The notes beneath the pieces are model-generated. The model did not search any database, was not told the origin of the DNA, and saw only the letters and a program-made list of their open reading frames with translations. The translations under genes and the position numbers were made by a program. From Hyphomonadaceae bacterium (GTDB lineage: Bacteria; Pseudomonadota; Alphaproteobacteria; Caulobacterales; Aquidulcibacteraceae): 32,000 nucleotides of DNA. The DNA lies in NCBI GenBank assembly GCA_016791425.1, contig JAEUMQ010000001.1, positions 33,138 through 65,137 of the forward strand, read 5' to 3'. How positions within the stretch are numbered: position 1 is the stretch's first letter; each line of letters starts with the position of its first letter. Below, piece by piece: positions 1 through 32,000 of the stretch.

Positions 1-440
1 CGCCCGATGCGGCCGCGCGCTTCCCCCGAAGCGAGGCCGCCCTCGGGCGTCGGACGCGAAAGCTTCAGGCTGACATTATCGGTCTCCTCCCCGCGCAGCG
101 GCGGGATGACCGGGATGTCCTGGTAGAGCGTCTGCCCGGAGGCGTCGATCAGCGCATAGAGCAGGTCGTTCTGCCGGTTCGAGCGCTCGATCACCTCCTG
201 CCGGAGGCGCGAGATCCCGCCCTCTGCGTAAGCGCGCTCGAGCGATGCGTATTCCTGCGCCGCGGCGGCGTCGGCGTCGCGGATCAATTGCCCCACGGTG
301 GCGATGTAGACGTAGGCGAGCAGCGCCACGACGAAGGTGAGCACCACGCCGGCCTGGACGATCGCCAGCCGGAAGGTCGTGGTGCGGATGAGCGATTCAA
401 GACCGCTCGGCCTCTGCCCGATCGGCGGGCCAGATCTCAT
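1..440 (-). CDS. sensor histidine kinase, N-terminal part only (gene runs off the left edge)
   Basis: My own minus-strand translation from the ATG at 440-438 gives MRSGPPIGQRPSGLESLIRTTTFRLAIVQAGVVLTFVVALLAYVYIATVGQLIRDADAAAAQEYASLERAY..., open to position 1. There is an ATGA start/stop overlap with the upstream response regulator (stop 439-437). One clear TM helix is followed by a soluble segment, as in kinase partners of OmpR-type regulators. The kinase domains lie outside the window, so the call is contextual. Confidence 0.55.
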   Translation of the reverse strand, partial: MRSGPPIGQRPSGLESLIRTTTFRLAIVQAGVVLTFVVALLAYVYIATVGQLIRDADAAAAQEYASLERAYAEGGISRLRQEVIERSNRQNDLLYALIDASGQTLYQDIPVIPPLRGEETDNVSLKLSRPTPEGGLASGEARGRIG

Positions 441-1111
441 GCAGCCAGACGATATCCCGACCCGCGCACGGTGTGCAGCAGCTGGACCGTGAAGTCCTTG
501 TCGATCTTCGAGCGCAGGCGGGAGATGTGCACGTCGATGACGTTGGTCTGCGGATCGAAATGATAGTCCCAGACGTTCTCCAGCAGCATCTTGCGCGTCA
601 CCGTCTGGCCGGAATTGCGCATGAGGTATTCCAGCAGCCGGAACTCCCGCGGCTGCAGGTCGATCTTGCCGCCGCCGCGATGCACCGTGCGGGCGAGCAG
701 GTCCATCTCGAGGTCGCCCACCTGGAGGCGCGTGCGCTCCGAGATGGCGAGCTCGCGCCCGTTCCACAGCGCCCGCACGCGGGCCAAGAGCTCGCGGGTG
801 GAGAAGGGCTTGCCGAGATAATCATTGGCGCCGGCGTCGAGGCCCTCGACCCGGTGGTCCTCGTCGTGCAGCGCCGAGAGGATGAGCACCGGCGTGGAGA
901 CGCCGTCCGAGCGCAGGTCCCGCACCACGTGCGTCCCGTGCTTCTTCGGCAGCATGCGGTCGAGGACGATGACGTCATAGGCGCGCGATTTCGCCATCTC
1001 CGCGCCCTCCTCGCCGTCGCCGGCGAGATCGACGTTGTGGCCCTCGTCCTCGAGGGACACACGCAGGCTGTCCGCCATCTCGCGGTCGTCCTCGACCAGC
1101 AATACTTTCAT
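437..1111 (-). CDS. OmpR/PhoB-family two-component response regulator (receiver + winged-helix)
   Basis: MKVLLVEDDREMADSL...VIVLDRMLPKKHG...LSAL is a receiver domain and the C-terminal ...LQPREFRLLEYLMRN...VWDYHFDPQTNVIDVHISRLRSKID...TVRGSGYRL is a trans_reg_C domain. I chose the ATG at 1111 (canonical MKVLLVEDD) rather than the track start at 1177. Confidence 0.9.
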   Translation of the reverse strand: MKVLLVEDDREMADSLRVSLEDEGHNVDLAGDGEEGAEMAKSRAYDVIVLDRMLPKKHGTHVVRDLRSDGVSTPVLILSALHDEDHRVEGLDAGANDYLGKPFSTRELLARVRALWNGRELAISERTRLQVGDLEMDLLARTVHRGGGKIDLQPREFRLLEYLMRNSGQTVTRKMLLENVWDYHFDPQTNVIDVHISRLRSKIDKDFTVQLLHTVRGSGYRLAA

Positions 1112-1151
1112 GGAGTTAACCCTACGCCTGACCCACGCGCCGTCCCCAGGT

Positions 1152-2669
1152 TCAGCCCTGGGAGACGTCGGCTGCAATGTAGCGTCTTCCCGCGCGTCCG
1201 CCCACCTGCAAAAGCAACGGCCGGTTCGTCCGGCGCGCCTGATCCGCAGCGGCGCCGAGTTCTTCAGCGGTGCGGACGGTGCGCTCGCCAGCCATAAGGA
1301 TGACGTCGCCCGGACGCACGCCCTTGCGCGCCAGATCGGAGTTCGGCGTCACCGCCGTGACGAGCACGCCGCCCTCGCGTTCCTGGATCGAGAGGCGCGT
1401 GCGGTCCGCAGGCGTGAGCGGGCGCACGCTGACGCCGAGCGAAGCCTGCGCCACCGCCGGCGGCGTGCCCTGGCTCTGCTCTTCAGGCGTGTCGCTGGCC
1501 GCGAGCTGCTGCTCGGCGGGGCGTTCGGCGAGACGCACATTGATCGTGCGCCGCTGGCCGCCGCGGAAGAGATCCACCCGCGCCGGCCGTCCGACCGCCG
1601 TGGAGCCGACCTTCTGCGTGAGGTCGCGGGAATCCTCCACCGCTTCGCCGTTGAACGTGAGCACCACATCGCCCTGCTGCAGGCCCGCGCGCGCGGCCGG
1701 GCCGTCGGGAACGACGCTGGCGACCATCGCGCCCTTGGCGTCCGGCAGGCCGAGCGAGCGGGCGATGTCGCTGTCGAGAGGCTGCACCTGCACGCCGAGC
1801 CAGCCGCGCGTCACGCGCCCGCGCTCCACGAGCTGGTCGATGATGCGCGCCGCGGTCTCCGACGGAATGGCGAAGCCGATGCCGACATTGCCGCCGGTCG
1901 GGGAAAAGATGGCGGAGTTCACGCCGATGACGCGGCCGCGCAGGTCGAAGGTCGGCCCGCCCGAATTGCCACGATTGATCGGCGCATCGATCTGCAGGAA
2001 GTCGACATAGGCCGAGCCGACGTCGCGCCGGCCCTTGGCCGAGACGATGCCGGCGGTGGCCGTGCCGTCGAGCCCGAACGGATTGCCGACCGCGACCACC
2101 CAGTCGCCGACGCGCACGTCATGGCCCCGATCGAGCGACACGTAGGGGAAGCGGCCGCCGCCCTTCAGGCGCAGGACCGCGATGTCGGTCGGCTCATCGG
2201 TGCCGACGACATCCGCCTGGATCTCGCGTCCGTCGCTGAGGCGCACGGTGATCTCTTCGGCGTTGGCGACGACGTGATGGTTGGTGACGATGGTGCCGTC
2301 GGCATTGATGAGGAAGCCGGAGCCCAGCGAGGTGGGGGGCTCGCGCGGCACCACGCCCGGCCGGCGCCGGAAGAAGTCCTCGAAGCCGGGCGGTAGGCCC
2401 TCGATCGAGCCGGCCGCCGCGTTCGGCCGCTGGCGCACCTGGATGGACACCACCGCCGGGCTCACCCGGTCGATGAGGTCGGCGAAGCTGCCTGGGGCGC
2501 CGCCCGGAGGCGCGACGGCCTGAGGCTGGATCTGCTGCGCGTCGGCCGGCCGGGTGGCCAGCGTCTGGGCCGCGAAGCTGCCGGTGAAGAGCGCCGCCGC
2601 AGCGCCGGCCGCGATCGCGCCGCGCTTCAGGACAAGTTTGAAATTTTGGCCAAACGGCTGTTGGAGCAT
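1152..2669 (-). CDS. degP: periplasmic serine endoprotease DegP/HtrA family (trypsin-like domain + 2 PDZ)
   Basis: There is a signal-like N-terminus. The catalytic triad context is TNHHVVANAEE (His), TDIAVLRL (Asp) and INRGNSGGP (Ser), and two PDZ-like segments follow (GWLGVQVQPL..., LGVSVRPLT...). The ATG at 2669 is preceded by GAGGAA 5 nt upstream, so it is preferred over the GTG at 2687. Confidence 0.92.
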   Translation of the reverse strand: MLQQPFGQNFKLVLKRGAIAAGAAAALFTGSFAAQTLATRPADAQQIQPQAVAPPGGAPGSFADLIDRVSPAVVSIQVRQRPNAAAGSIEGLPPGFEDFFRRRPGVVPREPPTSLGSGFLINADGTIVTNHHVVANAEEITVRLSDGREIQADVVGTDEPTDIAVLRLKGGGRFPYVSLDRGHDVRVGDWVVAVGNPFGLDGTATAGIVSAKGRRDVGSAYVDFLQIDAPINRGNSGGPTFDLRGRVIGVNSAIFSPTGGNVGIGFAIPSETAARIIDQLVERGRVTRGWLGVQVQPLDSDIARSLGLPDAKGAMVASVVPDGPAARAGLQQGDVVLTFNGEAVEDSRDLTQKVGSTAVGRPARVDLFRGGQRRTINVRLAERPAEQQLAASDTPEEQSQGTPPAVAQASLGVSVRPLTPADRTRLSIQEREGGVLVTAVTPNSDLARKGVRPGDVILMAGERTVRTAEELGAAADQARRTNRPLLLQVGGRAGRRYIAADVSQG

Positions 2670-2840
2670 GGATTTCCTCGGGCTCACGATGAAGGCGCGG
2701 CAGGGCGATCCGCCCGCCAGCAGCCATGATCGGGGGATACGGGGCGTTTAAGGCGAAGTTGCGATGGGCGCCAAAGCGCCGCAACCGCCGCATGAGCGTG
2801 ATCGGATAAAGTGGAAGCCGGTTTCCCGTGAATCACGCGA

Positions 2841-2892
2841 CAAAACAAAGCCGCGACGAGCAAGTTTGAGTCAATTTGAAGCAAACTTGCTC
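2841..2892 (-). terminator. possible intrinsic terminator / stem-loop just after ccmH
   Basis: A perfect 10-bp inverted repeat, gagcaagttt (2858-2867) / aaacttgctc (2883-2892), has a 15-nt loop and abuts the ccmH stop codon. On the minus strand it is followed 8 nt later by CTTTGTTTTG. The region is locally AT-rich in a GC-rich genome. The large loop and the spacer before the T tract weaken the call. Confidence 0.35.
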
Positions 2893-3269
2893 TAGCGATC
2901 GTCCGGCTCCGCGTCGGGAACGGGCTCGCCCCGCCGCCGCAGGGCGAAAAGGGCCATGAGCCCACCCAGCAGCAGCAGGCCCGGCGCGCCCCAGAGCAGC
3001 CAGGTCTGCGGCTCGAAGACCGGGCGCAGGAGCACGAAATCTCCGTAGCGGGCGCGGAAGAAGCCGCGGATCTCCCCATCGCTGTCCCCAGCCGCGATGC
3101 GTTCGCGGATGAGGGCGCGCATGTCGCCGGCCATGTCCGCGGTCGATTCCGAAAGCGGCGCGTTCTGGCAGACGACGCAGCGGATCTCCTGCTCCAGCTT
3201 GTGCGCGCGGCTCTCCTGCTCCGGCGTGAGCGCGGCGGCCGCGACGAGCGCAAGGATGAGCGCCTTCAT
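2892..3269 (-). CDS. ccmH: cytochrome c-type biogenesis protein CcmH (CycL)
   Basis: The signal peptide MKALILALVAAAAL is followed by the diagnostic IRCVVCQN (LRCxxC) motif and a C-terminal TM segment (LLWGAPGLLLLGGLMALFAL). It sits directly downstream of ccmF. Confidence 0.9.
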   Translation of the reverse strand: MKALILALVAAAALTPEQESRAHKLEQEIRCVVCQNAPLSESTADMAGDMRALIRERIAAGDSDGEIRGFFRARYGDFVLLRPVFEPQTWLLWGAPGLLLLGGLMALFALRRRGEPVPDAEPDDR

Positions 3270-3282
3270 GCCTCAAACGCCC

Positions 3283-5238
3283 TCATGGCTGCGCCGGCGC
3301 AGCTTCAGGCGCGAGCGCGGTGCGCTTGCGGCGCGCGAGCGCAGCGAGTCCGACGAAGCCGCCCAAGCCGATGAGCGCCGCGCCGCCGAAGATGAGGTGC
3401 ACGGCGGGGTTATGATAAAGCCGCACGATCCACGCCCCGGCGTTGGCGCCGCGCGAGGGTTCGCCGAGCGCGATATAGAGATCGCTTGTCAGCGATGGCG
3501 CGATGCCGACCTCGGTGGTCGGCGCTCCCCCGGCATCATAGACGCGCCGCTCGGCGCTGAGCGCGCGCGCCTGCACGCCCTCGATCCGGAAATTGGCGCG
3601 CGCGGCGCGATAATTCGGGCCGCGCACGTCCACCACTTCGAGCAGCGTGACGCGGCGGTTGGCGAAGGCGACGGTCTGTCCGGGATTGAGCTCGAACGCG
3701 CGCTCGGTGCGGAAGTTCGTTTCCGTGAGCGCGCCGATGACGAAGACGCCCGCCCCCAGATGCGCCAGCGTCAGCGCCCACACCGCCAACGGCAGCGCGA
3801 AGAAGCGCCCGAGCGTGCGCTTGCCGCCGCGCCCCCACCGCACCCAAAGATAGGAGGCGACGCCCATCACGAGCCAGGCGCCCACCCCGATCCCGATCGC
3901 GGCCCAGGCCTTCCTGCCGAAGATCAGTACAAGGACGAAAGTCGCCGCCGCGACGCCGGCCGCAACCCAAAGCGGCCGCAGCGCCTGCTTCGGGTCGCCC
4001 CGTCGCCACGCCAGGAGCGGCGCCAGCGGCATCGCCAGCAGCACCGCGCCGACGAACGGCGCGAACGCGAGATTGAAGAAGGGCGGCCCCACCGAGATGA
4101 GCCTGCCGGTGACCGCCTCCACCGCCAGCGGATAGAGCGTGCCCACGAGCACGACGCCAGCCGCCACCGCAAGGCCGAGATTGTTCAGCACCAGCAGCCC
4201 TTCGCGGCTGATCGCGGTGAAGCCGGTCGCGCGCTGCAGCATCGGCGCGCGCAAGCCGTAGAGCGTGAGCCCGCTCCCTGCCGCGAGCGCGATGAGCACG
4301 AGCACGGCGACGCCGCGCCTGGGATCGACCGCGAAGGCGTGCACGCTCGTCAGCACGCCGGAGCGCACCAGGAACGTCCCCAGGAGCGCGAGCGAGAAGC
4401 CGATGATCGCCAGGAGGATCGTCCAGCCCGCGAGCGAGCCGCGCCGCTCCGTCACGATCGCCGAATGCACGAGCGCAGTCGCCGCCAGCCACGGCATGAA
4501 GCTCGCGTTCTCGACCGGATCCCAGAACCACCAGCCGCCCCAGCCGAGTTCGTAATAGGCCCAGTACGAACCGAGCGTGATGCCGAAGGTGAGGCAGGTC
4601 CACGCCGCGAGAGTCCACGGCCGCAAGGCGCGCGCCCACGCTTCATCGACCTTGCCCTCGATCAGCGCCGCCAGCGCGAGCGAGAACGGCGCGGAGAGGC
4701 CGACATAGCCGAGATAGAGCATCGGCGGATGCAGCGCGAGCGCAGGATCCTGCAGCAACGGATTGAGGCTCTGGCCCTGGAACGGCGCAGGGTCGAGCCG
4801 CGCGAACGGATTGGAGAGCACCAGCGTGTAGATGAGCGCGCCGGCGCTCACCCATCCCTGCACGCCGAGCGCGCGCGTCCACAGGCCGCGGGACATGTTT
4901 CCATGCGCATGCGCCATGGCCAGCCCGAACATCGCCGAGACGAGGCACCAGAGCAGCATCGAGCCCTCATGGTTCCCCCACGCGCCGGCGATCTTGTAGA
5001 TGAGCGGCTTGTCCGTGTGCGAATTGTTGAAGACGACCGCGACGGTGAAATCCGAGCGCACGAAGAGCGTGATCAGCAGGATGAAGGCGCCGGCCATCGC
5101 GACGCTGGCGATCTCGGCGCAGGCCTTCGCCGCCGCCGCACGCCTGGCGTCCTCGCGGGCATAGATCCCCAGCGCGCCCTGCGCGAGGCTGGCGATGAGC
5201 GCGACCGCCGCCAGGAATGCGCCGAATTCAGCGATCAT
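3283..5238 (-). CDS. ccmF: cytochrome c heme lyase subunit CcmF (CycK)
   Basis: This is a polytopic membrane protein with the WWD signature WGGWWFWDPVENASFMPW. The start MIAEFGAFL at ATG 5238 forms an ATGA overlap with the ccmE stop, so the track start at 5256 is probably too long. Confidence 0.95.
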   Translation of the reverse strand: MIAEFGAFLAAVALIASLAQGALGIYAREDARRAAAAKACAEIASVAMAGAFILLITLFVRSDFTVAVVFNNSHTDKPLIYKIAGAWGNHEGSMLLWCLVSAMFGLAMAHAHGNMSRGLWTRALGVQGWVSAGALIYTLVLSNPFARLDPAPFQGQSLNPLLQDPALALHPPMLYLGYVGLSAPFSLALAALIEGKVDEAWARALRPWTLAAWTCLTFGITLGSYWAYYELGWGGWWFWDPVENASFMPWLAATALVHSAIVTERRGSLAGWTILLAIIGFSLALLGTFLVRSGVLTSVHAFAVDPRRGVAVLVLIALAAGSGLTLYGLRAPMLQRATGFTAISREGLLVLNNLGLAVAAGVVLVGTLYPLAVEAVTGRLISVGPPFFNLAFAPFVGAVLLAMPLAPLLAWRRGDPKQALRPLWVAAGVAAATFVLVLIFGRKAWAAIGIGVGAWLVMGVASYLWVRWGRGGKRTLGRFFALPLAVWALTLAHLGAGVFVIGALTETNFRTERAFELNPGQTVAFANRRVTLLEVVDVRGPNYRAARANFRIEGVQARALSAERRVYDAGGAPTTEVGIAPSLTSDLYIALGEPSRGANAGAWIVRLYHNPAVHLIFGGAALIGLGGFVGLAALARRKRTALAPEAAPAQP

Positions 5239-5672
5239 GGCGCTCCGCCCTTCCATTCGCCGCGCGCCTTCAGCGCCTCGGCGACTTCGCGCGGCATGTA
5301 GGTCTCGTCGTGCTTGGCGAGCAGCGTGTCCGCTGCGAAGCGCGCGCCGGGCGCATAGCGCCCTTCCGCGACGATGCCCTGCCCCTCGCGGAAGAGATCC
5401 GGCGGCTGCCCGTCATAGCTCACGGGAATGTCATTGGCGCCGTCGGTCACGGTGAAGAGGAGATGCCCCGCGCCGTCGCGCGACACGCTGCCGGCCGCCA
5501 CCAGTCCGCCGATGCGCACGCGCTCTCCGGCCTTGGCCTTCTGCGCCAGCTCGGATGGCGCGTAGAAATAGACCACCGAGTCCCTGAGCGCGAAGAGGAT
5601 GAGCGTCGCAGCGAGCGCCACAAGCGCGCCCGCGACGAGAATGAATATGAGGCGTGCGTCGCGCTTCCTCAT
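5235..5672 (-). CDS. ccmE: heme chaperone CcmE (CycJ)
   Basis: It has an N-terminal TM anchor, an OB-fold-like body (RIGGLVAAGSV...F.VTD) and the C-terminal heme-binding HxxxY motif (LAKHDETYMP). There is an ATGA overlap with the ccmI stop. Confidence 0.93.
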   Translation of the reverse strand: MRKRDARLIFILVAGALVALAATLILFALRDSVVYFYAPSELAQKAKAGERVRIGGLVAAGSVSRDGAGHLLFTVTDGANDIPVSYDGQPPDLFREGQGIVAEGRYAPGARFAADTLLAKHDETYMPREVAEALKARGEWKGGAP

Positions 5673-6334
5673 CGCTGCGCGCCTTCAGCCAGCATCTGGC
5701 GCACCATCTCGCGCCGCGGATCATTTTCCGCCAGCCGCGCCTGCGCCGCTTCCCACAGCCGGCGCGCATCGGCGCTGCGCCCTTCCTGCCGCGCCGCGAG
5801 CGCCTGATAGAACACCGGCAGGAATTCATTCGGCGCGCGCGCGCCCGCCTCTTCGAACAAGGCGCGCGCATCGGCCGTCACTTCGCCTTGCGCGGCCGCA
5901 ACGAGCACGCGCCCAAGTTCGATCATCGCTTCCACCGAATTGGGATCGCGCCGCAAGGCCTCCTCGAGCGCGCGCTGCGCGGGTTCGGCGCGTCCCATCG
6001 ACGCTTCGATCCGCCCCAGGAAGATGAGCGGCCGCGCATCGTTTGGATGGCGCTTGGCGGCGTCTTCCAGCACGGCGGTCATTTCCATCGGCGTGAAGGT
6101 CTCTGGATTGCGTGCGGCCAAAGCGCGCAGACGCTCCGCCTGCGAGCCGCCCGGCAGGCCCGGGCTGCCGACGACGAAATACATTCCGACGATCGCCGCC
6201 GCCGCAAGCGAAGCGACGATCATCGGCTTCGTCGCTTTCGGCAAGGCGTCGCCCGCGCGCGCATAGGCGTTGAGCGGCCACCAGACCGCCAGCGCGACGA
6301 GCACCGCGCCGATCAGAAAGAAAAGCTCCGTCAT
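5669..6334 (-). CDS. ccmI: c-type cytochrome biogenesis protein CcmI (CycH)-like, compact: 2 TM + TPR domain
   Basis: Two TM helices (FFLIGAVLVALAVWW and MIVASLAAAAIVGMYFVV) are followed by TPR-like helical repeats (RPLIFLGRIEASMGRAEPAQRALEEALRRDPNSVEAMIELGRVL...). It is first in the ccmI-E-F-H order typical of rhizobial cycHJKL. Confidence 0.7.
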   Translation of the reverse strand: MTELFFLIGAVLVALAVWWPLNAYARAGDALPKATKPMIVASLAAAAIVGMYFVVGSPGLPGGSQAERLRALAARNPETFTPMEMTAVLEDAAKRHPNDARPLIFLGRIEASMGRAEPAQRALEEALRRDPNSVEAMIELGRVLVAAAQGEVTADARALFEEAGARAPNEFLPVFYQALAARQEGRSADARRLWEAAQARLAENDPRREMVRQMLAEGAQR

Positions 6335-6368
6335 GGGCGCGCTTGCTTAGCCCCGCGCCACGCTTGGC

Positions 6369-7853
6369 TCAATCCGTCGAGGGCAGGCGCAGGCGCGCCT
6401 TGAGGCCGCCGAGCGCGCTACGCTCGAACTTGAGCTCGCCCGCATAGAGCGAAACGGCCTCCGCAAGGATCGAGAGCCCGAGCCCCTGTCCGGAGGCCGC
6501 CTCGTCGAGCCGCGCGCCGCGCTGCATCACCACCGCGATCTGCTCGTCCGACAGCCCCTGTCCGTCGTCCTCCACCACGACCTCGAAGAGCCCGCGCGGC
6601 GTTTCCGGCGGAACCACGGTGATGAGCACGCGGCTCTTGCCGTATTTGCAGGCGTTGTCGATGAGGTTGGCCGCCATCTCCAGGAGATCCTCCCGCTCGC
6701 CGCGGAACGTGACCTCGACCGGCGCCTCCAGCGAGATGTCGATCGCCTTCTCGTGCTCGTACTTCTGCTCGTGGAGAAAGACGAGATCGTTGAGATTGGG
6801 CGTCACCGGCGTGCGGTAGCCGATCGCGCCCGCCTCGATGCCGGCGCGGCTCTCGGCCCGGGCCGCGACGCGCGCGCGGCGAAGCTGGCGCTCCACAAAG
6901 CGCTCCATCTCCTCCACGTTGGTCTTCAGGAGCTCGCCATTGGCGCCGCCCTCGGCGGTGGCGTTGCGCAAGACCGCGATCGGCGTCTTGAGCGCATGCG
7001 CGAGATTGCCGACATGCCTGCGCGCGCGCTCCACCACCTCGCGATTGTGCTGCAGGAGCGCGTTGAGCTCGTCCGCCAGCGGCGCAAGCTCGGCGGCGTA
7101 CTCCCCCTCCAGCCGCTCGGCCTGGCCCTTGCGCACCGCGGCGATGTCGCGCTGCAGCTTGCGCAGCGGCGCAAGCCCGAACTGCATCTGCAGGAACGTC
7201 ACCCCGACGACGAGCGCGGCGCAAAATCCCGTGAACGCGGAAAAGCCGAGCGCCACCACGTTCGCCGCCGGCCCCACCGTGAAGCGCGGCGCCACCGCCA
7301 CGATGAACACGAAACGCTCCGGCAGCTCCGGGATCGTGGCCGTGCGCGCGGCGACGCGGATCGGCCACTTGTCCGGCCCCTCGTCGAGATCGAGATAGCG
7401 CAGCGAGGCGCCGCCCCCCGGATCGAGCGCCGTCATCTGCGCGATCTCGCCAGGCGTGAACGCGATCGTCACGTCATAGAGCGAGCGCGACACGATCTCG
7501 ACATTGATGCCGCCGTCGGGCTTGACGGTGGCGATCTCGAAATAGAGGCCGCTGCCCGGCTGCAGATAGCGCGGATCGTAGGGCACATCCTGCAGCACGA
7601 TCTCGCCGTTCTCCCCGGCGCCGGAATTCGCCATCAGATGGTCGATGACGCCCGCGAGCTGCGGATCGACGAGCACCCGCATCAATTGCCGGCTGAAGAG
7701 CGTGTGCGTGACCGCCGCGACGATGATCAGCACCACGACCGAGGCGATCGCGATGAACGCGAGCCGCGCGGCCATCGAGAAGCGCGCGAGCTCGCGCAGG
7801 CGCGCAAACGCGGCGGCCATCGGCTTCGCCCTGGGCGGCGAAGCCTCGCTCAT
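6369..7853 (-). CDS. sensor histidine kinase (PhoQ/FeuQ-like, 2 TM + periplasmic domain + HAMP + HisKA + HATPase)
   Basis: The H-box is VGNLAHALKTPIAVL, the N-box is LIDNACKYG and the G-boxes are VEDDGQGL / GQGLGLSI. Two hydrophobic segments flank a periplasmic domain of roughly 150 aa. There is an ATGA overlap with the upstream regulator. Confidence 0.88.
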   Translation of the reverse strand: MSEASPPRAKPMAAAFARLRELARFSMAARLAFIAIASVVVLIIVAAVTHTLFSRQLMRVLVDPQLAGVIDHLMANSGAGENGEIVLQDVPYDPRYLQPGSGLYFEIATVKPDGGINVEIVSRSLYDVTIAFTPGEIAQMTALDPGGGASLRYLDLDEGPDKWPIRVAARTATIPELPERFVFIVAVAPRFTVGPAANVVALGFSAFTGFCAALVVGVTFLQMQFGLAPLRKLQRDIAAVRKGQAERLEGEYAAELAPLADELNALLQHNREVVERARRHVGNLAHALKTPIAVLRNATAEGGANGELLKTNVEEMERFVERQLRRARVAARAESRAGIEAGAIGYRTPVTPNLNDLVFLHEQKYEHEKAIDISLEAPVEVTFRGEREDLLEMAANLIDNACKYGKSRVLITVVPPETPRGLFEVVVEDDGQGLSDEQIAVVMQRGARLDEAASGQGLGLSILAEAVSLYAGELKFERSALGGLKARLRLPSTD

Positions 7854-8524
7854 CCGTTCGCGGCGGCGGGATCCACCAGCCGATAACCGAGGCCCTTCTC
7901 GGTGACGATCCGGTCCGTGCCGATCTTCCGCCGCAGGATGCCGATGAACACCTCGATGGTGTTCGAATCGCGCTCATGATCCTGCGCGTAGATTTTCTCG
8001 GTCAGCTCCGCGCGCGACACGATGCGTCCGCGATGGTGCATGAGATAATCGAGCACCTTGAACTGGTACGCGGTGAGCTTGATCGGCTGCCCCCCGACCG
8101 TCACCTGCCCGGTGGCGGTGTTGAGCATGAGATCGCCGCTTTCGAGCACCGCGGACACCTGGTCGCTGGTGCGCCGCACATTCGCGCGCACCCGCGCCAG
8201 AAGCTCGCCCATATGGAAAGGCTTGGTGAGATAATCGTTGGCGCCGAGATCGAGCCCTTCGACCTTCTCGCTCCAGCGGTCGCGCGCCGAAAGGATCAGC
8301 ACCGGCATCGAGCGGCCTTGGCTGCGCCATCCCTTGAGGATGGTCATGCCATCGACCTTGGGCAGCCCCAGATCGAGGATCACAAGATCGTAGGGCTCGG
8401 TCTCGCCGAGGAATTGTCCGTCCTCGCCGTTGTCGGCGGTATCGACCGCATAGCCCGCGTCGCCGAGCGCAGTCTTGAGCTGCTCTCGGAGATCGCGATC
8501 GTCCTCCACCACCAGAACCCGCAT
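7850..8524 (-). CDS. OmpR-family response regulator (FeuP-like by position)
   Basis: MRVLVVEDDRDLREQL...DLVILDLGLPKVDG...ILSARD is a receiver domain, and the winged helix is ...LTAYQFKVLDYLMHH...IYAQDHERDSNTIEVFIGILRRKIG...TEKGLGYRL. Confidence 0.9.
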   Translation of the reverse strand: MRVLVVEDDRDLREQLKTALGDAGYAVDTADNGEDGQFLGETEPYDLVILDLGLPKVDGMTILKGWRSQGRSMPVLILSARDRWSEKVEGLDLGANDYLTKPFHMGELLARVRANVRRTSDQVSAVLESGDLMLNTATGQVTVGGQPIKLTAYQFKVLDYLMHHRGRIVSRAELTEKIYAQDHERDSNTIEVFIGILRRKIGTDRIVTEKGLGYRLVDPAAANG

Positions 8525-8577
8525 GCGCGCTCCCTGCTGCGACTCATACGTAGGCGCTGCGGCCGGGTAAGGCCAGT

Positions 8578-8913
8578 TCAGCCCACCCGGCCCATCACGC
8601 GACCCGATTGCGCATCGACGCGGATGTCCTCCACCACGCCGTCGGCGCCGCGCCAGCGCAGCACGTAGAAGGGGCGCGCCCCGCCGTCCTCGAGCACGAG
8701 CACGTCGAGCAATTGCCCGCCGCGCTGCGAGCGCACGATCTCGGCGACCTCGCGGACGGAAAGGATGCGCGCGCGCTGCGACTGGCCGCGGCCCGCGTCC
8801 TGGGGCTGCATCCAGTTCTGGAAGCTCTGCGCATGCGCGGACCCGCCCATCGCGGAGAGCCCGAGGCTCATCGCGATCGCGGCCGCTGCAAGGAGGGTTC
8901 GCCCGAACATCAT
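8578..8913 (-). CDS. small secreted PepSY-like protein (FeuN-like position upstream of the regulator/kinase pair)
   Basis: From ATG 8913 there is a Sec signal, MMFGRTLLAAAAIAMSLGLSAMGGSAHA/Q, then a PepSY-like core (ILSVREVAEIVRSQRGGQLLDVLVLEDGGARPFYVLRWRGADGVVEDIRVDAQSGRV). The alternative ATG at 8961 would add a 16-aa Arg-rich extension, so the start is uncertain. Confidence 0.6.
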   Translation of the reverse strand: MMFGRTLLAAAAIAMSLGLSAMGGSAHAQSFQNWMQPQDAGRGQSQRARILSVREVAEIVRSQRGGQLLDVLVLEDGGARPFYVLRWRGADGVVEDIRVDAQSGRVMGRVG

Positions 8914-8937
8914 GAGGTGGACCCTAATAGCACGGCG

Positions 8938-8954
8938 CTGAACGTCCCCTGAAC
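8938..8954 (-). promoter_or_regulatory. direct repeat GTTCAG-N5-GTTCAG (minus strand), candidate OmpR-family binding site
   Basis: ctgaac occurs at 8938-8943 and 8949-8954 on the plus strand, an 11-bp periodicity. It lies 25-41 nt upstream of the ATG at 8913 of the PepSY-like gene. It would be inside the coding region if the ATG at 8961 is the real start. Confidence 0.2.
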
Positions 8955-8982
8955 CCCGCATTCAAATTGGCCGATGTCCTGG

Positions 8983-9369
8983 TTAAGCGGCGCGCAGGCC
9001 CAGATGCGCCTCCATCGGGGCAAAATCCTTGTCCTGGTGCAGCAATAGATAGCCTCGCCTGATGCAGAACGTGGCGATGATCAGATCGGCGGCCTTCCGC
9101 GGCGTGTGACCGAGGCCACGCAGACGGCGATAATTCCGCGCGCTCTCAACGGCCGCCCCCTCATCCAGCATGGCGACGATGTTGTACGCCCTGAGCGCCG
9201 CCTCGAGTTTTCCCGCATGCGCCTCATCGCGGGCGCCCTTAAGGCACTCCAGCAGCACGATATCGCCGACCACGACGTCGTTGACGTCGGTCTTCCACAG
9301 AAGCTGCGCGGCCGGGCTCGCCTCTTTGCGGAAATGCGCAACCCAAACGGAGGTGTCCACCACGATCAC
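8983..9369 (-). CDS. vapC: type II toxin VapC (PIN-domain ribonuclease)
   Basis: The GTG at 9369 overlaps the vapB stop (GTGA). The product VIVVDTSVW... carries the PIN acidic quartet at D5, E41 (LLECL), D95 (AADLIIA) and D113 (HQDKDF), for 128 aa. The track ORF start at 9414 would overlap the antitoxin by 49 nt and is rejected. Confidence 0.85.
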   Translation of the reverse strand: MIVVDTSVWVAHFRKEASPAAQLLWKTDVNDVVVGDIVLLECLKGARDEAHAGKLEAALRAYNIVAMLDEGAAVESARNYRRLRGLGHTPRKAADLIIATFCIRRGYLLLHQDKDFAPMEAHLGLRAA

Positions 9370-9569
9370 CGCTTGGGCGCGCCAGTCCGCATCTCGTCGA
9401 GATCGCCCTCCCACCCGATGCCATAGGTGTCGGCAAGCGCCTTGCGCCGCCGCATGGTCTGGACAAGCAGCTTCAGGGCTTCCTCAACCGCGGCGCGTTT
9501 GGTGGTCACACCCGCCACGGCCATGGCCTCCGCGAGCAGATCGTCGTCGATGTCGATGTTCGTTCGCAT
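9366..9569 (-). CDS. vapB: type II antitoxin VapB family (MRTNIDIDD... class)
   Basis: The product from ATG 9569 is MRTNIDIDDDLLAEAMAVAGVTTKRAAVEEALKLLV..., 67 aa, the canonical N-terminus of this small antitoxin family. It lies directly upstream of, and overlaps, the PIN toxin. Confidence 0.8.
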   Translation of the reverse strand: MRTNIDIDDDLLAEAMAVAGVTTKRAAVEEALKLLVQTMRRRKALADTYGIGWEGDLDEMRTGAPKR

Positions 9570-9596
9570 GTGTATAAACCGCAAGAATTATACACA
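9569..9596 (-). promoter_or_regulatory. vapBC promoter/operator: 9-bp perfect inverted repeat containing a TATAAT box
   Basis: tgtgtataa (9569-9577) and ttatacaca (9588-9596) are perfect reverse complements with a 10-bp spacer. On the minus strand the distal arm reads TGTGTATAA, and together with the next base (9587) it spells TATAAT (9592-9587), ending 17 nt before the vapB ATG. There is no Shine-Dalgarno sequence in between. It is a conspicuous AT-rich island in a GC-rich context. Confidence 0.45.
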
Positions 9597-9612
9597 CAAA
9601 GCCGCCGTTCGG

Positions 9613-10491
9613 CTAGTCGCCCGGCCGGACCGGCTTTTTGTCCCGGGCGGTCCAGGTCTTGAGGAAGTCGGCCAGTTTCGCATCGCCGCCCTCGGGCAGC
9701 GAGACCAGCAGCCGCACGATCTGGTCGCCGCCCCCGGCCACGCCCTTCCCTTTGAGACGCAGCATCATGCCGGTGTTGGAATTGGGCGGGATCTGCATCG
9801 CCACTGGGCCGGTGACGGTCGGCACCTGGATGCGGGCCCCCTCCACCGCCTCGGTCAGCGAGATCGGCAGGTCGATGCGGATATCCTGGCCCTCGCGGCG
9901 GAAGAACGGGTGCGCCCGGACGCTGAGCTCCACCAGCGCGTCTCCCGGCGGCCCGCCGGCCACCCCGGGACCGCCTTGCCCCTTGAGCCTGAGCGTCCGC
10001 CCGGTCTCAACTCCGGCCGGGATCGCGACATCGAGGGCGCGACCCTCGTCGAGCTGGATGCGCTTGCGGCCCCCGATGGCCGCCTCGATGAAGTCTATGT
10101 CGAGCGCGTAGCGGAGATCACGTCCCCGCATCTTGGAAAAGCCGCGCTGCGCGCCGGCCCCCGAGCCGAAGAGGTCGGCGAAGATGTCGCCGAGATCGAA
10201 GGCGGAATCGTCGTTCGGCGCGCCGGCGCTGCCGCGATAGGAGCGCGTGCGGAAGCTGGGTTTGTCGTTGCCGTCCGCGTCCACCTCGCCGCGGTCGAAC
10301 TTGCCGCGCTGGGCAGGGTCCGACAGGAGATTGAACGCCGCCGTGACGCGCTTGAAGCGCTCCTCGGCCTGCGGATCGTTTGGGCGCACGTCTGGGTGCA
10401 GCTCCTTGGCGAGCTTGCGATAGGCGCGGCGAATCTCGTCGGCGCTGGCGCTTCGCGAGACGCCGAGGGCGGAATAGGGGTCCCAGCTCAA
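9613..10491 (-). CDS. J-domain co-chaperone, CbpA-like (J domain + DnaJ C-terminal substrate-binding domains, no zinc-finger region)
   Basis: The J domain is SWDPYSALGVSRSASADEIRRAYRKLAKELHPDVRPNDPQAEERFKRVTAAFNLL (HPD motif), followed by a short G/F-like linker and then DnaJ_C-like beta domains (DLRYALDIDFIEAAIGGRKRI...; PGDALVELSVRAHPFFRREGQDIRIDLPISLTEAVEGARIQVPT). No CxxCxGxG repeats are present. The apparent start is the TTG at 10491. Confidence 0.85.
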   Translation of the reverse strand: MSWDPYSALGVSRSASADEIRRAYRKLAKELHPDVRPNDPQAEERFKRVTAAFNLLSDPAQRGKFDRGEVDADGNDKPSFRTRSYRGSAGAPNDDSAFDLGDIFADLFGSGAGAQRGFSKMRGRDLRYALDIDFIEAAIGGRKRIQLDEGRALDVAIPAGVETGRTLRLKGQGGPGVAGGPPGDALVELSVRAHPFFRREGQDIRIDLPISLTEAVEGARIQVPTVTGPVAMQIPPNSNTGMMLRLKGKGVAGGGDQIVRLLVSLPEGGDAKLADFLKTWTARDKKPVRPGD

Positions 10492-10556
10492 ATGATCATG
10501 CCCGCGCCCAAAGTCATTTGGCCATCAATTAAGGGCCTGTCGTTCCGGTGCAAGCT

Positions 10557-13500
10557 TTACAGGAAGAGGGTGCGAGTCGTCGCCTTCCCCGGGAAGCCGT
10601 CGGCGCCGATCTGGGCGACGCGGACCTCGAGCGCGCCGGGCGGCGTCCCAAAATCCGCCGCCTGCGCCGCCGCCTCGTAGAGATAGGCGGCCGCCTCGGT
10701 CTCCACGCTCCGCACCGGCGTCCCCGCGTCCAGGATCTCCAAGAGGTAGCGCTCGGCCGGCGCCCCGATCGGCGGCTCGGCCGCGCCCCAGGAATCGCCG
10801 CCGATCCGGGCGCAGCGCACCCAGGAAAGCCGGACATCGCCGCTTGCGCCGCGCGCCGCGCGCAGGCGCACGGGCGCGAACGGGCGCGCGCCGACCGGCG
10901 CGATCCTCGCCGTGACGCTGGCCGCCTCCGCATCGCTGGCGAGCTTGCCGGGCGGCGGCGCGATGAAGGTGAGGTCCTCCCCGAACTCGTGCGCGCCGAC
11001 ATTCAGCCGCGCGAGCCGCGCGTCGATCTTCACGATCCGCGCGCCGACCGGCGCCGGCGCGCCCTGCTCGCTGTCGCCGAGCCCGCGCAGGAAGCCGGAA
11101 AGCTGCACCAGGCCATCGTCCGTGAGCGTCGCGTTGCGCGCCTGCAGAAGCTCCCAGCCAGCCTCCGTCTCCACCGCGAAGAGATTGGCGCCGTTGAGCA
11201 GCGCGCCCCTGGTCACGCTCTCGACCGATGAGCTCAGCCGTATACGGATGATGTTCCCGTCGTCCCAGCGCCCGACCGGCCCCGGATGAAGCGCCCATTC
11301 CAGCGTCCCGACGATGGCCGGCGCATTGGCTTGCCCGCGCACCGTCGCGTTGGCGTAGACCTCGTGCGGGCCGCGCCAGGGCTTCGCATAGACCCCCGCC
11401 AGCGGCCGCAGGTCGCTCTCCGCAAGCATCAGCGGCGGCAGGTCGAGCACGAGGAGATCGGGGGAAGGCGACATGGCCGGATGCGGCGCAGACGCGGGCG
11501 TCGGCCCTCCCGCCAGCGGCGCCGCGGCGCCGAGCGCGCGCCGCAGCGACAGGCGCCGGGTCTCCGCCTCCTCCACGCCCACGATCTCGTAGGCGCGCGC
11601 ATCGAGACTGACGAGATCGCCGGGCTCCAGCGCCACATTCTGCGGCGAAATGGCGATCTCCGCCGCCTCCACGCCCGCGCGCGCGAACGCCAGCGCCCGT
11701 TTCGCCAGCGCTTCGGCCTGCCCGTGATCGAGGACCAGCGGCGCCTCGAGGCTCGCGACGCCGCCTTCGGCCGCGTCCCGCCGCCGCGCGGACACCGTCG
11801 CGATCCGGTAGTCGAGCGACCCGTCCAGGAAGCGCACCCGCGCCTCGATCGGGATCTGCGCGGCGTCGTCGCGCACCGCATACGCCGAAGCCGCCGTTTC
11901 CTCCGTGAGCTGATCGATCGTCAGCGCAGCGACCGCGCCTTCGCCGCGATGGCGGAAGCCAAGCATCCCCTCCCGCTCGCCGGCCGAGAAATCATAGGCA
12001 AGCATCAAGGGCTCCAGCGCCTCGCGCGCGCTTGCCGGCGCATCCGCGACATAGCCGGCGACCGCGCCGCAGAGCCCCGCAACGTCGATGTCCGTCATGC
12101 TGGCGCGCTTGCAGAGATCGCCCACAACCGCCGGCAGTTCCGCCAGGCCCGCGCGCCCATTGAGCCAGTGCCCAAGACGCCAGGACGCGCCGTCCGACCA
12201 CACATCGTCGCGCCCCGGAAAGGCCGGATATGGCCGCGCGTCCCAGGCCCACACGAACATGCCGCTCGGATCGACCGGCCCTTCGCCGTCCCAATGGGTA
12301 AGATAGGCTTCGAGCGTGCGCCGCTGGATGAGATCATCGCGCGCGCCGGAGGAGAAAGGCGGCGCCGCACTCTCCGCGCTCTTCGGATCGAAGAAGAGGT
12401 TCGGCGCATTGGCGCCCTTGTCGATCGCCGGACAGCCGATCTCGGTGAACCAGATCGGCTTGGATTCGGGAAGCCAATCTGTCGGCGTTGCGCTCTCCAG
12501 CCCTCCGGGGCGGTCATAGTGCGCATTGCTCCACCACGACCGCACATCCTTCGCGCGGTACACCCAATGCTTCGCATAGGCGCCGTCCGTGATGCTCGTG
12601 CGCGTCTGCGCGACGCGGTCTGCGTCCGAAGCGTAATGCCAATCGAAGTTCTCGCCCGCCTCGATGCGGTCTTCCAGATAGTCGCGATCATAGATCCGCC
12701 GCGTGCTCGCCGCATCGAGATGCGTCGCCCCGTCGCGCCAATCGCTGAGCGGCGCATACCAATCTATGCCCACGACATCGATATGCTCGTCCGCCCACAA
12801 GGGATCGAGATGGAAGCAGACGTCGCCCGAGCCGTCCTGCGGCTGATGGCCAAAATACTCGCTCCAATCGGCTGCGTAAGTGAGCGTGCAGGCCTCGCCG
12901 ACGATGCCGCGCACCTCCGACGCCAAAGTCTTCAAACGTGCGACGGCGGGATAGTTCGTCGCGCTGTCGCGGATCGTGGTGAGCCCGCGCAACTCGGAGC
13001 CCATGATGAAGACATCGACGCCGCCCGCCGCCTCGGCGAGCTTCGCGTGGTGCAGGATGAAACGCCGGAAGGACCATTCGTCCGGCCCTGAATACGAGAC
13101 GCCGGTCCCGTGCGCCGCGAAATCTCCCGCCGCCGCGGTTCCGAAGAAGGCATCGACCTGCGCGGCCGCCGCCCCGGTCTTGTCGTCGTCCGCATCGCCA
13201 AGCGTGATGCGCCCGCGCCACGGATACGCCGCCTGCTCCGCCCCGCCATAAGGATCAGGCAGCCCATTGCCGACCGGCACATCCATCAGGATGAAGGGAT
13301 AAAGCCCGATCCGCGTGAAGCCGCGCGCCCGCAAGCTGGCGATCGCATCGATCACAGTCTTGTCCGCCGGCGTGCCGCCATAGGCCGGCGCGCCCTCGAT
13401 CTGGCTGACGACATAAGCGTCTTCGCGTTCGACGCCGTTCACGCTCCACGTGATCGGCCGGGTGACTTTCGTCCCGTTCTCCACGCCGGGCCTGATCTCG

Positions 13501-14372
13501 CAGGCGCCGCAGCGCAGGTCCGTGCCGAACCAGGCGACCACCAGAAGCACGCTGTCGCAACGGGGAAGGTCCGCCTGCAGATGATCGAGCGCGACCTCGA
13601 AGTTCGCCCGCTCCGGCTCGGCGTGGACGTTCTCCGCGGCGGCCTCGCCGGGCCGCAGTGCGCGCAGCACCGGCGCGGTCGCGTAGGCGAACTCGCCCGA
13701 ACCCGGGATGAGACACACGCCGCGAACCATGTCCTCCAGCCGCGGCGCGTCCGAGGGCGGCGGCCGCACGATCTCGAACGACAGCTGCGGAATGAGATTG
13801 CCGAACTGCTCGAGCGGCAGATCCTCGAACACGATATAGGCGAGCCCCCGATAGGCCGGCGCGCTCTCCCCCTCGACCGCCTCGATGATTGGGTCGGGCG
13901 CCTGATCCTCCGCGCCGCGATGGACCCGGTGCTCGACCCGCGATAGATCGAACGCCTCCCCGTTCGCCCACGCCCTCCCGATGCGCGCGATCTCGCCTTC
14001 GCAGAGCCCCACCGCAAACGAGATCGAGTACGAATAGGTCTTCGTCTTGCTGCGCGCGCCCCCGCCCTTGCCGCCTTGCGTCTCGACGCCGACATGCTCC
14101 TTGAACCTCGCCGCCCAGATCACCTGCCCCGCGATCCGCACGCGTCCATAGATCGCCGGGATCGAGGCGCCTTCGGTCGAGCTCTGGATGTGCAGGTCGG
14201 AGAGCCGCGGTCCTTCCGCGCGCCGCGTTGCGCCGAAGATCTGGGTATCCACGCGCTGCCCGATGGCCGCGCCCGCCGCGCCGAGCAGCGTCGCGCCGAT
14301 CGCCTGCAAAGCCGGCGGCAGGAGGCTCCTGCCGATCGCGGCGCCGACCGTGGAGAGGATCAGCTGGGCCAT
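10557..14372 (-). CDS. GTA g15 homolog: baseplate/host-specificity multidomain protein ('megatron'), 1271 aa
   Basis: The start is MAQLILSTVGAAIGRSLLPPALQAIGATLLGAAGAAIGQRVDTQIFG... (ATG 14372), the Gly/Ala-rich N-terminus typical of GTA g15. A central TIM-barrel-like glycoside-hydrolase-like segment (GFTRIGLYPFILMDV...VDVFIMGSELRGLT...IWFTEIGCPAIDKGANAPN) and a long C-terminal beta-rich region follow. The track's 1356-aa version adds an 85-aa Arg-rich extension overlapping g14 and is rejected. Confidence 0.88.
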   Translation of the reverse strand: MAQLILSTVGAAIGRSLLPPALQAIGATLLGAAGAAIGQRVDTQIFGATRRAEGPRLSDLHIQSSTEGASIPAIYGRVRIAGQVIWAARFKEHVGVETQGGKGGGARSKTKTYSYSISFAVGLCEGEIARIGRAWANGEAFDLSRVEHRVHRGAEDQAPDPIIEAVEGESAPAYRGLAYIVFEDLPLEQFGNLIPQLSFEIVRPPPSDAPRLEDMVRGVCLIPGSGEFAYATAPVLRALRPGEAAAENVHAEPERANFEVALDHLQADLPRCDSVLLVVAWFGTDLRCGACEIRPGVENGTKVTRPITWSVNGVEREDAYVVSQIEGAPAYGGTPADKTVIDAIASLRARGFTRIGLYPFILMDVPVGNGLPDPYGGAEQAAYPWRGRITLGDADDDKTGAAAAQVDAFFGTAAAGDFAAHGTGVSYSGPDEWSFRRFILHHAKLAEAAGGVDVFIMGSELRGLTTIRDSATNYPAVARLKTLASEVRGIVGEACTLTYAADWSEYFGHQPQDGSGDVCFHLDPLWADEHIDVVGIDWYAPLSDWRDGATHLDAASTRRIYDRDYLEDRIEAGENFDWHYASDADRVAQTRTSITDGAYAKHWVYRAKDVRSWWSNAHYDRPGGLESATPTDWLPESKPIWFTEIGCPAIDKGANAPNLFFDPKSAESAAPPFSSGARDDLIQRRTLEAYLTHWDGEGPVDPSGMFVWAWDARPYPAFPGRDDVWSDGASWRLGHWLNGRAGLAELPAVVGDLCKRASMTDIDVAGLCGAVAGYVADAPASAREALEPLMLAYDFSAGEREGMLGFRHRGEGAVAALTIDQLTEETAASAYAVRDDAAQIPIEARVRFLDGSLDYRIATVSARRRDAAEGGVASLEAPLVLDHGQAEALAKRALAFARAGVEAAEIAISPQNVALEPGDLVSLDARAYEIVGVEEAETRRLSLRRALGAAAPLAGGPTPASAPHPAMSPSPDLLVLDLPPLMLAESDLRPLAGVYAKPWRGPHEVYANATVRGQANAPAIVGTLEWALHPGPVGRWDDGNIIRIRLSSSVESVTRGALLNGANLFAVETEAGWELLQARNATLTDDGLVQLSGFLRGLGDSEQGAPAPVGARIVKIDARLARLNVGAHEFGEDLTFIAPPPGKLASDAEAASVTARIAPVGARPFAPVRLRAARGASGDVRLSWVRCARIGGDSWGAAEPPIGAPAERYLLEILDAGTPVRSVETEAAAYLYEAAAQAADFGTPPGALEVRVAQIGADGFPGKATTRTLFL

Positions 14373-14797
14373 GAAGCGGCTCCCGGAAACGAAAAGCTGG
14401 CCGCCGCGCGTGCGCGCCACCATGGCGCGAAGCGGCTCTGCAGCACCGCGCGCCCCCAATAGGCGTGGATGAGCTTCTCCTCGACGTCGAGGATCGCGGC
14501 GTGCTTGGCCGGAGACGTCGGATGCATCCGAAAGAGGATCACGTCGCCCGGCTGCGGCGCGTTGGTAAGGATCATGTGCCGGCGCGCCGCCTCGTAGAGC
14601 GTCTCTTCGCCGCGCGCTTCGGCCCAATCAGGCGTGTACGGAGGAACATCCTCCGGCTCCGCGCCGTAGAGCGCGCGCCACACGCCCCGGACAAGCCCGA
14701 GGCAATCGCACCCGGCCTGCTTGACGCTCGCCTGGTGACGATAAGGCGTGCCGAGCCAGGAACGCGCCTCCGCCAGGATCGCGCTTCTTGCGATCAT
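14360..14797 (-). CDS. GTA g14 homolog: NlpC/P60-family cell-wall peptidase
   Basis: ARSWLGTPYRHQASVKQAGCDCLGLVRGVW carries the catalytic Cys context, and ...GDVILFRM...AKHAAIL...LIHAY carries the His context. There is an ATGA overlap with the g13 stop. Confidence 0.88.
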   Translation of the reverse strand: MIARSAILAEARSWLGTPYRHQASVKQAGCDCLGLVRGVWRALYGAEPEDVPPYTPDWAEARGEETLYEAARRHMILTNAPQPGDVILFRMHPTSPAKHAAILDVEEKLIHAYWGRAVLQSRFAPWWRARAAASFSFPGAASWPS

Positions 14798-15663
14798 GCG
14801 CGCGATCCCCCGTCATTGTCGCCGCCGGGCTCCGGCCCCGCCTGCAGCGCGTCATTTCCCGGCATGTGCGGAAAGCCGCGGAAATTGACCGCGTTCGCGA
14901 ACTTCGCGCGGCACGTCTCGATGCGCTTGTCGCAACCTGCGTAGATGACGAACGCCGCGCCCGCCTCCAGCGTGCGCGCATCGACCAGTTCGATCGTTGC
15001 GCTCAATGCGCTTTGCCTGTGCACGCTGACTTCGCTCACGCCGCCGGCCGCCCAGACGATGCGCCCGTCGCTGAACCAGCCGTCCGCGAAGGCGCCGAGC
15101 CCGCTCGCGACGAATCCGTTTCCGGAGAGCACGTCGGCGATCTCGCCCTCGCCGCGAAACGCCGCCGTCTCCAGATCCATCCCGCAGCGCGCGTCGCCGA
15201 GGTCAGCGTCGCAGAACCGCGCGAAGACCCGCCCTACCGGCTTGTTGAGCTGCGCCTGCAGCCCGCGCAGCTCCGCTTCGAACGCGCGTGCGCCGCGCCG
15301 GACCTCGCCAAGCCGCCCCGCGAAGAGATGCGCCTTCAGGTCCGGATCGGTCCAATCGACGCGCCAGATATCCACGCGCGCGCCGTCCCAAAGTCCGTTC
15401 GCCAGATCGTCCGCACCGATCGCGTCGGAGGAAAGCGCGCCTGCCGCGCTCGCCGCATCGACGCCGAGCCCGAGCGATTTCTCGATCACGCCTGGCGCGA
15501 ACCCAGACGCCGGCTCGTAGTCGACGCCCTCGATCGAGAGCGTGCGATCGTGATCGGTGAAGCCGAACACCGCCTCGTCGCGCCGCGTCAGCTTCCAGAT
15601 CGTGGCGAGGCTCGTGACGCCCGTCGCGATGCGCGCGGCGAGCTCTTCGGGAATGTCCCGCAT
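14794..15663 (-). CDS. GTA g13 homolog: DUF2163/BR0599-type (TIGR02218-like) tail hub protein
   Basis: Signature-like segments are LATIWKLTRRDEAVFGFTDHDRTLSIEGVDYEPASGF and the C-terminal CDKRIETCRAKFANAVNFRGFPHMPG. The position between g12 and g14 fits. Confidence 0.85.
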   Translation of the reverse strand: MRDIPEELAARIATGVTSLATIWKLTRRDEAVFGFTDHDRTLSIEGVDYEPASGFAPGVIEKSLGLGVDAASAAGALSSDAIGADDLANGLWDGARVDIWRVDWTDPDLKAHLFAGRLGEVRRGARAFEAELRGLQAQLNKPVGRVFARFCDADLGDARCGMDLETAAFRGEGEIADVLSGNGFVASGLGAFADGWFSDGRIVWAAGGVSEVSVHRQSALSATIELVDARTLEAGAAFVIYAGCDKRIETCRAKFANAVNFRGFPHMPGNDALQAGPEPGGDNDGGSRA

Positions 15664-16277
15664 CAGGGCGTGATCTCGATCAGGGGCACGGAAAGCGGCC
15701 GCCCGGCGCCGAACGCGTCGAGGCTGATGTCGAGCCGGTCGGAATCGAACCGCACCGGCGTATCGAATAGAAAGCCGGCGGTGACGGTGGCGCCGGGCGC
15801 CGCGACATCGAGCGTCACCCGTCCAGTCGTGACGTCCACGATGAACGCCTCCGCGCTCAATTCATCGCCGTCCACCGCCACCAGCACCGTTCCGCTGACA
15901 GGCTTATGGATCGTCCGGGCGACCGCGCCGTACGTCTTCTGTAGCTGCACCACGGCGCCGCTTGTGCCGATCATCTCGCAGACTTGGTCCAGCGCGCTCG
16001 GCGTTTCCGAAGGCGCGCACGATTTCCAATCGAGAAAATCCCGAAACCGGAACCCGTGCAGTCGCCCGCGCCTGGCCTCGAAGAACGAGACGAGCGCGTG
16101 CAACTCATCGAGCGAACGCACCGCCCCGCCGATATCGAACCGGCGTCGCCCCTGCGCCCATGGCGAGTTGCGCGCCTCGCGCCCGCTGCCGAGCGTGACG
16201 ATCTCGGTGCGCCGCTCCGGCCCGCCATTGGCGCCAAGCGCCAGCGGCAGAGGAAGCAAAACCTCATGAAAGCTCAC
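15663..16277 (-). CDS. GTA g12 homolog: DUF2460/TIGR02217-like distal tail protein
   Basis: (V)SFHEVLLPLPLALGANGGPERRTEIVTLGSGREARNSPWAQGRRRFDIG is the characteristic N-terminus. The GTG start at 16277 overlaps the g11 stop (GTGA), and the g12 stop overlaps the g13 ATG by 1 nt. Confidence 0.85.
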   Translation of the reverse strand: MSFHEVLLPLPLALGANGGPERRTEIVTLGSGREARNSPWAQGRRRFDIGGAVRSLDELHALVSFFEARRGRLHGFRFRDFLDWKSCAPSETPSALDQVCEMIGTSGAVVQLQKTYGAVARTIHKPVSGTVLVAVDGDELSAEAFIVDVTTGRVTLDVAAPGATVTAGFLFDTPVRFDSDRLDISLDAFGAGRPLSVPLIEITP

Positions 16278-16801
16278 AGATTGCGCCTTCCGTAGGAAAC
16301 CGCGCGCGCGATCTGCGCAGCGATCTGGCCTTGATGCCGGACGAGGCTCTGCGCATCGGCGCCCGGCCCAAGATGGAAATGCACTTCCACCGGCGCCGCC
16401 ACGCCCGCACTCACATTGCCAGCCTGCGCCGGCGTGAAGATCTCAGGTCCGCGCTCTCCGACGAGATAGGCGCCGCCGGGAGTGACGGCCCCGCCCGCGG
16501 CGCGCGCGCCGAAGAACGGCAAGGCTAGTCCCGACGGCTTGCCGAACGCCTTGTCGAGCGCGACCTTCGCCAACTCTTCGAGGATCGTCTTGGCCAGTCG
16601 CTTCATCGATCCCTCGCCATCGGTCGCCGCGCGCCCGAGCGCGCCCGCGATCCGCTTCGCCGCGCGCTCGAACGTGCTCGAAATGTCATCGCCCGCCTTG
16701 GCGCACGGACCTTCGACGAACGCCTTCAGCGCGCTCTGCGCTTCGGTCAGCTCCCCGGTGAAAGCCGCAAGATCGAAAGGTTTGGAGAGATCGTCATTCA
16801 T
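16274..16801 (-). CDS. GTA g11 homolog: short tail tape-measure protein (175 aa)
   Basis: A helical N-terminal part is followed by the conserved C-terminal PFFGARAAGGAVTPGGAYLVGERGPEIFTPAQAGNV motif seen in GTA/phage tape-measure C-termini. It is positioned after the chaperone pair. Confidence 0.8.
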   Translation of the reverse strand: MNDDLSKPFDLAAFTGELTEAQSALKAFVEGPCAKAGDDISSTFERAAKRIAGALGRAATDGEGSMKRLAKTILEELAKVALDKAFGKPSGLALPFFGARAAGGAVTPGGAYLVGERGPEIFTPAQAGNVSAGVAAPVEVHFHLGPGADAQSLVRHQGQIAAQIARAVSYGRRNL

Positions 16802-16968
16802 GTTCGTGCATCGGGATAGGCCCGCATCAATGCTTCAAGGTCCGTGCGCGACAGCGGCGCCGGCGCCCGCGTCAGCGCGCGCCATTCCCTCACGCTGAGC
16901 CGCCAGAACGCTTCCGGCGCGAGCCCAAGCGAAAGCGCCAGCGCCAGCCACGCCCGCCACGGGATCAT
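16798..16968 (-). CDS. GTA g10.1 homolog: small tail-assembly protein, 56 aa (absent from the supplied ORF track because it is under 60 aa)
   Basis: My own translation is MIPWRAWLALALSLGLAPEAFWRLSVREWRALTRAPAPLSRTDLEALMRAYPDART*. The ATG is at 16968, 10 nt after the g10 stop, and its TGA overlaps the g11 ATG (ATGA at 16801-16798). It has high GC3 and the expected position between g10 and g11. Confidence 0.75.
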   Translation of the reverse strand: MIPWRAWLALALSLGLAPEAFWRLSVREWRALTRAPAPLSRTDLEALMRAYPDART

Positions 16969-16978
16969 CTTCGCCCAA

Positions 16979-17269
16979 TCATTCCTCGAACGCCACGCGG
17001 AACGCCGCCGCGACCGCGCTCGCCGCTTCGCGCGGATCGATCCTCGCCGCCGCGAGCTCCGCTCCCGGCCTGCCCGTCAGCGCCGCCAGGATCGTGATGA
17101 GATCCGACGCGGAGAGATGCGCCAGCCGCTCCCCGAGCGCGGCGAAGCCGTCAGTGTCGAACGCCGCCTCAAGCTCCGCGAGCGCGCCGAGCGTCAGGCA
17201 AAGCCGGACCGGCGCGCCGTCGATCGCGAGCACGACCTCGCCGCGCGCGCGATTGCGAAGCGCGCTCAT
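16979..17269 (-). CDS. GTA g10 homolog: gene-transfer-agent family protein / tail assembly chaperone
   Basis: MSALRNRARGEVVLAIDGAPVRLCLTLGALAELEAAF...LSASDLITILAALTG is typical of the small GTA g10 family. There is an ATGA overlap with the g9 stop. Confidence 0.82.
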   Translation of the reverse strand: MSALRNRARGEVVLAIDGAPVRLCLTLGALAELEAAFDTDGFAALGERLAHLSASDLITILAALTGRPGAELAAARIDPREAASAVAAAFRVAFEE

Positions 17270-17685
17270 GCGGCGGTGAAGCTGATCGCGCCCGCCGACG
17301 CGAGCGTCACCGCGAACGCCGCCTCGCCGTCATGATCGCCGGTATAGTCCAGCGCCTCGATCAGGAACGCGCCCGTCAGCGTCCCGAAGCTCGGGATGAT
17401 GAGCTGCCAATTGCCCGCCGTCTGCGCGAAGAAGGCCGCGCGCATCGCCGCGTCCGAGGCAGCGTCCTTGAACACGCCCGCGCCGGTCACGGTCGCGGAC
17501 TTGACGCCGGCGCCGGCGATGAGCTCGCGCCAGGCGTCCGTGCTCTCCGCGCTTGTCGCGTCCACCGAGCGTGCGTTGAGCGAGATGGTCTTGGCGCGCA
17601 AGCCCGCGATCGTGGTGAACGTCTCGCTCGGCGAGCCGCCGTCGCCGATCTTCAAGAGAACGTCGCGTCCCTTCTGTCCAGCCAT
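17266..17685 (-). CDS. GTA g9 homolog: major tail protein (TP901-1-like family)
   Basis: The product is MAGQKGRDVLLKIGDGGSPSETFTTIAGLRAKTISLNARSVDATSAES...WRELIAGAGVKSATVTGAGVFKD... A GAGGAAG Shine-Dalgarno sequence lies 6 nt upstream of the ATG at 17685. Confidence 0.88.
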   Translation of the reverse strand: MAGQKGRDVLLKIGDGGSPSETFTTIAGLRAKTISLNARSVDATSAESTDAWRELIAGAGVKSATVTGAGVFKDAASDAAMRAAFFAQTAGNWQLIIPSFGTLTGAFLIEALDYTGDHDGEAAFAVTLASAGAISFTAA

Positions 17686-17697
17686 GGTGTAGCTTCC

Positions 17698-18105
17698 TCA
17701 GTTCGGTTCTGTAATCGCGCGGAGGCGCAGGATGCCGTGCGTCGTCTGTCCGTCGCCGGCGCGGAACGCATCGGCGAACACCGCGTGCAGCAGCACCAGC
17801 CGATGCCCGCTCAAGCTGAGCGCCTGGTCGTGCAACGCGCCCCGCAGCGCACCCAGCGCCTCGAGCGCTTCCGCCCGCCCGCCATGCCGCGACCACACGT
17901 GCAATGTCACGACATGCTCCAGGGCCGCCTGCGAGGCCGAATCCGCTGGCCGGCTCTGGAAGCCGCCGAACGTGGCGTACGGAAACACCGCATCCGGCGG
18001 ATGATCGTCGTGCATGCGAGCGGGATCCCCGAGAACCGCCTGCACGCCCGCATCGGCCGTGGCCGCCGCGCGGATCGCCGCGCCCAGCGCCCGTTCCGCG
18101 CTCAT
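17698..18105 (-). CDS. GTA g8 homolog: DUF3168-type tail completion protein
   Basis: From ATG 18105 (ATGA overlap with the g7 stop) the product is MSAERALGAAIRAAATADAGVQAVLGDPARMHDDHPPDAVFPYATFGGFQSRPADSAS..., 135 aa. The longer track ORF (to 18201) would overlap g7 by 100 nt. Confidence 0.8.
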   Translation of the reverse strand: MSAERALGAAIRAAATADAGVQAVLGDPARMHDDHPPDAVFPYATFGGFQSRPADSASQAALEHVVTLHVWSRHGGRAEALEALGALRGALHDQALSLSGHRLVLLHAVFADAFRAGDGQTTHGILRLRAITEPN

Positions 18106-18413
18106 AGGCGCTCCTCCACGCAGGCAAGCTCGAGGAGCGCATCCGTCCCCGCGATCACGGCATCGATCCGAAACACGCGCTCGTTCCAAAGCACGCGCCA
18201 ACCCGCGCGCACATCGCTCGGCGCCCGGATCGTCACACGATACGAAGCGTTCGAGAGCGCGCCGTCATATCCAGCGCCCGCGGAGCCCGCACCGGGGCTT
18301 ATCTCCGCCCACACCTCGCCTGCATCGCTCCAGGAGATCTCCGCGCCGCCGAGATCGTCGCTCACGCGCTCCGGCGATTGCAGCGTGATGCGCGCCCGCA
18401 ATTTCTCGATCAT
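18102..18413 (-). CDS. GTA g7 homolog: head-tail adaptor / head closure protein
   Basis: RITLQSPERVSDDLGGAEISWSDAGEVWAEISP...YRVTIRAPSDVRAGWRVLWNERVFRIDAV is the classic phage head-tail adaptor pattern. There is an ATGA overlap with the g6 stop. Confidence 0.88.
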   Translation of the reverse strand: MIEKLRARITLQSPERVSDDLGGAEISWSDAGEVWAEISPGAGSAGAGYDGALSNASYRVTIRAPSDVRAGWRVLWNERVFRIDAVIAGTDALLELACVEERL

Positions 18414-18970
18414 AGCCGCGCCGGCGCGAACGGACGCATCAGCGCCCGCGCCGTCTCCGGCAACGGCCCATCGCCGATGCGCGTGTCATAGAGCGCCGCC
18501 ACGACATGCAGCACCGCCAGCCGCAGCGCGACCGGCAGATCTTCTGCGGCCTCCGCCAGGCCCGCATCGTAATCGATCTCGACCGCGCCGGCGCTTCGCA
18601 GGATCGCCGGCAAGCCGCTCTCGAACACGAGCCGCGGCCGATCGCGTGCGCCATCGAGCCGATAGCGCTCCGGATCGATCACGCTCTCCGTGCCGTTGCG
18701 CGCGACGAGGCGCACCGCGACGACGTTCGTCGCCGGACCGATCGAGAGCAGCGCGCCGCCGACCGCGTCGCGCCGCCAGATGTCGAGGCTCTCGCGCACG
18801 CGCCGCGAGATGAGCGCGCGCCCGCACCCGGTCTCGACCGCTTCGCGCGCCGCCACGATCAAGAGACTGATCAGATCATCCTCCACCGCGTGGTCCACGC
18901 GCAGGAAGAGCTTCGCCTCCGCCAGCGAGACCGGCTCGCTGGCGGGAGGCGTGAGAATACGAACGGACAT
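18410..18970 (-). CDS. GTA g6 homolog: head-tail connector (gp6-like)
   Basis: ILTPPASEPVSLAEAKLFLRVDHAVEDDLISLLIVAAREAVETGCGRALI is the gp6-like connector N-terminus. An AAGGAG Shine-Dalgarno sequence lies 4 nt upstream of the ATG at 18970. Confidence 0.85.
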   Translation of the reverse strand: MSVRILTPPASEPVSLAEAKLFLRVDHAVEDDLISLLIVAAREAVETGCGRALISRRVRESLDIWRRDAVGGALLSIGPATNVVAVRLVARNGTESVIDPERYRLDGARDRPRLVFESGLPAILRSAGAVEIDYDAGLAEAAEDLPVALRLAVLHVVAALYDTRIGDGPLPETARALMRPFAPARL

Positions 18971-18981
18971 GATGCTCCTTT

Positions 18982-19119
18982 CCTCCCCCGTTCACGGGGG
19001 AGGTGTCGCTCGCAGCGCGAGCGACGGAGGGGGCGCAGCAGCGCAAGCGGAACGAACCGTTCACCCGCACGCGCCCCCTCAGTCAGCTTCGCTGACAGCT
19101 CCCCCGCAAGCGGAGGAGC
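18982..19119. repeat. REP-like composite stem-loop element (family 1, copy A) filling the g5/g6 spacer
   Basis: There are five hairpins. H1 is cctccccc/gggggagg (18982-19003, 6-nt loop). H2 is gtcgctcgc/gcgagcgac (19005-19025, 3-nt loop). H3 is the long-range pair gagggggcgc (19027-19036) with gcgccccctc (19071-19080). H4 is gtcagc/gctgac (19082-19096). H5 is the imperfect gctcccccgc/gcggaggagc (19098-19119). The core 18994-19037 matches 28083-28126 at 43 of 44 positions. Confidence 0.8.
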
Positions 19120-19147
19120 AAACCGCCGAGTTCTGCGGCGTTGCGTT

Positions 19148-20350
19148 CTAGCTCGCGGCGAACTTCATCAGCTTCACGGCGTCGAAATGCTGCACGCCGC
19201 CGCCGACGCGCTTGGTCACATAGAAGAGCACGTAGGGCTTCATCGAGTAGGGGTCGCGCAGCACCCGCACGCCTGCCCGATCGACGATGAGGTAGAAGCG
19301 CGCGAAATCGCCGAACGCGATCGAATACGAGTTCGCCGCCACGTCCGGCATCTCCTCCACTTCCGTGATCGGATAGCCGAGGATCGCCGATCCAGCGCCG
19401 CCATCGGTCGGCTGCCAGATATACGCGTCGTTCGCGTCCTTGAGCTTGCGCACCTTCGCCAACGTCTTCCGGTTCATCACGAACCGCGCGTTCTGCCGGA
19501 ATTGCGGCTTCGGCGTGTAGACGAGGTCGATGATCTTATCGACCGGATCGCTCGACGCGAAATCGCCCGACGCGCCGGAAAGCACGAACCCGACTTTCTC
19601 CCACGCATGGCTGCCTTCCGCGACCTTGTCGTAATCAAGGAAGCCGGCCGGCTGGTTCTCGCCCGTACCGGAGACGAACGCCGTGCGCTCCTGCGCGGCG
19701 AACGCCTCCTCCACTTCGCTCGCGATCCATTCCTCGAGATTGACGAACGTGTCGTCGAGCAACGTCTGGGTGGCGGCGAGATTGGCGTAGAGCTCGGCGG
19801 TGGGGAATTCCAGCAGCGACAGCGTCGGCGCCGTCGTCTCGTCGCGGTCGGCGGTCTCCGCCACCCAGCCCGAGCCGGCGGCGGTGATCGACACCGGCTT
19901 CTTGAACACGTTGGCGCCCGTGGTGCGCACCGTCGCGATCGTCCGCATCGGCGACACCGCCTTCAGGCGGTTCTCGATCAGCCGGTCGAGATCCGGCGGC
20001 GCGAAATAGCCGTCCGTGTCGCCCGTCACCGACAGCGCCTTCGCCTCGATCCGCGCGAGCGCGCTTTCATCGCCGCGCCGAAGATAAGCGCCCCAGGCCG
20101 ACTTGCGCTCCGACATCTGCGGATCGGCCGCCAGCGCCGGGCGCCGCCCATTCAAGGCGATGCGCTCGATCATCGCCTTCTGCTCGGCGAGCGCGCGGTC
20201 GATCCGATCGACCTTCTCTTCCAGCAGCACGTCGCCGCGCTTGCCTTCGATCGCCGCGAGCCGCTGGTCGTTCGTCTCCTTGAAGCTCTCGAACGTGCGC
20301 ATGAGCGCTTCGGCCTCCGCTGAAGGCGCGGCCTTGGTTTCCTTTCTCAC
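19148..20350 (-). CDS. GTA g5 homolog: HK97-fold major capsid protein
   Basis: ...AEAEALMRTFESFKETNDQRLAAIE... is a scaffold-like delta region, followed by a typical HK97 capsid body (...LSLLEFPTAELYANLAATQTLLDD..., ...YIWQPT..., ...GYPITEVEEMPD...). The preferred start is the GTG at 20350, preceded by AAAGGAAG. The alternative TTG at 20365 overlaps the g4 stop. Confidence 0.9.
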   Translation of the reverse strand: MRKETKAAPSAEAEALMRTFESFKETNDQRLAAIEGKRGDVLLEEKVDRIDRALAEQKAMIERIALNGRRPALAADPQMSERKSAWGAYLRRGDESALARIEAKALSVTGDTDGYFAPPDLDRLIENRLKAVSPMRTIATVRTTGANVFKKPVSITAAGSGWVAETADRDETTAPTLSLLEFPTAELYANLAATQTLLDDTFVNLEEWIASEVEEAFAAQERTAFVSGTGENQPAGFLDYDKVAEGSHAWEKVGFVLSGASGDFASSDPVDKIIDLVYTPKPQFRQNARFVMNRKTLAKVRKLKDANDAYIWQPTDGGAGSAILGYPITEVEEMPDVAANSYSIAFGDFARFYLIVDRAGVRVLRDPYSMKPYVLFYVTKRVGGGVQHFDAVKLMKFAAS

Positions 20351-20361
20351 GTTGCTTCCTT

Positions 20362-20787
20362 TCAAGCTGCGCGGGCGCTCGCCCGCGTGGTGTTGAGCCG
20401 CGCCAGCGGCTGCATCGGAAGCGCCACGATCGACACTTCCAGAAGCTCAAGTTCGATGAGCAGGCGCCCCCCGCCCTTGATGGGCTCGGACGCATGCGTG
20501 ATGAAGCCGATCGACAGCCCGTCCACGCCGCGCTCGAGCATGCGCCGCGCGCGCCGCGCCGCCGGCGCGTCCGCTTCGATCAGCCCACGGAGGAAAAGCC
20601 CGCGACCGTCCTCGCGCGCCTCGCGCCAGCGTCCGGCGAGCAGCCGCTGCTCATGATGCAGCAGCAGCGGCAGCGGCGCCCGCCGCCGCGCCAGGCTCTC
20701 GCGAAACGCGCCCGCGCGCACGACGTCGCCCACGAGGTCCGCCGCGCCGAACAGCGCCGCGTACCCCTCCACCGCAATCTCCTGCAT
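20362..20787 (-). CDS. GTA g4 homolog: HK97-family prohead protease (141 aa)
   Basis: From ATG 20787 the product is MQEIAVEGYAALFGAADLVGDVVRAGAFRESL...PLLLHHEQ (His context)...VDGLSIGF (Ser context)...ELELLEVSIVALPMQP. The longer track ORF to 21006 overlaps g3.5 and is rejected. Confidence 0.85.
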   Translation of the reverse strand: MQEIAVEGYAALFGAADLVGDVVRAGAFRESLARRRAPLPLLLHHEQRLLAGRWREAREDGRGLFLRGLIEADAPAARRARRMLERGVDGLSIGFITHASEPIKGGGRLLIELELLEVSIVALPMQPLARLNTTRASARAA

Positions 20788-20791
20788 AGGC

Positions 20792-21016
20792 TCAGTCGCG
20801 CTCGAGCCGACGCTCGATCCGCGCGAGGGACGCGCGCGCCTGTCCGAGCTGCTCTTCCAGGCGCACCAGTCGCTCGGCCATCTCGTCCGTCTTCGCGATG
20901 CGCGCCTCGACCGCGTCGAGCCGCGCCGCGGCCTTGCCGGTCCAGATGAATCCGCCCGCCGCCTGCAGCACGACCGCGACCATGAGCGCGAGCGTGATCC
21001 GCGCATCGATCTTCAT
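20792..21016 (-). CDS. GTA g3.5 homolog: small membrane/coiled-coil protein, 74 aa
   Basis: The product is MKIDARITLALMVAVVLQAAGGFIWTGKAAARLDAVEARIAKTDEMAERLVRLEEQLGQARASLARIERRLERD. The ATG at 21016 forms an ATGA overlap with the portal stop. It has one TM helix plus a coiled coil and sits between portal and protease, as in RcGTA. Confidence 0.75.
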   Translation of the reverse strand: MKIDARITLALMVAVVLQAAGGFIWTGKAAARLDAVEARIAKTDEMAERLVRLEEQLGQARASLARIERRLERD

Positions 21017-22167
21017 GGCGTCTCCACGCCCGCCAGGCGCCGCTTCTCCGCGTCCGTGAGGAAGTCCGCGCCCGACAAACGCGACCACAATTCCCCGTTC
21101 TGCGCCTCCCGCTCGCTCGCCAGCGCCGGCACGCTCTCCAGATCCAGGCTCACGCGCGCCGTCTCTCCGCCCCAGCGATCGCCGAGCCACGTCTCGATCG
21201 CCCGCGCCGCCTTCATCGCGAGCGGCAGCGCGGTCTGGCGCCAGAACGCGAGATTGGCTTCGCGATAATTCGAATACGTGTTGTCGCCCGGTATCCCCAG
21301 CAGCATCGGCGGCGCCCCGAACGCCAGCGCGATCTCCCGCGCCGCCGCGTGCCTGGCCTCGATGAAATCCATGTCGGCCGGCGTCAGGCTCATCGGTTTC
21401 CAATCCAGCCCTCCCTCGAGCAGCAGCGGACGCCCTGCGTTCGCGGCGCCCATGTGCGCTTCCTCCAGCTCCGCCTTGAGGCGCTGGAATTGCTCTTCGC
21501 TCAAACGGTCCGCGCCGCCGACGCCGCTGAACACGAGCGCGCCCGAAGGCCGCGCGGCGTTGTCGATCAGCGCCTTGTTCCAGGCCCCGCCCGCATTATG
21601 GATGTCGATCGCGTAGGCGGCCGCCTCCATCGGCGAGAGCCCGAGCCAATCGTCGGTCGGATGGAAGAGCTTGAGGTGCAGGATCGGCGCATGCTCGCTG
21701 ATCGGATCGCGATCGAAGCGCCGCACGACGCTGCCGGCGCGATATTCCCATCCGATCGGCCAGCCATTGCCGCCCGCGATCACCCGCATCCGGTCCGGCC
21801 GCAACACGAAGATCTCGCGCGGCGGTTCATCCTCGAACGCCGACGCCTCGAGGAACGCATTGCCCGACACCTGCAGATGCCCGAAGAACGCCTCCAGCAA
21901 TTCCACGCCCGTCTGCTCCGGGTTCGGGCGCCTCAGAAGCTCCGCTAGCGGATGATCTTCCGGCGTCACCCTGAGCGGCGCGCTCGCCGCCGCTTCCGCG
22001 ATCAGCCGCACGCACCGATACGCCACCGCATTGCGCGCATATCCCTCGCGCGCGAACGCGGTCGGATCGCGGCACGGCCACACCGGCGCGCCGACGCCGA
22101 AAGCCAGGAACTTCCGTTCGACGCGAACCTTCCGGTCCGCGCCGCGCAGCCAATCGAACAGTCTCAT
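21013..22167 (-). CDS. GTA g3 homolog: HK97-family portal protein
   Basis: The 384-aa product has portal-family segments (NAVAYRCVRLIAEAAASAPL..., GNAFLE..., LKLFHPTDDWLGLSPMEAAAYAIDIHNAGGAWNKALIDNAARPSGAL..., MLLGIPGDNTYSNYREANLAFWRQT). It follows TerL. Confidence 0.9.
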   Translation of the reverse strand: MRLFDWLRGADRKVRVERKFLAFGVGAPVWPCRDPTAFAREGYARNAVAYRCVRLIAEAAASAPLRVTPEDHPLAELLRRPNPEQTGVELLEAFFGHLQVSGNAFLEASAFEDEPPREIFVLRPDRMRVIAGGNGWPIGWEYRAGSVVRRFDRDPISEHAPILHLKLFHPTDDWLGLSPMEAAAYAIDIHNAGGAWNKALIDNAARPSGALVFSGVGGADRLSEEQFQRLKAELEEAHMGAANAGRPLLLEGGLDWKPMSLTPADMDFIEARHAAAREIALAFGAPPMLLGIPGDNTYSNYREANLAFWRQTALPLAMKAARAIETWLGDRWGGETARVSLDLESVPALASEREAQNGELWSRLSGADFLTDAEKRRLAGVETP

Positions 22168-22185
22168 GTCGCTTTCCAGAGGGGC

Positions 22186-23499
22186 TCAGAGCGGCCGCAG
22201 GCGCGGCCGCACGTCCTTCACCAGCAATTCCGTGATCGCCCAGACGAGCGCGTCGAGCCGGTCGGGACTGCCGATGAAGCCGGGCGCCCCGAACGAACAC
22301 ATCTCGTCTTCAAGCTCGGCGAACACGCTCGCGTGGCTGACCCGCCCGCGAATGTAGAGCGCCGAAACCGGCAGCGCGCGCTCGTGCTTGCTGACCCGCG
22401 CGTTCACCAGCCGCACGGCCGTGTCGCCGGCGACCAGCTTCAACATTGCGCGCACCAGCTCGCCGCCATTGTTCGCTTCCGCCACGATCGCCTCGGCATT
22501 CAGCGAACGCGCCAGCCTGGCCGCCGCGCTCGCCCATTCCTCCGGGCGCGCGCCTTGCAGGCTGGCGTCGGCCAGAACGATCGCGCGCCGATCCGCTTCC
22601 CCGCCATAGGCGCCCGCCGCGACGATGCCGCACGCGTTCGACGCCTTGCCGATGCTCACCGGCGGATCCACCGCCACCAGGATCCGATCGAGACCGGGCA
22701 GCGAAGGCGCCCGCACGGATTCGATCAGCTCGCGCGTCCAGAGCGCGCCGGCCGGATCCTCGATCAGCGCCCCGGCGAGCTCCTGCCGGTCGTGCACCGA
22801 GCCGGTCCAGCGCGCCCGCAGCGCGGCCAGAAAATCCGGCGCCAGATTGTGCGCATTGGCCCATGTCGAGGCCAGCGTGCGCACGGTGTCGGACGCGCCG
22901 AGCAATCGCTTCAGCGCCGCCAGCGGCCGCGGCGTGGTGGTCAGCGCAAGCTTCGGCGCTTCCCCGAGCCGCAGGCCGTGCAGCAGCGCGCCAAGCGTCG
23001 CCTCCGGCTGCGCCCAGTAGCAGAACTCGTCGCCCCACGCGGCGTCGAATTGCGGTCCGCGCAGGCTTTCTGGATCCTCCGCCGAGAAGAAGTGCGCCTC
23101 CGCGCCGTTCTCCCACACCACGCGCCGCCTGGTCGGCTCGATCGCCGGGCGCTCGCCTGCGCCGGCGCGCAATCCCGCCGGCCCTTCGATCATCACTTCG
23201 CGCGCATCGTTGAACGTCGGCGCAACGAGCGCCACGCGGCCGGCCTGGCCGGCGCGCACGATCCGCTTCACCCATGCCGCGCCGGCTTCGGTCTTGCCCG
23301 CCCCGCGTCCCCCGAGGAACACCCATGTGCGCCACGGTCCCGGCGGCGGCAGCTGCGCATCGTGCGCCCAGAATTCCCAGTCACGGTTGAGGAGCCTGAG
23401 CTCCGCTCCCGTCAGGCTCTCCAAGAAGGTCTTCAGCTCTGTCGGCGCCGATGAAGCGAGCGATGCGACGCTCCAGGTTCGCGCGAAGCTCTTCGTCAT
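22186..23499 (-). CDS. GTA g2 homolog: terminase large subunit (TerL)
   Basis: The N-terminus is ...LESLTGAELRLLNRDWEFWAHDAQLPPPGPWRTWVFLGGRGAGKTEAGAAWV (Walker A GGRGAGKT), and the C-terminal nuclease half includes ILVAVDPPVS... and ...IVAEANNGGELV... The ATG at 23499 is the only canonical start upstream of the conserved N-terminal region. It overlaps g1 out of frame by 119 nt. Confidence 0.9.
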   Translation of the reverse strand: MTKSFARTWSVASLASSAPTELKTFLESLTGAELRLLNRDWEFWAHDAQLPPPGPWRTWVFLGGRGAGKTEAGAAWVKRIVRAGQAGRVALVAPTFNDAREVMIEGPAGLRAGAGERPAIEPTRRRVVWENGAEAHFFSAEDPESLRGPQFDAAWGDEFCYWAQPEATLGALLHGLRLGEAPKLALTTTPRPLAALKRLLGASDTVRTLASTWANAHNLAPDFLAALRARWTGSVHDRQELAGALIEDPAGALWTRELIESVRAPSLPGLDRILVAVDPPVSIGKASNACGIVAAGAYGGEADRRAIVLADASLQGARPEEWASAAARLARSLNAEAIVAEANNGGELVRAMLKLVAGDTAVRLVNARVSKHERALPVSALYIRGRVSHASVFAELEDEMCSFGAPGFIGSPDRLDALVWAITELLVKDVRPRLRPL

Positions 23500-23728
23500 T
23501 TTCTTCCGGCCGCTGTCCGAGCGCGAGCGCGTTGAGCTCCTCTACGTCCTTGAGCGCCTTGCAGAGCGCCGAGACCGCCTTGCCCGCGCGCTCCGCCTGC
23601 ACCGCATCGCCGGCTGCGAGCGCCCCTTGCGCATCTTGCAGCGCCCGGCTCAGCCGCGCCGACCAGATTTCCAGCGCCGGGGGTTCCTCAAGGCCGGAAC
23701 CGCCGCCTGCGCCCAATTGTTTGACCAT
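23381..23728 (-). CDS. GTA g1 homolog: small-terminase-like protein (115 aa)
   Basis: This is the first gene of the cluster. It is small and helical (ARLSRALQDAQGALAAGDAVQAERAGKAVSALCKALKDVEELNALALGQRPEENDEELRANLERRIARF) with no recognisable HTH. An AGGA lies 7 nt upstream of the ATG at 23728. Confidence 0.7.
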   Translation of the reverse strand: MVKQLGAGGGSGLEEPPALEIWSARLSRALQDAQGALAAGDAVQAERAGKAVSALCKALKDVEELNALALGQRPEENDEELRANLERRIARFIGADRAEDLLGEPDGSGAQAPQP

Positions 23729-23773
23729 GACCTATCCTAGGCACGGGTCCGGGTCGGTCGGATAAGTTTCTGC

Positions 23774-23797
23774 GGACAAGGCCTCAAACCCTTGTCC
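23774..23797. promoter_or_regulatory. 8-bp perfect inverted repeat ggacaagg-N8-ccttgtcc upstream of GTA g1
   Basis: It lies 46-69 nt upstream of the g1 ATG, in the 262-bp spacer shared divergently with the PBP gene. It could be a protein operator or a 5'-UTR hairpin. No CtrA-type TTAA-N7-TTAA box is visible in this spacer. Confidence 0.25.
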
Positions 23798-23990
23798 CGC
23801 CTGGCTCGGCGCCCTCCGAAGGCCGGGGATAGCGGGGATTTCGCCCTCCCTTTCCGGCCCGAATAAAGCCACAGGGCATAGCCACGAGGCACTCGTACGA
23901 GGCCGCTGATTCAACGGAGAGCCTGGCTTGGTCGAGCCGGAGGGCGCAGGGGAGCAGAAAACCCAGCCGCTTCAAGCGGTTCGCGACCGC

Positions 23991-26027
23991 ATGGCCAAGC
24001 TCCTGGGGCAGCGGAGCCATACCACGCTTGGAGTCGCCGCGATCGTCGGCGGCGTCGCGGCCCTGATCGCGGTGCTGGGCGTCTGGGCCTGGATCTATTG
24101 GGGCCTGCCCTCGGTGCCGGACGGCAAGTCGCTCTGGTCGCTGAACCGGCGTCCCGGCATCACCTTCCTCGACCGCGAAGGCCGCACCCTCGGCGTCCGC
24201 GGCCCCTATTACGGCCGCCGCATCGCGCTTTCCGATCTGCCCGAATACGTGCCCCAGGCCTTCCTCGCCATCGAGGACCGCCGCTTCTACCAGCACCGCG
24301 GCGTCGATCGCGCTGCCGTGCTGCGCGCGTTCTTCGCCAACATGGCCGCCGGGCGCACGGTGCAGGGCGGCTCCACCATCACCCAGCAGCTCGCGCGCAA
24401 CCTCTTCCTCACGCCGAAACAGACCCTGCGCCGAAAAGTGCAGGAGATGGTGCTCGCCTCGCGCATCGAGCAATTGCTCGCCAAGGACGACATCCTCGAG
24501 CTCTACTTGAACCGCGTCTATTTCGGCGACCAGGCCTTCGGCATCGACGCCGCCGCGCGCCGCTTCTTCGGCAAGGCGCCGCAGGATCTCACCGTCGCGG
24601 AAGCCGCGATGCTCGCCGGGCTGCCCAAGGCGCCCTCGCGCACCGCGCCCTCGCAAAGCCTGGAGCGCGCCACCGAGCGCCAGCACCAGGTGCTGCTGGC
24701 GATGGTCGAGGCGCGCTACATCACCGAGGAGCAGAGGCAAGAAGCGCTCAAGACCCGCATCAACGTCGCCCGCTCCACCAGCGAAGGCGCGCTCGGCTAC
24801 GCCTTTGACATGGCGTTCGCCGAAGCCTGCAATCATATCGGCCGCAACCGCGACGCCGCCGACGCCGAGGACCAGATGCTTTGTCCGGCCGAGCCGGGCC
24901 AGCGCAAGCGTTATCCCCCGAACGCCGGCGATCTTGTGATCACGCTCTCGATCAATCGCCAGCTGCAGCAGACCGCCTCGCGTATCGTCTCCGATCATCT
25001 CGGCGCCCGCGCCCGCAACGCCCGCCATCCGCTGCAGGCCGCGATGGTCATGCTCGACCGCGACGGCGCCGTGCGCGTGCTCATCGGCGGCGCCGACTAT
25101 GCGCGCTCGAAATACAACCGCGTCGTCCAGGCCCGCCGCCAGCCCGGCTCCTCGTTCAAGGCCTTCGTTTACGCCGCCGCCATCGAGCGGGGCCTCGACA
25201 CCGAGGAAGTGCGCTACGACGAGCCCGTCGTGATCAATGGCTGGCGCCCGCAGAATTACGACCAGGGCTATCGCGGCGCGGTCACGCTGCGCACGGCCTT
25301 CGCCCAGTCGATCAACACGGTGGCGGCGCAGGTCGTCGATGAGATCGGCCCGCGCGAGGTCGCCGACCTCGCCGAGCGCTTCGGCGTCTCCAGCATGCCC
25401 GCGCGCGGCAAGTTCGTGCCGCCCTCGATCGCGCTCGGCACCATCGAAGTGACGCTCTGGGACATGACCAAGGCGTTCGGGACCTTCATGCTCGAAGGCC
25501 GCCGCGTCGATCCCTATCTCGTCGAGCGCATCGAGACCTCGAGCGGCGAGGCGCTCTATGCGCGCGCCGAGCAGCGTCCGCGCATCGTCTATGAGCCCGA
25601 GCTCGCGCACCGCATGACGAGCATGCTGGGCGCGGTCGTGCTCAACGGCACCGGCGTGCGCGCCCAGCTCTCCAACCGCGACGCCGCCGGCAAGACCGGC
25701 ACCAGCCAGGATTGGCGCGACGCCTGGTTCATCGGCTACACGGCCGATTACGTCGCCGGCGTCTGGGTCGGCCTCGACGCGGATGAATCCATGCTGCGTC
25801 CGTTCGGCCGTATCACCGGCGGCGCCACCCCCGCCGAGATCTGGCACGACGTGATGACGGTCGCGCATCGCGGCACGCCGGTGCGCCGCCTCGTCGGCAT
25901 CGAGCAGCCGGACCGGACGCCCGAGCAGCTGGAGCTCGCCACCTTCTATGACTCGCTCAAGAAGGCCTTCAGCGACATTCAGCAGGAATTCCGCGACGAG
26001 CCGCCGCCGGACGATTTCTTCCGCTGA
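23991..26027 (+). CDS. class A (bifunctional) penicillin-binding protein, PBP1A family: GT51 transglycosylase + transpeptidase
   Basis: The GT51 motifs are EDRRFYQHRGVD, GGSTITQQLARNLF, RKVQEMVLASRIE and ILELYLNRVYFG. The transpeptidase motifs are PGSSFKAF (SxxK), SIN (SxN) and KTGTS. An N-terminal TM anchor follows the ATG at 23991, and the track start TTG at 23928 is possible. Confidence 0.92.
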   Translation: MAKLLGQRSHTTLGVAAIVGGVAALIAVLGVWAWIYWGLPSVPDGKSLWSLNRRPGITFLDREGRTLGVRGPYYGRRIALSDLPEYVPQAFLAIEDRRFYQHRGVDRAAVLRAFFANMAAGRTVQGGSTITQQLARNLFLTPKQTLRRKVQEMVLASRIEQLLAKDDILELYLNRVYFGDQAFGIDAAARRFFGKAPQDLTVAEAAMLAGLPKAPSRTAPSQSLERATERQHQVLLAMVEARYITEEQRQEALKTRINVARSTSEGALGYAFDMAFAEACNHIGRNRDAADAEDQMLCPAEPGQRKRYPPNAGDLVITLSINRQLQQTASRIVSDHLGARARNARHPLQAAMVMLDRDGAVRVLIGGADYARSKYNRVVQARRQPGSSFKAFVYAAAIERGLDTEEVRYDEPVVINGWRPQNYDQGYRGAVTLRTAFAQSINTVAAQVVDEIGPREVADLAERFGVSSMPARGKFVPPSIALGTIEVTLWDMTKAFGTFMLEGRRVDPYLVERIETSSGEALYARAEQRPRIVYEPELAHRMTSMLGAVVLNGTGVRAQLSNRDAAGKTGTSQDWRDAWFIGYTADYVAGVWVGLDADESMLRPFGRITGGATPAEIWHDVMTVAHRGTPVRRLVGIEQPDRTPEQLELATFYDSLKKAFSDIQQEFRDEPPPDDFFR

Positions 26028-26145
26028 TCCCTCGTCAGCCCCAGCCCGGATACCGGAAACGAGCGCCTGAAGTAATCAATCGGAAACGAAGAATCTTGAA
26101 TTAGCCGCATCAGGCTTAACGCGGCAGCAACTCGATCATGGGCCA

Positions 26146-26613
26146 ATGGCGCCTATGAAGATCGGCCTTTTCGCCATCGCCTTGACGGCGTTCGCCGCCG
26201 CCGGCTTCGCGCCCTTGAACGAGGACGCGGTCGGCCTGCAGGGCAGCTACACGGTCGCGCCGTCGGCCGATCTGCGCGCCTGCGCCAGCGCCTGCGAGGC
26301 CGACGGCCTCTGCATGAGCTGGGCCTATTCCACCGACGGACAATGCGCGATGAGCGCCGTCACGCCGACGAGCGGGGTGACGCCCGGCCTCACCTGGGGC
26401 CTCGCCTCGCGCGCCTCCCGCTTCGAATGGCAGCCCGCCGCGCCCGCGCCGAGCGCCGAAGAAGCCGACGCAACCGCCCCCGCGCGCGAGTTCCGCAATC
26501 CCTTCGAGCCGCTTGAGGAAAAGCAGGCGCCCGCCGACACGCTGCTCGGCGGCCCGGCCGGCCCCGACGGCCTGCGCCTTCGTTTCGCCGAGGAACGCGC
26601 AACGACCCCGTGA
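26146..26613 (+). CDS. secreted PAN/Apple-like domain protein with Pro/Ala-rich tail
   Basis: The signal peptide is MKIGLFAIALTAFAAAGFA. The Cys pattern LRACASACEADGLCMSWAYSTDGQCAM resembles PAN/Apple modules, and the C-terminus is low complexity. GC3 is high, consistent with real coding. The ATG at 26155 is an alternative start. Confidence 0.55.
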   Translation: MAPMKIGLFAIALTAFAAAGFAPLNEDAVGLQGSYTVAPSADLRACASACEADGLCMSWAYSTDGQCAMSAVTPTSGVTPGLTWGLASRASRFEWQPAAPAPSAEEADATAPAREFRNPFEPLEEKQAPADTLLGGPAGPDGLRLRFAEERATTP

Positions 26614-26725
26614 GCGCTCGCGGCGCTTTCGCGTACGAAATCTTTACTCCGATCGTTCATAGATGGCCGCCCAGGGCGCGATCGAGAACCATCGCCCTGA
26701 TCTGAAGAATTCAGCGGGCCTCGCG

Positions 26726-27814
26726 ATGACCACCTCACGTTTCGGCAAGCTCGTCGAGCTTGCGCGCGTCACTGATAGCGAGCGCCGCCGCGAGCTGCTG
26801 CGCGAAGTGACCGACCTCTTCTTCGAGACGACAGGCGCCCGCACCCAGACCGCCGACGAGCTCTTCAGCGACATCCTCCGCACCGTCTGCGCCGACATGC
26901 AGGACGGCGTCCTGACCGAGCTCGCCGAACGCTTCGCCGACGCCCCCGACGCCCCCGTCGCGCTCATGGCCGACCTCGCCAACCATTCCTTCGAGGTCGC
27001 CGCCCCTGTGCTCACCCGTTCCAGCGTGCTTGGCGACGACCTCCTCCTCGAGGTCGTGCACACCAAGAGCCAGGAGCACATCAAGGCCATCGCCCAGCGC
27101 CCGACCGTGAGCGAGAAGCTGTCCGACGCCGTCGTGGCCAAGGGCGACGACCGCGCTCTCGACGCGCTCATCCGCAACGAAGGCGCGACGATCTCGCGCA
27201 CCGCGTTCGAGGTCGTGACCGAGCGCGCGCGCGCCAATGTCGCGCTGCACGAAGGCATGGTCACCCGCTCCGACCTGCCGCTCGATCTCCTCAACGACAT
27301 GTATTTCGTCGTCGCCGCCGGCCTGCGCGATCAGATCCTGACCCGCAACGCCTCGGTCGATCCCGCCGCGCTCGACGCCGCGCTCGCCAAGACCCGCGCG
27401 CGCCTGACGCGCTCCTCCGCCGCCCAGACCGACGACGCGCGCCGCGCCGAGCGCTTCATCCAGCTGAAGAAGGCCGCCGGCGAATTGAACGGCATCCTGC
27501 TCGTCTCGCTCTTCCGCGCGCGCCAGATCCTGCAATTCCAGTACGGCCTCGCCGAGCTCACCAATCTCGACGTCGAGACCGTGCGCCAGCTGATCGACCG
27601 CAAGGACATCGACGCGCTCGCCATGATTTGCCGCGCCGCCGGCATCGAGCGCGCGCTCTTCGTCACGCTCGCCATCGTCGTCATCGGCGGCGAAGACGCG
27701 GTGAAGCGCGGCGAGGAATTCGGCAAGCTCTACCAGGCCGTCCCGATCGAAGCCGCCCAACGCGCCATGCGCTTCTACAAGGTCCGCAAAGCCAGCGAAA
27801 AAGAAGCCGCTTAG
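26726..27814 (+). CDS. DUF2336-like all-helical (HEAT/ARM-like) protein
   Basis: The N-terminus from ATG 26726, MTTSRFGKLVELARVTDSERRRELLREVTDLFF, and repeated helical blocks (...VLGDDLLLEVVHTKSQEHIKAIAQRPTVSEKLSDAVVAKGDDRALDALIRN...) match my memory of alphaproteobacterial DUF2336 proteins. This was not verified by search. Confidence 0.6.
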   Translation: MTTSRFGKLVELARVTDSERRRELLREVTDLFFETTGARTQTADELFSDILRTVCADMQDGVLTELAERFADAPDAPVALMADLANHSFEVAAPVLTRSSVLGDDLLLEVVHTKSQEHIKAIAQRPTVSEKLSDAVVAKGDDRALDALIRNEGATISRTAFEVVTERARANVALHEGMVTRSDLPLDLLNDMYFVVAAGLRDQILTRNASVDPAALDAALAKTRARLTRSSAAQTDDARRAERFIQLKKAAGELNGILLVSLFRARQILQFQYGLAELTNLDVETVRQLIDRKDIDALAMICRAAGIERALFVTLAIVVIGGEDAVKRGEEFGKLYQAVPIEAAQRAMRFYKVRKASEKEAA

Positions 27815-27838
27815 TTCTCCGCCTTAAGCAGAACGATT

Positions 27839-28033
27839 GCACGCTCCCCGGCCGAGCGAAGCGAGAGCCGGGGCCCAAGCCTCCACTTCACTCCCGCAAG
27901 CAGATCGTCCGCACGCTCCCCGGCCGAGCGCGTCGGCGCGAGAGTCGGGGCCCAATCACCGCCTAGTCCAACGACGGAAGAGTCTTCCCCACGTTGGACC
28001 CCGGATCGCCGCTGCGCGACGTCCGGGGAGCGT
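27839..28033. repeat. REP-like hairpin family 2: three copies (two direct, one inverted) of ACGCTCCCCGG...CCGGGGNCCA
   Basis: R1 is 27839-27877 (gcacgctccccggccgagcgaagcgagagccggggccca). R2 is 27911-27954 (gcacgctccccggccgagcgcgtcggcgcgagagtcggggccca). R3 is 27995-28033 in inverted orientation (reverse complement gacgctccccggacgtcgcgcagcggcgatccggggtcca). Each can fold through ccccgg/ccgggg arms. Confidence 0.75.
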
Positions 28034-28082
28034 CTTGGGCCGCCGGCTTCCAGCCGGCATCATCGCCGCTACAGAACCTCTG

Positions 28083-28126
28083 AACGGGGGAGGTGTCGCT
28101 CGCATCGCGAGCGACGGAGGGGGCGC
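28083..28126. repeat. REP-like family 1, copy B
   Basis: acgggggaggtgtcgctcgcaTcgcgagcgacggagggggcgca differs at one base from 18994-19037. It retains the gtcgctcgc/gcgagcgac hairpin but lacks the left cctccccc arm of copy A. Confidence 0.8.
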
Positions 28127-28176
28127 ACCACCCTCGACGTTCCGAGAAGAGCGCTTAATCACGACGCTTGCTCATC

Positions 28177-28258
28177 ACCTCTCCCCCTTTGAGAGGGAGA
28201 GGGTTCGGGTGAGGGGCAGCGCCAACACCTTGGCTGTCTTCGGCGTCGTGGCGACAGC
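28177..28258. repeat. two further stem-loops in the DUF2336/prfC convergent spacer
   Basis: One is cctctccc (28177-28184) / gggagagg (28194-28201) with a 9-nt loop. The other is ggctgtc (28231-28237) / gacagcc (28252-28258) with a 14-nt loop, ending 8 nt from the prfC stop. In addition, gccggc-N5-gccggc lies at 28041-28057. Neither is followed by a T tract. Confidence 0.6.
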
Positions 28259-28266
28259 CTGAAAGG

Positions 28267-29823
<1,557 letters not shown>

Positions 29824-29870
29824 GGCCGGCTGATGTGGCAAGCCCGCGCGCCCCCGTCCAGGCGCGACAG

Positions 29871-29909
29871 GCCCAAAGACCAGCCCAGAGACCAGCCCAG
29901 AGACCAGCC
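29871..29909. repeat. 12-bp tandem repeat x3 (gcccaaagacca gcccagagacca gcccagagacca gcc) in the prfC / TIR-gene divergent spacer
   Basis: This was read directly from the sequence. The units are 29871-29882, 29883-29894 and 29895-29906, plus a partial fourth. There is one A/G difference in the first unit. Confidence 0.85.
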
Positions 29910-29971
29910 TTGCAAACCCGGAAGTTCGCCGCCGCCCCTGCCTCTGCTAAAGGGGCGAATCTGGAGGCCTG

Positions 29972-31357
29972 ATGCCGGACGCCTACGTTTCCTTCGCGCG
30001 CGAGGACCGCGACCGGGTGGAGCCCGTCGTCCGGGCCCTGGAAGCGCGCGGCTTCGACGTCTGGTGGAAGCCGGAAATCCCGCCCGACGCGCCCGCCGCC
30101 GCCGCCGCGCTGAGGGATTCCAAGGCTGTGCTCGCCGCCTGGTCCCCCGCCGCCGCCCGCACCGAGGCCGTGGCCGCCGAGCTTGAGGCCGGCCGGGGCC
30201 GCCTCCTGCCCTTCCTGATCGAGGCGCTGCCCGTGGAGCCGCACGCGGCCTTCGCAGCAGCGCCGGTCGATCTCGCCCAATGGCCCGACGCCGCCGCCGC
30301 GCCCGATTTCGAGCGGCTGGTCCAGGCGCTCGCCGCCCGCCGCGGCCGCCCCGCCACGGCCATCACCACCCGTTCCGGCGCCGGGCGCTTCCAACCCGCC
30401 ATCCTGCTCGCCGCGGCCTTGTCGGTGGTCGCGGTCGCCGTTCTGCTGGTGAGCAATCTCGTCCGCCCGCCGGACTTCCTCGCCCCCGCGCCGGGCGCGC
30501 CGGAATATGCCGAGACCGAAGGTGAGGCCACCGACAGCCCCGGCGCCGCCGAGCGCTACGGCCTCGCCAAGCTGGAGATCGATGCGCTGCCGCCGCAGGA
30601 GCTGATCGAGCTCGCCATGCAGCGCACGTCGATCGAAGCGATCGAAGCGGAAGCCGCCGCCGGCGACGCCTTCGGCCTCACCTTGCTCTGTCTCGCGCGC
30701 TCTTTCGGCGAAGGCCTCGACCGCGACCAGCAGGCCGCGCGCCGCGCCTGCGAACAGGGCTCGGCTGCGGGCGATGCGCTCGCCACGTTCATGCTTAGCA
30801 ATTTCGCCCGCGCCGGCGCCGAGGGCTATGCGCCCAATGCCGGCGACATCGCCGAGGCCGACCGCCTGCTTGCCCAGGCCGCCGCAGCCGGAGACGCGCG
30901 CGCCGAAACCGAGCTCGGGCGCAAACATCTGCTCACGGATCAATCCGCCGAAGCCGCGCCCCTCGTCCGCAGCGCCGCCGACAAGGGCTATCTTCCCGCG
31001 CAGGTCTTCCTGGGCTGGATGTTCGAGCAGGGCCGCGGCGTCGAGAAGGACTACCAGCGCGCGATGGCCTGGTATGCGCGCGCCGGCCGCTCCGGCTCTC
31101 CCGCCGGCATGCGTGCGCTCGGCGCCCTCTACGAGCAGGGCCTCGGCGTGGCGCGCGATTACGGCCGCGCGCGCGAGCAATATCAAGGCGCCTCCAATCG
31201 CGGCGACGGCGAAGCGTCCTGGCGCCTCGGGCGCATGTTCGAGCGCGGTCTTGGCGGCGCGCGCGACATGGCCCGCGCCCGCGAGCTCTATTCGATGGCG
31301 CTTGCACAGGGCTACCAGCCGGCCCAGGCCGACGTTCTCCGCGTCGGCCGCGGCTAA
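29972..31357 (+). CDS. TIR domain - single TM - Sel1-like repeat (SLR) protein, 461 aa
   Basis: A GGAGG lies 6 nt upstream of the ATG. The N-terminal ~125 aa follow the bacterial TIR_2 pattern: DAYVSFAREDRDRV (betaA), GFDVWWK (betaB), KAVLAAWSPAA (betaC), an alphaC with E65/E70 (TEAVAAELEA), and RLLPFLIEALP (betaD). The TM helix is AILLAAALSVVAVAVLLVSNLV (aa ~142-164) with Arg-rich residues on its N-side. The C-terminal half has at least 5 Sel1 repeats (e.g. AADKGYLPAQVFLGWMFEQGRGVEKDYQRAMAWYARAG, GSPAGMRALGALYEQGLGVARDYGRAREQYQGAS, GDGEASWRLGRMFERGLGGARDMARARELYSMA). Confidence 0.8.
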   Translation: MPDAYVSFAREDRDRVEPVVRALEARGFDVWWKPEIPPDAPAAAAALRDSKAVLAAWSPAAARTEAVAAELEAGRGRLLPFLIEALPVEPHAAFAAAPVDLAQWPDAAAAPDFERLVQALAARRGRPATAITTRSGAGRFQPAILLAAALSVVAVAVLLVSNLVRPPDFLAPAPGAPEYAETEGEATDSPGAAERYGLAKLEIDALPPQELIELAMQRTSIEAIEAEAAAGDAFGLTLLCLARSFGEGLDRDQQAARRACEQGSAAGDALATFMLSNFARAGAEGYAPNAGDIAEADRLLAQAAAAGDARAETELGRKHLLTDQSAEAAPLVRSAADKGYLPAQVFLGWMFEQGRGVEKDYQRAMAWYARAGRSGSPAGMRALGALYEQGLGVARDYGRAREQYQGASNRGDGEASWRLGRMFERGLGGARDMARARELYSMALAQGYQPAQADVLRVGRG

Positions 31358-31374
31358 CCGCCGCGTCGCAAGCT

Positions 31375-31425
31375 CCTCCCCCGTTCACGGTGTTGGCTTG
31401 GCTCGCGCAGCGAGCGACGGAGGGG
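31375..31425. repeat. REP-like family 1, diverged copy C
   Basis: It shares cctcccccgttcacgg (31375-31390 = 18982-18997) and gcgagcgacggagggg (31410-31425) with copy A. The central hairpin is retained as gctcgc/gcgagc. It lies in the convergent spacer between the TIR-Sel1 gene and the DUF1491-like gene. Confidence 0.65.
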
Positions 31426-31437
31426 ACCGCGGGCGCG

Positions 31438-31782
31438 CTACGCCCGATCTATCTTCTCCGTCAAGAACGTGCGCCCCTGCCGGTCCTCGATCTCGATCAC
31501 CCAGAGATCCGGATCCTGCGCGCTTCGCTTACGCACGTATTCATCCACGGCGCGCTCCTCCTCCCCCAGCGATCCCGCCGACAGATCGAGCCACACCCGC
31601 TCGCCTTCGCCGTCCCGCGCCGGCGCATAAAGCCGCGCCTTTCCGTCGAGCGTCGCCACCTTCACCAGCACCGCGCCCGCATCGCGGTCGCCGCGCCGCG
31701 CCACGACACCCATCGCCCCGGCGACCGCAGCGCGCCTGAGCAGCGCCTGCGCCCAGATTTCCGTCTTCAGCTCCGCGCTCAT
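31438..31782 (-). CDS. DUF1491-like small conserved alphaproteobacterial protein
   Basis: MSAELKTEIWAQALLRRAAVAGAMGVVARRGDRDAGAVLVKVATLDGKARLYAP...WVIEIEDRQGRTFL matches my recollection of the DUF1491 family. The start is the ATG at 31782. This was not verified by search. Confidence 0.6.
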   Translation of the reverse strand: MSAELKTEIWAQALLRRAAVAGAMGVVARRGDRDAGAVLVKVATLDGKARLYAPARDGEGERVWLDLSAGSLGEEERAVDEYVRKRSAQDPDLWVIEIEDRQGRTFLTEKIDRA

Positions 31783-31823
31783 CCGTTCATCCTAACGCAA
31801 GACGCGCTCATTAGCGTCAGCCC

Positions 31824-32000
31824 ATGCGCGCCGCGCTCCTCGCCCTTGCGCTTGTCTGCGCTGCGTCGCCCGCTGCGGCGCAGTCTGTCGCCGTCGCCGC
31901 CGACGCGCCCTCCGCGCGCGTCGCCTTCGCCGAGCGCCGCGCGCTCCTGGCCGCGGACGATTCCTGCCGCTACTTCACCCCCCAGGTGCGCGTCGCGCTC
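31824..32000 (+). CDS. hypothetical secreted protein, N-terminal fragment (runs off the right edge)
   Basis: My own translation from ATG 31824 is MRAALLALALVCAASPAAAQSVAVAADAPSARVAFAERRALLAADDSCRYFTPQVRVAL, open to the window end. It has a Sec-type signal peptide with AAA/Q. No family was recognised. Confidence 0.4.
   Translation, partial: MRAALLALALVCAASPAAAQSVAVAADAPSARVAFAERRALLAADDSCRYFTPQVRVAL

Follow-up and report, generated by a model that had tools for sequence, protein, structure and literature searches.

A probable RcGTA-type gene transfer agent operon, preserved intact at a fixed chromosomal locus in a Terricaulis-like bacterium of the Caulobacterales

INTRODUCTION

The gene transfer agent (GTA) of Rhodobacter capsulatus, RcGTA, is encoded by 17 genes in a fixed order on a single strand (rcc01682-rcc01698), and structures of its particle have been solved (6TBA, 6TE8 and others). 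GafA, CtrA and quorum sensing take part in its regulation. Its gp1, the GTA small terminase (TerS), has been described as a three-helix protein without an HTH or DNA-binding domain (PMC6854486). RcGTA-like clusters are known from hundreds of alphaproteobacterial genomes, those of Caulobacterales included (PMC10883770, PMC9662315). Within this order, GTA production was demonstrated in C. crescentus (PMC9632790), whose cluster (CcGTA, CCNA_02880-02861; PMC9632790, PMC11150451) likewise consists of RcGTA-like structural genes; release of the Caulobacter GTA makes use of LypABC (PMC13236601).

True siphophages, such as the Rhodobacter RcKai and RcOceanus types and Dinoroseobacter R4C (PDB 8GTC), possess homologous large terminase (TerL), capsid, distal tail, hub, peptidase and baseplate "megatron" genes. 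Because their full-length megatron homologues are ~45% identical across 95% of the length, no single gene is diagnostic of a GTA. These phages differ in having replicating genomes of 37-42 kb with replication, lysis and regulatory modules.

We show herein that the window, i.e., the whole 32-kb stretch of DNA analysed, carries a 13.2-kb cluster of structural genes only, which is hemmed in by host genes and diverges in step with them. It is very probably an RcGTA-type (alphaproteobacterial type I) GTA head-tail operon, chromosomally fixed in a Terricaulis-like bacterium of the Caulobacterales, vertically inherited and held intact by purifying selection. The cluster is a clean, well-preserved example of an already known kind of GTA, not a new kind.

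RESULTS

Gene content of the cluster

Seventeen co-linear ORFs occupy window positions 10557-23728 on the minus strand in RcGTA order, with a coding share of 98%:

g1, 23381..23728, minus: putative GTA small terminase, 115 aa, three-helix (AF2 model, conserved frame)
g2, 22186..23499, minus: TerL, large terminase, 437 aa (Terminase_6N and Terminase_6C)
g3, 21013..22167, minus: portal (Phage_portal 5e-83; RcGTA portal Rcc01684 (6TBA), E 2e-116)
g3.5, 20792..21016, minus: 74 aa, N-terminal hydrophobic helix, then a coiled-coil-like segment; RcGTA g3.5 equivalent by position only
g4, 20362..20787, minus: HK97-type prohead protease, 141 aa (TIGR01543 83.7 bits, cutoff 59; Peptidase_S78)
g5, 19148..20365, minus: HK97-fold major capsid (TIGR01554 2e-108; RcGTA capsid Rcc01687, E 1e-83)
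g5-g6 spacer, 18971..19147, minus: array of six stacked hairpins (MFE -111 kcal/mol, z = -6.9)
g6, 18410..18970, minus: head-tail adaptor (TIGR02215 1e-38; RcGTA Rcc01688, E 1e-9)
g7, 18102..18413, minus: head completion (stopper) (Phage_HCP 5e-20; RcGTA Rcc01689, E 4e-7)
g8, 17698..18105, minus: tail terminator (tail completion) (Tail_completion_gp17 1e-32)
g9, 17266..17685, minus: tail tube (Phage_tail_2 6e-43; RcGTA Rcc01691, E 4e-38)
g10, 16979..17269, minus: tail assembly chaperone, GTA-gp10 family (PF11836 5e-12)
g10.1, 16798..16968, minus: second tail assembly chaperone, rcc01693 family (PF09550 2e-14; TIGR02216 2e-10, below cutoff)
g11, 16274..16801, minus: short tape measure, 175 aa (Tape_meas_lam_C 1.5e-5; phrog_30701 2e-12)
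g12, 15663..16277, minus: distal tail (TIGR02217 225 bits, cutoff 137; RcGTA Rcc01695, E 2e-53)
g13, 14794..15663, minus: baseplate hub (TIGR02218 283 bits, cutoff 80; RcGTA hub (6TBA_7A), E 6e-62)
g14, 14360..14797, minus: NlpC/P60 cell-wall peptidase (TIGR02219 198 bits, cutoff 82; Cys motif GCDCLGLV)
g15, 10557..14372, minus: baseplate multidomain megatron, 1271 aa (NF048004 GTA_megatron equivalog 1610 bits, cutoff 800)

Phage or GTA family matches in Pfam and NCBIfam were obtained for 15 of these ORFs, the exceptions being g1 and g3.5. Eight, namely portal, capsid, adaptor, stopper, tube, distal tail, hub and megatron, directly match proteins of the solved RcGTA particle, in several cases along the whole sequence; g15, which contains GTA_TIM, Phage-tail_3 and Rcc01698_C domains, matches Rcc01698 from end to end (E 6e-287). 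GTA-specific families are represented by GTA_megatron, GTA_TIM, Rcc01695, rcc01693 and GTA-gp10. The tape measure is shorter than that of RcGTA, and scores 28.7 bits against the 220-position RcGTA_tape model (NF058675), far under its cutoff of 220. For g3.5, only weak PHROG matches were found (E ~0.003); its identity to relatives is 55-68% and its GC3 is 0.91.

All 17 ORFs are intact and retain the catalytic motifs, read in the translations as Walker A GGRGAGKT and Walker B WGDE in TerL, LLLHH and GLSIGF in the protease, and the Cys motif of g14. A reading of the sequence alone had proposed a canonical cluster of 17 genes on one strand, free of frameshifts and premature stops, and both points hold. 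NCBI's PGAP gene models concur for 14 of the 15 cluster genes tested. A longer protease ORF from 21006 was rejected in favor of the 141-aa ORF from 20787, to which the PGAP model is identical.

The junction table reproduced the overlaps already counted in that reading, i.e., seven 4-nt ATGA/GTGA overlaps, one of 1 nt (g12/g13) and one of 13 nt (g14/g15), and added a 119-nt g1/TerL overlap that had been omitted. A capsid start at TTG 20365, if right, would add an eighth 4-nt overlap (TTGA).

A TerS-like gene upstream of TerL

The 119-nt overlap of g1 and TerL is out of frame and is of the same length in 19 of 25 relatives, among which the position of the TerL ATG is also conserved; the PGAP models for TerL (437 aa) and g1 (115 aa) are identical to ours. 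The g1 frame is stop-free in 26/26 genomes, while the other two frames contain stops in 23 and 26, and its alignment is conserved (AER.AKAVSALV.AERDVAE ... LRAELRRRL). No family in Pfam, NCBIfam or PHROG matches g1. A profile search yielded 148 homologues, every one a hypothetical protein by annotation, with Terricaulis, Vitreimonas and Hyphomonadaceae as the only sources. The AF2 model has three helices and lacks an HTH, in keeping with the published description of GTA TerS (PMC6854486), and g1, as in RcGTA, lies directly upstream of TerL; Foldseek with this model returned no significant match. Neither g1 nor g3.5 has demonstrable sequence homology to its RcGTA counterpart, and both are equivalents by position only. 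On the strength of the predicted fold and the conserved frame, g1 is regarded as a real, clade-specific, TerS-like gene with a putative small-terminase role.

A fixed locus between housekeeping genes

The host, an uncultured Hyphomonadaceae/Terricaulis-like MAG, belongs to the Caulobacterales and is related to Terricaulis and Vitreimonas; its earlier assignment to a Rhizobiales-type genome was wrong. A DnaJ-like gene begins 65 nt past g15 and a PBP1A gene 200 nt upstream of g1, with cytochrome c maturation genes, two-component systems, DegP, PrfC and similar genes farther out. The GC content of the cluster is 0.696 (flanks, 0.688 and 0.690) and its GC3 is 0.84 (flanks, 0.87). Repeat, tRNA and gene-content checks of the 32 kb found no tRNA, Rfam match, att-like direct repeat, integrase, repressor, replication gene or lysis gene. 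The housekeeping flanks, host-like composition and lack of prophage modules are thus as the sequence-only reading had described them.

Of the 23 related species-level genomes that have both flanks, 18 carry an intact cluster bordered, as here, by the PBP1A and DnaJ-like genes. Protein identity to relatives is 45-82% for the GTA genes, similar to that of the flanks (58-73%), and dN/dS (NG86) is 0.17-0.45 for the GTA genes versus 0.22-0.45 for the flanks, values that are approximate because dS is near saturation (~1). The shared slot and the flank-like dN/dS argue for vertical inheritance under purifying selection. Together with the housekeeping flanks and the lack of tRNA or att sites, they support the view that the cluster is domesticated and not a decaying prophage.

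Decayed clusters occur in the other 5 of the 23 relatives, the cultured Terricaulis silvestris among them. Most of TerL was deleted independently in L009, L016 and L019, with g1 partly or wholly gone as well except in L009; g6-g14 are missing from T. silvestris, and g6-g14 or g8-g13 from L034; and frameshifts are present in L011 and L022. The orthologous loci of T. silvestris (CP047045.1), L034 and L019 share flanks, promoter blocks and the g1/TerL overlap with the window, but most of TerL or g6-g14 is gone, whereas the window copy keeps all 17 ORFs. Disrupted orthologues had been named in advance as evidence against a maintained GTA, and they occur in 5 of 23 lineages; the core of that interpretation stands, while its significance is weakened.

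A conserved upstream region

The divergent intergenic stretch between g1 and the PBP1A gene contains the following:

23729..23927, minus: putative GTA promoter/regulatory region
23873-23857: upstream block 1, TGTGGCTTTATTCGGGC
23849-23827: upstream block 2, GGA...TATCC inverted-repeat remnant
23797-23774: window-specific inverted repeat, GGACAAGG-N8-CCTTGTCC
23770-23729: upstream block 3, core promoter, ATCCGACCG -35 region and TAGGAT at 23739-23734

The three non-coding blocks are kept in more than 25 related genomes, at constant positions relative to the predicted transcription start. The window has a single copy of block 1, and 28 of 38 loci likewise have one copy in that position. An ungapped alignment of the core with the mapped C. 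crescentus promoter PgtaT (its sequence reconstructed from primers in PMC11150451) agrees at 21 of 38 consensus positions, a score equalled by 1 in 5000 shuffles. The -35/-10/TSS spacing is identical, and the likeness extends to the CAATC -35 region, the 18-nt GC-rich spacer, the TA...T -10 and the CA(T/C)GG start. A TATGG...GGCC element far upstream resembles the GafY-binding element. The predicted transcription start falls on the ATG of g1, so a leaderless mRNA is possible. Between the predicted start and the ATG of TerL lie 229 nt, similar to the 251 nt in C. crescentus.

The blocks in the window have diverged further than those in most relatives. Within the window no IHF site could be recognised, the window-specific inverted repeat occupying the place of the C. 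crescentus IHF site, and the window has no CtrA box.

DISCUSSION

The cluster shares gene content, order and single-strand arrangement with RcGTA, but its host belongs to the Caulobacterales rather than the Rhodobacterales. It differs from CcGTA in that what is treated as 5'UTR in C. crescentus is here taken up by a conserved g1 ORF, that the portal follows TerL after 18 nt with no gtaQ/gtaS or 150-bp terGTA repeats, and that there is no internal antisense resistance gene.

By homology with RcGTA and CcGTA, we infer how the cluster may be expressed and regulated and how it may package random DNA and produce particles. In a subpopulation of cells, a GafY/GafZ-type host activator would turn on the single promoter that precedes g1, and one polycistronic mRNA would be translated via the tightly coupled, overlapping genes. 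The products of g3-g5 would assemble an HK97-type prohead, which the TerS-like g1 protein, lacking a DNA-binding domain, and TerL would load with headfuls of any host DNA at hand. The connector, a short non-contractile tail and the megatron baseplate would be added by g6-g15, and cell lysis through functions encoded elsewhere would let the particles carry DNA to relatives. Regulators and accessory loci (gafYZ/gafA, rogA, cdxB, lypABC, head spikes, tail fibres) would lie beyond the window. The expectation of an endolysin and holin elsewhere, made by analogy with RcGTA, may not apply here; Caulobacter GTA release uses LypABC.

Because 5 of the 23 relatives carry decayed clusters, GTA function is dispensable and the window copy could be silent. 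It might be a recently silenced relic, with ORFs intact yet yielding no expression or transducing particles (e.g., after loss of regulators or accessory loci elsewhere); the lineage would then be a GTA "cheater" heading for the deletions seen in relatives. GTA pseudogenisation is common (PMC10883770), the promoter blocks have diverged beyond the clade consensus and an inverted repeat of the window's own stands at the IHF place. We consider this outcome unlikely: every ORF is intact and the catalytic motifs are there, dN/dS matches the low values of the housekeeping neighbors, and the promoter variant is also found in L011 and L013 and is therefore a lineage variant, not random decay. The three relatives that retain all but most of TerL (and, except in L009, part or all of g1) bear on another alternative, a domesticated particle with a role other than gene transfer, e.g., a DNA-free or tailocin-like killing or signalling particle. 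These loci keep the remaining genes, and at least L009 and L019 keep the promoter blocks, so particles could be useful even when no DNA is packaged. Nevertheless, the TerL-less loci may be no more than recent losses. In the window, TerL, portal and the TerS-like g1 are intact and evolve under purifying selection, and this speaks for DNA packaging; a role other than gene transfer is quite improbable.

That the cluster is the structural module of a true (pro)phage or phage satellite, with the remaining modules elsewhere or just beyond the window, is hardly credible, even though phage homologues exist for every cluster gene, RcGTA-like tail genes including the megatron occur in Rhodobacter phages (RcKai and others) and in vB_DshS-R4C, and records labelled phage reach up to 48% identity to TerL. 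Both ends of the cluster adjoin conserved housekeeping genes, the phage modules are missing from the whole 32 kb, and the position between the same host genes recurs in more than 20 species with divergence equal to that of those genes.

A maintained GTA operon is hence the reading we prefer. The significance formerly attached to the rarity of proven GTA lineages is weakened, as production was shown in the same order. Nor is this genome itself the good experimental candidate it was thought to be, because its source is an uncultured MAG; the cultured T. silvestris has lost g6-g14.

The g5-g6 spacer is a variable insert that does not belong to the conserved cluster: 12 relatives have a gap of 0 nt here, and in others 30-154 nt of unrelated palindromes fill it. 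Its hairpin array may act as an mRNA stabiliser or a partial terminator.

Gene content and junctions

The minus strand from 23728 to 10557 carries an unbroken chain of 17 open reading frames (ORFs), whose GC3-rich codon usage is that of real genes, in a window of uniformly high GC content (0.69). The cluster covers 13.2 kb, of which 98.3% is coding, and follows the canonical order of the Rhodobacter capsulatus gene transfer agent (RcGTA), g1 to g15, on one strand. An earlier sequence-only reading had described 17 genes in this order on a single strand, and the ORF and junction tables reproduce it. The junction table also returns the overlaps listed in that reading, namely seven 4-nt ATGA/GTGA overlaps (g3/g3.5, g6/g7, g7/g8, g9/g10, g10.1/g11, g11/g12 and g13/g14), a 1-nt overlap (g12/g13) and a 13-nt overlap (g14/g15); an out-of-frame overlap of 119 nt between g1 and the large terminase gene (TerL, g2) was missing from the list. 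If the capsid gene (g5) starts at TTG 20365, a start backed by alignments of relatives that begin at residue 1, then TTGA at the g4/g5 junction is an eighth 4-nt overlap. The protease (g4) is a 141-aa ORF from 20787, and a longer ORF from 21006 was ruled out by composition, by where the profile match begins and by the g3.5 frame. Of the 15 models tested, 14 coincide exactly with the NCBI PGAP models (locus tags JNJ73_, proteins MBL8548376-92, on a 732,676-bp contig), TerL (437 aa) and g1 (115 aa) among them. The motifs reported earlier are present in the translations: Walker A (GGRGAGKT) in TerL, accompanied by a Walker B (WGDE), the His and Ser contexts of the protease (LLLHH and GLSIGF), and the Cys of the NlpC/P60 protein (GCDCLGLV).

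Relationship to RcGTA

Pfam and NCBIfam assign all genes except g1 and g3.5.

Families assigned by Pfam and NCBIfam
Head and packaging: Terminase_6N/6C, HK97 portal, HK97 prohead protease, HK97 capsid
Connector: gp6-type connector, head completion protein, tail completion protein
Tail: TP901-1-type tube, GTA-gp10 and rcc01693-type chaperones, short tape measure
Baseplate: Rcc01695-family distal tail protein, hub, NlpC/P60 peptidase, GTA_megatron equivalog

The product of g15 scores 1610 bits on the GTA_megatron equivalog, against a cutoff of 800. When the 17 proteins were concatenated and searched against PDB sequences (phmmer), eight solved RcGTA particle proteins were matched.

RcGTA particle proteins matched in the PDB (phmmer E values)
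Megatron Rcc01698, residues 1-1298 (full length): 6e-287
Portal: 2e-116
Capsid: 1e-83
Hub: 6e-62
Distal tail: 2e-53
Tube: 4e-38
Adaptor: 1e-9
Stopper: 4e-7

Judged from these matches, the cluster is RcGTA-type by direct comparison of its predicted proteins. A homology search with each ORF, proposed earlier as a check, gave Pfam or NCBIfam matches for g2-g15 except g3.5. At 175 aa the tape measure is short; it is only weakly RcGTA-like, and a shorter tail would be expected from it.

Genomic context and vertical inheritance

The cluster lies among housekeeping genes. A PBP1A (PbpC-like) gene begins 200 nt upstream of g1 on the opposite strand, and a DnaJ/CbpA-like gene begins 65 nt past the g15 stop; the farther flanks hold a VapBC pair, two two-component systems, CcmE/CcmF, DegP, a DUF2336 (SpbR-like) gene, PrfC, a Sel1-repeat protein and DUF1491. 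GC content is 0.696 in the cluster versus 0.688 and 0.690 in the flanks. No integrase, repressor/antirepressor, replication or lysis gene was found in the 32-kb window, nor any tRNA (ARAGORN) or Rfam match, and across the cluster borders there are no att-like direct repeats, just low-identity GC-rich chance matches. The absence of these modules, the housekeeping flanks and the host-like composition had all been noted from the sequence alone, and each was reproduced over the 32 kb.

A temperate prophage was considered and rejected, as the element comprises structural genes alone over 13.2 kb, with integrase, att sites, repressor, replication and lysis genes absent from the 32 kb. It is this context, the housekeeping flanks and the missing phage modules, that settles the question of GTA versus prophage. 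Single genes are not diagnostic: true Rhodobacter phages (~41 kb) carry full-length megatron homologues of ~45% identity, phage R4C (8GTC) is among the PDB matches of the cluster proteins, and the best TerL match in a phage database is 48% identical, versus 54-62% in syntenic chromosomal loci. Two entries filed as 'Bacteriophage sp.' were also seen: MW462191.1 (103 kb) encodes a TerL at 45.5% identity along with a megatron homologue of full length at 40%, and MW091529.1 (18 kb) a TerL homologue at 48%; the two may be GTA regions of bacteria that were deposited under a phage label.

A capsid-based scan with one genome per species gave 38 related loci, nearly all from Caulobacterales metagenome-assembled genomes (MAGs) labelled Terricaulis, Vitreimonas, Hyphomonadaceae or Caulobacteraceae, with capsid identities of 69-77%. 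The Rhizobiales-type host suggested earlier was not borne out, the source being a 'Hyphomonadaceae bacterium' MAG of the Caulobacterales. All window proteins were compared with the related loci by tblastn, and counts were made on the 23 genomes with both flanks. Wherever both flanks are present, including Terricaulis silvestris, the PBP1A/DUF2336/PrfC genes and the DnaJ-like gene bracket the cluster, and in 18 of the 23 genomes each of g2-g15 gives a single uninterrupted match. GTA proteins are 45-82% identical to those of the relatives, and flank proteins 58-73%.

Median pairwise dN/dS (Nei-Gojobori, NG86) against 11 relatives; values are rough, with dS ~1, near saturation
GTA genes, full range: 0.17-0.45
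Portal: 0.17
Tube: 0.20
Capsid: 0.24
Megatron: 0.30
g1: 0.45
Flank, PrfC: 0.22
Flank, DnaJ-like: 0.27
Flank, PBP1A: 0.38
Flank, DUF2336: 0.45

The dN values of GTA genes are similar to those of the flank genes, and the comparison with orthologous clusters keeps all dN/dS medians, rough as they are, away from 1. GTA genes evolve like their housekeeping neighbours, the mark of an element that is inherited vertically, selected and domesticated. That the cluster is an intact, domesticated RcGTA-type element, vertically inherited under purifying selection, is well supported, and the earlier call of such a cluster stands on synteny, host-like divergence and purifying selection. Vertical inheritance and selection have been described for alphaproteobacterial GTAs generally (PMC10883770, PMC9662315).

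Decay of orthologous clusters

Not all relatives have kept the cluster whole. In three related loci (L009, L016 and L019), most of TerL is gone through independent deletions. Its last ~40 codons remain in L009 (3285-4062) and L019 (7703-8216), and no TerL match was found by tblastn in L016 (7675-8193). Among these TerL-deleted loci g1 is partly or wholly lost except in L009, where it is kept; the promoter blocks described below are kept at least in L009 and L019 despite the deletion, and all other GTA genes covered by the contigs are kept and apparently intact in the three. A fourth locus, L034, has lost g8-g13. Among the close relatives only T. silvestris (L039, CP047045.1, 10001-17407) is cultured; it shares the flanks and retains g1, TerL (with the 119-nt overlap), portal and protease, and its truncated capsid (255 aa) runs straight into a truncated megatron (1115 aa), with g6-g14 deleted. 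Frameshifts in the clusters of two further loci (L011 and L022) may be MAG errors. In three more distant Hyphomonadaceae (L029-L031; e.g. L031 5700-17300), homologues of portal, g3.5, protease, capsid and g6 are interspersed with host genes, namely a GmrSD-like gene, a short-chain dehydrogenase (SDR), an OPT transporter and a Na/H exchanger. Neither TerL nor any tail gene was detected in these loci, where the cluster is broken up or dispersed.

Disrupted orthologues in close relatives, named earlier as grounds for giving up the GTA call, therefore do occur, in five of 23 lineages; they are a minority, and the call is not overturned. Recurrent GTA loss is a known pattern, with which this decay is consistent (PMC10883770). 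The same five decayed clusters keep alive the reading that the window cluster is a silent relic. The cluster is intact, as described earlier, and the argument for this genome as a good experimental candidate loses weight on three counts: its source is a MAG, production of GTAs has already been shown in Caulobacterales, and the copy of the cultured relative T. silvestris is decayed.

g1 and its overlap with TerL

Since g1 has no match in Pfam, NCBIfam or PHROGs and a GC3 of only 0.71, its coding status was put to the test. In 26 of 26 genomes with the upstream core block, the g1 frame runs without a stop from around +25, counted on the predicted transcript, to a point 100 nt beyond the TerL ATG, and the other two frames across g1 contain stops in 23 and 26 of the 26. 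The g1 proteins align well (AER.AKAVSALV.AERDVAE, an acidic run, then LRAELRRRL) and range from 95 to 122 aa across genomes. A profile search found 148 homologues, all internal to the clade, all annotated as hypothetical, and most of 95-97 aa. On this comparison of reading frames and alignments, we regard g1 as shown to be a real and conserved gene. The TerL ATG at 23499 is likewise conserved in position among relatives. TerL and g1 share exactly 119 nt in the window, in T. silvestris and in 19 of 25 relatives (116-128 nt in the others).

An AlphaFold2 model of g1, made with the family alignment, has helices at residues 18-38, 42-71 and 78-101 (pLDDT ~90 in the first two) and no helix-turn-helix (HTH). 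RcGTA gp1, the GTA small terminase (TerS), is all-helical, 92-121 aa, devoid of a DNA-binding domain, and encoded directly upstream of TerL (PMC6854486), so that the two agree in position, size, three predicted helices and absence of an HTH. No significant PDB match to the model was found with Foldseek, and neither sequence nor fold matched RcGTA gp1 or any TerS in Pfam, NCBIfam, PHROGs, the profile search or Foldseek. The TerS assignment is accordingly one of position and architecture rather than homology, and g1 is a putative TerS in that sense.

A conserved, putative upstream control region

Three blocks in the 200-nt region between g1 and the PBP1A gene are conserved across more than 25 species.

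Conserved blocks upstream of g1
Block 1, 23873-23857: TGTGGCTTTATTCGGGC in the window; consensus GGTATGGCCGAATTCTGGCCAG
Block 2, fixed at -106: inverted repeat GGATAG-N9-GTATCC
Block 3: AAAATCAATCCGACCG-N3-CGG-N8-TAGAGT-N6-CA(C/T)GGTCGAGAA

The window has a single copy of the block-1 pattern TRTGGCNNWWTTCKGGC, and 28 of 38 loci have one copy each in the same place, at -135 in most of them. For comparison, the experimentally mapped Caulobacter crescentus promoter PgtaT was rebuilt from primer sequences in the supplement of PMC11150451. Its elements are a GafY element (ACTATGGGGA) at -123, an IHF element (AAATCAGCGGCTTG) at about -70, a -35 (AATCAT), a GafZ element (CTGGCGC) and a -10 (TATCTTT); transcription starts at the A in CATGG, and the ATG of the TerL gene gtaT lies at +251 (PMC11150451). 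In an ungapped alignment anchored on the start site, PgtaT equals the clade consensus at 21 of 38 positions, with identical -35/-10/start spacing; shuffles gave a mean of 9.6 matches, and one in 5000 reached 21. Block 1 resembles the region of the C. crescentus GafY element (TATGG...ATT...GGCC...AACGC), the TATGG...GGCC element being at -135 in the clade versus -121 in C. crescentus.

By this alignment, we infer that transcription in the window would start at the A of the g1 ATG (23728). An in-frame ATG at the predicted start is found in the window and six relatives, so that a leaderless g1 mRNA appears possible there; most other relatives have ACG at this position, and their g1 begins at about +37. 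General scans of the window gave no IHF consensus, no CtrA box (TTAA-N7-TTAA, up to one mismatch) and no sigma-70 consensus, and predicted terminators were not above chance (6 found versus 7.1 expected).

Two further repeats were seen. A perfect 8-bp inverted repeat, GGACAAGG-N8-CCTTGTCC (23797-23774, minus strand), spans about -69 to -46 of the predicted promoter and occupies the position of the IHF-binding element in PgtaT; as a general operator it was rejected, being specific to the window genome and not conserved in relatives. The promoter core nonamer ATCCGACCG recurs twice on the same strand inside g3 (22067-22059 and 21662-21654); these copies in the portal gene are probably due to chance (three copies versus 0.8 expected, with three reached in 3 of 100 shuffles).

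Comparison with the Caulobacter agent

The C. crescentus agent (CcGTA) differs in two respects. Its TerL is the first gene after a long 5'UTR, whereas in the window a conserved g1 ORF fills the equivalent leader; and it has gtaQ/gtaS and terGTA repeats between TerL and portal, where the window has an 18-nt gap and neither of these. No 150-bp tandem repeats like terGTA were found in the window (TRF). When the C. crescentus leader (fragments from primers) was set against window 23728-23499, the gtaT transcript was seen to start with ATG at +1 as well, and an acidic run in the g1-equivalent frame just before the gtaT ATG (DEAADDDEAS) to resemble that of clade g1. Speculatively, the C. crescentus '5'UTR' may be a degenerate g1. 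Caulobacter GTA lysis proceeds via LypABC, not holin/endolysin (PMC13236601). Loci for host regulators (GafA/GafYZ, the CtrA phosphorelay, RogA and others) and for accessory functions (head spikes, tail fibres, lysis) would lie beyond the 32 kb analysed.

It is possible, if somewhat doubtful, that the Terricaulis-type clade retains the GTA control region and packaging module that were ancestral in the Caulobacterales. An mRNA beginning at or just before g1 would then be driven by an orthologue of PgtaT, a promoter of the GafY/GafZ type, this mRNA would be leaderless at g1 in the window and six relatives, the 119-nt overlap would couple TerS and TerL synthesis, and the 251-nt '5'UTR' of C. crescentus gtaT would be the remnant of a lost g1. 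If so, computational searches with the block-1 motif TRTGGCNNWWTTCKGGC could follow the GafY regulon, in the sense of the accessory GTA loci, across uncultured Caulobacterales.

RcGTA-like clusters are known from hundreds of alphaproteobacterial genomes, including Caulobacterales (PMC9662315, PMC10883770), so one more changes little, and what the window adds, through the g1 and promoter comparisons, is modest. It provides a clean, fully intact reference for the Terricaulis/Vitreimonas clade, where the public annotation carries no GTA label, and a g1 that is real and conserved in a clade where this gene is usually 'not detectable'. Its conserved upstream cis-region can be aligned to the only mapped Caulobacterales GTA promoter, and intact together with independently decayed orthologues (TerL mostly lost, or tail genes lost) form a natural series for GTA loss. 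The viriform family Rhodogtaviriformidae of the ICTV is currently limited to Rhodobacterales (PMC9662315); the cluster, with its Caulobacterales host, is related to this family and is not a formal member.

Other local features

Features within and beside the cluster
29871-29909: 12-nt unit GCCCAGAGACCA, 3.2 copies, 96% identity, between prfC and the Sel1-repeat gene
18971-19147, minus strand: g5-g6 spacer, 177 nt
10492-10556: 65-nt gap from the g15 stop to the DnaJ/CbpA-like gene, which runs in the same direction
9584-9366, minus strand: VapB antitoxin (PF09957)
~9369-8983, minus strand: VapC PIN toxin (NF047959)

The g5-g6 spacer forms a stack of six strong hairpins (MFE -111 kcal/mol, z = -6.9), with TTTG after the first hairpin and the last sequestering the g6 ribosome-binding site. 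A role for them as a conserved terminator or regulator was rejected: the capsid-g6 junction has a 0-nt gap in 12 relatives, and the others hold 30-154 nt of unrelated palindromes. The variable presence and content of the gap indicate that this junction is an insertion hot spot, one for REP/MITE-like inserts.

The VapBC pair is flanked by the DnaJ-like gene and a conserved small ORF. VapC is absent from all 38 related loci (tblastn), so the pair is a window-specific insertion beside the GTA cluster. The adjacency of g15 and the DnaJ-like gene is kept in every relative, including T. silvestris, and no terminator-like hairpin was found in the 65 nt between them; read-through of the GTA operon into the chaperone gene is therefore possible.

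Follow-up and report, generated by a model that had tools for sequence, protein, structure and literature searches.

The gene at positions 29972 to 31357 of the window (the whole 32,000-nucleotide stretch of DNA analyzed here) encodes a protein that we read as a membrane-anchored periplasmic Sel1 adaptor carrying a non-catalytic TIR domain, rather than as an NADase immune receptor. We give this reading slightly better than even odds (probability of about 0.55), and favor it because the clade to which the window protein belongs loses the enzymatic hallmarks of the TIR domain. TIR domains are central to animal, plant, and bacterial immunity, and the TIR proteins characterized so far from bacteria are either NADases that are soluble or effectors that are secreted. 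The function to be expected of the window protein alone is modest, that of an adaptor in the envelope whose TIR domain is pseudo-enzymatic. Nevertheless, TIR proteins that span the membrane and carry a solenoid or sensor domain in the periplasm do exist and are abundant in environmental bacteria, which raises the possibility of envelope-to-cytoplasm TIR signaling outside classical defense islands.

Architecture and topology of the window protein

The first-pass annotation had proposed a TIR domain, a single transmembrane (TM) helix, and a Sel1 solenoid in one polypeptide. Pfam, AlphaFold, Foldseek, and hydropathy bear out this architecture, with the following features (sides of the membrane are predictions derived from hydropathy and charge):

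29871..29909, no strand assigned: 12-bp tandem repeat GCCCAGAGACCA, 3.2 copies (TRF score 71), in the divergent intergenic region between prfC and the gene
29963..29967, plus strand: Shine-Dalgarno GGAGG, 4 nt 5′ of the ATG, read from the sequence
29972..31357, plus strand: whole gene, stop codon included; 461-aa bitopic membrane protein (TIR, TM, Sel1-like solenoid)
29972..30346, plus strand: TIR-fold domain, aa 1 to 125, predicted cytoplasmic (Pfam TIR_2, AlphaFold, Foldseek, family profile)
30179..30181, plus strand: Glu70 codon, TIR catalytic Glu position (alignments A3 and A4)
30347..30397, plus strand: basic juxtamembrane linker RPATAITTRSGAGRFQP, following R123-R124 (K+R 3, D+E 0), predicted cytoplasmic side
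30398..30466, plus strand: single TM helix, aa 143 to 165 (KD19 maximum 2.83)
30467..30529, plus strand: Pro-rich acidic linker, aa 166 to 186, predicted periplasmic (K+R 0, D+E 5, Pro 5; pLDDT <50)
30530..30661, plus strand: conserved membrane-proximal helical cap, aa 187 to 230 (TDSPGAAERYGL ... IEAIEAEAAA), from conservation and pLDDT
30662..31345, plus strand: Sel1-like solenoid, aa 231 to 458, predicted periplasmic, with six helical hairpins and a capping helix
30689..30751, plus strand: Cys240 (30689-30691) and Cys260 (30749-30751), in helices A and B of the first hairpin

The plus frame of the gene has a coding-type GC pattern (GC3 = 0.87), and its M-x-D-x-F/Y start, like the architecture, is common to 16 of 16 full-length or near-full-length homologs. 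The ORF call could in principle be an artifact that fuses two genes, or a 636-aa antisense ORF could be the real gene. Such a long antisense ORF is indeed present (29276..31186, minus strand); however, the GC3 value, the identical start and stop of a single ORF kept in the 16 homologs from independent assemblies, and the confirmation of both the TIR and Sel1 domains by profiles and structure refute the artifact reading, leaving it a negligible probability. The antisense frame is a high-GC shadow ORF and not a real gene. A scan for promoters and terminators returned no promoter-like site and a single hairpin resembling a terminator, no more than chance would give. The upstream 12-bp repeat is possibly a regulatory site, of uncertain relevance; it was not found at the orthologous loci L001 to L004 and is therefore not taken as a feature of the family.

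A TIR fold for aa 1 to 125, as first proposed, was corroborated by profile and structure. Pfam TIR_2 (PF13676) matched aa 5 to 116 (E = 4.7 × 10−12; 46.9 bits against a gathering cut-off of 28), and the elements of the fold were assigned as betaA (4-7), alphaA (10-25), alphaB (41-49), betaC (52-57), alphaC (65-73), betaD (78-82), and alphaE (111-124). Since Sel1 matches swamped the Foldseek list of the full-length model, a separate TIR-only model was made (pLDDT 87.7; pTM 0.82). All listed PDB matches of this model, 10 of them at E ≤ 0.001, were TIR domains or proteins containing one, including AbTir (7uxu, the best structural match), Hydra TRR-2, TLR15, MAL, MyD88, BtpA/TcpB, and PdTIR, with TM-scores of 0.6 to 0.72 for the best matches. 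A phmmer search of the PDB with aa 1 to 143 yielded chance matches only, because the domain has diverged too far to be recognized from one sequence; TIR identity was then settled by the fold search together with the family profile, which matches TIR_2 proteins down to E = 1 × 10−49.

The catalytic site of this domain is only partly kept. The profile column of Glu70 aligns to the Glu of the PdTIR WPQKE motif and of RUN1 RWCLDE (E100), although the alignments disagree on this placement: the deeper A3 and A4 put Glu70 in the Glu column, whereas in the shallower A1 and A2 a 2-residue gap displaces it. With that proviso, the first-pass assignment of E70 to the catalytic position, with the preceding Trp absent, is upheld. 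The Trp position of WxxxE is occupied by Ala66 (30167-30169), compared to W or F in most canonical relatives (A, S, or T in a few), and the Arg-Asp pair that precedes the Glu is replaced by Ala68-Ala69. In the wider class of N-terminal TIR-TM proteins described below, all 65 sampled members keep the invariant Glu and the betaB/BB-loop residues (WWD ... P-G); in the window protein, D33 has become Lys and G39 Asp. In total, at least 3 of 11 class-invariant positions are substituted (D33K, G39D, and A74L), in addition to the W/F of WxxxE. The pocket nevertheless retains S7, D12, and E70. Given that Glu70 is kept and that TIR_2 scores above the Pfam cut-off, residual NADase or nucleotide-binding activity is possible.

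The TM helix lies at an equivalent position in all family members and is flanked by disorder on both sides (pLDDT of ~30 over aa 130 to 190 in the full model). Several lines of evidence support an N-in/C-out inner-membrane protein, with the TIR domain predicted to be cytoplasmic and the solenoid periplasmic, as the first-pass annotation had suggested from the basic N-side of the helix. The flank N-terminal to the helix is the more basic one in 50 of 57 single-TM relatives (positive-inside; P = 6 × 10−10). Two relatives (L004 and P0254) have four extra TM helices, giving an odd total of five with alternating loop charges. The window protein has no N-terminal signal peptide, its linkers are basic ahead of the helix and acidic behind it, and its family carries an invariant Cys pair in the part predicted to be periplasmic. 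Finally, the domains that follow the TM helix in sister architectures include PASTA, a characteristically extracytoplasmic module.

The C-terminal half is a Sel1-like repeat (SLR) solenoid. Pfam Sel1 (PF08238) matched with 61.9 bits (gathering score 30.7; E = 6 × 10−17; three significant stretches), and the full AlphaFold model has pLDDT >90 over aa 200 to 458, with 12 helices forming six hairpins plus the cap. Foldseek matched the full model to LceB, LpnE, HcpC, c5321, and AlgK at E of ~1 × 10−10, as well as to SEL1L, and phmmer against the PDB found c5321 (E = 4.5 × 10−52). Compared with solved SLR structures, the model has the right-handed alpha/alpha solenoid of SLR proteins. Invariant residues cluster in aa 187 to 311. 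Within this stretch, the cap helices (192 to 229; pLDDT of ~90) hold a nearly invariant Y196 and invariant G197, A215, I224, and A228. All 17 family members have Cys240 and Cys260, and 12 have no other cysteine, suggesting that they form a periplasmic disulfide. The first hairpin did not align to any PDB sequence, nor could its Cys pair be aligned to the Hcp disulfides.

Genomic context and erosion of the TIR domain

The family is small: a search of 1.8 billion representatives yielded ~10 clusters at 50% identity. A search with an N-terminal profile returned almost exclusively fragments of <280 aa and was replaced by an exhaustive representative search and a metagenome scan. Giant Sel1 proteins dominated the representative search, which used the full-length profile; members were taken from it as single-stretch, full-length matches, and a local TIR HMM served to confirm them. 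The family alignment holds 17 sequences, mostly from metagenome-assembled genomes (MAGs). Inheritance is vertical, at one chromosomal site, in Caulobacterales-like alphaproteobacterial MAGs.

The solitary gene lies between a divergent prfC and a convergent DUF1491 gene in the window, as first described, and this housekeeping order recurs, with no defense partners, in the P0004 contigs and at L001, L002, and L003. At L004, only prfC and the gene were matched, with no match to DUF1491 in the 8.2-kb contig. The conserved neighborhood includes a class A PBP, and PBP1-DUF2336 lies upstream at L002 and L003. We conclude that this is a syntenic core-chromosome gene and not a defense-island gene. The defense-island hypothesis was rejected for the family, given the solitary gene, the conserved housekeeping order, and the lack of partner genes. 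PADLOC assigned no system to the window protein (sole match PDC-S66; E = 0.007 over 30 residues), which matched no profile specific to the known anti-phage TIR systems (Thoeris, TIR-SAVED/CBASS, Pycsar, SPARTA, TIR-II, and others), and canonical orthologs match defense TIR profiles (SAVED-TIR, pAgo-TIR, and ThsB) at the level of the TIR domain only. NCBIfam likewise gave no equivalog for the window protein and no description was found in the literature covered, in keeping with the initial claim that it belongs to no characterized family. An RcGTA-like cluster is located 6.5 kb from the gene.

The family splits in two: a canonical group that keeps WxxxE, the BB-loop, and the Glu, and a derived clade that has lost these hallmarks. 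TIR_2 scores are 71 to 84 bits in the canonical group, 51 and 47 in two intermediates (the latter being the window protein, at 46.9), and 15 to 24 in eroded members, against the cut-off of 28. In a tree built from the SLR region only, the window protein and the eroded members form one clade (95% bootstrap). The window protein is intermediate, with Glu70 kept and the Trp, the Arg-Asp pair, D33, and G39 lost. In the nearest relatives, the Glu has gone too (A/N/S/I/A in the catalytic column), along with 15 aa of the BB-loop and alphaB. Identity in the canonical group is higher for the TIR domain (0.56) than for the SLR (0.44), and this order is reversed in the eroded group (0.50 versus 0.60). The compositional bias of ~70% GC genomes toward Ala, Pro, and Arg may partly exaggerate the apparent erosion.

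The gene survives in this clade even though the Glu and BB-loop disappear, so whatever selection preserves there is not catalysis. The TIR remnant itself is still constrained, judging from sequence conservation: eroded members share ~50% identity over it, and the alphaE helix (FERLVQAL..LRGRP) hardly varies. The first-pass prediction of a non-catalytic role for the TIR domain probably holds, given the missing WxxxE Trp and a clade that is eroding the domain. Orthologs at one site that range from canonical to Glu-less and BB-loop-less, with the window protein between them, amount to a natural experiment in which the TIR features needed for catalysis could be told apart from those needed for a scaffold role.

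Candidate functions and the wider TIR-TM class

A mechanism can be sketched from these data. Ancestrally, membrane-tethered TIR domains may have been gathered when the ectodomain bound a ligand or clustered; canonical TIRs keep every hallmark of NAD cleavage. In the window clade, the domain would be undergoing conversion to a pseudo-enzyme. The window protein combines a TIR fold predicted to be cytoplasmic (aa 1 to 125), a TM helix (aa 143 to 165), and a predicted periplasmic cap and six-hairpin Sel1 solenoid (aa 187 to 458), the last probably stapled by a Cys240-Cys260 disulfide. The solenoid may bind an envelope protein or a peptidoglycan-related ligand, and the still-folded TIR domain could act as a non-catalytic module for cytoplasmic self-association or docking.

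The same layout would suit an active transmembrane TIR receptor, in which the Sel1 domain detects a cue at the envelope (contact with phage or GTA, a muropeptide, or damage) and clusters the TIR domains for Glu70-dependent NAD+ cleavage or production of a signaling nucleotide, triggering an abortive-infection or stress response by an inverted Toll-like logic. Several observations fit: E70 falls in the catalytic column in A3 and A4, TIR_2 exceeds its Pfam cut-off, the Glu and BB-loop residues are kept in canonical orthologs and in 65 of 65 sampled class members, canonical TIRs match SAVED-TIR, pAgo-TIR, and ThsB profiles at the domain level, the class carries typical sensor modules (PASTA, FGE-sulfatase, and TPR) as ectodomains, and the RcGTA-like cluster lies 6.5 kb away. 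However, the WxxxE aromatic, R-D pair, D33, and G39 are all missing from the window TIR; its clade discards the Glu and BB-loop while the gene persists; PADLOC has no match for the protein; and both the conserved housekeeping synteny, with no partner gene, and the mostly housekeeping neighbors of the wider class speak against a defense receptor. We therefore consider an active receptor unlikely. What stands of the receptor proposed at first is its layout, by architectural analogy, whereas receptor function is weakened by the erosion of the TIR domain and the core-gene synteny.

Were the TIR domain a mere anchor, all function would reside in the tethered Sel1 repeats, which might, like PodJ, ExoR, MotX, or AlgK, hold a peptidoglycan enzyme or an envelope complex in place or control its activity. 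Repeat-level Sel1 likeness to PodJ-like proteins, ExoR, MotX, and AlgK points this way, although equivalog scores for ExoR, MotX, AlgK, and MerG reach only 18 to 27 bits against cut-offs of 330 to 700, and the window protein, unlike PodJ, has neither a PG_binding domain nor a coiled coil. The better conservation of the SLR in the eroded clade (0.60 versus 0.50), the concentration of invariant residues in aa 187 to 311, the class A PBP in the conserved neighborhood, and the treatment of TM-preceded Sel1 repeats as peptidoglycan-associating modules (Kaur et al. 2020, PMC7159879) are also consistent with a purely periplasmic scaffold. Yet 125 functionless residues would not stay folded and ~50% identical with a nearly invariant alphaE, and no ortholog shows a simple deletion of the TIR domain, making a vestigial TIR a rather doubtful explanation. 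Signaling could also run inside out, with the TIR-derived domain binding NAD, ADPR, or a similar nucleotide or metabolite of the cytoplasm uncleaved and relaying this state to Sel1 binding. Retention of the fold and part of the pocket (S7, D12, and E70) with loss of the catalytic accessories is typical of enzyme-to-sensor transitions; however, a single TM helix between long disordered linkers (pLDDT of ~30, aa 130 to 190) is a poor conformational conduit, and the eroded sisters lack the BB-loop and Glu, so that we regard this route as highly improbable.

The family belongs to a larger set. N-terminal TIR-TM-ectodomain proteins with TPR, PASTA, or FGE-sulfatase ectodomains are abundant in metagenomes, and the TIR-TM-Sel1 family is one branch of this large, uncharacterized class. 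Their neighbors are mostly housekeeping genes, and placement in defense islands is mostly unsupported. Soluble TIR+Sel1 and TIR+TPR fusions exist too, and a single-protein TIR+TPR system, E. coli TIR-II, is anti-phage (PMC11350192). No description of TIR-TM-Sel1, TIR-TM-TPR, or TIR-TM-PASTA proteins was found in the literature covered, which includes few subscription journals. The early claim of an uncharacterized architecture thus stands insofar as no described family accounts for it, but the arrangement is less singular than supposed, TIR-TM-ectodomain layouts being common in metagenomes. Tentatively, and against the odds, the window gene might belong to a large unrecognized class of bacterial transmembrane TIR receptors with interchangeable periplasmic sensors (Sel1, TPR, PASTA, and FGE-sulfatase, as in receptor Ser/Thr kinases), in which clustering of canonical ectodomains drives TIR self-assembly and NAD+ cleavage and the window lineage represents the conversion of a receptor to a pseudo-enzyme. 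If this were true, Toll-like outside-in signaling would be encoded among housekeeping genes rather than in defense islands.

Comparison with known systems

The window protein shares its TIR fold, the Pfam TIR_2 match, and a Glu at alphaC with AbTir, PdTIR, BtpA/TcpB, and ThsB. NADase-type TIRs, however, are soluble proteins with the WxxxE Trp and BB-loop intact, whereas the window protein is predicted to be membrane anchored, has Ala66, and lacks D33, G39, and the R-D pair. Unlike in Thoeris, the gene has no ThsA-like partner and lies outside any defense locus. E. coli TIR-II likewise joins an N-terminal TIR domain to an alpha-solenoid in one polypeptide (PMC11350192); its repeats are TPRs and no membrane-spanning form is described, in contrast to the Sel1 repeats, TM helix, predicted periplasmic solenoid, and housekeeping context of the window protein. 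Moreover, TIR-II defense depends on the TIR active site (PMC11350192), which is eroded in the window protein.

On the periplasmic side, PodJ-type factors, ExoR, MotX, and AlgK share Sel1-like repeats with the window protein, and the PodJ-like proteins P0022 and P0023 are also bitopic and N-in/C-out. The window protein differs from PodJ in lacking PG_binding_1 and in having a TIR domain in place of the cytoplasmic coiled coil (compare P0022). Identity with ExoR, MotX, AlgK, or MerG was rejected on the NCBIfam scores given above. HcpB and HcpC of Helicobacter are secreted or periplasmic SLR solenoids, and HcpC (1ouv) matches the window Sel1 region in both structure and sequence. Hcp repeats are stabilized by intra-repeat disulfides; by comparison, the window protein has a single Cys pair, in its family-specific first hairpin, is predicted to be membrane anchored, and carries a TIR domain.

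Receptor Ser/Thr kinases whose ectodomains are PASTA, FGE-sulfatase, TPR, or Sel1 modules (P0011 and P0012, for example) share the bitopic layout of cytoplasmic output domain, TM helix, Pro-rich linker, and ectodomain. The TIR-TM class uses the ectodomain set of these kinases, with a TIR domain rather than a kinase as its output. The kinase-TM-Sel1 proteins P0011 and P0012 were rejected as ectodomain orthologs, their similarity being at the level of repeats with several offset alignments. A survey of E. coli TIR systems noted that TM and repeat-ectodomain features of the Toll-like receptor type are apparently missing from bacterial TIR systems (PMC11350192). Metazoan Toll-like receptors and the window protein have in common a solenoid ectodomain, a single-pass TM helix, and a TIR domain that is cytoplasmic or predicted to be so. 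The domain order is inverted in the window protein (N-terminal TIR), its repeats are Sel1 and not LRR, and it has no known adaptor proteins; the resemblance is an analogy of layout, not homology of the whole receptor.

Gene, fold, and membrane topology

The TIR-Sel1 gene and the features discussed with it lie in the window as follows.

10557 to 23499, minus strand: RcGTA-like head-tail cluster
23928 to 26027, plus strand: class A PBP gene, after the RcGTA-like cluster
28267 to 29841, minus strand: prfC (listed ORF begins with TTG)
29276 to 31186, minus strand: 636-aa ORF antisense to prfC and the TIR-Sel1 gene
29871 to 29909: 12-bp tandem repeat
29972 to 31357, plus strand: TIR-Sel1 gene

The TIR-Sel1 ORF codes for 461 aa, carries a Shine-Dalgarno sequence (GGAGG) 4 nt 5' of its ATG, and has a GC3 of 0.87, with the codon-position GC pattern of a real gene (the window is ~69% GC). 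The antisense ORF was rejected as a typical high-GC shadow ORF, by which automated gene callers could be misled. The conserved PrfC start is probably the Met of MSSDPITEA, a few codons downstream of the TTG, so the divergent intergenic region would measure ~148 bp, not 130 bp. The tandem repeat in this region (GCCCAGAGACCA, 3.2 copies, 96% matches) is absent from the orthologous loci L001 to L004 and may represent a binding site or have arisen by slippage. The RcGTA-like cluster, 6.5 kb upstream of the TIR-Sel1 gene, encodes a large terminase, portal, capsid, head-tail connector, DUF2460, baseplate hub (Phage_phiJL001_Gp84_N / BR0599), and a 1356-aa GTA_TIM / Phage-tail_3 / Rcc01698_C protein.

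The first-pass annotation had proposed an N-terminal TIR domain and a C-terminal half of at least five Sel1-like repeats, and both assignments held. Pfam TIR_2 matched aa 5 to 116 (46.9 bits; cut-off 28), and Sel1 matched in three significant stretches (61.9 bits; cut-off 30.7); the protein belongs to both domain families. The full-length AlphaFold model, which was based on a 6-sequence family alignment and leaves the TM segment and linkers unmodelled, reached a mean pLDDT of 81, with both globular parts confident. A model of the TIR alone, based on a 25-sequence alignment, reached a pLDDT of 87.7 and a pTM of 0.82, and in Foldseek searches of the PDB the N-terminal domain matched TIR domains only (AbTir, Hydra TRR-2, TLR15, MAL, MyD88, BtpA/TcpB, and PdTIR; TM-scores of 0.6 to 0.72). 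The C-terminal half matched the solved Sel1-like repeat proteins LceB, LpnE, HcpC, c5321, AlgK, and SEL1L. In the model, its 12 helices form six hairpins plus a capping helix, and a small conserved helical cap (aa 187 to 230) lies N-terminal to the solenoid.

There is one hydrophobic segment (aa 143 to 165; KD19 of 2.83) and no N-terminal signal peptide in the window protein. The linker on the N-side of this segment is basic (K+R 3, D+E 0, plus R123-R124), and the C-side linker is Pro-rich and acidic (K+R 0, D+E 5). Among 57 single-TM relatives, the N-side flank was the more basic one in 50 and the less basic one in 2 (mean K+R of 4.1 versus 1.6; Wilcoxon P = 6 × 10−10, a generous value since the 57 sequences are related). 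Two orthologs, P0254 and that of locus L004 (gene at 3445 to 5316), carry four extra hydrophobic segments between TIR and Sel1, an insert without a Pfam match; loop charges alternate as the positive-inside rule predicts, and because the resulting number of TMs, five, is odd, the two domains would still lie on opposite sides. The first hairpin carries Cys240 on one helix and Cys260 on the other; both are kept in 17/17 family members and are the sole cysteines in 12 of them, as would be expected of a periplasmic structural disulfide. In some sister architectures the post-TM domain is PASTA, a characteristically extracytoplasmic module. An N-in/C-out orientation is predicted with high confidence from hydropathy and charge statistics, in agreement with the cytoplasmic TIR and periplasmic Sel1 half originally suggested.

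Inheritance of the locus and state of the TIR domain

When 1.84 billion representatives, clustered at 50% identity, were searched exhaustively by HMM, only ~10 clusters matched the family profile full length in one stretch (P0001, P0005, P0114, P0120, P0123, P0149, P0158, P0163, P0205, and P0254); these were confirmed with a local TIR HMM. Members with a named source come from Hyphomonadaceae, Caulobacterales, Caulobacteraceae, and unclassified alphaproteobacterial MAGs; the family is small and mostly MAG derived. The gene had been described as solitary, with prfC divergent and a DUF1491 gene convergent, and the same flanks recur in the window, the contigs carrying ortholog P0004, and L001 to L003 (L004 shows prfC and the gene only). 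Farther upstream, DUF2336 is found in the P0004 contigs, L002, and L003; the last two loci, like the window, have a class A PBP beyond it. PADLOC assigned no defense system to the window protein. Given the shared flanks and identities across loci of 70 to 74% for prfC and ~70% for DUF1491, far above the 38 to 44% of the TIR-Sel1 protein, the gene for the latter belongs to the core chromosome: it is solitary, evolves fast, is inherited vertically, and is not a mobile defense gene.

Canonical TIR_2 relatives share the essentially invariant motifs DVF[IV]SY, VWWD..L.PG, and [WF]V[RL][DE]EA, and in a profile-to-PDB search the catalytic Glu column aligned to the Glu of PdTIR (WPQKE) and of RUN1 (RWCLDE, E100). 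Family members range from canonical to eroded.

State of the TIR domain in family members (TIR_2 cut-off, 28 bits)
Canonical: P0005 (L001), P0120, P0123, P0158, P0205, P0254, L003, L004; all motifs kept; 71 to 84 bits in those scanned (P0005, P0120, P0254, L003)
Intermediate: P0149; Glu to Asp, Trp to Thr; 51 bits
Intermediate: window protein; Glu70 kept; 47 bits
Eroded: P0002, P0003, P0004, P0006, P0114, P0163, L002; ~15 aa of BB-loop/alphaB deleted, box 1 S-Y lost, Glu column A/N/S/I/A etc.; 15 to 24 bits

The window TIR keeps S7, D12, W57, V67, and Glu70. The aromatic residue is replaced by Ala66, Arg-Asp by Ala68-Ala69, Asp by Lys33, the BB-loop Gly by Asp39, and Ala by Leu71. The earlier observation of an alphaC Glu without its preceding Trp was borne out: Glu70 falls in the Glu column in the deeper alignments (A3 and A4), with no indel between betaC and alphaC, and is displaced by a 2-residue gap in the shallower A1 and A2. 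One of three sequence features of NADase-competent TIRs is present, and two are lacking.

In a neighbor-joining tree built from the Sel1 half alone, and thus independent of TIR state, the window protein groups with the eroded members in one clade (95% bootstrap), near the base of which it branches; the eroded-only split has just 36% support. Identity in the canonical group is higher in the TIR (0.56) than in the Sel1 half (0.44), and in the eroded group this is reversed (0.50 and 0.60). From this clade and the reversed identities, TIR erosion emerges as a derived, stepwise process limited to a single lineage; high-GC amino acid bias may inflate its apparent extent. The eroding domain is still folded and constrained, with almost no variation in its alphaE helix (FERLVQAL..LRGRP).

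The window gene thus encodes a bitopic, vertically inherited protein whose TIR fold faces the cytoplasm and whose Sel1 solenoid faces the periplasm; the TIR catalytic apparatus is decaying in its clade. We favor, at a probability of roughly 0.55, a membrane-anchored periplasmic adaptor that combines Sel1 ligand binding with a noncatalytic TIR. The solenoid, whose most conserved surface is membrane proximal (aa 187 to 315), would bind a protein of the envelope or a ligand related to peptidoglycan, and the TIR remnant may serve as a docking or oligomerization module. In the ancestral form, the ectodomain may have driven clustering of membrane-tethered TIRs; to our knowledge, TIRs require self-association for activity in all characterized systems.

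Retention of Glu70 speaks for an active NADase receptor, which we nevertheless consider unlikely given the lost TIR hallmarks. The observation in the first-pass annotation stands, and its interpretation holds in part. A purely vestigial TIR is slightly less probable again and sits poorly with a domain still under constraint; an inside-out nucleotide sensor is speculative and very improbable.

A wider class of TIR-TM proteins

Of the 43 proteins of 165 aa or longer among the closest TIR_2 relatives, 27 have a TM at ~aa 150. A metagenome scan with one N-terminal pattern yielded at least 550 confirmed relatives. The best 80 of these loci contain 66 complete ORFs, of which 46 have one or more TMs C-terminal to the TIR (42 exactly one), and the invariant Glu and BB-loop residues are kept in 65/65 scanned. 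The class (L006 to L085; e.g., L042 555-1889, L025 4001-5287, L046 4001-5410, L052 899-2968, and L073 4001-5917) consists of an N-terminal canonical TIR_2, one TM at ~aa 150 to 200, and a C-terminal ectodomain: TPR arrays, FGE-sulfatase, TolB_N, PDZ, or unknown domains, and in one combination three PASTA domains plus a mannan-binding MVL domain. Most neighbors are housekeeping genes (TerC, RsmD-like, pseudouridine synthase, gyrase, and 2-oxoacid dehydrogenase), with only scattered defense-profile matches.

P0018 (L005 7001-8608) and L008 to L018 make up a paralogous TIR-TM class of ~520 to 545 aa, with a canonical TIR, a TM, an Ala/Pro-rich linker, and a helical C-terminal domain without a Pfam match. 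A motif in the first post-TM helix, L-[TP]-P-[EQ]-x-[AL]-I-E-L-A, is common to this class and the window family. The P0018 context is also housekeeping; a single-domain response regulator gene lies convergent, 18 bp downstream. P0234, from a low-GC organism, is a soluble 1239-aa protein with an N-terminal canonical TIR_2 (WVEKE motif), 17 Sel1 repeats, and no TM, so the TIR+Sel1 fusion arose at least twice. Sel1 repeats also occur at the C terminus of P0015 and P0016, FtsZ/tubulin-family proteins (PF00091 + PF12327; ~695 aa) with a long low-complexity linker, an unusual FtsZ architecture.

Comparison with known systems

TIR and Sel1 domains, both of known kinds, are joined here in a membrane-spanning arrangement so far uncharacterized. 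The family offers a natural canonical-to-eroded TIR series at one syntenic locus and points to a large, apparently unstudied class of receptor-like TIR proteins. Our literature search, incomplete in coverage, turned up no account of bacterial TIR proteins that span the membrane. The TIR survey of Toshchakov and Neuwald offers, in this respect, only an uncharacterized actinobacterial group with N-terminal TIR and C-terminal TPR (PMC7075850). The window protein tested negative for every PADLOC defense system, for PodJ, and for the ExoR, MotX, AlgK, and MerG equivalogs. Of the architectures tested experimentally, that of E. coli TIR-II comes closest; the action of this TIR+TPR protein requires the active site, and it is not described in a membrane-spanning form (PMC11350192). 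Kaur et al. regard TM-preceded Sel1 and PASTA domains as peptidoglycan-associating modules in other systems (PMC7159879). The receptor Ser/Thr kinases P0011 and P0012 and the PodJ-like P0022 have in common with the window protein the order output domain, TM, Pro-rich linker, Sel1; their ectodomains resemble it at the level of repeats, not orthology. The likeness to TLRs is one of layout only, as the domain order is inverted and the solenoid is of a different type.
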